Below are positions 1 through 64,000 of a stretch of 64,000 nucleotides of DNA, piece by piece (the stretch's first letter is position 1; the number at the start of each line of letters is the position of its first letter). The notes under the pieces were generated by a model, which had not been told where the DNA came from, made no database searches, and saw only the letters and a program-made list of their open reading frames with translations. This DNA comes from Mytilus trossulus. Lineage: Eukaryota. The translations under genes and the position numbers were made by a program. Location of the stretch: assembly GCF_036588685.1 (NCBI RefSeq), contig NC_086385.1, forward strand, positions 28,233,216-28,297,215, read 5' to 3'.

Positions 1-962
1 TAAATTGTGTATATTGCTGTGAATATTTATTTTCTGACCCGGCAACCTGTATATATCACTTAAATTAAAGTTAAAATAGACATTTTTTTCAAAATTCCCT
101 ATCCTTTCAATATAATTTCCGTGACCCGTATCCAATTTCATTAGTGTAATATTCAAATGAGCAAAGTGGCGTTGATTTCTGGATATGAATACGCGGGTTC
201 TTCAGTGTGCACCACATGTTTGATGTTATTTCTTCGAAGACAGAACAAAAATATTACAGTCATTCCTTAAGTGTTTTCTTTTAATGTCATGCTTGTAAAC
301 GGATTGCGAAGAAACTTCATTTTTTATATGGTTGTCAATTCCCTTCTTAATTAAACAGTTGTCACTTCGTCCTCTTTCAACCGGAAAGGAATTTCTTTCC
401 AAAGAGGCAATCCGTTTAAAAATACAGGATGTCTTAATATGCAGCTACAGCTAGTAAATGCTATTTTTTGGATTTTACTTTTTACCAAACTTCACAGAAA
501 ATTAAAATCGGAAGTTCCTTTTCAAACCGAAAACTGCTTTGTAGCTAGCTGAACCTCGAACTTGCATTGCAATTGATTTAAATTCTATTATATTGACAAC
601 AATGTATAAAAAGGAACAAACATACATGTGCATAACAGGTAAAAATGTCAACAATAGGGGTTCAACAGTCAACATCGCGTTGCGCGTTGCAATCTTTTTC
701 GCTATAAAAACAAACAAATATATCAACGAAAATTGACACAAAGCCAAAGACATTACCAACAATAAAAGACAAAAATCTAAAAATTTCTACAGCACCACGA
801 CACATTGGCGATAAGCATACGTATTGATCAGCGTCAAAGGGACATTACAAAAAAGACTCAACAGTAAACCTAAGGTAAATAATTTACCAAAAAACAAAGA
901 AAATAACATTTTAATATGCAATAAACCCGTCAGTTCCTATATATTCAAGACAATATTAGCTA

Positions 963-1404
963 ATATTACGGATTACAAATGTGTCGCGGTTTGTGATTGG
1001 ATAACAACACAGAGATGTCTGTATATATTCAGGAAACTTCCGGGGTATATACGACGTTTTTATCGCCAATTGGAACCTCAAAAACGTCATCTTAACACCA
1101 GTTACTATGTGACGTAGTCAAAAGCTATCAGACTGTTAGAGGCTCATAGAGGGAAAATAATTACGTGCTTAAGTCAATAATACATTTTTGATACAAAATC
1201 ACGCAATTTACACTTTTAATACTTAAATTCAAAGTTAAAAGTGGTATTATAAATTACTACATACACAATAAAATTATGTTCACAGCAAATTAGAAAATCC
1301 TTCACGTATGCCGAACATACCAGGTTGGGTTTTTCAATAAATATGTGTTGTCAACAAATACCTGCACCAGAAAATAAAATAAAGTCAGGGGTAATCCGTA
1401 ATAT
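963..1404. mobile_element. Putative MITE bounded by a 14-bp inverted repeat
   Basis: ATATTACGGATTAC (963-976) is the exact reverse complement of GTAATCCGTAATAT (1391-1404); non-coding interior. Confidence 0.4.
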
Positions 1405-1553
1405 ATGTGTAATTCAGGTCTCAGAAAGGGTATATACTGTGACATTCCCTGCTTAGGGCTTATATCCACTTCGCCTTCGGCTCAGGGGATATAAACTCTA
1501 AGCCAGGAATGTCACAGTATATACCCTGTCTGAGACCTGATTAACATATATTA
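1399..1553. mobile_element. Hairpin (palindromic) MITE, about 155 bp
   Basis: Arms taatatatgt..tcaggtctcaga.agggtatatactgtgacattcc and ggaatgtcacagtatataccct.tctgagacctga..acatatatta around a central cgccttcggc loop. Confidence 0.7.
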
Positions 1554-1556
1554 TTC

Positions 1557-2089
1557 GAGTGTTTCTTTGTCAATTATGTTCTCCTATTTATTTATATTGT
1601 AGTCCTGTTATGTTGTGTTGTCATTTTCATGTTATATTTCAAATGGTCATAAAAGAGGGAGGTTTGGCATGCCACAAAACCAGGTTTAACCCACCATTGT
1701 ATTCTTTAACAATGTCCTGTACCAAGTCAGGAATATGGCCATTGTTATATTACAGTTCGTTGTGTGTTACATTTTAATGTTGCGTTTCCGTTGTGTCGTT
1801 TGTTTTCTCTATTTTTTCAGTGTGAATTCACATTACTATAAGACGTGTCACGGAACTTATCTATCCCAAATTCATGTAAGTCGTTTTTTTTGTTATATTT
1901 GTAATTCTCGTAGGATTTTGTCTAATGCTTAGTCCGTTTTTGTGTGTGTCACATTTTAATGTTGTGTCGTTGTTCTCCTCTTATACTTGATGCGTTTTGC
2001 ACAATTTTAGTTTGTTACCCCGATTTTGTTTTTGTCAATGTACAGTATTTATGAATTTTGAACAGCGGTATACTACTGTTGCCTTTATT
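1557..2089 (-). repeat. Dispersed non-coding repeat typical of mussel genomes
   Basis: Contains ggtttaacccaccatt..cctgtaccaagtcagga, also seen at 38180, 46060 and 49590; ends in aacagcggtatactactgttgcctttatt. Family identity is from recall. Confidence 0.5.
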
Positions 2090-2499
2090 AATCATAAGAT
2101 GAGAGGGGAATTAACTACAAATTTTAAGATGTCAGCATATTTATAGTGAATCATGTACGAATACCAATGATACAATCTATTTATTATTTTGACAAATTTG
2201 TGCTAAAGAAATCCCAGATTTTATAATGTTCGTGTAATACGTAGATCATGTAAATGTCTTTCGTTAAAATTAATATGTTGTTGCATACACTAGTGCATTG
2301 ATCAAAATGAAATATATGAACATCATACGATTGTGCCAATGAAACGTCACTATTTCAAAAATAGATAATAGACGAAAAATGCATCTCTTTTATCATGAAA
2401 CTTCTTCTTCAACGATACAGATATCAAGACAAAGAAATGGGCAGTATTCAATATTGGTGGTGGTTTTATTTAAAGTCTGTTCAACATGTTCAATGGAAT

Positions 2500-2730
2500 G
2501 AATTTCTTATGTATACAAACCGATGTCGTCATTACTAGGAGCAAATATATCATCCTGATATCTAACTTTTTTGTATTAAATGTTGTTTCGCTAGAACTTT
2601 GTTGATTTTAGTAATATATTGTAACTTTAAACTGTACAGAAATGGGTCCATAATAAGTGGCTCATAGTAAGTCCCTATTGGAATTCCGATAACTGGATTC
2701 GATACGGTATATCCGTAGAAAACAAAAGAT
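2500..2730 (-). pseudogene. Penelope-like element reverse transcriptase remnant
   Basis: Minus-strand VIGIPIGTYYEPLIMDPFLYS matches the PLE motif GIPMGTNCAPLIADLFLY; after a frameshift RYQDDIF matches YxDD. Confidence 0.75.
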
Positions 2731-3785
2731 GTTATGATTTGTCTGTGTTGATTCCAATCTACATGTATGTGCAAATCAACAGGGGTTAAAAAAAGGGGTA
2801 TTTTGACAAATTATGATTATTATAAAGAATCTCCAATTGGTCATTCTAATATCTCTTGTCTTTGTTAAAGAAAATCAAAACGAGTATTACGTATGTAATT
2901 TGTTTGCTTTGAAATAGATTAGATGAAAAATGCATTGAGTATACAGGGAAAAACCATGCATATGTAGTATTGTAATGATTGGACAATACAAGGCCTTTTA
3001 ATTTGCTGATTAAACATCAAGATCTTCCGGCTGGAGTAAATAATGCGATTGAAGAGCAACTGTACATGTCTTTCAATTACTTTATTATACTATCAAAGAT
3101 AATAATGTTATATTTTATTGCGCAATTGCTCTTCAAAGATATGCACTTCTTCCGTACTAAGCAATGGAGATTCTACTTTCATTGATGATCACATTATTTT
3201 ACATGCTCTTTGTCCCTTAAGCAATTCAAGCTTTGTTTATGGTATATTTATTCAGTATCATTAAGTAAAAACAAACAAAGTTAAATTTTAACTACATGTA
3301 TTTAACAGGGTAATATGTTTCCTATTTCAAAATTGATATTTTCCTACACGTCAGTTATATATTTAGCTTTGTGCGTAAAACGTATGATTATTTTATCTTT
3401 TGATAATAAGATAATAAGATTTATACAAAACCTTATCATGCAACTGTTTGAGCCAATGTAAAAACAGGATTTGTAACCGCTCGACACTGTCCGTCTGTTC
3501 GTCCGTTCGTTCAAATTTCGTTGCAATGAAGCTTTCGTCAAAGTTTTTTTGGCTTCTACGAAAGGGAATATTTTTTTTTAAGTAAGTAAGCATTTTAACA
3601 TCCGCCATATAGCAACTTTCTGTTTGCCGATACTTACAAATTATTTCTCAACACTCCCTTAGGAACGTCTTACTTATTTTTCCTCTTTTGATACTTAGTA
3701 TTCATATTCATTTAATTTATCTGCAACTACTATATTAGAGTAAGTTTACTTTAGCCCTTGTGTGTTTGTAATACTCAGCAACATC

Positions 3786-3886
3786 AATGCAATGCAATGC
3801 AATACACTACACCACACAACAGTTACACTTCACTACTAGAATGCACAATACCACACTGTACTACACTGCACTACACTACACTACAT
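3786..3886. repeat. Compound pentanucleotide microsatellite (AATGC)n/(ACACT)n
   Basis: aatgcaatgcaatgc followed by degenerate acact/acacc units. Confidence 0.8.
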
Positions 3887-4509
3887 CATCTCAACGAGAT
3901 TGATTTTCTGGCTTGAACCGGTACGATGATAATCTGTTAATCACATTTTACCTATGACGAAGTTGTCTATTTCATTGATAATTCAACGGGCCCCCCAGTT
4001 TCTAGCGATAAGTTTTCATTTCACTCGACTGTGCTGATAAAAGATATTAGCAGTCAGCAAGATCAAAGGAAAATTTCGAAAAATAGCGATAAACAAGTAT
4101 ACATTAAATTTATAATAGAACTGTATATGATAAATTTGTATGTAAAATAAAACAGCAATATTGATTCCACATGGAATACAACATTTCATATATTAAGAAG
4201 GGGCAGCACTTCAGTGAATTATTCATGAGGGGTTCTTTTGTCCTGGACAGTTGCGTTAACAGTTTATGAATAATTTAAATGTAATATGTATATGTGTTGC
4301 TTCAAGCCAAATTATATGATTTGATTAAAAATGTTCTTAAATTTGTCTTCTTCTAATTATTACTACCATGATCTCGTAATGTAATCAACCGTGAGCACTG
4401 CACTAAAAAATAGCTTTCATCTTCAAGTTAGACAACAGACATTTAACACAAACTACATGTTCTTTCATTATTTAACAATCTTTAATTATCAGCACCACAA
4501 GCTTAGTTT

Positions 4510-4854
4510 AAACATATTTATTTATAGTGGATTGGGAAACAAGTTTTACAACTTATATTAATCCCTTTCCACTTTGCGGGTGCGAGTGCTGCCTTGTAGC
4601 GGCATTAGCCTACTCTTTTTCGAAATCTACAAGGGTGTCTTTAACGTGCAAGAGATATGGCTCTCTCTTAACACGGGTCACCCATTTATCGTCCCCGTCC
4701 GATGGACTATCATCGTTTCCTCAAGACCATACTCGCAAATGGTGTCAAGGGAGAGCCGAAAATTGAGTTCCTGAAATTTTCATCCCAAACGGGAATCGAA
4801 CCAGGAACCTTTGTGTTAGTAGTCCGATGCGCTAACCACTACACCACGGCTCTC
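4510..4854 (-). mobile_element. tRNA-derived SINE with Nin/Deu-domain-like body
   Basis: Minus strand: A box gtggtgtagtggtt, B box ggttcgattccc, body containing gcacgttaaagacaccc, AT-rich tail tataaataaa. Confidence 0.8.
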
Positions 4855-7800
4855 AACGTGGTTACAATGTACAACTTAGGACAACGTGTCGTCAGTCGCT
4901 AAAGAAGCCTGTCTTCATGCCAACAATTATAATAATGCAGATGTATTTAGAAACTTACAGATTTTTATTCATCTGCGTTATTTTGCGACAAAATTTTCAT
5001 TGATATTTGATAAAAAATTAACAGGTAATCTTGTACTTCTTTTCTATACGTCGATCCCATTATTGTACATTTCAACAATGGTATATACATTTTTTCCTAG
5101 TTGAATAAAAAAACATTTTGAGACGTGCTTTTCGGTTAAGTTGATTTAAACAAGATTAACCAGATGACACTCTTCAAAAACCATAGGGTACGTGAAGTGG
5201 AAATTAAAGGCTGTTTAAAATAGATCTTATCAATGCAGATTTCATTTTACAGTCCGAAAAAGTGACTGTTAGAAATGAGGCATTAAAGTGAGATCAATTG
5301 AAACGTTAATGTACGTTTTAGTTTTGTGGAAAAAGAGGATTATAAGAAATGAGAATCATTGACAAAAAATAAAAAAAAGAATGAAAGGTAAGTTTTCCCT
5401 AAAATGTTAAATATTGTAAAAACTATGAACCTGTAAGGTATATAGCCTTTTCAAAACCAAGACATATTTTTTTCAAACAAAAAAAAAAGATTAAATTAGC
5501 TTGATAAAATAAAAATAAAAAAATACATTTCTATTTGATATTTTTTTTAATTATCAAAAAAAAGTTGACATCAGTGTTAAACGTAGACATATTAGTATAC
5601 AATACACAACTTAATTTTGCTTCGTTTTTTTAATTATATACTAAAACAGACTTTAACAATTTTTAAAGTAATCTCTCGCAGAGAACAATCGTATAAAAAG
5701 AGGATGAAAATAGCAAATAAACCTTCGAAACTCATAAGCCGAAAACAGAAGAAAATCATCATTATAAAGACACAAAAAAAGAAGAAGAAAAAACAACAGC
5801 CTTCAAAACATTGCACAAGAATTAACGACCGGGTATCCGTCATATTTATGCATCAATTGTCTGCGTCCTATTGCAAAAATATCCAATTTATCTAAAAAAA
5901 AAAAAAAAAAAAAAAAAAGTGCATTAGTTGTTTGGGGGGTAAATAATGGATAAAAAGTAATTATAAATTATGATTGAACTGAAACTTCACTGTTTTGTTG
6001 GTTTTGGGTTCATTTATGTTTTTATTTTGCAATTTTTTCCATTTTTTCAATACTTTTATTTAGTATTTCATAATTATACGTTTAAATTAAGTATGACCAT
6101 ATATTAAAGCTAACATAGAAACCACGGAATTCATCAGGGAAGTTTCTTAATTTGATAAGCTGGGAGGCGGAGTTTATTTGATTTTCTAAAATGTAGTAAC
6201 ACATGTCTTGATAACAAAATGTTTGATCTTGACTAGCACAATCCACAAAATGTCATTTATTTTATCTTGTGTTAAAAACAGTTTGTATCTGCTTAATATT
6301 TTAATCCGCCGGTTACTCTCTACATACAAAAGCTCATTGTCCTCTTAAATCAACAAATGCGCATATTCCTTTTTATAACATTGATTAATCATATATGTTG
6401 TTCTGTTAAACAGTTGGAACAACTGCATTGTGTGTTTCTGTTTTTCTTGACCATTATATAATTATATAGATATCAGAAGATGTGGTATGAGAGCCAATGA
6501 GACAACTCGCCATCAAGTCACAATTTGTAAAATGTAAACAATTGCATGTACTACACTGTACATATTTAAACCTTGAACACTTAATGTTCAATACTTAAAC
6601 GTCATGAGTTCATGCTTACAGACGTGTTCAAAATTTTAACGTTTGTGTTCATAAAATTGACACCTGTGTTCAGACGCAGTGAACGGTGTTGAAGATCTGT
6701 AATAAAAATGAAGATAGTCGTTTGTCCGATTTTCTATCATTTCAATTGGCAATTCAAAAAGATGTTTTTATAATATATGAATGTATACGCAGGATGTTGA
6801 TCTTGTGAATTTTTGATTGATATTTGATTAAAAATTATTTTGAATTAATTGTAGATTAAAATAATTCAAGAAATATTTTGAGGAATAAAACCGGCCGCAT
6901 ATGGCAAGGGTTTTGCTCATTGTTGAAGGTTGTACGGGTACCTTTAGATGCAAGTTCCAACTTTGTTTGTACAGCTGAGTTGTCTCATAGACGATCATTC
7001 TACAACTCCTAAATACTAAATAATTCAAGAAATCGTATGTGGAATCAAATCGGCCGCAGGGAAAAAACAGTAAACGAGGTCTGGCAAGACGATAAAAACC
7101 GCCGGCAATTTTAATTTAATATTGGCAAGAAGGTGTTCTTCTGGTAATAGAGGTAACAAAAGTTCCTCTAAGAAAATAAGAGTGAACGAGGAACACGACC
7201 TCACACTGACGCTAGGCCATAATTTGAATAACGCTTCCTCGGTACTCGGAGGATAAAATTCAAAACTGGTAACAGCGATGAACCGGCCGCTCTGGTTAAC
7301 TTGAGAAATCCATTAATAAATAACACAACTTCATGTGGTATCACAGTAGAATATTGTAACATATGGTCTAACGTAGAATTTTAGGGTCACCACCCCCTGT
7401 CATCTTGCCAGATCCCATCAAATGAGAAGGCCTATTAACTGTCATCCCTCATCAATTAGGAAATACTCGACGGTCCGAACTTGCAAACGACTCTAAAGCT
7501 CCCTGAACATTATTTAAGAAAACATCATTACCTGTATCTGCACTCCGTCATGTCTGAATTAATCTCTTTCTTGAACTTTTACATTTGGATGGCAAATTGC
7601 AATGCCATGATTTAATTCTTCTTTGAATATACTGCGAGCAGCTGCATTAACTCGTTTACGAGTCGAATTGATAGCCACTTGATTTTCTGCCGAGTGCCAG
7701 TATCTTCAAGGCAAAATTTCACTCGACACCAAGGAGAGATTTTGCAATAACACATGTAATCGCATAATGTCCAACCTTATCTGCTCAATAATCTCTTTTC

Positions 7801-8019
7801 TTTTGTTAAAACCCAAATCGTAAGAACCCAAAATGGAGGATCAAAAGGTATGGAGGTGGATAACATCCATTATATACTTATATGAAGTTATTTTCTTTCA
7901 GATCGATAGGTCATTATTTTTCAGGATCAACCCGGACGATAACATTTTTTCAATACAATGTGCTCCATTGTATAACAAAAATGTACGGAACGCCAACACT
8001 GTCTTATTATGCCCATTTT

Positions 8020-8424
8020 TCATTATATGTTGTGCATTTACCTTTATATGATGTGCATTTACCTTTATATGATGTACATTTACCTTTATATGATGTCCAT
8101 TTAATTATCTGATGTGCACTTGCCATCATATGATGTGCAAACACCTTTATATGATGTGCAAACATCCTTATATGGTGTACAAACATCCTTATATGATGTG
8201 CAAACATCATTATATGATGTGCAAACATCATTATATGATGTGCAAACATCATTATATGATGTGCAAACATACTTATATGATATGCAAATGTACTTATATG
8301 ATGTGCAAACATTCTTATATGATGTGAAATTATACTTATATTATGTCGAAAGATCCTTATATGATATGCAAATATACTTATATGATGTGTACATATCATT
8401 ATACGATGTGCAGTTTCCCTTATA
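8020..8424 (+). repeat. 21-bp tandem array in the left arm of A (resumes at 9618-9740)
   Basis: Unit about ATGATGTGCAAACATCATTAT; source of the heptad pseudo-ORFs in the track. Confidence 0.95.
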
Positions 8425-9617
8425 TACTGAGTGCCAATGAAAATGCAACACTTGGTTTTTCAAAAATAAAATTTATATTAGAAATGATAATCTTTCAAAA
8501 TGAATTGTTCTTGAAATTTAACAATTCTAACAATAGATCGATATCAAACAAAAATGTGTCATTGTCATCTTTCAGACGCTATAGGTACACGAAATATCCA
8601 ATGTCGAATCATCAACTCACAGTCCTAACAAAACATGTTACAACCCTGCTGTGCAGAGCAATTTCGACAGCGCCGTGGATCTTATCATCCCGGATGTTTA
8701 ATGTGATCTCGGGGAATGTTGTTCCACTTTTCCCGCATATCAAACTCAAGCTGACTTTATGATATTAGTGGTGGTTTTCGTCTAAACCATGTCCAATCTG
8801 ATGCAAAATTCGCTCGATCGGACCAAAATCGGGCGAAACACACGACTTTTGGCCACGATGGGTGCCAAATGTCTATGTAACCACCACTGACGGAATTTGG
8901 TGCACAATGAATGATTTTTGGTCTACAGAATTCGATATTTACGCCTTACGGCCGTTTAGATGTCACTGAGGAAAGACTTAGTGCTCTTTAACAATTTCTG
9001 CGCAAATGGTGCTTTACTGAAATTGCTCAAAAGGATCTACCGTGACCACCATTGAACTCTCGTGACCTTTGTACAGCCATCAGAGTCAATATCGAATATA
9101 TTTAAGACCAAATGTATTGGTCTGGTTGAGCGTTTCTTGCTTTTTGTACCCCGGGATGTCGCGTATCATTAAATTGAATTTGTGGATGATTTGGGTTATG
9201 GAAGAGGCTCCAACTTCAGTCTTCTCGTAATTGTATGCAGTGAAAGGCTTCATTGGATCATGCCCAAAACTGCATGTCGCTGGTTGTCAGAAAGTCCTGG
9301 CTTTACTCAGATGTTTATTGCAGTTTCCTAACAATAAGGGCGGGAAAATTCATGACATTAGCCAAGCTTTAAATGACAAAATCGTGAAAATGGTGCGTAC
9401 AATGTAAACTATGTTGAAAAGCAGTGAACTCTGTTTATGTCCGTTCAAAATAATCCTTACTTCGCATTTGTTCCAAAAATCACTCAACCGTAAATTTGTG
9501 GTCAATTGTCTTAAAAGTCATTTAAACCAACTATACAAAGTTCTAATATAAATAAAATAAAAATTATAACATTTTTTTTGAAAAATAAAAGTGTTGCGTT
9601 TTCATTGGCAATCAGTT
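8425..9617 (-). mobile_element. Decayed Tc1/mariner transposon inserted in the A array
   Basis: About 45-bp TIRs (tACTGAGTGCCAATGAAAATGCAACACTT and AAGTGTTGCGTTTTCATTGGCAATCAGT); minus-strand WP..SPDFGPIERILHQIG (~8790-8855) and IRS.RRCRNC resemble the Tc1 WPxxSPDLNPIE and C-terminal motifs; TA site. Confidence 0.85.
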
Positions 9618-11196
9618 CATTATGTGCAAACATCTTTATATGATGTGTTTTTGTCATTATATTATGTGCTTGTAATCTTATATTATGGGGTTTTATTTAC
9701 TTCATTATATGATGTCGAAACGTCATTATATAATGTGCTTTCATCGTCGTTATGGTCAATGAAAATGATTAGGATTAGAATGATTACCGTGTCTACGTCA
9801 TAACTGATACCGATCTGCTTCTGCGGAGTAACCGTTACTACTAATTAGGATCAAATCTGTAGCTACCGTTAGGAAAATGGTTGAGACATTGGCATGTTAG
9901 TACCTCGTTTTAAGATGCAAAAATTATCACATCTAATATTGTTGGAAAATTGTAAAAAATATATATTAGTTGTTATTTATTTTTTATTTTTTATCTTTTT
10001 GTTTGTTTGATATCTTATGTATTTGAAGATTTTTTTCGTCAAATAATCGATCACAGATATCATTTGTTTCAAAACGTTTAACGATATCCTGAAATTCATT
10101 ACATGACGTCACAAAGTACTTCGGTTTTTAAATATTCTAAAAATAACCGTGCAATATGCTCTAAGCAATATGCTTTTTGCTATCCGCCGTTTTCTTTCTA
10201 CCTTCGAAAATATAGTTTAACATGTGACTATCCCTAAACGAATCAAATTTGTTAAAATATATGAATTAATAACATTAATAAATATACGGAGTCTACAATA
10301 CGGTTAAGGTTATTAGATTTAAGGAATAATTCTTTTATGTCATGCTCTATGATCGTTTTAACGAGGGAAGGCATTATATTTGTCAATTTCGGTATACCTA
10401 ACGTTAGCATTTTTTCTATAAGAAGTTAATACACGAATTTCAGCATTTTCATTTATGTTAATATTGCCTTGCTGATCATTTTAGTGTTCAAGTTTCTCTT
10501 TATATATTCTCAAGATAGACACACACAATTGGGAATAAATCGGACTCTGATAGCGGAATGGCTCACATAAGGAACCGGTCAGTTGTAACTCCCCCCCCCC
10601 CCCCCCCCCCCCCCCAAAAGGAATAGAAAGAAATAAAGGGGCCTTTATTTTATTATTTTTGGAATGGAAAAGTGGCATTCAATTTTTATAGTTATAAATT
10701 AGCCGCGGTATAATGTTATGGCAAATTCTTCGTCAACCGTAGACATCAAATTTACGTATCGTTCCACTCACCTGAATTGTTAAAACCTGAAAATTTAGTT
10801 TCAAAAATTTCTTCTAGCAGTGAATTTTTCATCTGATGCTATTATTGAATGAAGGTGTGGTAAATGTTAATGAAACAACAAACGGCAAATCCGAACTAAG
10901 TTCCCTGAAGTCGCAAACAACTTTCATACTTCAGTACTTTGATTATATATGTTCTCGTCTATACCTTGCAATAATAGCCAATAAAACAACAAAACTCTGA
11001 AAAGCCAAAAAGTAACTTTACTATAGAGTATATTCAGACACATTGCATTTTTTTTAATCTATTATGTTTCCAGGATAAACGCAAAATATTAAAAGCCGCT
11101 GCCGCAAATCTTCACTTTGAAAAATTCAAAACACCACTTTCTATCTGTAAGAGAACAACAGGTCTCAGTAAAAAATAGATAAATGCAGTGTTTTAA

Positions 11197-11860
11197 TAGA
11201 TATAGGAAGATGTGGTGTGAGTGAATTTAAAAAGTAAACCATTATAGGTTAAAGTACGGCCTTCAACACGGAGCCTTGGCTCACACCGAACAACAAGCTA
11301 TAAAGGGCCCCACAATTACTAGTGTAAAACCATTCAAACGGGAAAACCAACGGTCTAATCTATATAAACAAAACGAGAAACGAGAAACACGTATATATTA
11401 CATAAACAAACGACAACTACTGTACATCAGATTCCTGACTTAGGACAGGTGCAAACATTTGCAGCGGGATCAAACGTATTTAATTGATCCAAACCTTTCC
11501 CCTTTTTTCTGAAACAATAGCATAACATCACAACATAGAAAAACATACGATAAAATATCAACTGGCAGACTTAACTCAATCAAAAAACGTATGATTACAC
11601 AATGAACGAATATATTTGATCTGCAATATCTGAATACGAATGCACAGCTAATTAAATATTAGAGACAAACATTCATGACCAAAAAGCTAACAAACAAATT
11701 CAAACACAGGACATCACTGAGTAATATTTAACCAATCAATGTTCACTTTAGAAAAAAACCGTTTTTTTATAATCTTGAAGTTTATACAAATGTTGTAAGA
11801 ATAAGCGAAAAATTGAAGATATTACAAATAATCATAGCTGGTGTACAGGCAAATACAAAT
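11197..11860 (+). repeat. Abundant dispersed repeat (agatgtggtatga...tacggccttcaac family)
   Basis: The same head recurs at 6470, 17470 and 22410, and inverted at 12850-12975, 21870-21960 and 39140-39390. Confidence 0.7.
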
Positions 11861-12359
11861 ATAAATAATTTGAAGGCTGAAATTTCATTGACTGATATAA
11901 AATATACAAGGACAGAAAGTAGAATGACGTGTTGTCAGATCCTTGTATCCACAGCTTAAACAGATGATCTGTACATTATATGTTTATAAATAAAAGTGTT
12001 AGAAACCGACTCTAGTGTGAGGGAAGGAGGACGTGTATTTCCTTGTTCTGAATTAATTTTTGAAAAAACTGGTTTATTGTTTTTTTTTTAAGTTTCATCA
12101 TTGTTTTATTTTTTCCTCATTTTAAATGGAAACAAACTATTTCGCCTCCCTTCTGAAATAGATAAAATCTCTTTAAATTTAGAATCAAACAGTTACAAAA
12201 CAACTTGCCCTCCCCCCCCCCCACCCCCCCCCCCCCCCCACCCCCACACTCACATAAAAATATCGATGGTCGGTACGAATGCCCTGTTTAATTGAGTCTA
12301 GAGGTCTATACAAGTATATGAGCGGCTTCCCACGAAACCTTTTATACTGCATGTCTAGT

Positions 12360-12690
12360 GTGGTGGTACTTTCGTCCTAGCATGTTCGCCTTGAGTGAGG
12401 GAGGTCGTGGGTTTGAACCCCAGCCGGGTAAAAACCAAAGACTTTAAAATTTATATGTATATGCTGCTTCCCATCTAATTATATAAGCACGCGGGATTAA
12501 GGATTAAGAGCAAAAGCTGGTCGGCTCGGAATCAGTAAAATGTGTCCGGGTAAGGTGATTTAAATGTCTTCCTTCGAAATGCTACCTTTTGAACTAGCAT
12601 GTTAAAAAATCTGGCTCAGGGTGTCGGTCTAATACAAAATAGGGTTAATATTCATATCACATTAACATGTTCTTGTACGAATATGCATAT
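12360..12690 (+). mobile_element. tRNA-derived SINE, Meta-domain-like
   Basis: B-box-like gggtttgaacccc, then aaccaaagactttaaaatt..tgctgcttc..aagagcaaaagctggtcggctcggaatcag, matching the MetaSINE body as I recall it. Confidence 0.65.
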
Positions 12691-12994
12691 ATCAATTTGC
12701 CGTTGTACGTCAAGAATTTACCCATAATCATCTATAGTTGAAACTGTGAAATATATGCACGCAAATGTAATGCACCGAGTTCAGGTTCATTCCATATCTC
12801 CTTTAATCTATTTCGGGTGAAGTGATGGGCGTTCGGTGTTCGAGTATTTGGGCCTTTTATAGCTGAATATGCGGTATGGGCTTTGATGTTGAAGGCCGTA
12901 CGGTGACATATAGTTGTTAACTTCTGTGTCATTTTGACATCTTGTGGAGAGTTGTCTCTTTAGCAGTCATACCATAAGTAGTATAACTGCTGTA

Positions 12995-13208
12995 TCACTA
13001 GCATGTTAACACTAAGGTGTGCGATTTCAAATCCCGTACGTGTAAGGTAAGCTCGACTCCAATCATAATTGACCAAAATTGTCTGTTTTCTAAACGAAGG
13101 TCAGGGGGTCTCTCCAGGCACTTCGGCTTTCTCCACCAATATAAACTCACCGCCACAAAACAGCATGAAAGTGTTGAAAGTGGCGCTAAATAACAGTCAA
13201 TCAATCAT
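12995..13208 (+). mobile_element. SINE, V-domain-like, with (TCAA)n tail
   Basis: Degenerate B box, core ggtctctccaggcacttcggctttctccacca, then gtgttgaaagtggcgctaaa and a tcaatcaatca tail. Confidence 0.6.
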
Positions 13209-13339
13209 CCACACCGGTATACTTATGGCCTCTAAATCTATATATTTAGTCTCCCAAAGTCAATGTATGACATCAGTATACAAAGATAAAAAATAATAAC
13301 TATTTACACTATAATATACAAAACAAGAGAAAGAGGTTT

Positions 13340-15615
13340 CAAAATTACTAAGCCAGCTGGAGGACAAACGCACGTGTTTATATTTCTTTTAGAAACGAAC
13401 AAGCTGAAGTTGACATTTAAGAGAAATCTTGTACATCCTTCCTGTTTTCAAGTTTTCGTACAGGGCTTAACCCTTTAACATTCAAGGATTTTTTTACCTT
13501 TTCTTCCCGAATAAAGGATATCTGTTTTCAATCAATTGCACATTTCGATAAAAAGCTCACTCAAAGGACAAGTTAGACTCATCTGATAGATAATTGACCA
13601 AGGTTTCAGGAAAACTTGATTTAAGGAAAATAATTTCTTACGTTGGTCACGTGATATCCTTCAAAAGTTACGTGACATGCTGAATTAAAGTGAGAAAAAT
13701 GTACAATTCAAGCGGAAAAGCGGTTTTACAGACATTTAGTGACAAAAATAGAACATAGTTTTAGTGTTAAATTAATGCATGAACTGATGAAGACTTTCGG
13801 AAACGTTATCGGTGAAAATTTTATACAGAAAGATGCAAAACTTGTCTGATTGGTAGAAATATCAAGACTCGAAACACCGAAAAATAGTGGATTTTTTGAG
13901 AATTTTTGTCATAGTCAAATAAATGGCCCAAGTTTATGTTAAAGATGTGCTATTCATAACTGCTTACAGAATAAGCCTTTAGGAAAGAATTTTGAGTAAA
14001 TATTGAATGAAAATCTGGTATTTTTGAGTGCCCGGGCTAAGAATGTAACAAAAACAGAGAGAGGGGAGAATTTTTTCTTTTTGATGTAAATCATGTATTT
14101 CAGTTGTCTTAATTGAAATTGAAAGTAAAGTAAACTTAAGTTAAGTTAAGTTACATTTAATATAGGAATTTATTTTTTTAAGTTAAGTTAAGTTAAGTTA
14201 AGTTAAGTTACATTTAATATAGGAATTTATTTTGTCATCCTCCGGCAGTGAGGTTTGAACTTAAGTTAAGTTAAGTTACATTTAATATAGGAATTTATTT
14301 TTTCATCCTCCGGCAGTGAGGTTTGAACACGCGATCATCCGGGTGTAAGACTGTGCATCTTTCCACTGAAAAACAGAAACCATTGGAAATCTTATGAAAT
14401 TTAAGCATATAAGTCACCTTCTCTGTAAGACAAGAAATTAATTTTGGTAGAACATAATCAAACTTCGTTTTTTTAAGAAGCTATTTTTTGAAAATTTTTA
14501 TTTTTTGAAGCAAATTTGTAAGAAAGTTATTAAGAAATGTTCGTTTTTTCGTCTATATGTTACTATTTCTATACCTTAGCGATACGATATCCAACACCCT
14601 CATAACCAGACACTAAAGAAACAAAGATTTGTTATTGCTATTCCGACTTGGTTGGCTAACAATTTTTAACACATTTTAGATATTCTCATCTCTTTTGCTA
14701 TAAAAACTGACAAAACAAAACATGAAAATTCCTTGTAATTTGAGTTTGTTTCAGTGTTGATACTCTATGAATCAGATTTTTGTATGTGTATGAGTTTTAC
14801 TTACAGTTTTGATAGTATTCTTGTAAATGATCACGGCACAGTTATCAAAATTGTCATTTTAAAACAAAAAACAGCAACAATTTGTCTTGTGACATTTTGT
14901 GAAAATATTCTATTTAAAAATAGAAATAAAACAGTTTTCCCCCAAAAAAGTCTTGTCAATATAGGGCAAATTGACATAATGCATTGCATTTTGTTGGTTT
15001 CAAACACCAAAAATCAAGTTGGTGGTATACTGATCTTCAATTTGAGCCCACAACCACATATGTACGTCAAAAATTGTCAACGATACAAAACTTCATGCAA
15101 ACTACCCCGCCACAAATTTTGCTTAACGGTCAAATTGACCGGTAGGAACGTTAAAGGGTTAAGGTCTTATCGGATAAATGTTTTTGTCATATTAAAATTT
15201 CCCGTTTTAATAACAACAATTCCCAAATAGTTATATTGTATTATCATCTTAATGTTAGTATCATCGTAAGAAAATCAGAGATGTTTTGGCTTCCGTCCAA
15301 CAAAAGAAAACCACTAAGATTTAATTTTGTCAACTTAACTTTCAAGTTCCAAGCTTACAATACTCATGGAAAGCATTGAGATGAGTCTGCAGGTCCTGTG
15401 CTGTTTCAGCCAACATCACCGTGTCATCTGCAAACAATATAACAAAACACTTAAGATATATATCTAATTCTCTTTCCAGATCTTCTGGTATAGTTCTGTT
15501 AAGTCCTGTAATATTTTTAGTCACTAAGAAATTATTTTAGTCAATCAAAAGTAAATAAAATAGGAAAGATGATAAGTTTTCTCCTTGTCGAACACCATTG
15601 TCACAAGCAAGCAAA
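13340..15615 (-). pseudogene. Non-LTR retrotransposon RT remnant, split by a piggyBac-like insertion
   Basis: Minus strand GVRQGENLSSFLF (~15555-15600), ILFADDTVMLAE (15342-15524 ORF), YNYLGIV (~15215-15238); continues beyond the insertion as ALYENLKTGRMYKISLKCQLQL (~13400-13466). Confidence 0.85.
13471..15158. mobile_element. Non-autonomous piggyBac-type element
   Basis: TTAA|CCCTTTAACATTC ... GAACGTTAAAGGG|TTAA; 12/13 TIR identity and TTAA TSD; interior has (AAGTT)n and short duplications at 14130-14330. Confidence 0.85.
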
Positions 15616-16169
15616 GTATTCCGAAATATAATTACCACCGTGTATCATCGGTACAGCGGATATAGCTTTATAGGTACTTCGAAGCGTGAAAAACTATATA
15701 TCGTACATTCATTTAACTATGCACCGTACGGAAGGATTTATGTGGTCAGCTATACACAACGCTTCTTGCTGGAATAAAATATCGAAACATAACATAGGTA
15801 TAAAATATTTCAATGCCAATTATTGAAACAGCTATACTTATTACGTACAAACAGTGGCCTTCTATCATAAAAAGAGTTGCAATGAATATAGAATCATATC
15901 GGATGAGACGAGCGCCAACTTCTTTGACAAATATTTGCACATGTTTTTAGTAAGGGTTCTTGTTTTGGGCAAATAGTGAGACTTCTCTAATCACAAACCT
16001 ACGACCAAATCATTTCTTAAAACAACAAATGTTTAGATTAGAGTACACATTGATATAATGTAAACAAAACAAAGATTTTTGTACCGTGTCAGACGAAAAA
16101 TCGATCACGACCCCTTGGTTAGTACCTTTATCTATGGAACGCCATGACTGCCTTATGTTAATGATCAGC

Positions 16170-16680
16170 ATTATATTCAGTGCTCACAACATTATATTAA
16201 GTGTTCACACCATTATATGCAGTGCTCACAACATTATATAAAGTGCTCACAACATTATATTAGAAGCTCACAACATTATATTAAGTGCTCACAACATTAT
16301 ATTAAGTGCTCACACCATTATATAAAGTGCTCACAACATTATATGCAGTGCTCACAACATTATATTAAGTGCTCGCAACATTATATTAAGTGCTCACAAC
16401 ATTATACTAAGGAATCACACCATTATATAAAGTGCTCACAACATTATATGCAGTGCTCACACCATTATATACAGAGCTCACAGCATTATCTGCAGTGTTC
16501 ACACCATTATATTAAGTGCTCACATCATTATATTAAGTGCTCACAACATTATACGCAGTGGTCCAAACATTATATGCAGTGATCACAACATTATATGAAG
16601 TGCTCACAACATTATATGAAGTGCTCACAACATTATATGAAGTGCTCACAACATTATATGAAGTGCTCACAACATTATAC
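16170..16680 (+). repeat. 21-bp tandem array, left arm of B (about 24 units)
   Basis: Unit ATTATATTAAGTGCTCACAAC. Confidence 0.95.
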
Positions 16681-17788
16681 GTTTTTTGTTGTATGATGAG
16701 ATTGATGTATGATGAGATAAATGAATGATGAGATCATTCGGTAAACTTCGTTTTTTAGCGGAAATTACCGAATCCATAATTGGTAAATTACGGTAATGTC
16801 CAGCAAACAAATTTAAACAGTTATTAAAGTCATGTTATCATAAGGCATTATACAATATTTAAAACTGATTGAAATAAGTAAGGAAAAGATGAAACTAAGA
16901 AAAACGATTGGCAAAATGTAAGTTAAATAATAAAAAGTTTATTTAATGAAATATCGAATGAAAATTTGTATGATATGTTCCTCGAGTTTATTTCCTACTG
17001 AAGAACTTTAGCAAGGTACCACTTTATAGTCCGTACTCATTTTTAAAAAGCTTTAATTATTACCTTTTAAATAAAACAGTCAGCTTTCTATAACACATAA
17101 GTGCCATATTACGCTAGCTTATATATGTCATGATAGTCATTTTTGGCAACGATTTTCAGAATTTGACAATTTTACATGATAAGTATCTAACAGATATGGA
17201 AAATGCAGTTTAAAGCATTTCAACTTTACATCAATTATTCCAATTTTTTACAAGCTTTTAAGCACGCCAAGTGCTATGTCTTCTAAATATGATCAGCAGT
17301 CTTATATAGAAATATAAACTTTCATAAGAAAAATTTACCCTTTCAAGACCCAGTTAAACATTTTCATTTAAAGTTATCAGCTCTTATGAAAACTGAGTGT
17401 GTGGGGATGAATAAAACGTTTACTACGTTTGTTCGTCAGTTTGCACGTTTAATATACATACATGTATATAAAAAAATTGGTATGCTTGCCAATGAAACAA
17501 CTTTCCACAAGAGACAAAATGACATCACAGAAATTAACAACCAAACGGCCACAGTACGGCCTTCAACAATGAGCAAAGTTACTGACAGCTAGTTCAAAGC
17601 CACTAACAACTAATAAAAAAAAACATGCATCTGAGTTTTGCATTTACATAAAGATTGAAACAAACTGTGAGTAAAAAAGAATGATTTACTATTATTGGAT
17701 AGTAACGATTGTCCATGAAAAAAGAGTCATTTTCAATGCTCTTCAACTTTGTACTTGTTTGGATTTATAAAACATATTTTGACATGAG

Positions 17789-17829
17789 CGTCACTGATGA
17801 GTCTTATGTAGACGAAACAACATCTGGCG
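17789..17829 (+). ncRNA. Degenerate type I hammerhead ribozyme motif (retrozyme/PLE-associated)
   Basis: cgtca-CTGATGA-gtct(tatgt)agac-GAAA-caaca-TC-tggcg: core boxes, stem II and stem I present; stem III damaged. Confidence 0.7.
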
Positions 17830-18799
17830 AACTAAATTATAATCCTGGTACCTTTGATAATTACTTGACCTAAATTAATTCTGGTTAAGTAACATTAAGA
17901 TACAAAATATAATCAACTACAAGTCATAGAAGAATAATATCTTTTAGATCGCACTTCCTTGATAACAATGGACCTCGAAAAAAGATTCAAATTTGTGTTT
18001 AGGTCCAGATGTTAGCAACAACACATAAAAGAGGAATGCAATTTGTTGCTGAGCGCTCCTTTGATTTTATTTTAAGTCCACACAATTTTATTTATTTTTT
18101 AACAGAAGCACAAAAAAAAACGATACAAGTTATTATGTCAATATATAATTGTAATATAATTATATTAATGGAGAACTTCTAAATCTAGTATTGTTTTACT
18201 GTGAATTCTTCTCGTTGTTGTTATTGGCGTTCTAATCCTTCCCACATACAAGCTTGTCTAAAGTCTGTTTTTTTTTGTTATTTTTGCTACCAATTTTTTT
18301 CCATATCCCAGGTTAGGATCAATGTAAAAGGTTGAAAATTTCATATCTGAGTATTTTTTTCGTTATCTGGAAAGTTACTTTTGACGACGCATCTTGATTG
18401 TTTATGTAGGGCTTCTTTCTCATGGATAGGGATCACTCACGGGGAAAAAATGGAAAATTTTCGAAACTAATTTGACTTTTATGTAAGCAAAGTCCGAATT
18501 ATATTATTAAAAGAATTTAAATTCACAAACTAGTTATTTTGCACCAAACATTGCTAGGACATGCCTTTTTAAAATATGATTGAAAATATTATATGTTTAA
18601 GTAAAATTATATTTGCAATTGCTGACCAACGTTGATAATTAAAAATATGCAATGAACAGTATACTTCTGACAGATATTTGGTTCTCCTTGAAAAATACTG
18701 GGTTATAACATATCTTAATCACAATCCCTAGTAAACTGAATATATTTATTCAGAAATGCACAATATATAATTTTTCTGTGTATAAATCTACATGTTTTA

Positions 18800-20320
18800 C
18801 TACGACTGCAAAAAAAAATGAAAAAAAATGGTCGTATATTGCTATCACGTCGTCGTCGTCAGCGTCGCCGAAGACAGATGTTTTCCAGATAATAACTTTT
18901 GTATAAGTAAAAAAAAATCAATAAAATTTTAACACAAGTTTTATGACTGTTCCAGACCGTATGAGTATTTGGACCGTACGCGTACGGTCCGGACCGTATA
19001 CGTATACTCGTATGGTCCGACCATACGCGTACGGTTGGACCGTATGCGTATACGCGTATGGTCCAGTACGAGCTGACCATACATGTTATTGTTAATTGGT
19101 TAAATTTAAACAAACATTTATCACAATCTTTATTTTTATTTTTATAAATTGTTATTATTACAATTAGATGGATAAAATAAACAAATGAACAAGTGAAATT
19201 AAATATTTGTTTAATTGTATATCTGAATCCTATGTTGGTACTCTCGGCCAAGCTACCACAAGTAATGTAATATAGTTTACATTTACATGTTTGCAGTTCA
19301 TTCATGTTCCTTTGCATTTGCAGTTCATTCATGTTCCTTTGCATTTGCAGTTCATTCATGTTCCTTTGCATTTGCAGTTTTTGTAAAGTTTCTAATATTC
19401 TAAACAATTGTCCTCCCACATTAATGCTTACTTCCGATATCGTCAAATTCAATGATCATCATTCAATTAATGTATTACTGATCAACATGCTAAAAACTAG
19501 ATATTAACAGATTTAATTAGCGTGAATTTTTTAAATACATGTATTAAAAAATAAAGTTTTTATTTCAATTACAATTGAACTTTTCCATATTAATTTGAGA
19601 GTTAAGTTATTTTGATCTGTTACATATTAATCGGACCGTACGCATACGGTCCGACCGTATGAGTATTTTGAAAAAGTACGCATACGGTCCAGACCGTACG
19701 CGTACGGTCCAAATACTCATACAGTCTGGAACATAACCACTAAAGAAAGGTTGGGATTGATTTGGGGGGTTATGGTCTTAACTGTTTAGGAATTAGGGGC
19801 CAAAAAGGGGGTCGAAATAAACAGTTTTTGTAGTTTCCAGTCATTAAGTGTATGAATCTCTCTGAAATTTTACCACAAATTTCCAAACTACAAAAGAGAT
19901 GGTTATGATTTGCTCGGAGGGGTAGGTGGGGGAGGTGTTATGGCTCAAACCGTTTCGAAATTAAAGGCAGAAAAAGGGAAAAACAAGGGTTTCTTGGTTA
20001 AAGGTCAATTAAGACAATTCGAAACCAGTGTAAGGAAGGTAATCCAAATATATTGAGGTAATCCAGACATGTTTGATTACCTCCCTTACACTGCTTTAAA
20101 ATTATGTGTGAAGATTTTTTTTCTCCCATATCAGATTTCAGAAATAAAAAAGAAAAAAGTGGGGGATACATTTTTTTTTCTTGAGGATGGGGTCAGTATG
20201 CAACAGCATAGTATATTGCACAAAACAAACAAAAAATGAGGGTATTTTTTAAATTTTGGAGGGGGTCGGGCTATTCGCAACAGCGTAGTGCAAAAGCAAA
20301 AAATTAAGTATAAATTCAAA
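18800..20320 (-). mobile_element. Helentron-associated (HINE-like) non-autonomous element
   Basis: Terminal acgac..gtcgt hairpin followed by a (GTC)n microsatellite, then a degenerate core repeat (gttttccag..taa at 18880 and 19832); interrupted by a Ginger-like MITE. Confidence 0.5.
18948..19733. mobile_element. Ginger-like MITE with subterminal palindromes
   Basis: TGTTCCAGAC...GTCTGGAACA TIRs over 40 bp; 4-bp TSD TGAC/TAAC; repeated GGACCGTACGCGTACGGTCC palindrome; internal 27-bp x3 repeat at 19287-19378. Confidence 0.8.
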
Positions 20321-20694
20321 TTATGGTGTAACTGATCCTCAAAATAAATTTAAAATGCCCTGCATGGTGTGGAATAAATTTGTGTTAAATTGATCATACT
20401 TCTTAACTTACTTATTTCAATCAGTTTTAAATATTGTTATAGATGATAGTTAAAGGCAACGATATTACAACAACTGTTCAGCCATTACATTTACAAATTA
20501 TAATCTCAACAATTGTATACTGCCTTAACATGATAACATATAACAATAACTGTTTAAATTTGTTTGCTGGGCATTAATTTACCGTAATTTACCAATTATG
20601 GATTCGGTAATTTCCGCTAAAAAACGAAGTTTACCGAATGATCTCATCATTCATTTATCTCATCATACATCAATCTCATCATACAACAAAAAAC

Positions 20695-21290
20695 GTATAA
20701 TGTTGTGAGCACTTCATATAATGTTGTGAGCACTTCATATAATGTTGTGATCACTGCATATAATGTTTGGACCACTGCGTATAATGTTGTGAGGACTTAA
20801 TATAATGTTGTGAGCACTTAATATAATGTTGTGAGCACTTAATATAATGTTGTGAGCACTTAATATAATGTTGTGAGCACTTAATATAATGGTGTGAACG
20901 CTGCACATAATGCTGTGAGCTCTGCATATAATGTTTGGACCACTGCGTATAATGTTGTGACCACTTAATATAATGTTGTGAGCACTTAATATAATGGTGT
21001 GAACACTGCACATAATGCTGTGAGCTCTGTGTATAATGTTGTGAGCACTGCATATAATGTTGTGAGCACTTTATATAATTTTGTGAGCCCTTAATATAAT
21101 GTTGCGAGCACTTAATATAATGTTGTGAGCACTGCATATAAGGTTGTGAGCACTTTATATAATGGTGTGAGCACTTAATATAATGTTGTGAGCACTTAAT
21201 ATAATGTTGTGAGCACTTTATATAATGTTGTGAGCACTGCATATAATGGTGTGAACACTTAATATAATGTTGTGAGCACTGAATATAATG
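20695..21290 (-). repeat. 21-bp tandem array, right arm of B (about 28 units)
   Basis: Reverse complement of the 16170-16680 array. Confidence 0.95.
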
Positions 21291-22166
21291 CTGATCATTA
21301 ACATAAGGCAGTCATAGCGTTCCATATTTATCCGCTTTACCGATGATACACGTAGATGCCAGCGAGTGGCCACGTGTTGAAACAAAGAGTGATGACACAG
21401 TAATAAGGTGGACACAGTAATGAGAAGCTAAGGTTATTGCTTTTTATTCTATTTGTTTTAAAGTAGACAAAAAGAGGAACAAATGCAAAAGACGGTCGTC
21501 ACTCCATTCATCTCGGTTGGAAAATAAAAATATTTAATACCCTAAATTTGAAAAAGTGTGGCAAAGTGTGATTTTCAGTGTTTTCCCCCTTTTAACTCAA
21601 TAACTGTATCCTCTACGTAAAATCCGTTGCTATTAACGAAAAGGATCAAAATAAGTACCACAATGGGGAAAATCCGATCTAATCGGACGTAAAATTAAAT
21701 CTAAAATACTTCATCAGGAATCAACCCCTTGTATCTCAGAAATCGTTTACGCTACTCAAAATATGTTGACATACTAGTACTCATGTTTCAAAATTTTACT
21801 CGCAATTAAAAAATCTCCATTAAAATAAGTTGAAAATAAACAATCTGTTCATGCAAATATGTGCTCATTGTAAACCGTACGGTGACCTATAGTTATTAAT
21901 TCATGTGTCATTTGGTCTGTTGTGGAGAGTTGTCTCATTAGCAAAAATACCAATTTTTCTTTTTTTATAATACCCACATAGCCATTTCGCATTTTGCGAG
22001 CACTACGTCGACTAAGCTTGCGGTCTTCGAAATTGGGTAAATATTTTCTCAGATAATTGGCGTTTTCTGTGGAAAAGAAGATTGGTTCAAAGACAAATTA
22101 AAAATAAAAAACACTGCATGTAAACGTCATATATTTCCGACTTTGTATGGTTTAAGAGGAGTTGAA

Positions 22167-22197
<31 letters not shown>

Positions 22198-22814
22198 CAT
22201 AGATTATATAATATACTTGATTTAATATCATTGTACATATTCAATACTACATTATACAACTTACCATTTACAGATTAATATTATCCAATAACATTTTATA
22301 AAACAAACCATCTCGTTATATTATGCATCAGTAGATAATTTTATAGCTATTGTTATGAAACATCTTTGAAACTGACTGTGATTTCAATGGTGTCTTTTGC
22401 AATGAATAGAAATAAGAAGATGTGGTATGAGAGCCACTGAGACAACTCTCCATCCAAGTCATAATTTGTAAGAGGAAACAATTATAGGTCAAAGTACGAC
22501 ATTCAACACGGAGCCTATGCTTAAACCGAATAGCAAGCTATAAAGAGCTCTTAAATTTGTTTTTCATTTTCTCAACAGCCGGGAATTTCTTCAACTAGCT
22601 CCTGTATTAACTGATCTTAATCTTCAACCGAAATGTTTAAAACGTTGATTTTGTTAAATTGCTTTGTCTCATTTTCCCTATAAATTGCACTTTCGCTAGC
22701 GATAGACACATATTTGAGCCGGGTAAATAGTTTACAGAAGCAGATGGGAATCAGTTATGAGGTAGACAATAATCATTCAAATCGTAATCATGTTCATTGA
22801 CCATACCGACGATG

Positions 22815-23545
22815 AAAGCACATCATATAATGAAGTGAACCTAACCAAACCATATGAGATTACAAGCACATAATATAATGACACAACCACATCATATAAA
22901 GATGTTTGCACGTAATATAAGGGAAACTGCACATCATATAAATTAATGATATGTACACATCATATAAGGATCTTTGTACATCATATAAGTACCGTATAGC
23001 GGGTTATTTTCGCGGGGTGCAAATTTTCGCTTATTTTCGCGGATAGAACAAAATCGCCAAAATAAGTTCCGCCAAATTAAAGGTGTACATACAAAGGAAT
23101 TAATACAAGTTTTTAATCCGCCAAAATAATAACCGCCAAAATATTTCGTATACCTTGTTCAATAAAAATCGCGAAATTTTACACCCGCGAAAATAACCCG
23201 CTATACGGTATATTTGCACATCATATAAGTACATTTGCACATCATATAATATGGTTGCACATCAAGTAAGAATGTTTGCACATCATATAAGTATATTTGC
23301 ACATCAAATAAGTATATTTTCACATCATATAAGTATATATGCACATCATGTAAGTATGTTTGCACATAATATAATGATGTTTGCACATCATATAAGGATA
23401 TTTGCACATCATATAAGGATATGTGCACATCATATAAAGGTATTTGCACATCATATAATGACAAGTGCACATCATATAAAGGTAAAAGCACAGCATATAA
23501 AGGTAAATGCACATCATATAAAGGCAAATGCACATCATATAATGA
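22815..23545 (-). repeat. 21-bp tandem array, right arm of A
   Basis: Reverse complement of the 8020-9740 array; unit about GCACATCATATAAGTATATTT. Confidence 0.9.
22992..23208. mobile_element. Tc1/mariner/pogo-type MITE inserted in the A array
   Basis: TA|CCGTATAGCGGGTTATTTTCGCGGG ... CCCGCGAAAATAACCCGCTATACGG|TA; removing it and one TA restores a 21-bp unit. Confidence 0.9.
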
Positions 23546-24094
23546 AAATGGTCATAACAAGACAGTGTTGGCGTTCCATAAAAATGACCTGTGGCAGGTC
23601 ATTATGTTATCCTGATTGAAAAACTACTTTAACTGTTTGTTAATAGATATAATTTCTTTTTATTTTACATAAAATCATAACGAAAAGTTGAAAGAAAGGT
23701 TACAAGTCACAGATTTTTTGTAACTCTCAATTTTTGTGTATTGCACCGCATATTCAACATCAGAATACAAGAAATAAAATGATATTCAAAATTTAGAGAA
23801 GTAACTCAAGCATGACGGACATACAGACGATCGGACGAGTAATGGTAGATCTGACTACCCGAAATATCGTGGTCGTGACAGATACAATCCTTTATCTTAA
23901 TAATAAGTTTGCTGATGTCTCTGTTCTAACATAATTATACATGTTTCTTACAATCATCAGTTCTCTATTAAAGTACTTGAAAATAACTGGTGAAAAGAAC
24001 AGACAAGGAATACCTTCGTGGTTTTTTTTTTATTCCATTTTGTGTTGGATAAATATGAATATTGAAAACAAAAGACTAGAAATTACAATGTTTC

Positions 24095-25310
24095 ATTCTA
24101 TTATAATTATATCATCTGTTGTTTCGGTAACACGTTGTTCTTCTATGCCAGCATTAAAAAGGCATGTTGCTGAAGATGTTCGGAGGCTATGGTTTGTACG
24201 TTTTCCTGTCAGTCCAATATTTGTGCACAACCGTTTCAAAGTGGCTTGTAAAGTGTTGTGTCCAATAGGATTGTTGCTATGTCATTGTCCATCTTTGATA
24301 TTCTTAAAGGTGTAAGGTAGAAACAATACTTTCCTCCATTAGCTGGACTGAAATAAAAGAAAACTTTATGTAAAATTTCACTTCAAACACATATAATGTA
24401 GTAATGTAACGGTGATTTTAATTATGGGTAAATTACAGTTAATTTCTTATTGCTTGTGAAGTAACACTTTGGCTGGTTTACTTACTTTGTTTGTATACAT
24501 GTAAGCTGAAGCATTGTATTAAAGATTGACATCTGCAATCAATATAGCATTATTAAACAAGCATATATTTAAATTTGATTGAAAGTTATCCCAACTACAA
24601 TTGTTAATATATATAAACCAAGCAAACAAGATAACCAAAGTAATACCCTGCATGCATGAGGAAATAAGCTGTAAAAGGAAATTCTGTTAGATTAGATCAA
24701 CAAATATTTCAGACTTTATCATATTCATTGAAGCACGATGAAGCACGATGAGAAGATATATTAAAGAAAACAGTATGAAATCCTGTGGATTCGTATTGGA
24801 AAATGTAATGCAACATATAAGGAAATCGGCATAGAGGCGGCACTAAATTAGGGGGGGTACCACTTGCGTTGTCATGTTTTTACCTATTAGTTTGAATGTC
24901 CCTCTGGTATCTTTCTCCCCTTTTCTATCTTCATTTTAACGTACACGAAATACCATTTGTCGGGTTTTTTATTAGTAAGTGTTGAAAAGTGTTAACGCGT
25001 TAAATAACAACCCCCTTTTTTATAAAGTTGATAATAAATAATAAGTTACTTACCAAAGTTACTTGTACTTTTGAATTTCAAATACTGTTACAATACATTT
25101 ATTTCTGTTTCCTGGGTTTTTAAATGGTCGGACACATTTTGGAACAAATTTTCTGTACTTAATGCCACCTGTGTTAACTTTTGAAACATCCTCTTTGTAC
25201 AACATGTACAACAGGTATCTTAATTTAGCATCCTTATCTTGAAAACGTCACGGGGCCAGTTATTTGCGGATTGGAATTAAGTCTGAGTAGTCGGTGTTCA
25301 GTGCCTCCCC
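24095..25310 (-). pseudogene. Crypton-type tyrosine recombinase (DUF3504-like) remnant, two exons
   Basis: Exon 25310-25054: GGTEHRLL..KEDVSKVNTGGIKYRKFVPKCV..NRNKCIV. GT-AG intron 25053-24348. Exon 24347-~24095: FYLTPL..PIGHNTLQATLKRLC..GLTGKRTNHSLRTSSATCLFNAGIEEQ. Stops and frameshifts present. Confidence 0.85.
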
Positions 25311-26618
25311 TTAATGCAAAATGTAAACCACATTAAAATAAATGTAAGCAGATAAAAAAGAATCAATGAAAAATAAGTGCCAAATATGCCACAAAACGCA
25401 AGTTTTTACAATTAGATAATTTGACAAAGACACAAGCGTGACAAGAATGTCACACATTGCATAGGCGGATCCAAGGGAGGGCCCTGGAGGGCCCGCACCC
25501 CCCCCCCCCCCCCCTTTCGTGGGAAAAATTTGGTTGATTATATAGGGAATCACTGACTATGTCTGATCTATCGCTATTGTTAGTGATTTGTAGTTGTCTC
25601 CGTATTTTGTGGATTTACTTTCTCGAACATGGTACCGTATTCATAATTGGTATTGCTCATCTTTTCTGAGAACAGATTTCGTCCTGTTTGTCATCTTATT
25701 TTTTAGGAAATGGGTATGTTTCTGATTCTGTTTTTATCATTTTGCATGATGCCACATTATTTCCTTATTTCTACGACAAAATCAATTTAAATAAAACTCA
25801 GATGAATGACACAAGTGGTGGCAAGTGTTGCGTCCAAAGAGGGCGGGTAGTGTAATCCAACTACGATATATTTATTAATGTAACTAATTGTGGTGAAACA
25901 TCACTCCCCTGAAACTTGAAAAGGGGAAACCGAAGATCTAGTGAAAGGTAAATCCAGACACCAAAAAAAAGACCAAGCGAACTAGAACAGCACAGACTGA
26001 CAGTTGACACACAAACGACGAAATATGAACAAATAAAATATTATACCCAGACACGTAAAACGAAAGATGGTCGAAGGTAAGGGCTGTCTGAATAATGGTT
26101 GTCGGAATAATGGGATGTCACCGAAATTCACACTTGAGAAAACACTTCTTCATTCTGAAAAAAAAATTAATAAAATTTCAACAACAATTCATTTATTAGT
26201 ATCCCACCTTACCAAACTTGTCGATTTAACAAAATAGATAGCAGGATTCCCGTGTAATCTTTTATGTAATTTGACACGTGTCAAACGGTTCATTTATTTT
26301 CCGCACATCAAAGAAAAACAGGCACGTGTCTAAATAATGTTGAATATCTCGTTTATTTATGATTATTTTTCTATAAAATTTGAAATTTATGCATTAAATA
26401 TCCATTTCTACTATAATATGCAAAGAAATTACATTTAACAGCAGCCCATCTAGTCCTAAGTGGCAAGTTATCAGTCCTTAGCCGTGTTTAGACGGACCCC
26501 TAGTTAACAACGTACATGTACTATTGTGAATTATTTTTTTCGGATAATAATCTTTTAGACATACATTGAAAACGGTGTCATTGAAAGGCAACCATGAACA
26601 GATGCGTTATGTTTAAAT

Positions 26619-27141
26619 GGTAAATGGACAGAAAGTCACAGGACAAAAAGTCACAGGACATAAAGGCACAAATTTGATAGGACAAAAATTCACAGGACAA
26701 AAAGTCACAAATATTTTTTTTTGCAATTATTTAAATATCTTAAAATAATTGCTTTTTAATACATATATTGATATTAAAGTTAATGACATTTATCATTTTA
26801 ACTTGAAAAATTAAGATTTATTTAATTCAAATCATATTTCTTGGCACAATTAAGCCAAGCATTTAAGTGCCAATCTTCTTTGACATTTTGTTTTCTTAAC
26901 AATTATTTGATCATCTTTGATATTTTTTAATAAATTTTGCTTACAAAGTTGGTTAATATATATATATATAATATAGAATACTTCCAGAACAATACACAAT
27001 GTTTTTGTAAAAATAAGCATTTTTTATTCAATTTGAAAGAAAATAATCAGAAAATATGAATTGTGACTTTTTGTCCTGTGACTTTTTGTCCGTGACTTTT
27101 TGTCTGTGACTTTTTGTCCTGTGACTTTTAGTCCTACATTC
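26619..27141. mobile_element. MULE-like MITE with 15-bp subterminal repeats
   Basis: Inverted arrays of GGACAAAAAGTCACA at both ends; exact 8-bp TSD GTTTAAAT at 26611-26618 and 27142-27149. Confidence 0.8.
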
Positions 27142-27432
27142 GTTTAAATATACCTTTTCACTTTTTTGGTCTATTGGAAAATGTTGTTTGAGCTGTATTT
27201 AGACCCTTCTACATCGAAATTTGATATACATGCACACGTATAAAAATAGAGGTTTTTATCTAACGCGATCATAGGTTGACATATGCGAAGGGAGGATGTC
27301 ACATGTCTTACGTCTTTTGCATTGTTGTCATGTTTTATTTTGACGCGATCTGTCAAATTCTGTATATTCTGTATTTATACATAACTCTTTATATATATAG
27401 AACGCAACGTGGCATTACCATTGATGATTTAA

Positions 27433-28017
27433 GGAGGCTCGCGGGTATAAGATTTTACGAAAAAAATAAAACATTTTTTTTTTCATTACAAGTTTTATTT
27501 ATTACCTTTAGTAGTTGTTACTTTATCACATGGTACAAAAATCATTCCAAAAAATCAAGTCGTGTTGGCTCCAGGTGACTTTTAAAATGTACACAGCATT
27601 GAAAAAGCTCCAAATTATGATCTCCCTGTAGTGCAAAAATGCCATTTTTTGGTATTAGAATTGAAATATCTTTTTAAACCCATCGGTGGCCTATATGTGT
27701 TATTGTTGTTTTCGAATAAGCTGTACATAAACTAAATAATTGTAAAATTTAAGCGATTTCTTTAATTTAGTTATTTTTTTCTTTTTGATATTACCGCTTT
27801 TTCTCCTATTAGTTCAACAGAAAAAAAGGACAGTCACACTTACAAAAATGTATGTTTCTTTCGAAGGCAGATTGTGAGCGTAAATGAACGGTGACCCCAT
27901 TTTTTTATTTCATTTTTCTATTTAGTATAAGATAAAGTTAATTTATAGAAACATACATGACATATAGAGAAATCCTATATTAAATAAAAAAAAAATGGTT
28001 TAGACCCGCGAGCCCCC
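27433..28017. mobile_element. Kolobok-type MITE
   Basis: TTAA|GGAGGCTCGCGGGT ... ACCCGCGAGCCCCC|TTAA; partial inverted relative at ~35270-35600. Confidence 0.8.
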
Positions 28018-28502
28018 TTAACAATAAAAATGGAGTAAAGAAGCGTTTCCAGGATTTTCATTCGCAAAATGACGAATGATATAAAAATGTAGAGATTGAT
28101 TTGTCTTTGCCTAATGAGCAGTATAAATATTTCATGCATATTTCAGACGAATGTAACTTACAATGAAAGAACACATATGTTTTGCATTTAAATGAACGAT
28201 AGAGTGTTTGGAAATTATTTAATTATGATCATAAGCTGACTATATTGCCAAATTCCAGTCCATTATTAGAATAGTTTATCAAACTTTTAAGACAGATGTA
28301 AATTAAAAGAAATAAATGTTTATAGAGAGAAAAAAATGGTATGCTGAGGAGATTTCAGATATTTACATTTATTTTAATGGATTCATGAAAATTGAATACC
28401 TATTTTGAGTGCTATATTTTTTGTATCTTATGTTTTTTCGAGGAAGGGGAAAAGGTTCATTTGTAAGGGCTAACGTTGACAGATTTGACACCATTTCAGT
28501 AA

Positions 28503-28690
28503 GGGAACGACCATTAAACTCCAGGGGGAGGATATTCCGAATGCAAATTTCCCCCATACCATAAAGTGTTAAATTTTGAAGAAAAAAAATCTGATTGATC
28601 GCGTCGAAAAACTTAACAAATTTGTCCGAAACAATTTTTTTTAAGAACCCAACCCACTATTTTGGTCCTTTAAGTTAAATGGTTGCTCCC
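28503..28690. mobile_element. Small MITE with TWA-like target (Harbinger/Zator-like)
   Basis: TAA|GGGAACGACCATTAAAC ... GTTAAATGGTTGCTCCC|TAG. Confidence 0.55.
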
Positions 28691-29739
28691 TAGAATATAC
28701 TGACGGTTTTGTGCCATTCGTCTCAACTCCGTACCCTCATCCATAGAAGGATAGAAGGGGATTCTACCGAGGATCGCCGAATGGGTTTTGTGCAAATCGC
28801 AATGTGACGTCACGAAATCCGATCCGAGTGACTGAAATTAAAAAAACTAACATATCAATTATTCTAATTTCTGCACCCTGAAACCCAATTTGCCTTAGTC
28901 AAGTGAAGATGTTCACACTCTCTTTGAAGGTTTTCCCGTATGGACATCAAAATTCAAAGTCAACGATAGAGAAAACGGAATAATCCCCGGATAAAAGAGG
29001 CGGGAAGTCATAAAAAAAACAAATATTACAAAAGCGCAAACGTCATATGATTTGAAGCGCAAGTGTCCAAAAAATAAAGCGCCAACGTCCCGCGCCGAAA
29101 CAGATAGCGTGGTGACAATTAAAGCAACTATCTCCCTAAAATTGTGCGTTCATGTTACTACAAAATTAGATATCAAATTAAACACACACACATATAAAAA
29201 AAGAATAGAACAAACAAATTGCAATCAAATTATACTCAGAATCATACAAAAATTAGTATCAAACAAAAGAGAAAGAAAGACACAGAGAAAACATTCGTAA
29301 CATGTCCCGCTGCTTATGTCTATGATCGTCTGTTATCATTTCAAAACGAGAAAGAAAAAAAAATCGGGTATATATATTCATAAGAATTTCCTGTACCTAT
29401 TAAACCTGTATTTCAAATACATATATTTTAAACTCCCTAAAATGCAATAGGCATGTACAGCCAGTGTAAAATAATGTTGTTTGTTATTTTAAAAATATTT
29501 CAGAAATGTCATTGACAGTATTTTTCGTGGTATATCTAAGCTTTAGTATTGTCAAAGCAAATTTATGTAAGTACACTTAAAATATAATAAAATGGTAATA
29601 CATTATAGTTGATTTCTTAATAAGGTTAAACCTCTAAAACGATCAATGTCACGGAAGCCGATATGGGGTCATTCGAAAAAAAAAAGAGGAATGTCGTACA
29701 TACGGAAGCCGAAAAGGGCCATTCAAAAAAATAAAATTA

Positions 29740-29975
29740 TGTCGTAATTACGACATGGCATGTCGTAATTTCGACATAACATGTCGGTATTACGACATCG
29801 ATATGTCGTAATTTCGACATAACATGTCGTTATAACGACATCGATATGTCGTAATTTCGACATAACATGTCGTTATAACGACATCGCTATATCGTAATTT
29901 CGACATAACATGTCGTTATAACGACATCGCTTTGTCGTAATTTCGACATATCATGTCGTTTTAACGACATCGCTA
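29740..29975 (+). repeat. 20/21-bp alternating palindromic array (ATGTCG-N6-CGACAT); also at 48578-48660, 48712-48780 and 51310-51445
   Basis: About 11 units with a 41-bp higher-order period. Confidence 0.9.
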
Positions 29976-30439
29976 TATATAAAAGAATATGTATTATGAT
30001 TGCCAAGAGACTAAATGACACATAAATTAACAACTATAGGTCATCATAATGCCCCTAATAATTAGAAAAGCCCTCACATTATGCTATAAAAGAGGGAGGA
30101 AAGATACCAGAGATAGAGACCCCGAAATGCTGTTATTAATTAATTATTAGCTCCCTTGGTAATACTTCAAATTTCACATTTAATGTATTTCATTGTTAGA
30201 TATTTTACACGAAGCTTAATGAGTATACATTTGTTAATTGCATAGCTTTTGCTATTTGAATTCATTGGTTAGAGATATTTAATTATATTGTAAAGTTTAA
30301 TATTTGCAGCGTCGCAAAATCTTTGGCTACCTTCTTTGGATACCTTCAGTGAGAAACTTATATATTTTATAGAACCCCTCTAATGACCCACGGCACAAAA
30401 TATTTAAATGCTCACCAATCGTCTTCGGGCACCGAGCCG

Positions 30440-30616
30440 ACCGTGCGAGGGCTGAAAAGCCAGTCAAGGTCGTTAAACACTTCCATATATATACTAATGG
30501 TAGTGAAGTACCCGCTATACCAACCGTGCGAGGGCTGTAAAGCCAGTCAAGGTCGTTAAACACTTCCATATAAATATACCCGCTGGGGAAGGGAACGTAT
30601 AACCAGACAAGGTCCA
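30440..30616 (+). repeat. About 83-bp direct repeat inside C1 (two copies plus a partial third)
   Basis: accgtgcgagggctg.aaagccagtcaaggtcgttaaacacttccata occurs twice. Confidence 0.8.
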
Positions 30617-32855
30617 ATTAAATTACTAGGTGTTAAAGAATTAATATTTGGAAGTATCAATCCTACCAAAGCAAGCCAAGCTTTCCGTCTCCCTAAATAT
30701 AAGCGCAAACTACATGGTTTCTTGAAATAAGGGTCAAGTGAAGTATTGATTGCTCTATTTCTACTTTCAAACGTTGGGCACGATGTTTCTACAACCCCTC
30801 GGATTTAAAACAGAATCTTCAAAATGCTAAAAAAACACGGATCAATTTTAAAACAAATTCAATGTATGTTTTGAATTATGTTTTTACAGCTCTTGATCAT
30901 ATACTAAGTAATCTAGTATGTTTGAGGATTGAAATAAGAAATCTATGTGAAAAAAAACGGATATCCAACGTTACATTTATGAAAAACTGTTTTAACCTTT
31001 ATGTATAGTGATCCTATTTCTTATTCTCTGATCTTATTGATTCTTGGCAGGAACAACGACATGTGTCGGTTCTTTTTGGTGTTTAAGCCGTTATTTTGCC
31101 AAATTTCATTTGACTAGGTGGCTGCATATTAATTAAGCTGGAATAAGAAAAATGTCCAACGACGTTTTTCGTTAACTCAACGTCTGAAAGTGAATTTTAT
31201 TAGTAGATATAGCAGATTGATTGATTGTTGGTTGCTTTACGCCGGATCTAGCAGAAAATGAATAAAAAGAGCAAGACAATAATGAAAAAACGTCGAAAAT
31301 CCTAAAGACGCTAATTTCCGACGTAACATGTGCTGAAGTTTCAATTAAATGTTCATGATAATTAAAACAAATCGTGTTATGAATTTTGGAAAAAGGGTTG
31401 ATGATTACTGACGAAAAAAAGAATAGTGCATGTTGCTAAAGTATCCGCCCGGGGACATACTAGGTTCGACACAGGTTAAATTTTGCAATTTTTATTAATC
31501 GTTTATAGCTTTTAACGATTTATTTAAAAGACTTGAGAAATGGGGAAAATCCCATTACATGAACTTCGTCCAACTTTTGCAAAGACAAATTGGAGACACC
31601 AAGACAGTTCTCTAATTGTAAAATGCGAATTTAAATTTATGTTACGGAAGTACTCCGAAATGGATAATTTAAAGTCGTCACTTCAGCTGTAAGGTGCAAT
31701 CACCAATATCAAAAGCAATATCAAAAGACTTAATACCAGTTCACGAAATGTTTTACTTCGCCATTTGTCCTGCTATTCATGTTATAACTGTCGTGATGAA
31801 AGTAATTCCTGTACTAGCAAAGCCGGAACTTTTCGTCGATATAAATTTGTGCATGAAAAGGAGGTAATTGAAAGACGAATCGAATCTCAAACAGCGACGA
31901 AAACCGTTTTATCGAATTAATACAAAAAAAAACGGAATTATAATTGCCTTTTTCGCGGACGATCCAGGAGTAGATTACTATATTTTATAATGTATATCAG
32001 AACCTGAGATCAGAACACTATAGATGACTTGGGGAAATAATTCTCAAGCCAAGGTTCAAGTAATTAAAGGGATGTATTTCGACAACTTATGCGCCAGGGA
32101 AAATACAATTCTATTCAAATTTAACCAGAGTGTCAGATATATTTGTATTGGGGTTGAATAAAGATAAAGAAATTTTACAAAGACAGATGATATGCAGCTT
32201 GAAAGTTAAAATTCCTATGATAATTTTTTTTATTAAAAAACCGTATACAAGTACTTCCGTCTCATCTTTGCTTCCTACATTACTTGGTACAGTACTGCAT
32301 TTTTAGTTGAAATAACTTAAAAGGTTAAGCATTATTAAATCGATTTCCACAACTCCTGGTAATGATAAAATGACATCACAAAACGAACGGAACTAGAATC
32401 AATCAACAATATAAAAAAACGAATAAACTAATTTAAAAGGAGAATGCTTGGATTTGCAATATCAGTCCTCATATATAATTCCACATATTCTGCCAACAAA
32501 CAGAAGTTTATATCAATCTTGTCCGGCGGTACAGCTTTTATGTTATATCTTTATTCTTACTCTTCCACGGCCGTTAACTTAGATGTTATCTATAAGAAAT
32601 ACTAGTTTCTCACTGAAGGTAATACGTATTAAAAAAGTTAACCATTGATTTAGCGACGATACAATTACAGTTCATTCACGGCCTGTAACTGATCAAAATT
32701 GTTGGGATCTATAAAATATATAACTTTCTCACTGAAGGTATCCAAAGAAGGTAACCAAAGATTTTGCGACGATGCAAATATTAAACTTTACAATATAAAT
32801 AAAAATCTTTAATCAATGAATTCAAATAGCAAAAGCTATGCAATTAACAAATATA

Positions 32856-33553
32856 TCTATAATACTAAAATTACGAGGTCCAATTTTGTCAGCCGTCATC
32901 ACGTAAAAACGACGAATCACAGAATTCAACTTCATATATAACTAATATAATACAAAGGTGTATATTAAAAATTACACCACTCCAGGCCCTTTTGTTTTGC
33001 CAATAATTAAGAAGTTCCGGGTCGAGTCCGATACCGATACCAATAGTATATTCACCTGTTACCTATTACCTTATCTGTACGTTCCACATCTGACAGGCGC
33101 ACCACCAAACGGTGTATTCTGGATTAATATGCTATATACACGGGTCATAATCACAGGGTTGACACTACTACATTGTCAAATTGTTACCTATTGTAGTATT
33201 TTAATCAGTAAGACTTTCTAAGATAACAATACGAATACTAAAAATCTGGACTAAAAATAAGGCGTATAGGTACAGTTTTCAATTTGTTAGTGGGCATGAC
33301 GTAAAACAGGGAATCAAAGAATTCAACTTTATTTATAACTAATAAAGGACATTCCAGGACCTATTGTTTTCCAAATAATAAATATTACCAATAATTGATA
33401 AGTTCCGGTTCGACGGGTTCAAACAGAAAGATTTGAAAGCAGAGAAAACTGTGTTGTATCTTATAATCGGCATGACTTTACTAAAATAAGGCTTGCGCAA
33501 AGTTATATACTTTAATTCAGTCACGGATCCGTGCGACCACGGGTGTGTTCTAG
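32856..33553 (+). mobile_element. Non-autonomous Helitron
   Basis: A|TCTATAATACTAAAA ... CCGTG-CGAC-CACGG hairpin ... CTAG|T; no TSD; absent from the mirrored left arm of C1. Confidence 0.9.
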
Positions 33554-33974
33554 TATTTACTATTATTATAAGCTTCGTGTAAATTATTAAGCAATGAAAA
33601 ACATGACATTTGGAGTTTTACCAAGGGAGCTAAAAAATAATTAATAACACTGTCTGCCACACAGCATTTCGGGGACTCTTCCTCTGGTATTTTTCCTCGC
33701 TCTATTATAGCTGACTATGCGGGGGCTTTTCTAATTATTGGGGGCACTATAATGACCTATAGTTGTTAATTGTTGTGTCATTTAGTCTCTTGGCAATCAT
33801 AAACTCTGGACACTTTTAATTTGCAAAACACTCATTTGCAAATCCGCCGCCGCCTCAAACAAGAGCTACAATATCATGTATATAACCAAAATGTGCGGAA
33901 TTACATGGGATTCAATAATTTCATTGATTTTATACTGTTACTTTCATATTTATTTTGCAATTTGAATTATAAAA

Positions 33975-34162
33975 ACATGGGATTTTCAATATCCCATGGG
34001 ACAGGGCAAAATCCCATGGGATTTACCATTATCCCATGGGATTTTGGTTAAATCCCATGGGATTTTTTTTGGTCCCATGGGACAAAAAAAATCCCATGGG
34101 ATTTTTATTATCCCATGGGATTTTTAATATCCCATGGGACAACATAAAATCCTATGGGATTA
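33975..34162. repeat. About 20-bp array of the palindrome ATCCCATGGGAT (mirror copy at 48150-48378)
   Basis: About 10 units left and about 12 units right. Confidence 0.9.
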
Positions 34163-36360
34163 AAATTATAAATATATATATATAAATATAAAGTTATGTG
34201 TATGTTACAATGAATGCTGTTTGGTCATGTTGGTAGTAAAATGTTTTAAATGTATACGAGTTTTTTTTATAATTTTTATATATATATACATATATATAAT
34301 TTTTTTGTAAATTTTGTCACAAACATGTTTTTTATTTGTTTATATGACAATAAATATTATTCTTATTTTGGAATGTATAATAATAATATTTTACAGTCAA
34401 AGAATAAAGTTCTTTCACTGAAACAAAATGATGAAATTTCTAAATAAATGAAAAAATATTGTTTTGAAATCTTTGTCTTGTTTATTCTAATATGAAAAAT
34501 AGAACTGAAAAAATATTTCATATTCTGACTGAATAGTTCACTCTTTTCATGAGGTAAGATTTTCTTTGTTATAGGTTCATTGCAATACTTGTATAGGCAA
34601 ACAATTTGAATTATATATACCTTTGTGGTGTACATAAAAGTATGCTTATATTTGCAAATTTATAATATAAACACTTTTTGTTAAAGTTTTTGCTTTCTTT
34701 ATTCACAACTTGCTATATACAATTATTCAGTCCACTATATATGAGTGAAGTCAATAAATAATTTCATTCACTAGAATATTCCTGCAATTCTTAGACAAAA
34801 TATTTTTTCAATCTGTTCTTCAAAGATCTTCCTCTGTACATCTTTATTGAATGGAGAGATTCAAATGAGAAGACAAAGCAAGTTTATTTGGACAACAACA
34901 TTCTAATATCTTGTTCATTCATTCCATCTTTCAATTGATAATTACATTGTTGTATTTATATGATCAAGTTCTTGTGCATCAATGATCGTGATGATATGAC
35001 TCATTTTTGTTTATAGTCATCATGTTGAAATTTCCTCTTTCAAATAAATGTAGGAAAAAACATGTTCCATTTCAAATTAATAAAAAAGTCGCACCATGGA
35101 GAAAAATATCAGCTTTAAGTTTTCCGTTCAGTATTGATCTGTGAATGATGACCATGAAAATTGAGATGTCTGACCTACAAATACACAAACTCAAAAATTA
35201 TCAGTGAAGAGATCAATAAAATGGCTATTTTATCATGTTTATGATTAATATGATAAACTTTCATTTAAATATTCAAGTACTAAATTACAGAAATCACTAA
35301 AATTTTATAATAGTTTAGTTAAAGTACAGCTTATTTAAAATTATAATAAAAAATATAGGCCACCGATGAGTTAAATAAGATATTATATTTCTAATGCCAA
35401 AAAAATGGCATTTTTGCACTAAAGGGAGATAATTTGGAGCTTTTTCAATGATACATATGCATTTCAAAAGTCATCTGGGGCCAAACCCAATTGATTGTTT
35501 TGAATGATTTGGTGTACCATATGATAAAGTTATAAATAAAATGAGTAATGAAAAAAAATTATTAAACATTTTTCTGAAATTGTTATACCCTAGAGCCTCC
35601 TTAAATGTCATTTGATCTCTATTGGAGAAATGTCTCATTGGAAATCAGACTGCTAAGTGTTTCTTATTTTTATATCAACCCAGCCATATTATACCTGTCT
35701 TATATCAGGAGCTTGTACATAGTTCAGTGGTTGATGTTGGTTCATATCCGTCATTTTTTTTTTTCATAATTTTTTGTTTTTGTAAATTAGTCTGGTATAT
35801 TTGACGTTTGAATTGATGCTCTGTTTCAAATTTGGTTAGTGTTGACTTTTATAGATTACTATAACATGTATAGGGTATGGGTTTTCTCATTACTTACAGG
35901 TCATCAATGGCCTCTAATAAGTAATTACAATTCTTACATCCACTAAATTGAACTCTGATGGATAGTTTTCTCTTTCATGATACCACATCTTATTTTAATA
36001 AATATTTAATCATTATTCAAGGACAAAAACTTTTATAACTGTGGACTTACCATTTAGGCTTTGTTGACCTCTGTAAATCTTATTTTGTTGATAATTTCTT
36101 CTGTTTATAGTTTCCCCTTTATCTTTCATGTTCTTGTCCTACACATAAAAGGGTAAACATCATTTAATGACAAAAATAACTACTACATGTATTACATAAT
36201 TAGTAGGCAACTGAAAATGTTGTCTTATTTGTATATATAACATCAACTTACTCATTATTCATGCCGTTCAATATCATGAATATTATCATTATTCTATGAA
36301 TATGAGGTCACAGTAAAATTAACCTTGGCAGGCAGACAGACAAGTAGACCTATGCTTAAA

Positions 36361-36525
36361 AAATCTAAGGCCCAAATTAAAAATATGTTTGTTTCCCCTC
36401 CCCCCACACGGGTCAAAAATAAGCGCCCGAGTCAAAAAATTAAAAATCTAAGGCCCAAATTAAAAATATGTTTGTTTCCCCTCCCCCCACACGGGTCAAA
36501 AATAAGCGCCCGAGTCAAAAAATTA
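36361..36525 (+). repeat. 83-bp tandem duplication
   Basis: aaatctaaggcccaaattaaaaatatgtttgtttcccctc...cgagtcaaaaaatta twice, apparently identical. Confidence 0.9.
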
Positions 36526-36723
36526 TTTTCCACAATAAATGGAAATTATTTTTTTCCTGAAAATAATTTGTTTCCATTTTTGGAAAGTGCTTGGAAGCAG
36601 AAGGATTGATAATCTGAATAAATACACTCAAATTGAGCACAAACAACTGATAAGTGGCCTGGACTGGACAAGTCAAACCATTCATGTGACCATGCTATGA
36701 CAATCACATCCATTTAAAAAAAA

Positions 36724-37862
36724 CTAGAGGCTCTCAAGAGCCTGTGTCGCTCACCTGTTAATGTGTTTACTGATGTCTTATCCATCTTCGTTGGTAGGCG
36801 GGGTCATTAGACACTTTTTTTTAAAATAGATACCCTAGTATTATGATGGTGGCCAAGTTTGGTTAAATTTGGCCAAGTAGTTTTAGAAATGATTTTATAC
36901 AAGTTACAAAAATGACGAAAAGTTGTTCAATATTGACTATAAAGGGCAATAACTCCTTAAGGGGTCCTCTAACAATTTTGATCATGCTGACTTATTTGTA
37001 GATCTTACTTTGCTGAACATTATTGCTGTCTACAGTTTATCTCTATCTATAATAGTATTCAAGATAATAACCAAAAACTGCAAAATTACCTTAAAATCAC
37101 CAATTTTAGGGCAGCAACCCAACAACAGGTTGTCCAATTCATTTGTGAGGGGATAGATCTTATTCTGATGGACATTTAAATCTTGAAAGATTTGCCCTAA
37201 ATGTCTTAGTTGCAAAGATATAAAGCAAAACCTGCATGTTACCACTATGTCCTAATTTTAGCCATTTCAGCCATTTTGTTTGGTAGGCTGGGTCATCGGA
37301 CACATTTTTTAAACTACAAACCACAATGATGATTGTGGCCAAGTTTGGTTAAATTTGGCAAAGTAGTTTCAGTGAGGAATATTTTTAAAAAAGTTACAAA
37401 AAATGATGAAAAGTTGTTAAAAATTGACTATAAAGTGCAATAATTCCTTAAGGGGTCGACTGACAATTTTGGTCATGTTGACTTATTTGTAGGTCTTACT
37501 TTGCTGAACATTATTGCTTTTACAGTTTATCTCTATCTATAATAGTATTCAAGACAATAACCAAAAACTGCAAAATTTTCTTAAAATAACCATTTCACAG
37601 GCAGCAACCCATCAACAGGTTGTCCGATTCGTCTGAAAATTTCAGGGCAGATAGATCTTGACCTGATCAACAATTTAACCCCCAGTCAGATTTGCTCTAA
37701 ATGCTTTGGTTTTTGAGTTATAAGCCAAAAACTGCATTTTACCCCTATGTTCTATTTTTAGCCATGGCGGCCATCTTGGTTGGTTGGCCGGGTCACGCCA
37801 CACATTTTTTAAACTAGATACCCCAAGGATGATTGTGGCCAAGTTTGGTAGAATTTGGTCCA
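36724..37862 (+). mobile_element. 3'-truncated HINE (Helentron-associated) element with about 490-bp core repeats
   Basis: Same head as 49810 (ctagaggctct..agagcctgtgtcgctcacc); ggccaagtttgg recurs at ~36851, 37337 and 37837. Confidence 0.8.
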
Positions 37863-38329
37863 AAGAACAATAAAATGCGGTCATGGTTTATATATATGAA
37901 TCCACACCTTACAATTGTTTCATATCTACCAAATATAATCTACCTGTAACTTTAAACATATGATAAACTGACAAAACAATGCAGTGTTTCATTGACCAAT
38001 GAACCATGAAAATGAGGTCAAGTTCATATAAAATATGACAGACAGCTAAGTGCATCTTACAATTATTTCATTCACTAAATAAAGGGGCCTTATTGCTTAC
38101 AGTATCCGGAAAATAGACCAAACCACAAAAACTAAATATTTTCAAAGTTCCTTATACCCTGCCAATTTGTTATGGTTGTGCCTGTTCCAAGTCAGGATCC
38201 GATAATTCAGTGATTGTCGTTTGTTTATGTGTAACATATCTGTTTTTCAATTTTTTTGTACATAAATTAGGTTGTTAGTTTTCAACTTTCAACTTGGCTA
38301 TCATGTGTCAAATCATACAAGTTTTGGGA

Positions 38330-38542
38330 AAACAGGAAGTTGTCGAGTGATGAATCTGAAAATGCATCACACGGTATAGCTGACTTATTTAACCCTGAAA
38401 CCAAATTTCAGAAATCCTTCTATTGTAGTTCCTAAGGAAAATGTGACGAAAAATATTCATCGGACGGACTGACTGACGCAAGGATGGATGGACAGACAGG
38501 GGTAAAACAGTATACCCCCCCTTTTTTAAAGTGGGGGCATAA
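38330..38542 (+). mobile_element. Short HINE-like element end
   Basis: (GGAC/GGAT)n microsatellite followed by a terminal hairpin ataccccc..ggggcat. Confidence 0.55.
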
Positions 38543-38810
38543 TTTTAATATGGGGCTATAAAAACCCATGCAAGATGTCAAAACAGAAAGAAGTAACCTA
38601 ATTCTTACTTGTTAGGGGCTTTTTATTTATTGTCGGTTATACATATAACAATACAACATATTAAAGGTCTGTCATGTCTGTAGAGCTTTTATCCGACATA
38701 CATATATATGACAAGCACAATACATTTGTACATGAAACATAAAGCTCATCACTGAGATAGTAGTCTCAGATAGAGGGAGGCGGGCTCAACCAAACTCCCC
38801 TATTCAATCT

Positions 38811-39585
38811 GAATGCAGGACAGAAAGTCAGTCAAAAAGTCACACACTGTCCCAGGACAAAAAGTAACATTTTAGTTTTGAGATTATTTTTCTTTGAACA
38901 AAAAAACACTCTTTTTGTATTTTTCTTGAAATTTTATATATACATGAACATGATGTAGCAACTTTAAATTAAAATTTATTAAAAACAAATAAATCAGTGC
39001 ATAAGGTTTGCGCACATTACCATTACATTTGCGCAAAAAAATCACTACGTTTAAGTGCAGCTTTTGATCATGTTGATTACATTTGCACGCATTTTTTAAC
39101 ATATAAATATAAAAAAAAAGATATAGTATGATTGCCTTTTACAGCTGACTATGCGGTATGGGCTTTACCTCGGGCTTTGCTCATTGTTGAAGGCTGTATG
39201 GTGACCTATGGTTGTTAATGTCTGTGTCATTTTGGTCTCTTGTGGACAGTTGTCTCATTGGCAATCATACCATATCTTCTTTATATTGGCTTATGGTTGA
39301 AGGCCGTAAAGACCTCTAGTTGTTAATGTCTGTGTCATTTTGGTCTCTTGTGGACAGTTGTCTAATTGGCAATTATACCACATCTTTTTTATATTATGAA
39401 CAATTTCCTAAAATTAAAAATGAATATATGTAATAAAAAGAAGATATTTCAAAATATTTTTTCATTTATATTCAATCAATTGTCAACAAATTGTTTGTGA
39501 CTTTTTGTCCTATCAACTTTGTTACTTTATGCCTGAGTTTGACATGTGTTTGACTTTTTGTCCAGTGACTTTCTGTTCGTTTACC
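38811..39585. mobile_element. Second copy of the MULE-like MITE, opposite orientation, with an internal insertion
   Basis: GAATGCAGGACAG ... GTTCGTTTACC; TSD TTCAATCT/TTCCATCT (7/8). Confidence 0.7.
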
Positions 39586-39939
39586 TTCCATCTTAATCAG
39601 TGAACTGAATAATTGTTTTTTGCAGAAGTCCAGGGAGTGTTAAAAATCACATGTGCAAGACTTACACAGGGACTACACAATCTCGAGTACACAATACTTT
39701 TTCAGAATGTCAGCAAAAAAGAATCACTGGTGACAGGGGAGTGTAATCGATGAATTGATCCTGAATCAGATAAGATTTTCCCGGTACGTCTAAACACCGC
39801 TCAGGAGGACCTCCTGGGTGCACACATGCAGGGCATACAAAGTGCACTCATGGCAGATCCTATATAGTCGCCGTCGTATCTGCACACATGATGAATGTAT
39901 ATATTCGTTATAGATCGTCATCTCTTCTCAATTTTGGAG

Positions 39940-39994
39940 CATCTTCGCTAGAGAGAGAGCGGGAGTGGATCGTAACCCTTGGCTAGCGAAGATG
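39940..39994. mobile_element. 55-bp mini-element with 12-bp TIR and 9-bp TSD
   Basis: ATTTTGGAG|CATCTTCGCTAG ... CTAGCGAAGATG|ATTTTAGAG. Confidence 0.65.
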
Positions 39995-41350
39995 ATTTTA
40001 GAGTTAAATTTGCAAGCAACCTCTTAAGATTTTAAAATAATAATGGCTACTAAAAATATATTATTGCCTCCAATTTTCGCAATTTTTTCGCCATATAAAA
40101 TATTTAGGCGACTGTGCTTTTAGTGAATATAAACGATGACGAGGCCTCACGAATAAATATAAATATGAAATATACTGGAACATCGATTAGCATAGATCGA
40201 GCAGCAGAGTAAACTTCCACATAAATCTCGAAGTTATTTACGCCGGATGATATAGACTGTGCTCCTGAATAAAGTTGTCAAATACATTAATTTGTGTTTT
40301 TTACTTCTACAAGAAATTTGATTCAAATGCTAATTACGCACCATTTGCTGAGCAGAGAATCATTCTAAGCCAGGAACCGTCTATACTAACTGATAACAAC
40401 TAGTAAGAATAGAAAGTCTCTGTAAAAAGGCAGTCAATCCTAACAGAACTGTATTAACTTAATGATACATGTACATCAAGTTCCAGCACCTCAACATTGA
40501 AGCACCCCTGCCTTGCATACTGAGATGGCAAACTGGTGTGTGTCAGTATTTTAATATAAAACTGCGTAGGTTCATATCGTTTGATTCAACGTTTGTTTGG
40601 TTATTTTTTAATGATCGTTGTAAAATTATATCTAAATCTTTGTTAAAATACGAATTTAAATTGTTCAATTCCTTCTATTTCATAATTTTGTCAAAGTCTA
40701 CTTTTTAAAGTATTAAATTTTACAGAAAAAAATAATATTCCATTTTGATTTGAAGAAAATCTTTTTGAACCGTCATGACATGGTGTTGCAAAGCTGATTA
40801 CAGGTAACTATAACATACAGTAATTTTCCATTACGACAGTGCGTGTATTCTCGGGTGTGTATAACGTATAGTTTTCTAGAGAACATCCTGTCTACGTGTA
40901 TTACAGATTGATGACATTATACAACATTTCTTTGGTTAAATGTGATAAGGTATCTGTGTCCATTCCCTATTTCAACGCCACTAATTTTTCGAAGAAAAAA
41001 AAATTAAAAAAAATTATATGAAATTAAGAAGAAAAGTAGCAAATATAAACTTCAGTAATTGCGCATTGAGTAAACATAATTTCAATATTGCATGAACAAA
41101 TCCGTGAGAAAACGTATATATACATGTATGAATAAAGATGTGTTTAAAAAGACGGCTTTATTTCACACTAGGACCTAAGATAACTAGAACTAAGCAATGG
41201 TTGATCCAGAAATTTTCATAAGTGGGGACTCATTGACTGCCTTAGAGGGGTCACGTCCAGTCATGCTTCCGTGATTCCCTATATAATCTACCATTTGTTT
41301 CCCAAGATTTAGGAGGGGGCTGGTACACTCATATATATATAAATATACCT

Positions 41351-41510
41351 CTGCGGCGGAGCCAGCCATTTGAAAAGGAGGGGGTCCCAACCCAGGACAA
41401 AAGGGGGAGGGGTGGTTCCAACCATATGTCCCCATTCAAATGCATTGATCGTTCAAAAAAGGGGTGGTTCCAACCCCAGAACCCCCCCCCCCCCCCTGGA
41501 TCCGCCACTG
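41351..41510. mobile_element. Short GC-run MITE with CAG..GCGGATCCAG-type TIR
   Basis: ATACCT|CTGCGGCGGAGCCAG ... CTGGATCCGCCACTG|ATACCT; related fragments at 25460-25555, 41195-41320, 43940-44040 and 44560-44616. Confidence 0.7.
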
Positions 41511-44044
41511 ATACCTAGTATGCATATAATTAAGAACAGCTTTGAATATATGCATATAGAATATATATTACAAATGCCAAAACCTGCAAGAAAGAAACAT
41601 TTATATTCGGTGATTTTTACACTAAACGTTTTCGTAATTTGTTTTGAAAATATTAAAAAGTACATGTACATCGTTTTTTCAAGATTTGTATAGTAACTGG
41701 TTTAATTAAGTCCCCTTGATGAAATTTAAATTGCGAGACGCTAATTAATAAACTATGATCTATCTATCGGCATTCGTCGTTATTTGGGATACGTCACGGA
41801 TGACCGATGGTCATATTCAATACGATATACCAATCATCATTTGAATTAGGTCAATTGATCTTTAATAATTAGGACTAATTGGTGATGGCAGAGAATAAAT
41901 CGCTGGTGAAGATTAAAAACATATAGAAGTAAACTTTGCCAAAAAAAAAAGGTTTCCTTGGAAATAATTATGAAAATATATGAATATGCTAAATATTTTT
42001 TTTTCCGAAATAATAATTAAAGACGTTTAGAAATAACAAATTTTCACAGTTGGGAAATTTTCAATTCAAGTTATTTCATTTTGAAAACGTTGTGTGGTCA
42101 TTAGTAAGTTTTCTCTTTGTTATAGCTCTGGGGCCTTGTCTTTATGGAGTATCCCAGTTAAATATTTCGACATCTTATATGACTCTTATATCCTTGAAAC
42201 AATGCAGATCTACATTTTTAATGCATATTAGACGAGAACTTTATTTTATATAGATCAGACCATTTCATGAAATTATGTTTTGCCAAATATGCAAGAAAAG
42301 TCGTATACCAGTTTAACGTTATTATAACGCGACCGTCAAATTACGGTTACGGGGACATTTCATTGGACATCTTAGATCGTTTCGGATTTTCTACCTGCAA
42401 CTCAAACAAAAGTAGATATCATATCATTTTAAAGGAAATTAAATGTGTTTTCCATTCATATCAGTTAACAGGTGATAAAAATTTGAGATATAGTAGAATT
42501 TCGTTTGATAAAAAGCCTCTGAATTATTCTTTGTGTTATTTTGTCCATCGGGACATTTTATTGGACACGGGGAAAATGACGATGTTTTTAAAATAAGACC
42601 GCAGTTACATAATGATGACTTCAGATAGCTTCTTCGGAACATGTATAATTTTTCTGATATTATTAAAATCCATTTTCGTATGTTATATATTATGTAATTA
42701 AAGACAGAAAGGTTTTTTACGGGTTGAGCAGCAAATTGGGACATTTTTTCTCTTTTTTGTTTAAACTTTTCTGACGATCTTCCTACTCTTATAGTCAAAA
42801 ACGTCTATTGCTTCATTTAACGTTAAATTTATACAATATAATTGTAAAATTTTAAACCATTCTACTTACTAATGAATCCGCACTGGGATTTCAAAGACGC
42901 ACCTAAAACAAAATTGTAACAGCGGGACACCCTTAAAATGACGTTATAGGCATCGAAATGAGCATTTTTTTTTCATTAAAAAATTGACAAAACACAAATT
43001 CATCTATGTTATTGATTTCTATGGTTTATTTCCTTTCGAATGATATGCATAACATGGCTATTTATTGTATAGGATAAGAGCATGAATTTGAATAACACGC
43101 TATCTAACCCATATTTCCAAAGTGACACCAATATCGTGCGCAACGTCATAACCATTATATTTCATGACACTGCATGAAAAAGAAATGGACTTATCGCATA
43201 ATACCAGAACCAGAGACATATATATTGTATCTAATATCTCTGCCAGAACTAAAAAAAAATAAATACAGTAAGTCCACATACACATATTAAGAGGGTATGG
43301 ATGTGAATTAACAGAATAGAGAACAAAGGACAAAGAAAAAAAGGAATAAAGAATAGTGAAAGAAAGAGAATAATGTTGAAAAAGTGTAAGTTATTAAAAA
43401 TATAACTTAAAAAAGAAGACAGAAAAAAGACACCCCTCCGAGACGAGCCTTACATGCATTGTTATAATTCAAGGTTAATTTTACGGCGGCTCATTTTATT
43501 TTGGCTTAGAAATAAACATAATTGACAAGTTTCCTTCCCCTGCATTCTCGATCCCACATGTAAATAGCACGGTGATTTCAAAAAGACATTGATACATCAT
43601 TACAACAGTTTCACTTGCCGTCAGTATTTGAATATATTGATGAAGAAGGTATAGAAGATTAATGCACGCACACTATTATCCACCACAGGCCTAAATAGTT
43701 AGTCCGCAAACAACGAGGGTCATAAAAACCCAGCACTTTGAACACAGACACCGGCATGGTGTGAATCTGAAAGCTTCCCACTATCCATTTCTACCCATAG
43801 AAAACTTTTGCCTTTCATTTATCAACAATGAAATATGTTGATATTAATGGTATATAAGAATTATTGGGGAATTCAAACCATTCCTATTGTAAGTGATAAA
43901 ACTGAATTTATATCGGGGTGATTGAAACGAGGAAAATAAAGGGGGGATCAGGAGTTCAGGGCCCCCTGTTTGGGAAAAGAATTAGTTGATTATATATGGA
44001 ATCACTGAGTCATGGCAGGAGCAGGCCCCTCTTAGGCAGTCGAA

Positions 44045-44545
44045 TATGCTATTATCTTGTAAACGGTCCAGATCCCCATCCCTAAACCATATATATTTTT
44101 GAATGGGACGATAAAAAAAATCAAATGAAATTAAAAGGAGGTCTTAGGGGGTTACCCCACCCTGCTCAATTTGAGAATGTGCTATTATCTTGTGAACGAT
44201 CCAGATCCCCACCCCTAAACCATATATATTCTTGTCCATGTTGTCGGGGACAATAAAATTAATAATGAAATAAAATAAAAGTGAAGTCCAACCCCCTCTA
44301 GTTTGAAAACTTGTAAACAGTTAACATCCCCACCCCTAAACCATATTTATATATTTTTGTAAAGAACAATAAAACAAATCAAAGGAAATATAGGGAGAGT
44401 CCATGGGGTTCACCCCCACCCCCACATGTTTGAGATCCCCTGTCATCCAGTGGTTAGGTGAAAAAATTTCAGGATCCCTGATCCCCACCCTCAAACCATA
44501 TATATTCTTGTATGATAATGCGACAATAAAACAAATCAAATGAAT
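44045..44545 (+). repeat. Degenerate tandem repeat, about 120-155 bp, four copies
   Basis: gatccccacccctaaaccatatatat recurs at ~44072, 44204, 44326 and 44480. Confidence 0.75.
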
Positions 44546-45811
44546 ATAGGACCATCCCCTTTGTCTTGGGTTGGGACCCCCCCCCCCCTTTTTTTAAATG
44601 GCTGGATCCGCCCCAGCATACCATCTAGCTATCTATAAAGGCTTTTAAAATATGGAATCAAACAAGGAAATTAACAGTGTAGGCAACTGTCTTGAATTTA
44701 AAAAAAGTCTTTTACATTACCATGATTACATATATAAAAATGTTAAAAATTTTTGTGCATTTATTTTTGCTTATCGTATTTTCAATAATGGACAAAATTG
44801 CATGATTGAATATTGTAATTTAAGAAAAATCAGCATACATGATATAAAATGGGAAGTGGAAACTGGGAATTTGACAAAGAGACAACAATCCAATCAAAGA
44901 GCAGACAACGGCCGAAGGTCACCTATGGGTCTTCAATGCAGTGAGAAAAATTCGGCACTGGTCTTCAGCTCATAAATATGTATCAGAAATGAAAACGAGA
45001 TACAGCTTTCAGTTGCATTAATAAAAACCTCACAATAAGTTCTGAATATCAGAATATACAGTTCTGCAAGATTCTCTCAAAATGTAGACATAGAGCTGAA
45101 AAACTGTCAGTGACTGTAAAATTAATCATGCTTACATTAAAGTCTATGGAGTCTATCTTAATATGCATACTCTCGTACAAAGGAATATAAGTATGCAATA
45201 GACATCAAGTTTTCAAAAATAAGAGTATCTATGCCATTGATTTACAATATTTTAATCAAGTAATAATTTCGGTTTGTTTAAATATTTCGGAGGTTAGTAT
45301 GACCTCCTCTTTGGTGATGATGTGTTCGTTTTAAATTTGGGAAAATTATTTGTACATGTACCAACAAAAATAAAAACACAAAGTCAATCTAGAATTATGT
45401 TTTTATCATTTTTTTATGTTTAGGTTGTCAGCAAGATGAAAAGGACAAGTATGCAGTTCAAAATTCAAAATGTGGATAAGTTGAGGTTCTAGGTCTTACC
45501 TTTGCAGATTTTCATATTTTGCATGAATGAATTCAAAGGTTATGTGATGGACAGCAGAGAAAGAAAAAAACAACTTTACAATTATCCTGCTCCTGGATAA
45601 ATGTAAAACATCTTGTTTTTCGGTAAGTTTCATGCTCTGTTTTGATAGTGTTAGTGCATTCATCTTTCCAGTCTTTCCTCTAAATTGTAAGTTTTTGGTG
45701 AGTGTTCACCATGAATTTCAGTAAGCATGGTAAGTAACTTGTGGATTTACATGTATATATACTCAAAATTTAGTACTAATATTAATGGGATTTGAGCATG
45801 ACATCCGGCCA

Positions 45812-46415
45812 AATAAAATTGAGAATGGAAATGGGGAATGTGTCAAAGAGACAACAACCCGACCAAAATAAAAAAACACAACAGCAGAAGGTCACCAACA
45901 GGTCTTCAATGTAGCGAGAAATTCCCGCACCCGGAGGCGTCCTTCTGCTGGCCCCTGAACAAATATATACTAGTTCAGTGATAATGAACGCCATACTAAT
46001 TTCCAAATTGTACACAAGAAACTAAAATTTAAAAAATACAAGACTAACAAAGGCTAGAGGCTCCTGACTTGGGACAGGCGCAAAAATGCGGCGGGGTTAA
46101 ACATGTTTGTGAGATCTCAACCCTCCCCCTATACCTCTAACCAGTGTAGAAAAGTAAAAGCATAACAATACGCACATTAAAATTCAGTTCAAGAGAAGTC
46201 CGAGTCTGATGTCAGAAGATGTAACCAAAGAAAATAAACAAAATGACAATAATACATAAATAACAACAGACTACTAGCAGTTAACTGACATGCCAGCTCC
46301 AGACTTCAATTAAACTGACTGAAAGATTATGATTTCATCATATGAACATCAGGCACAATCCTTCCCGTAAGGGGTTTAGTAACATACCATCATAACATAT
46401 ATGAAAAGAACATGC
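45812..46415 (+). repeat. Well-preserved abundant dispersed repeat
   Basis: Head aaattgagaatggaaatggggaatgtgtcaaagagacaacaacc; degenerate relative at 44845-44970. Confidence 0.65.
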
Positions 46416-46431
46416 TTGTTAATCATGTTTA

Positions 46432-46716
46432 TGTTCCAGAACATACAAGTATTTGGACTGTATGCATACAGTCTGCCCAATTTTAAAAAGTTGGTCAAGT
46501 TTATTACAAACAAATGTATAGTACAGATCAACATAACTGAAATCTTTAATAGATTAATACAAAAAGTTTAATTGCAGTTAAAATAAAAACACAGGTTTGG
46601 TCGAGCTGGTACCAGACAGTACAAGTATACTTAAATGGTCTGACTATACACATATGGTGGGACTGTAAGTTCTGGACCGTAAAAGTAAGATCCGAATACT
46701 GATATGGTCTGGAACA
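46432..46716. mobile_element. Older copy of the Ginger-like MITE family
   Basis: TTTA|TGTTCCAGA ... TCTGGAACA|TTTA; exact 4-bp TSD; CpG-decayed palindromes. Confidence 0.8.
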
Positions 46717-47141
46717 TTTATACATGTCTTAAAATTAATATCAAACACATTGGTGTTTTTGAACTTGGTAATAAGTTATTTGATAGAACTATAATGTTTT
46801 GGGATATCAAAATCAAAAATATCCCATTTTTACTTTTGATAAAGAAGAAGATCATTGATGTATGTTTAAATGTATATTAAAATGAGACAGCAAGCCAACA
46901 ACACAAAAAATAAGGATAAAACATACATATTTTTTTTGTATCAATGTTATAATTTCCAATATGTTCAAAGAGTTCAAGGTATTTTTTCATTGAAATAAAA
47001 CACAAATTGAAATCTGTCTGAACTTCAAAAGCTTAAAGAAATATTGTTTCTGTTGTCTGCATTTTGTATAATATATTGCAAATTCTTGTGAATAATGGAA
47101 TGTTATTATAGTTGTCTAAAGTTTTAACATTGATCTTTATA

Positions 47142-47346
47142 CTGTAAATTCATAAATTATTGTGTGCATTTATTATTGCGATTCTGTCATTTTAGACTTA
47201 AATGCGATTTTAAATTTTACGATTTTGAGAAAAATCCTGTTTAATCCATATAAAATATTTCATAATGCGAGTTTAAATTATTGTGTCTACAACTCTGTTG
47301 CATTTTTCGCAATAAAAAAAAAATCGCATTAATTCTGAATTTACAG
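47142..47346. mobile_element. Tc1/mariner-type MITE
   Basis: TA|CTGTAAATTCA ... TGAATTTACAG; degenerate relative at ~44740-44830. Confidence 0.65.
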
Positions 47347-49809
47347 TTTATATATATACTATGTATATAACTTGGGAAAATACCCAAATGTTATAAAGAA
47401 GAATAATTTAATTGATTGTTATATGGTATTAGAATAGGAAGATGTGGTATATTGCTAATTTGACAACCCTTCATCAGAGACCAAAGGATGTAGGCTGTTA
47501 GCAACTGATGACACTGGACAACCTGTAACAATCAGTAAAATCCATACCGCATAGCTATTTTTATTGAAAATCATATTATTGCTACATGTATGAAAACAAT
47601 TTTGTATAATCCATTACTTTAGATTTTATTGGTTCTTTTTCAGAAGGATTGAAATTCACCACCTAGAATAAATGGAGAAAACATAGAAACAAGACCAGAA
47701 TAAATTCGAAGACAAAAGTTGGATCAGTTATTATTTTCATCACTCAGTCAATGATTTGAAGTTCTTTTAAATTCAAAAAAATATTGAAACCACAATAATG
47801 TCAAAGTTCTGTACTGAATGTCCAAAAAGTGGACTATACCATCAAACAATGCTGGATGATAAGAAACTATTAATGTTTTGTGTTGAGAGATATGGCAAAT
47901 AATTGTGTTTCAAGAAAGTATTCTATAATTCATGAATAAACATATATTGATACTTACATTATCTGCTTTGTTGTTTAAAAGTTTAGTTTTGAACAGTTAA
48001 CAAATGTTAAAGAACAATATGCTAAATTAACATTTCCCAAGAAAAAAAGATATTCAATTAAAAAGATTCATCTTATAATAATTTACTACCAAATAGAATA
48101 CATTGTAACATACACATTACTGTTTATATATATCTATATATTTACAATTAGAATCCCATAGGATTTTAATTTGTCCCATGGGATATTGAAAATCCCATGG
48201 GATAATAAAAATCCCATGGGATTTTTTTTGTCCCATGGGACAACAAATATCCCATGGGACTACAATAATCCCATGGGACAAAAAAAAATCCCATGGGATT
48301 TAACCAAAATCCCATGGGATAATGGTTAATCCCATGGGATTTAGCCCTGTCCCATGGGATATTGAAAATCCCATGTTTTTATAATTCAAATTGCAAAATA
48401 AATATGAGAGAAACTGTAGAAACCCAATGAAATTATTGAATCCCATGTAATTCTGCACATTTTGGTTATATACATGATATTGTAGCTCTTGTTTGAGGCG
48501 GCGGCGGATTTGCAAATGAGTGTTTTGCAAATTAAAAGTGTCCAGTGTTCATAATACATATTCTTTTATATACAGCTATGTCGTAATAACGACATAGCTA
48601 TTTCGTTATTACGACATGTTATGTCGAAATTACGACATGCTTTGTCGTAATTACGACATAATATTTTTTTTTTGAATGGCCCTTATCGGCTTCCGTAGTA
48701 CATACATCACTATGTCGTAATAAAGACATCACTACATATGTCGTAATAACGACATCACTTTGTCGTAATAACGACATCGCTATATATATAAAAAAAAAGA
48801 ATATGGTTTATATATTATGATTGCCAAGAGACTAAATTACACAGAAATTAACAACCATATGTCATTGTAATGACTTCAATAATGAACAAAGCCCCCGCAT
48901 AGCCAGCTATAAAAGGTCACAAAATGACAAATGTTAAACAATTTAATTCAAACGAGAAAATCAACGGCTTTATTAATGTACAAAAAAATGAACGAAAAAT
49001 AAATATGTTACACAGCCACTGAATTACATGCTCCTGATCTCATAATTAGGACAAAATTAGCGTTATCACTTTTTGAGGCGATAGGAAATTCGATATGGTC
49101 GTTAGTGAGAGCAAAGTTTGTAATTGATCTTTTTTCAGAATAATGAACACCAAATGCAATCTAGCCTACAGTTATATTACTTGCACACAATACAACTTTA
49201 TTTTATAATCAAGTATAATGAGACCCGGTTGCACAGGGGAGCGATTCAGACTCTTTGGAGCCACCAGTTATGTTTGACATGTACAGATTCATGTAAAATA
49301 AGACTGCATTTCTATTGCAGGTTATAAAGAAGAGGAATTGTTTAAAGCTTTTCGCAATAAAGACTATGTTAAATTTTGGACTCATAGTGCTCAGACCCAT
49401 GGACCTCTGTACCATCATTTGTACACAATTGAATCTTAATGTCCTACTGATGCTTGATGCACATTACAAAAATACAGCGTCCTCCCCATTGAAGCCTTAA
49501 TTATAACTTTGGACCTCAAGTTTTTTAAACAAATATTCCCCATGACAACTATTCCTACAAACTTAGGGAGAGGTTTATGATACCACTAACATGTTTAACC
49601 CCGCCACATTATGTATGAATGTGCATGTTCCAAGTCAGGAGTCTGTACTAAATAAAGGATCTAAATAGCCTGAATCGTTCATCATTTCAATGGGTCCCAT
49701 TATACTTGATTATGAAATAAAGTTCTATTATGTGCATACATATAGATTAAATAAAATTAATATTAATTATGAATAAACTTGATTGAATTCAATGTTTATC
49801 ATTATAAAA

Positions 49810-50936
49810 CTAGAGGCTCTAAAGAGCCTGTGTCGCTCACCTTGGTCTATGTGAATATTAAACAAAGGACGCAGATGGATTCATGACAAAATTGTGTTTT
49901 GGTTATGGTGATGTGTTTGTTCATCTTAATTTACTGAAAATTCTAGCTGCTTACATTTGTTCAATTATCTCTATATATAATTAACTTGGCCAAGTAGTTT
50001 CAGAGGAGAAGATTTTTGTAAAAGATTACTAAGATTTACGAAGAAATTGTTAAAACATGACTATAAAGGGCAATAACTCCTAAAGGGGTCAACTGACAAT
50101 TTCGGTCATATTGACTTATTTGTAGATCTTACTTTGCCAACATTTATTGTTTTTTTACAGTTTATCTCTATCTATAACAATATTCAAGATAATAACCAAA
50201 AACAGCAAAATTTCCTTAAAATTACCAGTTCATGGTCAGCAACCCAACAACGGAATGTCGGATTTATCTGAAAATTTCAGGGTAGATAGATTTTGACCTG
50301 AGAATCAATTTTACTTCAATGTCAGATTTGCTTTAAATGCTTTGGTTTTTTAGTTATAAGCCAAAAACTGAATTTTACCCCTATGTTCTATTTGTGGCGG
50401 CCATCTTGTCTCGTCACACATTTTTTAAACTAGATATCCAAATGATGATTGTGGCCAAGTTTGGTTTAATTTGGCCCTGTAGTATCAGAGGAGAAGATTT
50501 TTGTAAAAGATTACTAAGATTTACAAAAAATTGTTAAAAATTGACTATAAAGGGCAATGACTCCTAAAGGGGTCAACTGACCATTTCGGTCATGTTGACT
50601 TATTTGTTAATCTTACTATGCTGAACATTATTGCTGTGTACAGTTTATCTCTATCTATAATAATATTCAAGATTAAATAACCAAAAACAGCAAAATTTCC
50701 TTAAAATTACCAATTCAGGGTCAGAAACCCAACAACGTGTTGTCCGTTTCATCTGAAAATTGTAGGGCGGATAGATCTTGACCTGATGAACAATTTAACC
50801 CCATGTCAGATTTGCTTTAAATGCTTTGGTTTTTGAGTTATAAGCCTAAAACGAACGACGACAGACGACGGACGACGGACGACGGACGCAAAGTGATGGA
50901 AAAAGCTCACTTGGCCCTTTTAGGCCAGGTGAGCTA
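49810..50936 (+). mobile_element. Complete HINE (Helentron-associated, pearl/DINE-like) element
   Basis: 5' hairpin aggctct/agagcct plus subTIR gctcacc; about 485-bp core x2; (GACG)-rich microsatellite; 3' hairpin agctcac.tggcc..ggcca.gtgagct; flanked by A runs. Confidence 0.85.
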
Positions 50937-52148
50937 AAAAATGAATATGTTCACGATAGGGTTTTGATACAAACTTTGCCCTTACTAGCGGCAATTTTAA
51001 AACAGGTGAAAAGTTAACGTAAAAACTCTTTTTAAGGACCCGGATATTAGGTACATAATGTATACTTATACTAACTTAAAGTTTAAACTCTGTCATTTTA
51101 GCGATCTTGAAAAGAAGATTTTGTACATTAATTCTTCAAAGTCCCTTGGGGCCATTAGTTTTAACCAATTGGTAACTAAGTAACAACACTTGAATAGGAC
51201 ATTATAGGGTACACGTATATCAAGTTTGATTCAATTCTGATAGGTGGTCCTTAAAATAAAGATAAAAATAAATTCCACTAGTGTATCAATGCTCACAAAG
51301 TAACAACGGTTGTCGTAATTACGATATAGCGATGTCGTTATTACGGAATAGCGATTTTGTTATTTCCACATACTATGTCGTTATAGTACGACACAGCGAT
51401 GTCGTTATTACGACATACTACATGTTTGTCGTGGTTACGACATAAATAATATTTTTTTCGAATGACTCTTATCGGCATTCGTACAATATACTTTTAATTT
51501 ATTAACTGTAACATAAAATAAACTTATGTTCTTGTTATAATTTTGAAATTATTGTTTAGTCTGTTATCATTTGTTTTGAATCGGTTCGTTTATTTTCTCA
51601 GTTGAATAGTTTTTCATTTGTCTAGTGTGGGCCTATAATATGTAACTATGGGGTACGGGTGATGCTCATTCTTGAAGGCCATATACTGACCTGTATTTGT
51701 TAATTCAGCCAGTTGGTCTCTAGTAGAGAACTACCTCATTCGCAATCATGCTATATATTCTTTTTATTTGTATTTCCATCAGTTTGTACAATGAATTGTC
51801 TACACAACAAAAAGTTTAGACGCAATGACAAACATGCGTTTGACAATGTTTTTCCCGGTCCTCAATGATGCTGCACGTAGTATTTTCCTCTTTCTGCATG
51901 CGAATTGGGTCTATATTGAAAAAAAGAATTATGTACAACTATAAAGAAGACAGTGGAAATGATATTCAAAAGAACAAATGATTCAATTAAATTAAAACTA
52001 AAAAAATAACAATCGTATTTTCTTCCATGTACAATAGAAATGAGTTAAAGAAGTACTTACCTGAGTGTACAAGTGATGACACCTAAAAGATGAAATAAAT
52101 CTTATATATGTGAAATAAAATGCTCATCGAAGTTTGGTTGCAATATAA

Positions 52149-55100
52149 ATGAAAATACATGAGTGTCTTACTCTTTTAGTTAACACCGACGGCAGTTTGA
52201 GGGTATCCACAAAACAAAGTTCCACAGCTATAAAGTTGTTGTCACCATTATCAAGTACAATTATTCCTACTACAACTAAACCAATCAGCAATACTATACC
52301 GTTCAGTATAAATATACCTACCAGTACAACTATACCTACTATTAAAACTCCACCTTCCCGTACAACTACACATATATTTACCACTACATCTACCAATACT
52401 ACTTTACTAACCAGTACGACTATACCTACCAGTACAGCTACACCAACCAGTACAGCTACACCAACCAGTACAACTACACCAACCAGTACAGCTACACCAA
52501 CCAGTACAACTATACCAACCAGTACAGCTACACCAACCAGTACAACTATACCAACCAGCCCAACTATAGCTACCAGTACTAATACACCAACCAGTACAAC
52601 TGTACCTACCAGTACTTCTACACTAAGCAGTACAACTGTACCTGTAAGTACATTTACCCCTACATCTACTAGTACACCTTTATCTACCAGTACTGCTACA
52701 TCAAAGATGACAACTAATCCTACCAGTACAACTATAGCTACCAGTACTACTATACCTACCAGTACTTCTATACCTACAAGTACAAAAACAGTAACCAGTA
52801 CTACTACATTAAGAAGTACAAAAGTGCCTATCAGAAGAACTATACCTACCAGCACAACAACAATAACCAGTACAATTGTACCAACCATTATTATTATACC
52901 TACTAGGACGACTACAATTGTGCCTAGTATTACTACTATACCTAGCAGTACTACCTCACCTACCAGTACTCCTACACCTACAAGTACAACTACTCCTACT
53001 AGTAAATGTATACATACCAGTACTACCACTACACCAACCAGTACAACTGTACCTCCTAGTACTACTGTACATTCAATATACTCCAATTCTTCAACAATTA
53101 CCAGTACAACTATACCTACCAGTACAACTATACCTACAAGTACAACTATAGAGACCAGTACTAATACACTAACCAGTACAAATGTACCTACCAGTACAAC
53201 TACACTAACCATTACAACTGTACATGCAAGTACACAAACTAGTAAAACTATACCTTACAGTAGAATTGTACCGACCAGTACAACTGTACCTACCATTACG
53301 ACTGTACCTACAAGTTTAACTAAACCTACAAGTACAATTATACCAACTATTACAACTGTACCATCCAGTACTACTAAATTAACCAATACATATGTACCTG
53401 TAAGTGCAATTATACCTACCAGTACAACTTCTCCCACAAGTACAACTACAACAACAAGTACAACTATAGCTACCAGTACTACTACACCTAATAGTACAAC
53501 TTTACTTACGAGTAAAACTGTACCTCCTAGTACTACTACACCAACCAGTACAATGGTACTTACAAGTACTACACTATCTTTAAGTACTACTATATCTACC
53601 AGTACAACAGTGCATACCAGTACAACTGTATTTACCAGTACTACTGTACCAATCAGTACATCTGTACCTGTAAGTACCACTATACCGTCCAGTAGAACTG
53701 TACTTAACAGTGCCATTATACCTACCAGTATAAATTCTCCCAAAAGTACAACTACACCAACAAGTACAATTATAGCCACCAGTAGTACTACTTCATCTAG
53801 TGATACAACTATACTTACGAGACCACATGTACATTCTAGTACTACTACACCAACCAGTACAATTGTACTTTCCAGTACTACAATACCTACCAGTACTACT
53901 ATATCTACCACTACAACTGTACCAACAAGTACATCTATACCAACCAGTAAAACTGTATCTACCACTACAACTGTGCCTTCCAGTAGTTCTACACCTGCCA
54001 CTACGACTGTACCTACCAGTGCAATTATACCTAGGAGTACAACTTCTCCCACCAGTCTTACTATACCAACCAGCAAAACTGTATTAGTTAGTACAACGAC
54101 ACCTAACAGTACATCTGTACCTATAAGTACCACTATAACTTCCAGTAAAACTGTACCAACCAGTACAACTATACCTACCAGTACAACTTTTCTCACCAGT
54201 ACACCTACACCAACAAGTACAACTATAGCTACCAGTACTACTACTTCACCTAGTGGTACAACTTTACTTACAAGTACAACTGTACCTCCTAGTACTACTA
54301 CACCTACCAATACAATTGTACTTTCCAATACTACAATACCTACCAGTACTACTATATCTACCAATACAACTTTGCCTTCCAGTAGAACTGTTTCTACCAG
54401 TAGTTCTACACCTGACACTACCAGTACAATTATACCTAGGAGTACAACTTCTCCCACCAGTACTACTATACCAACCAGCACAACTGTATTAGTTAGTACA
54501 ACTACACCTAACAGTACATCTGTACCTATTAGTACCACTTTACCTTCCAGTAAAACTGTACCTACCAGTGCAATTATACCTACCAGTACAACTTCTCTCA
54601 CCAGTACAGCTACACCAACAAGTGCAACTACAGCTACCAGTACTACTGATTCACCTACTAGTACAACTATACTCACAAGTACAACTGTACCTCCTAGTAC
54701 TACTACACCAACCAGCACAATTGTACTTACCGTTAATACAATACCTACAATTACTTCTATATCTACCAGTACAAATGTGCCTACTAGAACAATTGTACCT
54801 ACAAGTACTACTACACCTACTACTACAACTACAAAAACCAGTGCAATTATACCTACCAGTACAACTTCTCCCACCAGTACAACTACACCAACAAATACAA
54901 CTATAGCCACCAGTAGTACTACTTTACCTAGTAGTATAACTACACTTACGAGAACAAAAGTACCTCCTAGTACTACTATACCAACCAGTACAATCATACT
55001 TACCGATACTACAATAACTTACAGTACTACTATATCTACCAGTACAACAGTGCCTACCAGTAAAACTGTACCTACAAGTATTACTATACCTACTAGTACA

Positions 55101-58100
55101 ACTACACCAACCAGTGCAATTATACCTACCAGTACAACTTCTCCCACCAGTACAACTACACCAACAAGTACAACTATAGCTACCAGTACTACTACTACAT
55201 CTAGTATTACAACTATACTTACGAGTACAACTGTACCTCCTAGTCCTTCCACACCAACCAGTACGATTGTACTTACCAATACTACAATACCTTTCAGTAC
55301 TTCTATATCTACCAGTACAGCAGTGCCTTTCAGTGCAACTGTACCTGACAGTACTACTATACCAACCAGAACAACTGTATTATCCAGTACTACTACACTA
55401 ACCAGTACATCTGTACCTGTAAGTACCACTGTACCTTCCTGTAGAATTGTACCTTCCATTGCAATTATACCTACCAGTACATCTTCTCTCACCAGTGCAA
55501 CTACACTAACAAGTGCAACTATAGCTAATACTACTACTACTTCACCTACTAGTACAACTATACTCAAGAGTACAACTGCACCGCCTAGTACTACTACACC
55601 AACCAGTACAATTGTACTTACCGGTAATACAATACAAACCAGTATTTATAAATCTAACAGTACAACTGTGCCTACCAGTACAACTATACCTACCAGTACA
55701 ACTGTACCTACAAGTTTTACTACACCTACAAGTACTACTACACCAACCAGTACTATTATACCAACTAGTATATCTGTATCTGTAAGTACCACTACACCTT
55801 CCAGTAGAACTGTACCTACCAGTGCAATTATACCTACCAGATCAACTTCTCCCACCAGTACAACTTCACCAACAAGTACAACTATAGCTACCAGTACTAC
55901 TACTTCACCTTCTAGAACAACTATACTCAAGAATACAACTGTACCTCCTAGTACTACTACTACATCCAGTACAATTGTACTTACCAATACTACAATACCT
56001 ACCAGTACTACTATATCTATCAGTACTACTACATCTACCAGAACAACTGTATTTTCAAGTACTGTACCTTTAACTACACCAACTAGAACATATGTTCATC
56101 TCAGCACTACAACACCTACAAGTACAAATATACCTACCAGTACAACTGTACAATCCAGTATTACTACACCTTCAAGTACGACTACACCAACCAGTCCAAT
56201 TAAACCTACCATAACAACTTCTCCAACCAGTACAACTACACCAACAAGTACAACTATAGCTACCAGTACTACTACTACATCTAGTAGTACAACTATACTT
56301 ACGAGTACAACTGTACCTCCTAGTACTTCCACACCAACCAGTACGATTGTACTTACCAATACTACAATACCTTCCAGTACTACTATTTCTACCAGTACAA
56401 CAGTGCCTACCAGTGCACCTGTACCTACCAGTACTACTATACCATCCAGAACAACTGTATTATTCAGTACTACTACACTTACCAGTACATCTGTACCTGT
56501 AAGTACCACTGTACCTTCCAGTAGAGTTGTACCTACCAGTGCAATTATACCTACTAGTACAACTTCCCTCACCAGTGGAACTACACCAACAAGTACAACT
56601 ACAGCTACCAGTACTTCTACTTCACCTACTAGTACAACTATACTCAAGAGTCCAACTGCACCGTCTAGTTCTACTACACCAACCAGTACAATTGTACTTA
56701 CCAGTGCTACACTACCTGCCAGTACTACTATATCTACCAGTACAACTGTGCCTACCAGTAGAACTGTGCCTACAAGTTTTACTACACCTACTAGTACTAC
56801 TACACCAACCAGTACTATTAAACCTATCAACAATACTATACCAACCAGTACATCTGTATCTGTAAGTACCACTATACCTTCCAGTAGAACTGTACCTTCC
56901 AGTGCAATTATACCTCCCAGTACAACTTCTCCCACCAGTACAACTGTTCCTCCTAGTACTACTAAACCAATCAGTACAATTATACTTACCAGTACTACAA
57001 TTCCTACCAGTACTACTATATCTATAAGTACTACTACATCTACCAGAACAACTGTACCTTCAAGTACTGTACCTTTAACTACACCAACTAGTACAACTGT
57101 ACATTCCAGTACTACAACACCTACAATTATACCTACTAGTACAACTATACCTTCCAGTACTAATACACCTACCCGTACAACTGTACTTTCCAGTACAACT
57201 ACACCAACTAGTACAACTGTACCTTCTAGTACAACTGTACCTACCAGTGCTACTATACCTTCAAGTACAACTGTACCTACCAGGACAACTACACAAACCA
57301 GTACAACTGTACCTACTAGTACTACTATACCTACAAGGACAACTACACCAAGCAGTACTACTACACTGACCAGTACAACTTTACATGTTAGTACTACTAT
57401 ACCTACTGGTACGACTCTACCTAATACTAGTACAACACCTGTCAGTAAAACTACATCATCTAGTACAGCTGTATATCCCAGTACTACTACACCTAACAAT
57501 ACAACTTCACCAACAAGTACAACTGCATTTATCAGTAAAACTGTACTTTCCAGTACAACTATACGTACCAGTACTACTACTCCTATAAGAACAACTACAC
57601 CTACCAGCACTACTTCACCTACTAGTTCTTCTATACCTACCAGTACAACTGTACCATCGAGCACTACTACATTAACCAGTACAACTGTACCTTTTAGTCC
57701 GACTATACCTTCCAGTAGAATTGCAACCACTAGTACAACTTTACCTGTACCTTCAATTACAAATGTAACTACCACTACAACTACACCAACCAGTACAACT
57801 GGTACTACTACACCTACTTGGACAACTATACACACCAGTACTACTTTACCTACCAGTAGTAATATACCTACAAGGAAAACTGTACCTACCATTACAACTG
57901 TTCATACAAGTAGTACTATACCTACTAGTACAACTACACCAACCAGTACTTCTATATCTACCAGTACTACTATACCAACCAATACATCTGTACCTGTAAG
58001 TACCACTATACCTTCCAGTAGAACTGTACCTACCAGTGCAATTATACCTACCAGATCAACTTCTCCCACCAGTACAACGTCACCAAGTGCTACTATAGAA

Positions 58101-61100
58101 ACCAGTGCTACTACTTCACCTATTGGTAAAACTACACTTACGAGTACAACTGTAATTCCTAGTACGACTACATCAACCAGTACAATTGTACCTACCAGTA
58201 CTACAATACCTACAAGTACTACTTCACCTATTGGTACAACTACACAAACCAGTACAACTGTACCTACTAGTACTACTATACCTACTATGACAACTACACC
58301 AAGCAGTACTACAATACTTACAGGTACAACTGTACCAAATAGTACTACTACACTGACCAGTACAACTTTACATGTTAGTACTACTATACCTACCGGTACG
58401 ACTCTACCTAATACTAGTACAACACCTGTCAGTAAAACTACATCATCTAGTACAGCTGTATATCCCAGTACTACTACACCTAACAATACAACTTCACCAA
58501 CAAGTACAACTGCATTTATCAGTAAAACTGTACTTTCCAGTACAACTATACGTACCAGTACTACTACTCCTATAAGAACAACTACACCTACCAGCACTGC
58601 TTCACCTACTAGTTCTTCTATACCTACCAGTACAACTGTACCATCGAGCACTACTACATTAACCAGTACAACTGTACCTTTTAGTCCGACTATACCTTCC
58701 AGTAGAATTGCAACCACTAGTACAACTTTACCTGTACCTTCAATTACAAATGTAACTACCACTACAACTACACCAACCAGTACAACTGGTACTACTACAC
58801 CTACTTGGACAACTATACACACCAGTACTACTTTACCTACCAGTAGTAATATACCTACCAGGAAAACTGTACCTACCATTACAACTGTTCATACAAGTAG
58901 TACTATACCTACTAGTACAACTACACCAACCAGTACTACAAGAACCTCCAGTACTACTATACCAACCAATACATCTGTACCTGTAAGTACCACTATACCT
59001 TCCAGTAGAACTGTACCTACCAGTGCAATTATACCTACCAGATCAACTTCTCCCACCAGTACAACGTCACCAAGTGCAACTATAGCTACCAGTGCTACTA
59101 CTTCACCTATTGGTAAAACTACACTTACGAGTACAACTGTAATTCCTAGTACGACTACATCAACCAGTACAATTGTACCTACCAGTACTACAATACCTAC
59201 AAGTACTACTTCACCTATTGGTTCAACTACACAAACCAGTACAACTGTACCTACTAGTACTACTATACCTACTATGACAACTACACCAAGCAGTACTACA
59301 ATACTTACAGGTACAACTGTACCAAATAGTACTACTACACTGACCAGTACAACTTTACATGTTAGTACTACTATACCTACCAGTACAACTGTACCATCGA
59401 GCACTACTACATTAACCAGTACAACTGTACCTTTTAGTCCGACTATACCTTCCAGTAGAAATGCAACCACTAGTACAACTTTACCTGTACCTTCAATTAC
59501 AAATGTAACTACCACTACAACTACACCAACCAGTACAACTGGTACTACTACACCTACTTGGACAACTATACACACCAGTACTACTTTACCTACCAGTAGT
59601 AATATACCTACCAGGAAAACTGTACCTACCATTACAACTGTTCATACAAGTAGTACTATACCTACTAGTACAACTACACCAACCAGTACTACAAGAACCT
59701 CCAGTACTACTATACCAACCAATACATCTGTACCTATAAGTACCACTATACCTTCCAGTAGAACTGTACCTACCAGTGCAATTATACCTATCAGATCAAC
59801 TTCTCCCACCAGTACAACGTCACCAAGTGCAACTATATCTACCAGTGCTACTACTTCACCTATTGGTAAAACTACACTTACGAGTACAACTGTAATTCCT
59901 AGTACGACTACACCAACCAGTACAATTGTACTTACCAGTACTACAATAACCTCCAGTACTACTATACCAACCAGTACATCTGTACCTATAAGTACTACTA
60001 CACCTTTCAGTACAATTGTACTTACCATTAATACAATACTTACCAGTTCTACTATATATATCAGTACAACTGTGCCTACCAGTACAACTCTACCTACAAG
60101 TACTACTGCACCTACTAGTACAACTACACCAACCAGTGCAGTTATACCTACCAGTAAAATTTCTCACACAAGTACAACTACACCAACAAGTACAACTATA
60201 GCTACCAGTAGTACAACTACACCCATTAGTACAACTACACTTACGAATACAACTATAATTCCTAGGACGACTACACCAACTAGTACAATTGTACTTACCA
60301 GTACTATTATACCTTCCAGTACTACTATACCAACCAGTACATCTGTACCTGTAAGTACTACTACACCTTTCAGTAGAACTGTACCTAGCAGTGCAATTAT
60401 ACCTTCCAGATCAACTTCTCCCGCCAGTTCAACTTCTCCCACCAGTAAAACTACACCAACAAGTACAACTACACCAACAAGTACAACTATAGCTATCAGT
60501 ACTACTACTTCATCTAGTGGTACAACTACACTTACGAGTACATCTGTAACTCCTAGTACTAAAACACCAACCAGTACAAATAAACTTACCAGTACTACAA
60601 TTTTTACCAGTACTACTATATCTACAAGTACTACTACATCTACCAGAACAACTGTACCTTCAAGTAATGTACCTTTAACTATACCAACTAGTACAACTGT
60701 ACATCCCAGCACTACAACACCTACAATTACAACTATACCTAACAGTACAACTATTTATTCCAGTACTACTACACCTACCAGTTCACCTATACCTTTTAGT
60801 ACAACTACACCAACAAGTAACACTATAGCTACCAGGACTACTACTACTACACCTAGTAGTACAACTACACTTACGAGTACAACTGTAATTCCTAGTACGA
60901 CTACACCAACCAGTACAATTGAACTTACCAGTACTACAATACCTACAAGTACTACTTTATCTTCCAGTACAACTGTGCCTACCAGTACAACTGTGCCTAC
61001 CAGTACAACTATACCTTTCAGTACTACTACCCCTTCCAGTACAACTATAGCTACCAGCATTACTACTACACATAGTAGTACAATTACACTTACGAGTGCA

Positions 61101-64000
61101 ACTGTAATTCCTAGTACGACTACACCAACTAGTACAACTGTACTTACCAGTACTACAATACCTACCAATACTACTATACCAACCAATACATCTGTACCTT
61201 CCAGTAGAACTGTACCTACCAGTGCAATTATACCTACCAGATCAACTTCTCCCACCAGTACAACTTCTACCACCAGTACAACTACACCATCAAGTACAAC
61301 TATAGCTAACAGTACTACTTCTTCATCTAGTGGTACAACTACACGTACGAGTACAACTGTCATGCCTAGTACGACTACACCAACAAGTACAACTATAGCT
61401 ATCAGTACTACTAAATCAACCAGTTCAACTATACCAACGATTACAACTGTGCCTACCAGTACAATTACATCTACCAGTACAACTACACCAACCAGTACAA
61501 CTGTACCTACCAGTACTACTACACCAACCAGTACAACTGTACCTTTGAGTACAACTACACCAACTAGTACAACTATAGCTACTAGCATTACTACTACACA
61601 TAGTAGTACAACTACACTTACGAGTACAACTGTAATTCCTAGTACGACTACAAAAACTAGTACAATTGAACTTACCAGTACTAAAATACCTACCAGTACT
61701 ACTATACCAACCAATACATCTGTACCTTCCAGTAGAACTGTACCTACCAGTGCAATTATACCTACCAGATCAACTTCTCCCACCAGTACAACTACACCAA
61801 CAAGTACAACTATAGCTAACAGTACTACATCTTCATCTAGTGGTACAACTACACTTACGGGTACAACTGTAATGCCTAGTACGACTACACCAACAATTAC
61901 AACTATAGCTATCAGTACTACTAAATCAACCAGTTCAACTATACCAACGATTACAACTGTGCCTACCAGTACTACTACACCAACCAGTACAACTGTACCT
62001 ACCAGTACTACTACACCAACCAGTACAACTGTACCTACCAGTACTACTACACCAACCAGTACGACTATACCTACCAGTACAATTACACCAACTAGTACAA
62101 CTACACCTACCAGTACTACTATACCTACCAGTACAACTACACCAACCAATACAACTGTACCTACCAGTACTACTACACCAACCAATACAACTATACCTAC
62201 CAGTACTACTACACCAACCAATACAACTGTACCTACCAGTACTACTACACCAACCAATACAACTGTACCTACCAGTACAACTATACCTACCAGTACTACT
62301 ACACCAACCAATACAACTATACCTACCAGTACTACTACACCAACCAATACAACTATACCTACCAGTACTACTACACCAACCAATACAACTGTACCTACCA
62401 GTACAACTACACCAACCAATACAACTATACCTACCAGTACTACTACACCAACCAATACAACTATACCTACCAGTACTACTACACCAACCAATACAACTGT
62501 ACCTACCAGTACAACTATACCTACCAGTACAACTATACCTACCAGTACTACTATACCTACCAGTACAACTACACCTACCAGTACTACTATACCTACCAGT
62601 ACAACTACACCAACCAATACAACTGTACCTACCAGTACAACTACACCAGCAAGTACTACTATACCTACCAGTACAACTACACCAACCAGTGCAATTATAC
62701 CTACCAGATCAACTTCTCCCACCAGTACAACTACACCACCTAGTACAACTATACCTACCAGTACTACTACCTCATCTAGTGGTACAACTACACTTACGAG
62801 TACAACTGTAATTCCTAGTATGACTACACCAACAGGTACAATTGTACTTACCAGTACTACAATACCTACCATTACTACTTTATCTTCCAGTACATCTATG
62901 CCTACCAGTACAACTGTACCTACAAGTACTTCTACACCTATTAGTACAACAACACCAACAAGTACAACTATAGCTATCAGTACTACTACTACATCTAGTG
63001 GTACAACTACACTTACGAGCACAACTGTAATGCCTAGTACGACTTCACCAACAAGTACAACTATAGCTATCAGTACTACTAAATCAACCAGTTTAACTAT
63101 ACCAACGATTACAACTGTGCCTACCAGTACTACTACACCAACCAGTACAACTGTACCTACCAGTACTACTACACCAACCAGTACGACTATTCCTACCAGT
63201 ACACTTACACCAACTAGTACAACTACACCTACCAGTACTACTATACCTACCAGTTCAACTACACCAACAAATACAACTGTACCTACCAGTACAACTACAC
63301 CAAACAATACAACTATACCTACCAGTACAACCACACCAACCAGTGCAATTATACCTACCAGATCAACTTCTCCCATCAGTACAACTACACCAACTGGTAC
63401 AACTATACCTACCAGTACTACTACCTCATCTAGTGGTACAACTACACTGATGAGTACATCTGTAATTCCTAGTACGACTACACCAACCAGTACAATTGTA
63501 CCTACCAGTACTTCAATACCTACCATTACTACTTTATCTTCCAGTACAACTGTGCCTACCAGTACAACTGTGCCTACCAGTACAACTGTACCTACAAGTA
63601 CTACTACACATACTAGTACAACAACACCAACAAGTACAACTACACCTACAAGTACAACTATAGCTATCAGTACTACTACTACACCTAGTAGTACAACTAC
63701 ATTTACGAGAACATCTGTAACTCCTAGTACTAAAACACCAGCCAGCACAAATGAACTTACCAGTTCTAAAATTTCTTCCAGTACTACTATATCTACAAGT
63801 ACTACTACATTTATCAGAACAACTGTACCTTCAAGTACTGTACCTTTAACTACACCAACTAGTACAACTGTACATCCCAGCACTACAAAACCTACAATTA
63901 CAACTATACCTAACAGTACAACTATTTATTCCAATACTACTACCCCTACCAGTACAACTGTACATTTCAGTACAGCTACACCGATAAGTACAACTACAGA
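52149..64000 (+). CDS. Giant Thr/Ser/Pro-rich mucin-type (PTS) domain, partial, at least about 3,950 aa, runs off the window
   Basis: Frame with codons at positions divisible by 3: ATG 52149 MKIHECLTLLVNTDGSLRVSTKQSSTAIKLLSPLSSTIIPTTTKP...(PTSTT[TIV])n...PISTTT. Alternative start at the splice acceptor ctcttttAG|52180 (phase 1). All ten antisense Val-rich ORFs share one register, so there is no frameshift; spot checks show no stop. Confidence 0.9.
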   Translation, partial: MKIHECLTLLVNTDGSLRVSTKQSSTAIKLLSPLSSTIIPTTTKPISNTIPFSINIPTSTTIPTIKTPPSRTTTHIFTTTSTNTTLLTSTTIPTSTATPTSTATPTSTTTPTSTATPTSTTIPTSTATPTSTTIPTSPTIATSTNTPTSTTVPTSTSTLSSTTVPVSTFTPTSTSTPLSTSTATSKMTTNPTSTTIATSTTIPTSTSIPTSTKTVTSTTTLRSTKVPIRRTIPTSTTTITSTIVPTIIIIPTRTTTIVPSITTIPSSTTSPTSTPTPTSTTTPTSKCIHTSTTTTPTSTTVPPSTTVHSIYSNSSTITSTTIPTSTTIPTSTTIETSTNTLTSTNVPTSTTTLTITTVHASTQTSKTIPYSRIVPTSTTVPTITTVPTSLTKPTSTIIPTITTVPSSTTKLTNTYVPVSAIIPTSTTSPTSTTTTTSTTIATSTTTPNSTTLLTSKTVPPSTTTPTSTMVLTSTTLSLSTTISTSTTVHTSTTVFTSTTVPISTSVPVSTTIPSSRTVLNSAIIPTSINSPKSTTTPTSTIIATSSTTSSSDTTILTRPHVHSSTTTPTSTIVLSSTTIPTSTTISTTTTVPTSTSIPTSKTVSTTTTVPSSSSTPATTTVPTSAIIPRSTTSPTSLTIPTSKTVLVSTTTPNSTSVPISTTITSSKTVPTSTTIPTSTTFLTSTPTPTSTTIATSTTTSPSGTTLLTSTTVPPSTTTPTNTIVLSNTTIPTSTTISTNTTLPSSRTVSTSSSTPDTTSTIIPRSTTSPTSTTIPTSTTVLVSTTTPNSTSVPISTTLPSSKTVPTSAIIPTSTTSLTSTATPTSATTATSTTDSPTSTTILTSTTVPPSTTTPTSTIVLTVNTIPTITSISTSTNVPTRTIVPTSTTTPTTTTTKTSAIIPTSTTSPTSTTTPTNTTIATSSTTLPSSITTLTRTKVPPSTTIPTSTIILTDTTITYSTTISTSTTVPTSKTVPTSITIPTSTTTPTSAIIPTSTTSPTSTTTPTSTTIATSTTTTSSITTILTSTTVPPSPSTPTSTIVLTNTTIPFSTSISTSTAVPFSATVPDSTTIPTRTTVLSSTTTLTSTSVPVSTTVPSCRIVPSIAIIPTSTSSLTSATTLTSATIANTTTTSPTSTTILKSTTAPPSTTTPTSTIVLTGNTIQTSIYKSNSTTVPTSTTIPTSTTVPTSFTTPTSTTTPTSTIIPTSISVSVSTTTPSSRTVPTSAIIPTRSTSPTSTTSPTSTTIATSTTTSPSRTTILKNTTVPPSTTTTSSTIVLTNTTIPTSTTISISTTTSTRTTVFSSTVPLTTPTRTYVHLSTTTPTSTNIPTSTTVQSSITTPSSTTTPTSPIKPTITTSPTSTTTPTSTTIATSTTTTSSSTTILTSTTVPPSTSTPTSTIVLTNTTIPSSTTISTSTTVPTSAPVPTSTTIPSRTTVLFSTTTLTSTSVPVSTTVPSSRVVPTSAIIPTSTTSLTSGTTPTSTTTATSTSTSPTSTTILKSPTAPSSSTTPTSTIVLTSATLPASTTISTSTTVPTSRTVPTSFTTPTSTTTPTSTIKPINNTIPTSTSVSVSTTIPSSRTVPSSAIIPPSTTSPTSTTVPPSTTKPISTIILTSTTIPTSTTISISTTTSTRTTVPSSTVPLTTPTSTTVHSSTTTPTIIPTSTTIPSSTNTPTRTTVLSSTTTPTSTTVPSSTTVPTSATIPSSTTVPTRTTTQTSTTVPTSTTIPTRTTTPSSTTTLTSTTLHVSTTIPTGTTLPNTSTTPVSKTTSSSTAVYPSTTTPNNTTSPTSTTAFISKTVLSSTTIRTSTTTPIRTTTPTSTTSPTSSSIPTSTTVPSSTTTLTSTTVPFSPTIPSSRIATTSTTLPVPSITNVTTTTTTPTSTTGTTTPTWTTIHTSTTLPTSSNIPTRKTVPTITTVHTSSTIPTSTTTPTSTSISTSTTIPTNTSVPVSTTIPSSRTVPTSAIIPTRSTSPTSTTSPSATIETSATTSPIGKTTLTSTTVIPSTTTSTSTIVPTSTTIPTSTTSPIGTTTQTSTTVPTSTTIPTMTTTPSSTTILTGTTVPNSTTTLTSTTLHVSTTIPTGTTLPNTSTTPVSKTTSSSTAVYPSTTTPNNTTSPTSTTAFISKTVLSSTTIRTSTTTPIRTTTPTSTASPTSSSIPTSTTVPSSTTTLTSTTVPFSPTIPSSRIATTSTTLPVPSITNVTTTTTTPTSTTGTTTPTWTTIHTSTTLPTSSNIPTRKTVPTITTVHTSSTIPTSTTTPTSTTRTSSTTIPTNTSVPVSTTIPSSRTVPTSAIIPTRSTSPTSTTSPSATIATSATTSPIGKTTLTSTTVIPSTTTSTSTIVPTSTTIPTSTTSPIGSTTQTSTTVPTSTTIPTMTTTPSSTTILTGTTVPNSTTTLTSTTLHVSTTIPTSTTVPSSTTTLTSTTVPFSPTIPSSRNATTSTTLPVPSITNVTTTTTTPTSTTGTTTPTWTTIHTSTTLPTSSNIPTRKTVPTITTVHTSSTIPTSTTTPTSTTRTSSTTIPTNTSVPISTTIPSSRTVPTSAIIPIRSTSPTSTTSPSATISTSATTSPIGKTTLTSTTVIPSTTTPTSTIVLTSTTITSSTTIPTSTSVPISTTTPFSTIVLTINTILTSSTIYISTTVPTSTTLPTSTTAPTSTTTPTSAVIPTSKISHTSTTTPTSTTIATSSTTTPISTTTLTNTTIIPRTTTPTSTIVLTSTIIPSSTTIPTSTSVPVSTTTPFSRTVPSSAIIPSRSTSPASSTSPTSKTTPTSTTTPTSTTIAISTTTSSSGTTTLTSTSVTPSTKTPTSTNKLTSTTIFTSTTISTSTTTSTRTTVPSSNVPLTIPTSTTVHPSTTTPTITTIPNSTTIYSSTTTPTSSPIPFSTTTPTSNTIATRTTTTTPSSTTTLTSTTVIPSTTTPTSTIELTSTTIPTSTTLSSSTTVPTSTTVPTSTTIPFSTTTPSSTTIATSITTTHSSTITLTSATVIPSTTTPTSTTVLTSTTIPTNTTIPTNTSVPSSRTVPTSAIIPTRSTSPTSTTSTTSTTTPSSTTIANSTTSSSSGTTTRTSTTVMPSTTTPTSTTIAISTTKSTSSTIPTITTVPTSTITSTSTTTPTSTTVPTSTTTPTSTTVPLSTTTPTSTTIATSITTTHSSTTTLTSTTVIPSTTTKTSTIELTSTKIPTSTTIPTNTSVPSSRTVPTSAIIPTRSTSPTSTTTPTSTTIANSTTSSSSGTTTLTGTTVMPSTTTPTITTIAISTTKSTSSTIPTITTVPTSTTTPTSTTVPTSTTTPTSTTVPTSTTTPTSTTIPTSTITPTSTTTPTSTTIPTSTTTPTNTTVPTSTTTPTNTTIPTSTTTPTNTTVPTSTTTPTNTTVPTSTTIPTSTTTPTNTTIPTSTTTPTNTTIPTSTTTPTNTTVPTSTTTPTNTTIPTSTTTPTNTTIPTSTTTPTNTTVPTSTTIPTSTTIPTSTTIPTSTTTPTSTTIPTSTTTPTNTTVPTSTTTPASTTIPTSTTTPTSAIIPTRSTSPTSTTTPPSTTIPTSTTTSSSGTTTLTSTTVIPSMTTPTGTIVLTSTTIPTITTLSSSTSMPTSTTVPTSTSTPISTTTPTSTTIAISTTTTSSGTTTLTSTTVMPSTTSPTSTTIAISTTKSTSLTIPTITTVPTSTTTPTSTTVPTSTTTPTSTTIPTSTLTPTSTTTPTSTTIPTSSTTPTNTTVPTSTTTPNNTTIPTSTTTPTSAIIPTRSTSPISTTTPTGTTIPTSTTTSSSGTTTLMSTSVIPSTTTPTSTIVPTSTSIPTITTLSSSTTVPTSTTVPTSTTVPTSTTTHTSTTTPTSTTTPTSTTIAISTTTTPSSTTTFTRTSVTPSTKTPASTNELTSSKISSSTTISTSTTTFIRTTVPSSTVPLTTPTSTTVHPSTTKPTITTIPNSTTIYSNTTTPTSTTVHFSTATPISTTT

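Follow-up and report, generated by a model that had tools for sequence, protein, structure and literature searches.

Nested gene-less transposons with foldback-like arms in Mytilus trossulus: IS3EU relatives and a likely member of a DUF7869 group

The window analysed here is a stretch of 64,000 nt of the Mytilus trossulus genome (GCF_036588685.1, NC_086385.1:28,233,216-28,297,215, forward strand), within which we have located five gene-less elements with inverted arms, E1 to E5, that together occupy 37,431 bp, or 58% of the whole. E1 (7984-23580, 15,597 bp) is a gene-less IS3EU element, and E2 (16133-21326, 5,194 bp), another such element, sits inside it. E3 (29650-51483, 21,834 bp), an old and decayed element of the E4 family, contains E4 (29701-48697, 18,997 bp), a gene-less element of IS3EU type, and E5 (33802-48549, 14,748 bp), gene-less and of another superfamily, lies in turn within the right arm of E4. 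None of the five is assigned a strand. The sequence-only reading had placed five inverted-arm elements at these positions and sizes, covering most of the window, and its coordinates hold. It had also called them giant, which is in part an effect of nesting: the spans of E1, E3 and E4 are inflated by other elements within them, and their bodies without these inserts are 10,397, 2,832 and 4,245 bp. The bodies of E2 and E5 are 5.2 and 14.7 kb. The flanking duplications in the window are of 6, 5 or 4 bp, and a chance 6-mer match here is expected once in 2,060, in line with the earlier estimate of about 1 in 2,000. A Pfam scan of 44 of the 108 frames of at least 62 aa in the window gave one weak match, ADH_N (E = 0.007), which is below the cut-off and was rejected, and an Rfam scan of positions 7000-52000 gave no match. 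Nothing in the nest itself goes beyond ordinary transposon behaviour.

E1 is flanked by exact copies of AAAATG (7978-7983 and 23581-23586) and E2 by exact copies of TTTATC, both as first read. The ends of E1 are TAYGGAACGCC, its arms contain 21-bp arrays (8020-8412 and 23208-23542), and copies of 6.6 and 7.4 kb on C1 and C2 are collinear with it. These arms are 77-82% identical to those of the B family, whose full-length 25-kb element (C13:48967926-48993109, duplication matching at 5/6 positions) matches E1 in three collinear blocks that include an exon remnant. The remnant (22539-22700, reverse strand, inside the right end of E1) derives from the first exon of the transposase in the full-length B-family element and has decayed, stops included (tblastn 56% identity, E = 2e-9); two other E1 copies also keep a B-type transposase exon remnant. 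E2 has 21-bp arrays at 16169-16679 and 20696-21290; a copy on C26 is 95% identical to it and has a different duplication, while the E1 copy on C2 provides its empty site. Over 550-600 bp its arms are 84-87% identical to those of a 22.8-kb full-length element (C9:50690611-50713394), and 21-bp and 16-bp repeats are common to the two. The C9 and B partners both match the Pfam family rva_4 (E = 2e-76 and 4e-76, respectively), and D-D35-E is present in both transposases, whose motifs, compared by eye, match those of IS3EU-1_CVi. E1 may have come from a B-like parent and E2 from a C9-like parent by internal deletion and replacement, with E1 probably inserted before E2.

E3 is the weakest of the five elements. 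Its left arm is split by E4 (29650-29700 and 48703-48915), its right arm lies at 51311-51483, the two arms are 73% alike, and both ends are mutated (CACGG, TACGA). TAYGGAA(C)GCC-like ends had been ascribed to four elements; TA..TA (TAYGG..CCRTA) termini are present at both ends of E1, E2 and E4. The flanks of E3 agree at 5/6 positions (CAATGT/CAATAT) and E4 has the 5-bp duplication GTACA, in keeping with the earlier reading of one 5/6 match and one 5-bp duplication. The ends of E4 are TACGGAAGCC; it is inserted 51 bp inside the left end of E3, it has a palindromic array of 21+22-bp units (29739-29976), its right arm is split by E5, and copies of 3.7 kb on C1 and C6 are collinear with it. The likely order of insertion is E3, then E4, then E5. 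We found no full-length element sharing whole arms with E3 or E4, and a search with the transposase of the I family gave no partner for them. The first 11 bases of E4 differ at one position from those of the I and G elements, which places it within the Repbase rule for gene-less families (at most one mismatch to a coding element over 11 terminal bases; PMC4455052). Beyond the ends, at most 2% of the body matches the I and G families, and the arms and arrays differ.

Across the genome, paired ends of the E1/E2/E4-type families have an exact 6-bp duplication in 31 of 37 cases (17/20 in one search and 14/17 for the E4 family, scored by eye from the printed flanks among the ends listed), and reversed-pattern controls gave 0 matches. 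The sequence-only reading had suggested a genome-wide tally of duplications at such end pairs and a search for copies encoding an IS3-like DDE protein; full-length relatives do exist, in which an IS3-like DDE transposase faces a HECT ligase gene. Twenty-seven rva_4 loci were examined, of which 11 had no pair; where both ends were found, 15/17 rva_4-bearing elements have an exact 6-bp duplication. The catalytic D-D-E is present in every one of the 11 transposase frames whose core is complete; in the I family the E lies in a variant motif. End type tracks transposase clade, with six TAYGGAACGCC and five TAYGGAAGC elements each on one side of the branch, and comparison by eye with the supplement of PMC10045372 pairs the two clades with IS3EU-1_CVi and IS3EU-1_CGi. 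In 6/7 complete elements of clade 1, and likewise in the I family, HECT exons face the transposase. The F family has an F-box/LRR frame, and no second gene was found in the G, H and palindromic families. The HECT protein gave no match to solved structures. Array-bearing arms occur in full-length IS3EU elements too, and are not special to gene-less copies. They are 0.3-0.8 kb long with 18-22-bp arrays; the gene-less families are of 3-7 kb with conserved non-coding interiors, and full-length copies reach 25 kb, one family having arms of 6.3-6.7 kb with a transposase gene in each. There are young families, one with 17 copies at ≥98% protein identity and a second with 99.6-99.97% DNA identity. Ends, genome-wide 6-bp duplications and full-length, transposase-bearing relatives support the assignment to IS3EU for E1, E2 and E4, with E3 included as a relative of E4 that has decayed, but it does not extend to E5.

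The ends of E5 are AAC...GTT, and its arms of ~460 bp contain 19-bp arrays around the palindrome CCCATGGG (33976-34161 and 48152-48375). All 100 E5-family ends listed begin (A/T)ACACTGGACAC, which assigns the first A and the last T to the element and leaves CATA, of 4 bp, as its duplication; the 6-bp TCATAA read earlier is a coincidence. Among the listed ends 32 pairs were scored by eye: 25 have an exact 4-bp duplication, three match at 3/4 positions and four have none. In neither register does any of the 25 extend to 6 bp. A scripted check found an exact 4-bp duplication in 11 of 14 copies, with 6 bp in the TCATAA register for the window copy only. The empty site of E5 is present in E4's own left arm and in two other E4 copies. 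The empty sites of E2 and E5 align without gaps at 85-93% to these paralogues, being paralogous copies and not other haplotypes. No remnant of rva_4 or of a DUF7869 exon was found in the E5 copies, and six interiors gave neither third-position bias nor a conserved frame. Fourteen copies of 14-33 kb were considered as autonomous forms and rejected, their extra length being LINE-like and other inserts. A loose-pattern search for sister ends gave none in the first 100 of 482 matches (control 213). Several known groups fit E5 poorly. It has neither the TA..TA ends nor the 6-bp duplication of IS3EU. Polintons have 6-bp duplications, AG..CT ends and many genes, whereas E5 has a 4-bp duplication, AAC ends and no coding signal. 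At 10 loci of DUF6589 elements no E5-like ends were found. Kolobok duplications are TTAA-specific (PMC9587614), and TTAA is found in one of the 25 exact duplications of E5.

Elements with a DUF7869 gene (Pfam PF25273) resemble E5 in their AACA ends, GGACA motif, 4-bp duplication, ~0.5-kb arms with spaced CC..GG palindromes, and length of 15-22 kb. Unlike them E5 has no gene, and none was found with its exact ends. Of the seven DUF7869 loci examined, three carry AACA ends; the other four showed no usable ends. A 15.5-kb element has AACA...TGTT ends, palindrome-array arms of ~500 bp and an exact TATA duplication, and one of 22.2 kb has AACACTG ends. The third, seen at one end only, reads AACACT...GGACA followed by 13 copies of CCCATGGG, the core of E5; words of this type occur six times in 1.63 Mb of other loci, and 3/2,000 shuffles reach the alignment score. 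One DUF7869 element is without an exact duplication (AATT/ATAT). E5 differs from the three ends by 3, 3 and 5 mismatches in the first 11 bases, outside the Repbase 11-base rule, and we found no full-length element sharing whole arms with E5. The DUF7869 protein has the acidic motifs IIDGMDQ, QADNC and GHTYEDIDQ; no solved relative was found, and the predicted model of a homologue (pLDDT 36) was too poor for a fold search. Sola1 makes 4-bp duplications, and the DUF7869 elements may be Sola-like, in which case DUF7869 would be a candidate Sola transposase with a DDD catalytic fold. No match to AAC..GTT ends was seen in the literature searched. Judged by sequence likeness, E5 likely belongs to the DUF7869-transposase group.

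We are therefore confident that E1, E2, E4 and the decayed E3 are gene-less copies with IS3EU/GingerRoot ends, that E5 has different ends and likely belongs to a DUF7869-transposase group, and that all five have likely been mobilised in trans by cut-and-paste, with transposases supplied by full-length relatives at other loci. This is based on the ends, the duplications, the dispersed collinear copies, the empty sites in paralogues, and the full-length elements with the same arms. The sequence-only reading had seen one diversified IS3EU-like family with 6-bp duplications in all five. Array-bearing arms are indeed common to all, and TCATAA does flank E5 at either side of its window copy if the register is moved by one base; yet this is extremely improbable, given (A/T)ACAC at every listed E5-family end, 4 bp in 25/32 pairs and never 6, the lack of rva_4 remnants in E5 copies, and an end design that E5 has in common with DUF7869 elements. 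There are two IS3EU clades and a second superfamily instead. We find it very hard to credit that no unit moves whole, the arms being dispersed minisatellites paired by chance or local inversions, or the nest an assembly artefact, when 31/37 duplications are exact against 1 in 2,060 by chance, collinear whole-length copies lie at other loci with other duplications, and the empty sites are gap-free. Such a view could point to the common repeats in the interiors, which make up almost all of that of E3, and to the 60 of 100 listed ends without an exact-pattern partner (in the search that gave the 17/20 pairs). Among singleton ends inspected further, in loci not chosen at random, eight each had a partner and 6-bp duplication, and about 10 others were fragments, tandem duplicates or unpaired.

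For E5, movement by some other transposase (unclassified, Kolobok, Academ or Polinton), with convergent likeness of the ends, is unlikely. It would fit with the lack of a direct partner, the mismatches beyond the Repbase rule and the absence of DUF7869 exon remnants from E5 copies, but AACA ends occur in 3/7 DUF7869 loci, one with the CCCATGGG array, TTAA is rare among the duplications, and the 10 DUF6589 loci offer no similar ends. A separate question is whether the nest reflects active targeting, the transposases preferring the arms or bodies of their kin, and not chance landing and tolerance. The window contains three nestings, of which two lie in arms; E4-in-E4 occurs twice on C1-C4, with own duplications, against 0.04-0.18 expected (P 0.0007-0.015, post hoc), and E4-in-E2, E5-in-E5 and E2-in-E2 were also seen. 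Yet on C1-C4 the three end families do not cluster significantly with one another (nine tests, p 0.07-1.0), nested loci were selected for looking nested, and the pattern would be no different if elements hopped locally or if inserts in junk DNA were simply tolerated. The self-nesting proposed earlier thus has modest support in the E4 family only, with no clustering between families, and we regard targeting as doubtful.

In the preferred reading of gene-less copies moved in trans, the 18-22-bp arrays would be phased docking sites with putative transposase binding. Two turns of helix correspond to 21 bp. If the arrays serve as docking sites, the interior of an element can be any DNA. A staggered cut would leave the 6-bp (sometimes 5-bp) or 4-bp duplication.

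In the literature, IS3EU/GingerRoot elements have TA..TA ends (TAYGG..CCRTA in fungi) and 6-bp duplications, full-length copies encode an IS3-like DDE transposase and two proteins in all, and members without genes are known, autonomous families making up 17 of the 45 in Repbase (PMC10045372, PMC6839031, PMC12730594, PMC8232023). GingerRoot elements of clubmoss have arms of 100-150 bp and lengths of 3.9-12.9 kb, in contrast to the mussel arms of 0.3-0.8 kb and full-length copies of up to 25 kb, and the partner gene is an alpha-kinase in rust fungi where mussel IS3EU has a HECT ligase. E1-E5 are like the foldbacks Drosophila FB, Tetris and Galileo, which, according to PMC4079207, are gene-less with long tandem-repeat arms and a non-coding middle, and are considered to have originated independently as the transposase was lost and the arms lengthened. 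Tetris makes duplications of 8-10 bp and most foldbacks are assigned there to Mutator, whereas the mussel elements make 6 (IS3EU) or 4 bp and their parent groups are identified. A Mutator-type foldback was accordingly rejected, since the tandem-array arms fit but the duplications are of 6, 5 or 4 bp. In sum, the set is real and mechanistically well resolved, and represents known superfamilies in a foldback-like form.

According to PMC8232023 and PMC11934779, most of what is known of IS3EU comes from databases, and the mussel families may already be catalogued. The literature searched gave no table of transposon termini and no report of a HECT gene in an IS3-like DNA transposon, the latter a weak negative. 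For Mytilus foldback transposons, the matches listed included satellite-DNA papers and, by title, none on transposons. PMC7653742 leaves open what part transposons play in the presence/absence variation of mussels, and two of its supplement files make no mention of HECT that would tie its dispensable 'E3 ubiquitin ligase 1' to the genes found here. For empty alleles in other individuals, a search of sequencing runs gave one run sharing 0.45 of the words and 23 with small shares, which does not count as evidence.

At its boldest, and quite speculatively, two unrelated mussel transposase groups might have come by convergence to foldback-like ends with docking arrays in helical spacing, moving 3-25 kb of arbitrary DNA, landing preferentially in kin and growing arms so long that they copy the transposase gene; they might still be active and supply much of the presence/absence DNA that is hemizygous in Mytilus genomes, with E5 as an unnamed AAC...GTT lineage of DUF7869 transposons. 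In practice, the arms are taken for minisatellites, and the HECT and transposase frames for genes of the host. Elements of several kb with clean duplications make convenient markers of presence/absence variation. Matched gene-less and full-length pairs, two clades with tracking ends and young families all occur in one genome, and end recognition and transposition are therefore directly testable.

Self-comparison and a tandem-repeat scan of the window, together with inspection of end sequences, bear out the sequence-only reading of five inverted-arm elements, which cover 58% of the window. E1 (7984-23580) encloses E2 (16133-21326), each with an exact 6-bp target-site duplication. E3 (29650-51483, duplication 5/6) carries E4 (29701-48697, 5-bp duplication) within its left arm, and E4 carries E5 (33802-48549, 4-bp duplication) within its right arm. 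The imperfect duplications of E3 and E4 are as first described, and the odds given for a chance 6/6 match, about 1 in 2,000, compare with a computed 1 in 2,060 in this AT-rich DNA (host genome 1.3 Gb, 33% GC). Three exact 6-bp duplications had been claimed; those of E1 and E2 stand, but that of E5 does not. The elements had also been called giant. With inner elements removed the bodies of E1 to E5 shrink to 10.4, 5.2, 2.8, 4.2 and 14.7 kb, so that much of the size is nesting. The five-element observation is real and well explained, with one element of the five, E5, misassigned. Four small MITE-size inverted-repeat elements (1399-1553, 18948-19733, 26619-27134 and 49182-49736) were also searched for duplications, and none was convincing.

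The elements move as units. Genome-wide there are 326 matches to the E1/E2 end pattern, 258 to E3/E4 and 181 to E5, with no match to the reversed-pattern control of any type. Every + then - pair among the first 100 matches listed for each type was tallied by eye. The E1/E2 type gave 20 pairs (17 with exact 6-bp duplications, one 5/6, one 5-bp, one none), the E3/E4 type 17 (14 exact 6-bp, one 5-bp, two none) and the E5 type 32 (25 exact 4-bp, three 3/4, four none). Many ends lack a partner, 60 of the 100 E1/E2-type matches listed. In a non-random sample of retrieved singletons, eight proved to be paired with an end that departs from the pattern, and these pairs had exact 6-bp duplications; roughly ten more were fragments, tandem duplicates or ends without a partner. 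Among the matches listed, 2 of 37 E1/E2- and E3/E4-type pairs have 5-bp duplications, E4 not counted, and 15 of 17 exact E1/E2-type duplications begin with C or G; with genome-wide GC at 33%, this could be a target preference. Dispersed copies are plain. E2 is 95% identical over its full length to a copy on contig C26 that has a different duplication; copies of 6.6 and 7.4 kb are collinear with E1, and 3.7-kb copies with E4. A 16.6-kb copy is 77% covered by E5 at 94% identity, and 77% of its length is common to at least 10 of 13 other copies. Excision in silico of an element plus one duplication gives gap-free matches to paralogues for E2 (93%) and E5 (85-89%); at the junction of E4 in E3 the alignment is loose (72-73%).

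E1, E2 and E4 are supported as gene-less, foldback-shaped members of IS3EU, and E3 as a decayed relative of E4. PMC10045372 unites this superfamily with GingerRoot and takes TA..TA ends together with 6-bp duplications as its definition; fungal members end in TAYGG..CCRTA (PMC12730594). The genome contains 156 scored matches to the Pfam profile rva_4, that of the IS3-like DDE transposase; 16 of 27 retrieved loci have both ends (17 elements), 15 of these elements with an exact 6-bp duplication. The coding copies that had been suggested as a check exist. The arms of a 22.8-kb element at C9:50690611-50713394 are 84-87% identical to those of E2 over 550-600 bp and share its 21-bp and 16-bp repeats, and those of the 25.2-kb B-family element at C13:48967926-48993109 are 77-82% identical to those of E1. 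Within E1, 22539-22700 is a stop-broken remnant of B's first transposase exon (56%, E 2e-9), also found in two other E1 copies. D-57-D-35-E spacing is found in the transposases of both partners, and their other strand has exons resembling SAM, zinc-finger and HECT; a literature search found no description of a HECT partner gene of IS3EU elements. One HECT frame of this genome matches without a difference a protein assigned to Mytilus trossulus, and the host is thus likely a Mytilus mussel. A tree of 12 transposase cores separates a TAYGGAACGCC group (6 rows, 84/96) from a TAYGGAAGC group (5 rows, 100/99), matching by eye IS3EU-1_CVi (WHIDGNHKLIRW) and IS3EU-1_CGi (WHIDSYDKLKPYG) in the supplement of PMC10045372. 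The E4 end falls in the second group: it differs at one base of 11 from I- and G-family elements, which is within Repbase's rule for gene-less families (PMC4455052). A search with the I-family transposase turned up no coding element that shares the arms of E4. Arrays of 18-22 bp, or doubles, lie in the arms of 9 of 12 transposase-bearing elements checked and are therefore a normal end design here. The IS3EU assignment is supported for E1, E2 and E4, and for E3 as a decayed relative of E4, by ends, genome-wide 6-bp duplications and coding relatives, those with matching arms being the partners of E1 and E2; it fails for E5. Repbase may already list these families.

Other IS3EU families of this genome vary the design. 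A palindromic family of 17.6-19.8 kb (C3:58507409-58525022, C11:55065509-55085104, C10:78209155-78229003; 40 end matches in the genome) has arms that reach 6.3-6.7 kb and are 98.5% identical, exact 6-bp duplications and, in either arm, a transposase frame of 436 aa. On C11 these frames do not differ, and on C10 a single 13-bp deletion is present in both arms; this suggests that sequence is copied from one arm to the other. Deleted A1-family copies (L067, L063-L064) bridge the short-armed and fully palindromic designs: their arms have grown to 0.8-1.4 kb, and each end includes the first exon of the transposase. At C14:15879627-15911946 two 16-kb elements of the young I family lie in inverted orientation with 130 bp between them. 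Both have a 6-bp duplication of their own and a predicted HECT gene, largely in one exon, whose catalytic end (IAHTC) resembles PTAHTC; the I transposase has 17 copies at ≥98% identity. The 18.6-kb F element has an F-box/leucine-rich-repeat frame upstream of its transposase (L125:4746-5453), a second putative ubiquitin-pathway passenger. In a further family of at least 13 rva_4 copies (L011-L023, L068-L071), those compared are 99.6-99.97% identical with >15 kb in common; no TAY-type end patterns were found in 30-40 kb.

E5 has ends AACAC...GTGTT and a 4-bp duplication. The TCATAA first reported takes in the terminal A and T of the element itself, which by chance agree with the flanking bases; the family duplication is 4 bp, exact in 25 of 32 pairs among the matches listed. 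None of 14 copies contains a transposase, and an alignment of six copies reveals no coding signature. Ten loci of DUF6589 elements gave no match; one DUF6589 element (L211-L212:5684-17094, 11.4 kb, 9-bp flanking duplication, helicase-like frame) is presumably AcademH-like. Of seven loci examined with DUF7869 (PF25273), which may be a Sola transposase, three have E5-related ends; over 11 bases each of them differs from E5 at more than one position. The 15.5-kb element at C4:23448354-23463875 has AACA...TGTT ends, an exact TATA duplication, arms of ~500 bp in which TTTCCTNNAGGAAA palindromes recur at intervals, and a DUF7869 gene rich in introns. The 22.2-kb element at C1:68476957-68499194 has AACACTG ends without an exact duplication. 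The end at C4:42483002, 14-19 kb from DUF7869 exons, reads AACACTGTGCGGGACA followed by 13 copies of CCCATGGG, the core of E5's own arrays. E5 works like this group and is likely a member; among these loci no coding element with its exact ends was found.

That the elements nest in themselves holds in part. On contigs C1-C4 the E4 family has inserted cleanly into itself twice, each time with a separate duplication, where 0.04-0.18 such cases are expected, a post hoc comparison; the three end families are not significantly closer to one another than shifted controls (9 tests, p 0.07-1.0). E4-in-E2, E2-in-E2 and E5-in-E5 were also found, in loci chosen for their nested look. Local hopping, tolerance or targeting may account for the nesting. 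Divergence agrees with its order: E3 arms are 73% identical, E4 80-89% and E5 93-94% to its nearest copies, and in the other nest E1 arms are 84% and E2 95% to its nearest copy.

Starting 670 bp past E3, a stop-free 5,352-codon Thr/Ser/Pro mucin-type frame runs from 52149 through 64000 to 68207, with an EGF-like and membrane-spanning exon downstream (L099:888-1157). A splice acceptor near 52179 suggests that the frame is an internal exon, and the nest may therefore lie in an intron of a putative membrane mucin gene. On the minus strand a 22-bp stretch (52061-52082) between a strong acceptor and a GTAAGT donor resembles a micro-exon of an antisense gene.

The arms of E1-E4 exceed those of clubmoss GingerRoot, which measure 100-150 bp (PMC6839031), and the foldback shape is thought to arise repeatedly (PMC4079207). 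The role of transposons in the presence/absence variation of mussel populations is left open in PMC7653742. Gene-less copies would arise from coding parents by internal deletion and replacement, and would be moved in trans. The arm arrays could be phased docking sites, since 21 bp makes two helical turns and the palindromic units of the E4 and E5 arrays would suit a dimer.

Follow-up and report, generated by a model that had tools for sequence, protein, structure and literature searches.

A 64,000-nucleotide stretch of Mytilus trossulus DNA (contig NC_086385.1; hereafter the window) contains a large element, D, that raises the question of what kind of transposon it is. The original prediction described it as a 14.7-kb element with long terminal inverted repeats (TIRs) and a 6-bp target-site duplication (TSD), possibly of an unclassified lineage. 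Its size and its long repeats (~424 and 462 bp) are confirmed here, and its ends, duplication length and class are revised. D is a cut-and-paste DNA transposon without a detectable transposase. We consider it likely that it is a non-autonomous giant Sola1 element with AAC...GTT ends and that it is moved by the DUF7869 DDD transposase of another element.

The limits of D were determined from its copies and its empty site. An A precedes the left end in 31 of 31 D ends and a T comes after the right end in 29 of 31, so these constant bases are part of the element. The limits are thereby shifted from 33797..48554 to 33802-48549 and the ends from ACAC...GTGT to AACAC...GTGTT (Table 1). In the window copy the left end is mutated to AACTC, reading AACTCTGG with a single change from the family AACACTGG.

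The target duplication is four bases long. Counted over 31 end pairs of the D family, it is exact in 23 and absent in exact form from eight, and it is found with at most one mismatch in 26. A 5-bp duplication occurs in one pair, and the 6-bp duplication assumed earlier also fits a single pair, the window copy itself.

The repeat next to D (C1) carries the insertion in one of its arms, and the sister copy of this repeat presents the empty site GGCAAT-CATA-ATACAT (window 29953-30022). The sister site had been recognized correctly, whereas the duplication taken from it, TCATAA, is reduced to CATA. The longer string stands on both sides of D because the target had a T before and an A after CATA. 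The insertion was also rightly placed about 150 bp from the C1 terminus, as an end of the neighbour is found near 48700, some 150 bp rightward of D. The neighbours of D in the window have TA-starting ends.

Table 1. Features of element D in window coordinates, and example loci of two related families
Feature	Position	Strand	Remark
Whole element D	33802..48549	.	14,748 bp; family ends AACAC...GTGTT
Target duplication CATA, left copy	33798..33801	+	4 bp; empty site in sister repeat
Target duplication CATA, right copy	48550..48553	+	4 bp; empty site in sister repeat
Left terminal inverted repeat	33802..34225	+	~424 bp; begins AACTC in window copy
Left array, palindrome core TCCCATGGGA	33992..34160	.	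9 copies, 19-21 bp spacing
Leftward RNA, last exon	34400..35174	-	from read depth and joint; 3' end placed roughly
Leftward RNA, exon	36049..36138	-	weakly expressed; open for 30 codons; no match in Pfam
Block of dispersed host repeats inside D	36717..38561	.	common to subfamily copies
Leftward RNA, probable first exon	39688..39964	-	joint 36136/39688
Piece private to window copy	42093..43147	.	replaces ~3 kb present in other subfamily copies
Rightward RNA, exon	45509..45622	+	joint 45621/47643; 5' limit read from sequence
High-copy repeat, 600 bp	45815..46411	.	inserted in window copy only
Rightward RNA, last exon	47645..47945	+	43-codon open stretch, no match
Right terminal inverted repeat	48088..48549	-	~462 bp
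Right array, palindrome core TCCCATGGGA	48150..48385	.	11 copies
Family S1 example	G000:C1:68476957-68499194		protein labelled 'uncharacterized' by NCBI
Family S2 example	G000:C1:42969759-43011354		protein labelled 'uncharacterized' by NCBI

The two inverted repeats of D are alike in 172 of their first 180 bases, and their palindrome arrays are likely to be transposase binding sites. Exact D ends number 184-188 in the genome, corresponding to ~90 copies. They form at least two subfamilies, and nested repeats are common to copies. The 14 full copies are 15-27 kb long and diverge by 1-3% from their subfamily majority. The longer copies (22-27 kb; also 31 and 45 kb, the 31-kb one seen in part of its sequence) are enlarged by satellites and nested elements rather than by a transposase.

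No long open reading frame (ORF) was found in D and no transposase was detected in the 14 full copies, in agreement with the earlier view that D has no coding capacity. Among 150 of the 212 stop-free frames (≥36 aa) in one full copy, none matched Pfam over the cut-off, and Rfam had no match for D. A profile of 14 transposase relatives found nothing in the 14 copies (best E 4.2) or in five further regions (best E 0.25), so a transposase gene as the ancestor of the interior is not supported. D has no coding match to the opposite-strand frames of the transposase-bearing family S1, described below. When the first 12 bases of D were used to look for sister families, 86 matches were obtained versus 62 in the control, with no facing pairs.

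Two older D arms have an innexin gene nearby, which was considered as cargo. The two loci share flanks and thus are one insertion, and the right end was not found, so the cargo reading is not supported.

The interior of D yields two outward-pointing spliced RNAs with short frames only. The leftward RNA has the joint 35172/36049 with CT..AC ends in all four raw-read runs. Its other joint, 36136/39688, is covered by 14 reads over four runs. As placed it lacks canonical splice ends and may represent a deletion form rather than a splice. The rightward joint 45621/47643 has GT..AG ends, and the 43-codon stretch of this RNA had no usable match in the ESM Atlas.

The genome contains three further large families (S1, S2 and a third) with AAC...GTT ends, a 4-bp duplication in 10 of 12 pairs, palindromic motif arrays near the ends within long inverted repeats, and spliced DUF7869 transposase genes. 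S1 ends with AACAC...GTGTT and has the exact duplication in four of six pairs and one mismatch in one more; four of the six enclose DUF7869 exons. S2 has the same ends, with the exact duplication and internal DUF7869 matches in 4/4 pairs. The third family ends with AACAG...CTGTT and has the exact duplication in 2/2. The exons of S2 and the third family are homologous to the S1 transposase.

Elements sharing the ends of D therefore encode a DDD transposase, since the S1 protein P0001 (792 aa) has an RNase H-like core bearing D357, D435 and D477. In structural comparison P0001 comes closest to DDE transposases and integrases, at weak scores (best E 1e-3). S1 and S2, at 9-42 kb, resemble D in their ends, duplication and array-bearing long repeats but differ in having the spliced transposase gene and only 12-13 exact ends each. 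The arrays of all three families are made of motifs other than D's ATCCCATGGGAT.

D and S1 are alike in 17 of their first 22 bases, and an older D copy and S1 in 19 of 22. Past these bases the alignment of their repeats is not better than that of shuffled sequences (score -3.5; shuffles: mean -10.8, sd 10, max 17.5). The genome has at least 139 DUF7869 matches, with 150 of 202 candidates scored. Among 12 DUF7869 regions examined, a minority of the loci, none combined a transposase with the ATCCCATGGGAT arrays; the five of them searched for the CCCATGGG motif had none.

The ends, duplication length and architecture of D match these three families and the published Sola1-1_Ec32, so an unclassified lineage is unneeded. 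In substance, both a different duplication length and a described kind of element were found. Sola1-1_Ec32 is 21,549 bp long, its termini are AACCG-CGGTT, and it has a TIR of 282 bp and a 4-bp TSD (PMC12477816, supplement file 1, row 117). This TSD is plain with a bias to end in A, and the element is filed as Sola-1 with Sola1-1_PPa as the best match. It is like D in the AAC...GTT ends, the 4-bp duplication, the inverted repeats of several hundred bases and the size above 10 kb. Unlike D, it is autonomous, carries a ParB/methyltransferase accessory gene, has AACCG ends and resides in a brown alga; the likeness is by description, not by sequence.

The same source also describes giant non-autonomous families in which nested insertions are fixed, as well as families that are fully non-autonomous and have transcribed genes (PMC12477816). 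Its Pack-MULE-like non-autonomous giants are, like D, large with a transcribed and spliced interior, but the exons of D were not traced to any host gene.

The compact Sola1 elements, from insects (PMC3845634) and from a local 4.2-kb family (G000:C5:40.88 Mb), share the 4-bp duplication with D, and the DUF7869 protein of the local family is of the DDD type and related to P0001. They differ from D in their G-starting short inverted repeats, AWWT targets (ATAT or AAAT in the local family), one unspliced ORF and size of 3-5 kb. The AWWT target is a Sola1 hallmark (PMC3845634). It occurs, as AATT, in just one of the 23 D targets with exact 4-bp pairs, and therefore D is not of the compact type.

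D has the 4-bp duplication of Sola1 and the AAC...GTT termini and long imperfect inverted repeats of its giant AAC-ended type (Sola1-1_Ec32), and lacks the AWWT preference and its own DDD transposase gene, the latter being expected if it is non-autonomous. The link from DUF7869 to Sola1 is presumed from element features. The term 'DUF7869' was not found in the literature searched.

It is rather unlikely that D and its AAC-ended relatives are a separate deep DUF7869 group, sister to Sola1 but not Sola1 proper. P0001 and the protein of the compact AWWT type share just 21% identity (625 columns, E 2e-15), and the ends, target preference, size and intron content all differ. The DUF7869 proteins split into two sets across a long branch with an SH-aLRT of 100, but in a quick, unrooted and long-branched tree without a named reference, whose two sets were gathered by separate searches. 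Moreover, the AAC-ended Ectocarpus giant is already filed as Sola-1 (PMC12477816).

Tentatively, the AAC...GTT giants may be a distinct old DUF7869 branch in algae and marine animals, missed in animals because the elements are 20-40 kb long and their transposase, divided among a dozen exons, is annotated as host genes. D could then be derived from them as a high-copy passenger carrier that has two genes of its own. Cluster look-ups for 10 distant transposase relatives returned Branchiostoma only, with no moss or alga.

A non-autonomous Kolobok-type element is improbable, although the AA...TT ends fit RR...YY. KolobokP makes non-specific 3-5 bp duplications (PMC9587614), and one D pair has a 5-bp duplication. 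Mutator-domain (PF20700) elements are also abundant in the genome, with 114 matches. However, D-like ends occur in none of the six local families examined, four of which have at least one end with TTAA then GG and a fifth a TTAA-flanked right end, whereas TTAA, the Kolobok target, is one of the 23 D targets. The D end motif appears once, internally, in the KolobokP supplement. The ends of D are inverted repeats only, and the long terminal direct repeats that feature in KolobokP were not found in D.

Still less credible is membership of D in CMC as a Chapaev-type element. CMC elements (CACTA, Chapaev) have CAC...GTG termini, Chapaev with a 4-bp duplication, and CAC does come after the first two bases of D. 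But the outer AA and TT do not occur in the empty site and do not vary among D copies, so the ends are AAC...GTT; the empty site contradicts CMC unless each insertion adds two bases. These termini and the 4-bp duplication set D apart from CACTA and from IS3EU-type elements with TA..TA ends, as had been argued before. IS3EU/GingerRoot elements have TA..TA ends and 6-bp duplications (PMC10045372). Both are missing in D, and the likeness ends with the TIRs.

A Polinton-like or otherwise unclassified element, the original idea, has practically no standing: Polintons (Mavericks) have a 6-bp duplication and integrase and pPolB genes, all absent from D with no Pfam match over the cut-off in the 150 frames, and the resemblance falls because the 6-bp length, apparent from TCATAA in the window copy alone, is wrong.

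For D as a giant non-autonomous Sola1 element, the transposase would bind the palindrome arrays within the long inverted repeats. It would then cut at the AAC ends and join D to AT-rich target DNA, staggered by 4 bases, probably preferring C or T before and G or A after the 4-base site. The interior would be a passive load that nested insertions enlarged as the element continued to move.

The giant AAC-ended Sola1 kind is already described from a brown alga. AACAC-ended elements of molluscs were not met in the literature searched, which excluded Repbase and most subscription papers. In a bivalve survey that curated elements with ORFs >300 aa, Sola1 elements average 5.4 kb (PMC10294476), so giant Sola1 elements are possibly undercounted.

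In summary, an apparently unclassifiable element is now placed, and its ~90 copies of 15-27 kb make up roughly 1.5 Mb of the genome by our own estimate. Its relatives are recent elements of 20-40 kb, whose intact, intron-rich transposase genes have been catalogued as uncharacterized genes of the host. The AAC...GTT ends, the 4-bp duplication and the palindrome arrays together provide a simple signature for sorting 'unknown' mollusc repeats.

Element D is genuine, as the original prediction held, and it belongs to a high-copy family. A 25-mer of its terminus has 188 exact matches in the genome versus none for a control, and the terminus with one extra A has 184 (79 + 105). Out of 35 visible facing pairs we took 30, compared their two ends and added the window copy, giving 31 pairs in all. 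The ends had been predicted as ACAC...GTGT, but an A precedes ACAC in all 31 left ends and a T follows GTGT in 29 of the 31 right ends.

With the ends taken as AACAC...GTGTT, a 4-bp duplication is exact in 23 of the 31 pairs and present with at most one mismatch in 26, and a 5-bp one is found in a single pair. The predicted 6-bp duplication fits the window copy alone (1/31), so that the length over many copies is 4 bp, not 6 bp. Thus, the limits of D are 33802-48549 with CATA on each side, in place of 33797..48554. The claimed empty site holds, as the sister copy of the surrounding repeat has CATA once. The targets are varied and AT-rich, with C or T preferred before them and G or A after them.

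The window lies on contig C13 of a 1.3-Gb genome. NCBI assigns to Mytilus trossulus a protein identical to an exon of a related element, so a Mytilus mussel is the host. The nested neighbours in the window carry similar sub-terminal arrays, and their ends begin with TA. The duplications of these neighbours were read from window copies and could be misread as D's was. The window also holds a 3,950-codon open frame that is Thr-rich and mucin-like, consists of short tandem repeats and has a strong GC skew.

Coordinates of D, the DUF7869 families and other features (G000:Cn, contig n of the mussel assembly)
Feature	Location	Ends or size	Arrays or details
Element D	window 33802-48549	AACAC...GTGTT; inverted repeats ~424 bp + ~462 bp	palindrome core TCCCATGGGA in both inverted repeats, 9 copies left, 11 right
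Empty site	window 29953-30022		
Minus-strand intron	window 35172/36049		1, 3, 33 and 4 reads in four runs
Plus-strand intron	window 45621/47643		0, 0, 27 and 7 reads in four runs
Third joint	window 36136/39688		
Family S1	G000:C1:68476957-68499194	AACACTG...CAGTGTT; 9-40 kb	palindromic-motif arrays
Family S2	G000:C1:42969759-43011354	AACACG...CGTGTT; 24-42 kb	AGTATCGATACT arrays
Third DUF7869 family	G000:C9:14191075-14224480	AACAG...CTGTT; 33 kb	CCATTCCAGAATGG arrays
Crowded DUF7869 exon matches	G000:C5, ~17-87 Mb		
Rearranged full D copy	G000:C6:49951716-49987823		
Older D left arm	G000:C13:40022227 onward		
Mutator-domain tandem arrays	G000:C1:16.03-16.10 Mb, 22.32-22.38 Mb, 55.01-55.03 Mb	units of 4.0-4.4 kb	
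TA-ended neighbours	window 7984-23580, 16133-21326, 29696-51490		
Mucin-like frame	window 52001-63850		

The D family is young and high-copy. Its 14 full copies of 14.7-27.3 kb form two subfamilies, nine copies including the window copy having one interior and five a rearranged one, and each copy diverges by 1.2-2.9% from its own subfamily majority. Nested LINE-like elements and satellites account for their surplus length. About 3 kb of the middle is missing from the window copy, which carries a 600-bp insertion of its own; dispersed repeats, matched in 580 kb of unrelated loci, make up 5,457 of its 14,748 bases.

One full copy on C6 has inverted partial duplicates of itself on both sides, reflecting a rearrangement at that locus. 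An older left arm, ~77% alike, lies on C13 ~10 kb from a long frame that we take, from its sequence, to be innexin-like. A second locus of this kind has flanks in common with it, and hence C20 seems to represent another haplotype of C13 there.

Annotating copies for a transposase, as had been proposed, yielded none in the 14 full copies. Neither Pfam on 150 of the 212 frames of one copy nor a profile of 14 transposase relatives on all 14 copies (best E 4.2) detected one, and in control elements the same profile recovered every exon set. RNA was sought in raw reads of four public runs, aligned at 97%, whose source may be any D copy, another individual or another species. The minus- and plus-strand introns, the latter with the same joint in contigs, indicate that the family makes two weak spliced RNAs pointing outward. 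Their frames are short and no matches were found. The third joint in the raw reads is non-canonical as placed.

PF25273 (DUF7869) is presumably a Sola1-type domain. Its search of the genome gave 139 matches from 150 scored of 202 candidates, largely single exons. Many of them crowd together on C5, through either short-range transposition or the domestication of a gene family. Three transposase-bearing families have exact 4-bp duplications, in 4/6 pairs of S1, 4/4 of S2 and 2/2 of the third family. Two S1 copies are ~99% alike, and the intact S1 gene has at least 12 exons, which are open and match the 792-aa database protein P0001, an entry listed among host proteins as uncharacterized. S1 may have a second gene, as its other strand holds open frames rich in repeats. 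The spliced DUF7869 gene of S2 has an exon layout unlike that of S1.

The structure predicted for P0001 (mean pLDDT 74) contains an RNase H-like core; among known structures it best matches TnsB, IstA, Mos1 and retroviral integrases, every match being weak. D357, D435 and D477 are kept in the 10 relatives displayed. With an E-value limit of 0.001 the relatives fill 17,108 clusters, and the named ones come from oyster, sea urchin, lancelet and acorn worm. A compact 4.2-kb family of this genome encodes a 667-aa DUF7869 protein 21% identical to P0001 and has G-starting 37-bp repeats with ATAT or AAAT duplications; AWWT targets are described as a hallmark of Sola1 (PMC3845634). A rapidly built, unrooted tree with 36 selected proteins (12/18 and 23/83 from two relative lists plus the compact protein), none of them a named reference, separates the P0001 type from the compact type.

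Among other superfamilies, IS3EU/GingerRoot is described with TA..TA ends and 6-bp duplications (PMC10045372), Kolobok with TTAA targets and RR...YY ends, and KolobokP with direct repeats and variable 3-5 bp duplications (PMC9587614). A Kolobok-like identity for D is very unlikely; none of the six local Mutator-domain families examined resembles it. Separately, the tandem Mutator-domain arrays on C1 match the arrangement described for KolobokP multimers.

The closest precedent described is in Ectocarpus, where giant Sola-1, KDZ and EnSpm elements have fixed nested insertions and non-autonomous families have transcribed genes aboard (PMC12477816). Its Sola1-1_Ec32, best matched by Sola1-1_PPa, has 21,549 bp, AACCG-CGGTT termini, a 282-bp TIR and a 4-bp TSD (PMC12477816), agreeing with the mussel families in ends, duplication and size. 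The mean length given for bivalve Sola1 is 5,445 bp (PMC10294476). The accessible parts of PMC5751038, PMC5199201 and bioRxiv 2021.09.26.461848 hold nothing further on element ends.

By its end sequence, S1 is the nearest candidate partner of D: 17 of the first 22 bases are identical between D and S1, and 19 between an older D copy and S1. Beyond the terminal bases their repeats align no better than shuffles, and the S1 arrays differ from D's. The array motif of D was absent from the 12 DUF7869 regions examined, and by-eye comparison placed no DUF7869 match inside the listed D end pairs.

D probably works like Sola1, its formal membership being provisional. Most likely, a DUF7869 DDD transposase provided in trans cuts D out and inserts it elsewhere. 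Judging from the anatomy and the action of DDE/D transposases, the palindrome arrays are putative transposase binding sites and the AAC ends putative cut sites, and a 4-base staggered cut would leave the 4-bp duplication. Nested repeats are common to the copies, so D went on moving after acquiring them. The most fitting place for D is probably within the giant AAC-ended Sola1 type, as a new member that is non-autonomous.

Follow-up and report, generated by a model that had tools for sequence, protein, structure and literature searches.

Introduction

Mucin-type PTS domains, defined by a Ser+Thr content of at least 40% and a Pro content above 5%, are described as being extended by O-glycosylation into a protease-resistant brush (PMC4948705). 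Some of these domains are encoded in a single, very large exon: the one PTS exon (exon 2) of human MUC3A and MUC3B measures 15,873 bp and 39,267 bp, respectively (PMC9578598), and MUC4 alleles are reported to reach 27.8 kb (PMC13345508). In the domain layout described for membrane mucins, the signal peptide is followed by the PTS region (PMC9080433). Orphan mucins such as MUC7 and rodent Muc10, discussed under the term 'mucinization', combine a secreted protein with exonic Thr/Ser repeats, are described as lacking shared ancestry with other mucins, and belong to the mammalian mucins in whose repeats changes outside Thr/Ser are reported to be near-neutral (PMC9417175). Gel-forming mucins (MUC2/5AC/5B/6) and lophotrochozoan VWD-C8-TIL proteins with F5/F8 and CysD domains share the composition of Ser+Thr above 40% and Pro above 5% (PMC4948705).

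Here, we analyse a window of 64,000 nucleotides (the whole stretch of DNA under study) from the mussel Mytilus trossulus, in which positions 52180–64000 are, with good confidence, a large PTS exon of a plus-strand mucin-like glycoprotein gene. Because the MUC3A/B and MUC4 exons are comparable or larger, the size of the mussel exon is not exceptional. The locus resembles MUC3A/B in carrying its tandem-repeat PTS region in one giant exon close to the 5' end, after a signal peptide that is a candidate here, and differs from them in its unit, which has six residues and 16% Ile/Leu/Val, whereas the MUC3 consensus has 17 residues with one such residue; the likeness is one of working and layout, and family membership and sequence kinship lie beyond what the sequence supports. 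The SEA, EGF, and transmembrane exons and the cytoplasmic tail of a membrane-bound mucin (SEA or NIDO-AMOP-VWD type) would fall past the window end, which cuts inside the exon, as would the C-terminal VWD/VWC/cystine knot of a gel-forming one. With orphan mucins, the locus shares exonic Thr/Ser repeats, predicted secretion, and near-neutral change outside Thr/Ser, but mammalian orphan mucins have 3 to 42 repeats compared to ~650 or more in this bivalve, and no precursor gene was identified here. The locus shares its composition with gel-forming mucins. In contrast, their N-terminal VWD-C8-TIL assembly was not found upstream among plus-strand open reading frames (ORFs) of at least 32 aa in 1–52148, and CysD inserts, which several of their members have, are absent from a frame with 3 Cys in 3,950 residues. 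A signal peptide followed by a giant PTS exon, like membrane or orphan mucins and unlike gel-forming ones, is the best reading of the predicted layout.

Results

The plus-strand frame 52149–63998, preceded by a TAA at 52146, runs through 3,950 codons without a stop and is still open where the window ends. A previous sequence-only reading had claimed this stop-free plus frame and asked for its translation, which was run with that result. The other two plus frames contain 101 and 207 stops over the same interval, and the minus frames contain 10, 999, and 111. The encoded polypeptide in view (~398 kDa) has 1,676 Thr, 769 Ser, and 471 Pro, i.e., at least 2,445 Ser/Thr in total, and its 62% Ser+Thr and 12% Pro place it within the PTS definition; the composition holds in all 400-aa bins (Ser+Thr 56–67%, Pro 11–14%). 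No transmembrane segment was found within the visible product, in which the top 19-residue hydropathy is 1.39. The frame contains 111 Lys+Arg versus 12 Asp+Glu, a bias that agrees with what mutation can reach from Thr/Ser codons; of its 78 Asn, 53 lie in N-glycosylation sequons.

The frame consists mainly of a degenerate 18-bp array at 52271–63996 (Tandem Repeats Finder [TRF]: period 18, 646 copies, 65% matches), with ~650 units of the consensus P-T-S-T-T-[T/I/V]. Both this hexapeptide and the PTS composition had been read correctly from the bare letters. Exactly six codons are present in 605 of the 681 units of a codon-level model, with 370 distinct 18-mers among the 605, and the 47 register jumps in the array are each of whole codons, which the model imposes by construction. 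The two members of each exact 12-mer pair share a frame in 53,539 of 53,539 cases. Higher-order repeats are marked by an S-A-I-I-P landmark that recurs in 17 copies with a shortest spacing of 91 codons. Recent in-frame tandem duplications occupy 57354–59912 (98.8% identity at a 987-bp offset and 99.3% at a 753-bp offset), and the most homogeneous part, at 61962–62700, with 18/36-bp units that are 91–95% identical between neighbours, is likely the youngest expansion. Together with a non-repetitive head of ~30 codons, the array makes up a predicted internal exon of at least 11,821 bp (52180–64000, open at the window end); the tandem repeats with an intact frame in one stretch are observed, and the exon status is inferred from frame, repeat, and constraint analyses.

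Antisense ORFs of at least 100 aa number ten, and their left coordinates are all 2 mod 3, as had been stated. This shared value, taken as a sign of preserved register, reflects no more than membership of one frame. That frame shares third codon positions with the plus frame, and its long ORFs are therefore an expected shadow; the repeated stops ascribed to it are confirmed by the 10 counted. The richness in Ile+Leu+Val (16.2%), which had been singled out as notable, is present and derives from the sixth position of the unit plus mutation, and special selection is not indicated, with aliphatic gains at the neutral rate (see below).

Stop avoidance was assessed against an expectation built from the base frequencies at each slot of the 18-bp unit. 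The plus frame has 0 stops versus 5.9 expected (nominal P = 0.003), and the antisense frame has 10 versus 9.8 expected. Since the 10 antisense stops trace to 7 contexts, the plus-frame test is nearer P ~0.02 by our own arithmetic when duplicated events are allowed for, and stop avoidance on its own is modest evidence for coding. A larger expectation of 21.9 stops, from codon-position composition, was too generous in ignoring the unit structure and was superseded by 5.9. The absence of frameshifts weighs more than stop avoidance. As a control, non-coding repeats of the window were compared in 17 pairs: 62 non-3n indels accompany 619 substitutions, and a strict filter that excludes homopolymer and poorly aligned gaps leaves 15 for 612. 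At the strict rate, 4.9–14.4 frameshifts are predicted in the array for 200–587 substitution events, compared to 0 found (P = 0.007 to 6e-7); the figure of 587 counts the steps of a spanning tree over distinct units and may over- or under-count, and slippage of a 3-periodic unit may favour 3n indels more than in the control repeats. A BLAST gap census inside the array gave many 1–2-bp gaps. Because the open frame and the in-frame 12-mer pairs fix the frame, these gaps are read as artefacts of aligning diverged registers, a reading that leaves short compensated frameshifts unseparated.

At the level of residues, the array behaves differently from its frame. In 12 recent duplicate blocks, pN/pS is 0.78 on the plus strand and 0.81 on the antisense strand, and the differences are spread 61/67/68 over the codon positions. 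Among 224 private changes, called within 2,397 of 3,910 codons, the omega-like ratio is 1.05, and synonymous changes (55 versus 56.6 expected), changes to aliphatic residues (50 versus 44.5), and changes to Lys/Arg (16 versus 17.2) occur near the neutral rate; stops among them are 0 versus 0.9 expected, too few to be informative. The pN/pS of 0.78, the even codon-position spread, and the omega-like ratio look like neutral DNA, and dN/dS alone is unable to prove coding here. Two of 15 classes of private change depart from expectation: gain of Cys is depleted (1 versus 6.8, P = 0.009), and Ser-Thr exchange is in excess (39 versus 27.6, P = 0.02), with P values that are uncorrected and leave sequence-context mutation bias out of account. 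The same first-base change was found in 1 of 372 AGT codons (Ser to Cys) versus 31 of 1,190 ACC/ACA/ACT codons (to Ser). Read antisense, these would be Leu-to-His/Gln and Val-to-Asp/Glu changes, respectively, which runs the wrong way for a selected hydrophobic protein; the signal therefore points to the plus strand. The evidence supports the plus frame as the constrained one, in which frame, stops, and Cys are policed and residues drift almost neutrally. Selection on the plus frame, as earlier proposed, thus holds for the frame, for stops (0 versus 5.9), and for Cys (1 versus 6.8), and does not extend to the residues, with dN/dS-like values of 0.8–1.05. Policed frame, stops, and free thiols alongside drifting residues match what has been described for mammalian mucin repeats (PMC9417175).

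The splice acceptor earlier placed at 52178–52179 was recovered with an ad hoc matrix: this AG, with a pyrimidine tract (52164–52179), is the top acceptor of 15 AGs in 52060–52330, ranks 29th of 2,404 plus-strand AGs, and is predicted to be in phase 1. The in-frame ATG and ten codons before it (52149–52179) are probably intronic, with the ATG an alternative start; by eye, no signal-peptide-like hydrophobic core follows this ATG, in agreement with the previous reading. The upstream window was scanned for an ATG with a hydrophobic core and a phase-1 donor. Three candidates, two of them weaker, were found at loose thresholds, and only 29506–29566 remained under strict rules, whose thresholds were chosen after seeing it. 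The strict scan gave 0 minus-strand matches and produced a match in 4 of 150 simulated sequences (P ~0.03, under these post-hoc thresholds). In the candidate exon (29504–29566, plus strand), the ATG at 29506 opens a run of 20 codons and one further base, followed by a GTAAGT donor at 29567. The exon combines a hydrophobic core with small residues where cleavage would be plausible, has TTTCAG right before the ATG, lies in no self-repeat, and has an acceptor below the strong splice-site list. Its phase-1 donor matches the phase-1 acceptor at 52178–52179. We consider the chances evenly balanced that this candidate is the first coding exon of the array gene. If the giant exon is coding, its phase-1 splicing to 29504–29566 across a repeat-swollen intron of 22.6 kb (29567–52179, predicted from the splice, signal-exon, and repeat-block results) is somewhat favoured. 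A TATA-like run at 29369–29376, ~130 bp before the candidate ATG, may be a promoter, albeit a weak suggestion, and ~700 bp upstream of the candidate exon, at 28735–28831, unique sequence of higher GC content that includes a TGACGTCA palindrome is a possible regulatory element.

The 52 kb upstream of the array are repeat-rich. Inward-facing termini of one repeat family, at 29648 and 29696 on the plus strand and at 48701 and 51484 on the minus strand, delimit a block of 21,837 bp (29648–51484). The terminus at 48701 is 93% identical to that at 29696 over 85 bp, the terminus at 51484 shows 75–77% identity, and AAT is present at both outer flanks, a weak match of 3 bp. The distance of 665 bp from 51484 to 52149 agrees with the ~670 bp previously given for the end of a transposon block, beyond which the 5' exons had been suspected; the candidate signal exon, 81 bp outside the left end of the block, fits that suspicion. 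Without the block, the predicted intron would measure 776 bp (81 + 695). The position of the block supports 29504–29566 independently of the peptide criteria, short of proof. An inverted pair, 27427–27771 / 35279–35606, straddles the candidate exon, and inverted copies here therefore need not mark one insertion.

Several other elements were observed in the window. Inside the predicted intron, inverted arms at 33796–34225 and 48088–48555 are 92% complementary over 344 bp, lie 14 kb apart, and carry 19-bp CCCATGGG-containing repeats, and two copies of a repeat with a ~490-bp tandem unit (36866–37858 and 49983–50852) are 79% identical. The plus-strand stretches 39626–39750 and 49323–49439 have good acceptors and are coding-like, without a Pfam match, and may be gene pieces that were captured or have decayed; a direct junction of 39626–39750 with the candidate signal exon would create a stop. 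At 45424–45729, strong splice-like sites are clustered on the two strands, with three plus-strand donors and one minus-strand exon (45500–45592); a Chitin_synth_2 match there (E = 0.004, below cut-off) is probably due to chance. Further upstream, a broken tyrosine-recombinase (DUF3504) fragment, 24096–24281 (minus), accompanied by 25062–25247 (minus), has 17 database relatives, 16 in Mytilus (73–84% identity) and one in Haliotis (63%), a distribution that points to a mytilid genome. We take this fragment to be Crypton-like. At 15345–15536 (minus), a sub-cut-off RVT_1 match (E = 1.2e-4) marks a reverse-transcriptase fragment of a decayed non-LTR element. The foldback-like inverted pair 16133–16856 / 20512–21326 (~87–89% identical, with 21-bp tandem arrays, ~3.7 kb apart) is enclosed by the related pair 7984–8377 / 23208–23580. 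Rfam gave 0 matches, and strand skew outside repeats gave no informative signal.

The strongest splice signals near the array start are on the minus strand. A 22-nt micro-exon-like element at 52061–52082 (minus) is the best of 51 listed acceptor-donor pairs under the ad hoc matrices and tops the upstream 52 kb, and 2 of 60 simulated windows scored as high; it sits 97 bp from the plus-strand acceptor. By eye, the pyrimidine tract of that acceptor can also be read, on the minus strand, as a weaker donor at 52171, which would give an 89-nt intron to 52083. An antisense transcript near the array start is possible, though doubtful. A non-coding transcript is likelier than a coding one, which is unlikely because stops have accumulated in the Val frame as neutrality predicts. 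None of 8 antisense ORFs was found as an exact sequence in the protein collection.

Homology searches gave little. No Pfam family at the curated cut-off was found in the 403 of 403 plus-strand ORFs of at least 32 aa in 1–52148, and VWD, C8, TIL, CysD, SEA, and EGF were absent even among their weak matches; the VWD-type flanking domain that had been suggested was thus not found upstream in the window. The 193 of 397 minus-strand ORFs scanned gave no Pfam family at cut-off, just sub-cut-off RVT_1 and integrase matches. No match was found for residues 1–400 among proteins of 2,172–6,913 aa (1,983 candidates), for head residues 11–75 among proteins of 876–2,500 aa (51 candidates), for the 73-aa head among 1.84 billion representatives, or in PDB sequences, and the ESM Atlas gave no usable match (three unnamed clusters at 0.76–0.77). 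A 30-nt repeat pattern had 0 matches in metagenome and viral contigs, and a search for related loci confirmed 0 of 600 stretches. This absence of homologues is weak evidence, as such searches perform poorly with low-complexity and short queries and were probably blunted by low-complexity filters. No description of the gene was found among the top-ranked open-text literature results, PMC7333891 gave nothing about it, and it may be annotated or listed elsewhere. The gene is apparently an undescribed mytilid mucin-like member of a kind, giant PTS exons, that is already well known in vertebrates.

Discussion

The main uncertainty within the coding reading concerns the 5' end. The same exon might instead be joined to other small exons, to exons left of the window, or to a start at ATG 52149, and a gel-forming (VWD) or modular protein would then be possible; we hold this variant tentatively, as the less probable one. 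For the signal-peptide exon there is one computational candidate (P ~0.03 under post-hoc thresholds), two weaker competitors appear at loose thresholds, and the exon-like stretches at 39626 and 49323 are unassigned. Against such a variant, none of the 403 plus-strand ORFs has a Pfam family at cut-off, let alone VWD, C8, TIL, CysD, SEA, or EGF, a VWD N-terminus would require an intron of more than 52 kb, and no signal-like core lies past ATG 52149. The combination of an orphan mucin specific to mytilids and a non-coding antisense transcript that overlaps it is improbable. Coding on the minus strand is far less probable still. Its Val/Gly/Leu/Ile-rich frame would be spliced and, at least near the array edge, translated from ATG 53212 to the donor at 52171 and continue into the 22-nt exon, either by itself or in overlap with the mucin. 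Two observations speak for it: 52061–52082 outscores every other splice-site pair in 52 kb (2 of 60 simulations reached its score), and donor 52171 falls between two codons of the Val frame. However, the Val frame has 10 stops, as in the neutral expectation, Val-to-Asp/Glu-type changes are the commonest in it, donor-like sites recur in each unit on the minus strand, no Pfam family at cut-off was found in the 193 of 397 upstream minus-strand ORFs scanned, and the openness of the frame follows from shared wobble positions. Equally remote is the reading of both strands as coding, in which the plus strand would encode a de novo orphan mucin made of the signal exon and a bare PTS polymer, and the minus strand a spliced, very hydrophobic, Val/Gly-rich protein of ~350 or more residues.

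Readings without a living gene are very unlikely. In a non-coding 18-bp minisatellite, with consensus codons mostly two steps from a stop and slippage in threes, one frame would be open by chance. The near-neutral substitution pattern, the expectation of just 5.9 stops (fewer as independent events), and the ORFs of 140–186 aa in 21-bp non-coding arrays of the same window are compatible with this, and mobile elements bearing tandem repeats have been described in oyster (PMC7492417). What speaks against it is the count of frameshifts (0 versus ~5–14 expected), the strand asymmetry of stops and of the Ser-to-Cys change, the phase-matched acceptor at the array edge, and a length of 11.8 kb, when no control array exceeds 0.6 kb. 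A mucin-like gene that recently died or fell silent, e.g., via a large first-intron insertion, would leave the open frame as a relic, and we give this little probability as well. The absence of any lesion in 11.8 kb, including duplications that are 99% identical, argues for a living gene; the neutrality of the most recent layer of change, which would fit a dead gene, is also reported as residue drift in living mucins (PMC9417175). The 21.8 kb of repeats inside the predicted intron would also fit a dead gene.

The preferred reading is thus a plus-strand mucin-like gene, in which the candidate signal-peptide exon 29504–29566 would be spliced in phase 1 to 52180 over an intron swollen by the 21.8-kb repeat block. 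The mature protein would then begin almost directly with the PTS domain, without an N-terminal VWD assembly. By analogy with established mucin biology, the product may enter the secretory pathway, where, judging from its composition, at least 2,445 Ser/Thr could be O-glycosylated to give a stiff, hydrated, protease-resistant bottle-brush. Such a brush might lubricate or shield an epithelium, or build mucus or the crystalline style; in the shipworm crystalline style proteome, mucin is reported as the top animal protein class (22.5%) (PMC8561940). In a polymer of this kind, length and Ser/Thr density would count and exact sequence would not; the array grows by in-frame duplication. Exons past 64000 would decide between a membrane-anchored and a secreted form.

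The model yields a precise predicted splice junction, 29566 to 52180. A gene of this kind is easily masked as a satellite or called on the wrong strand, and the locus illustrates cleanly how selection can act on the frame, on stops, and on cysteine while residues drift freely. The structural proteins of mussel mucus and of the crystalline style are poorly identified, which gives the locus its local value.
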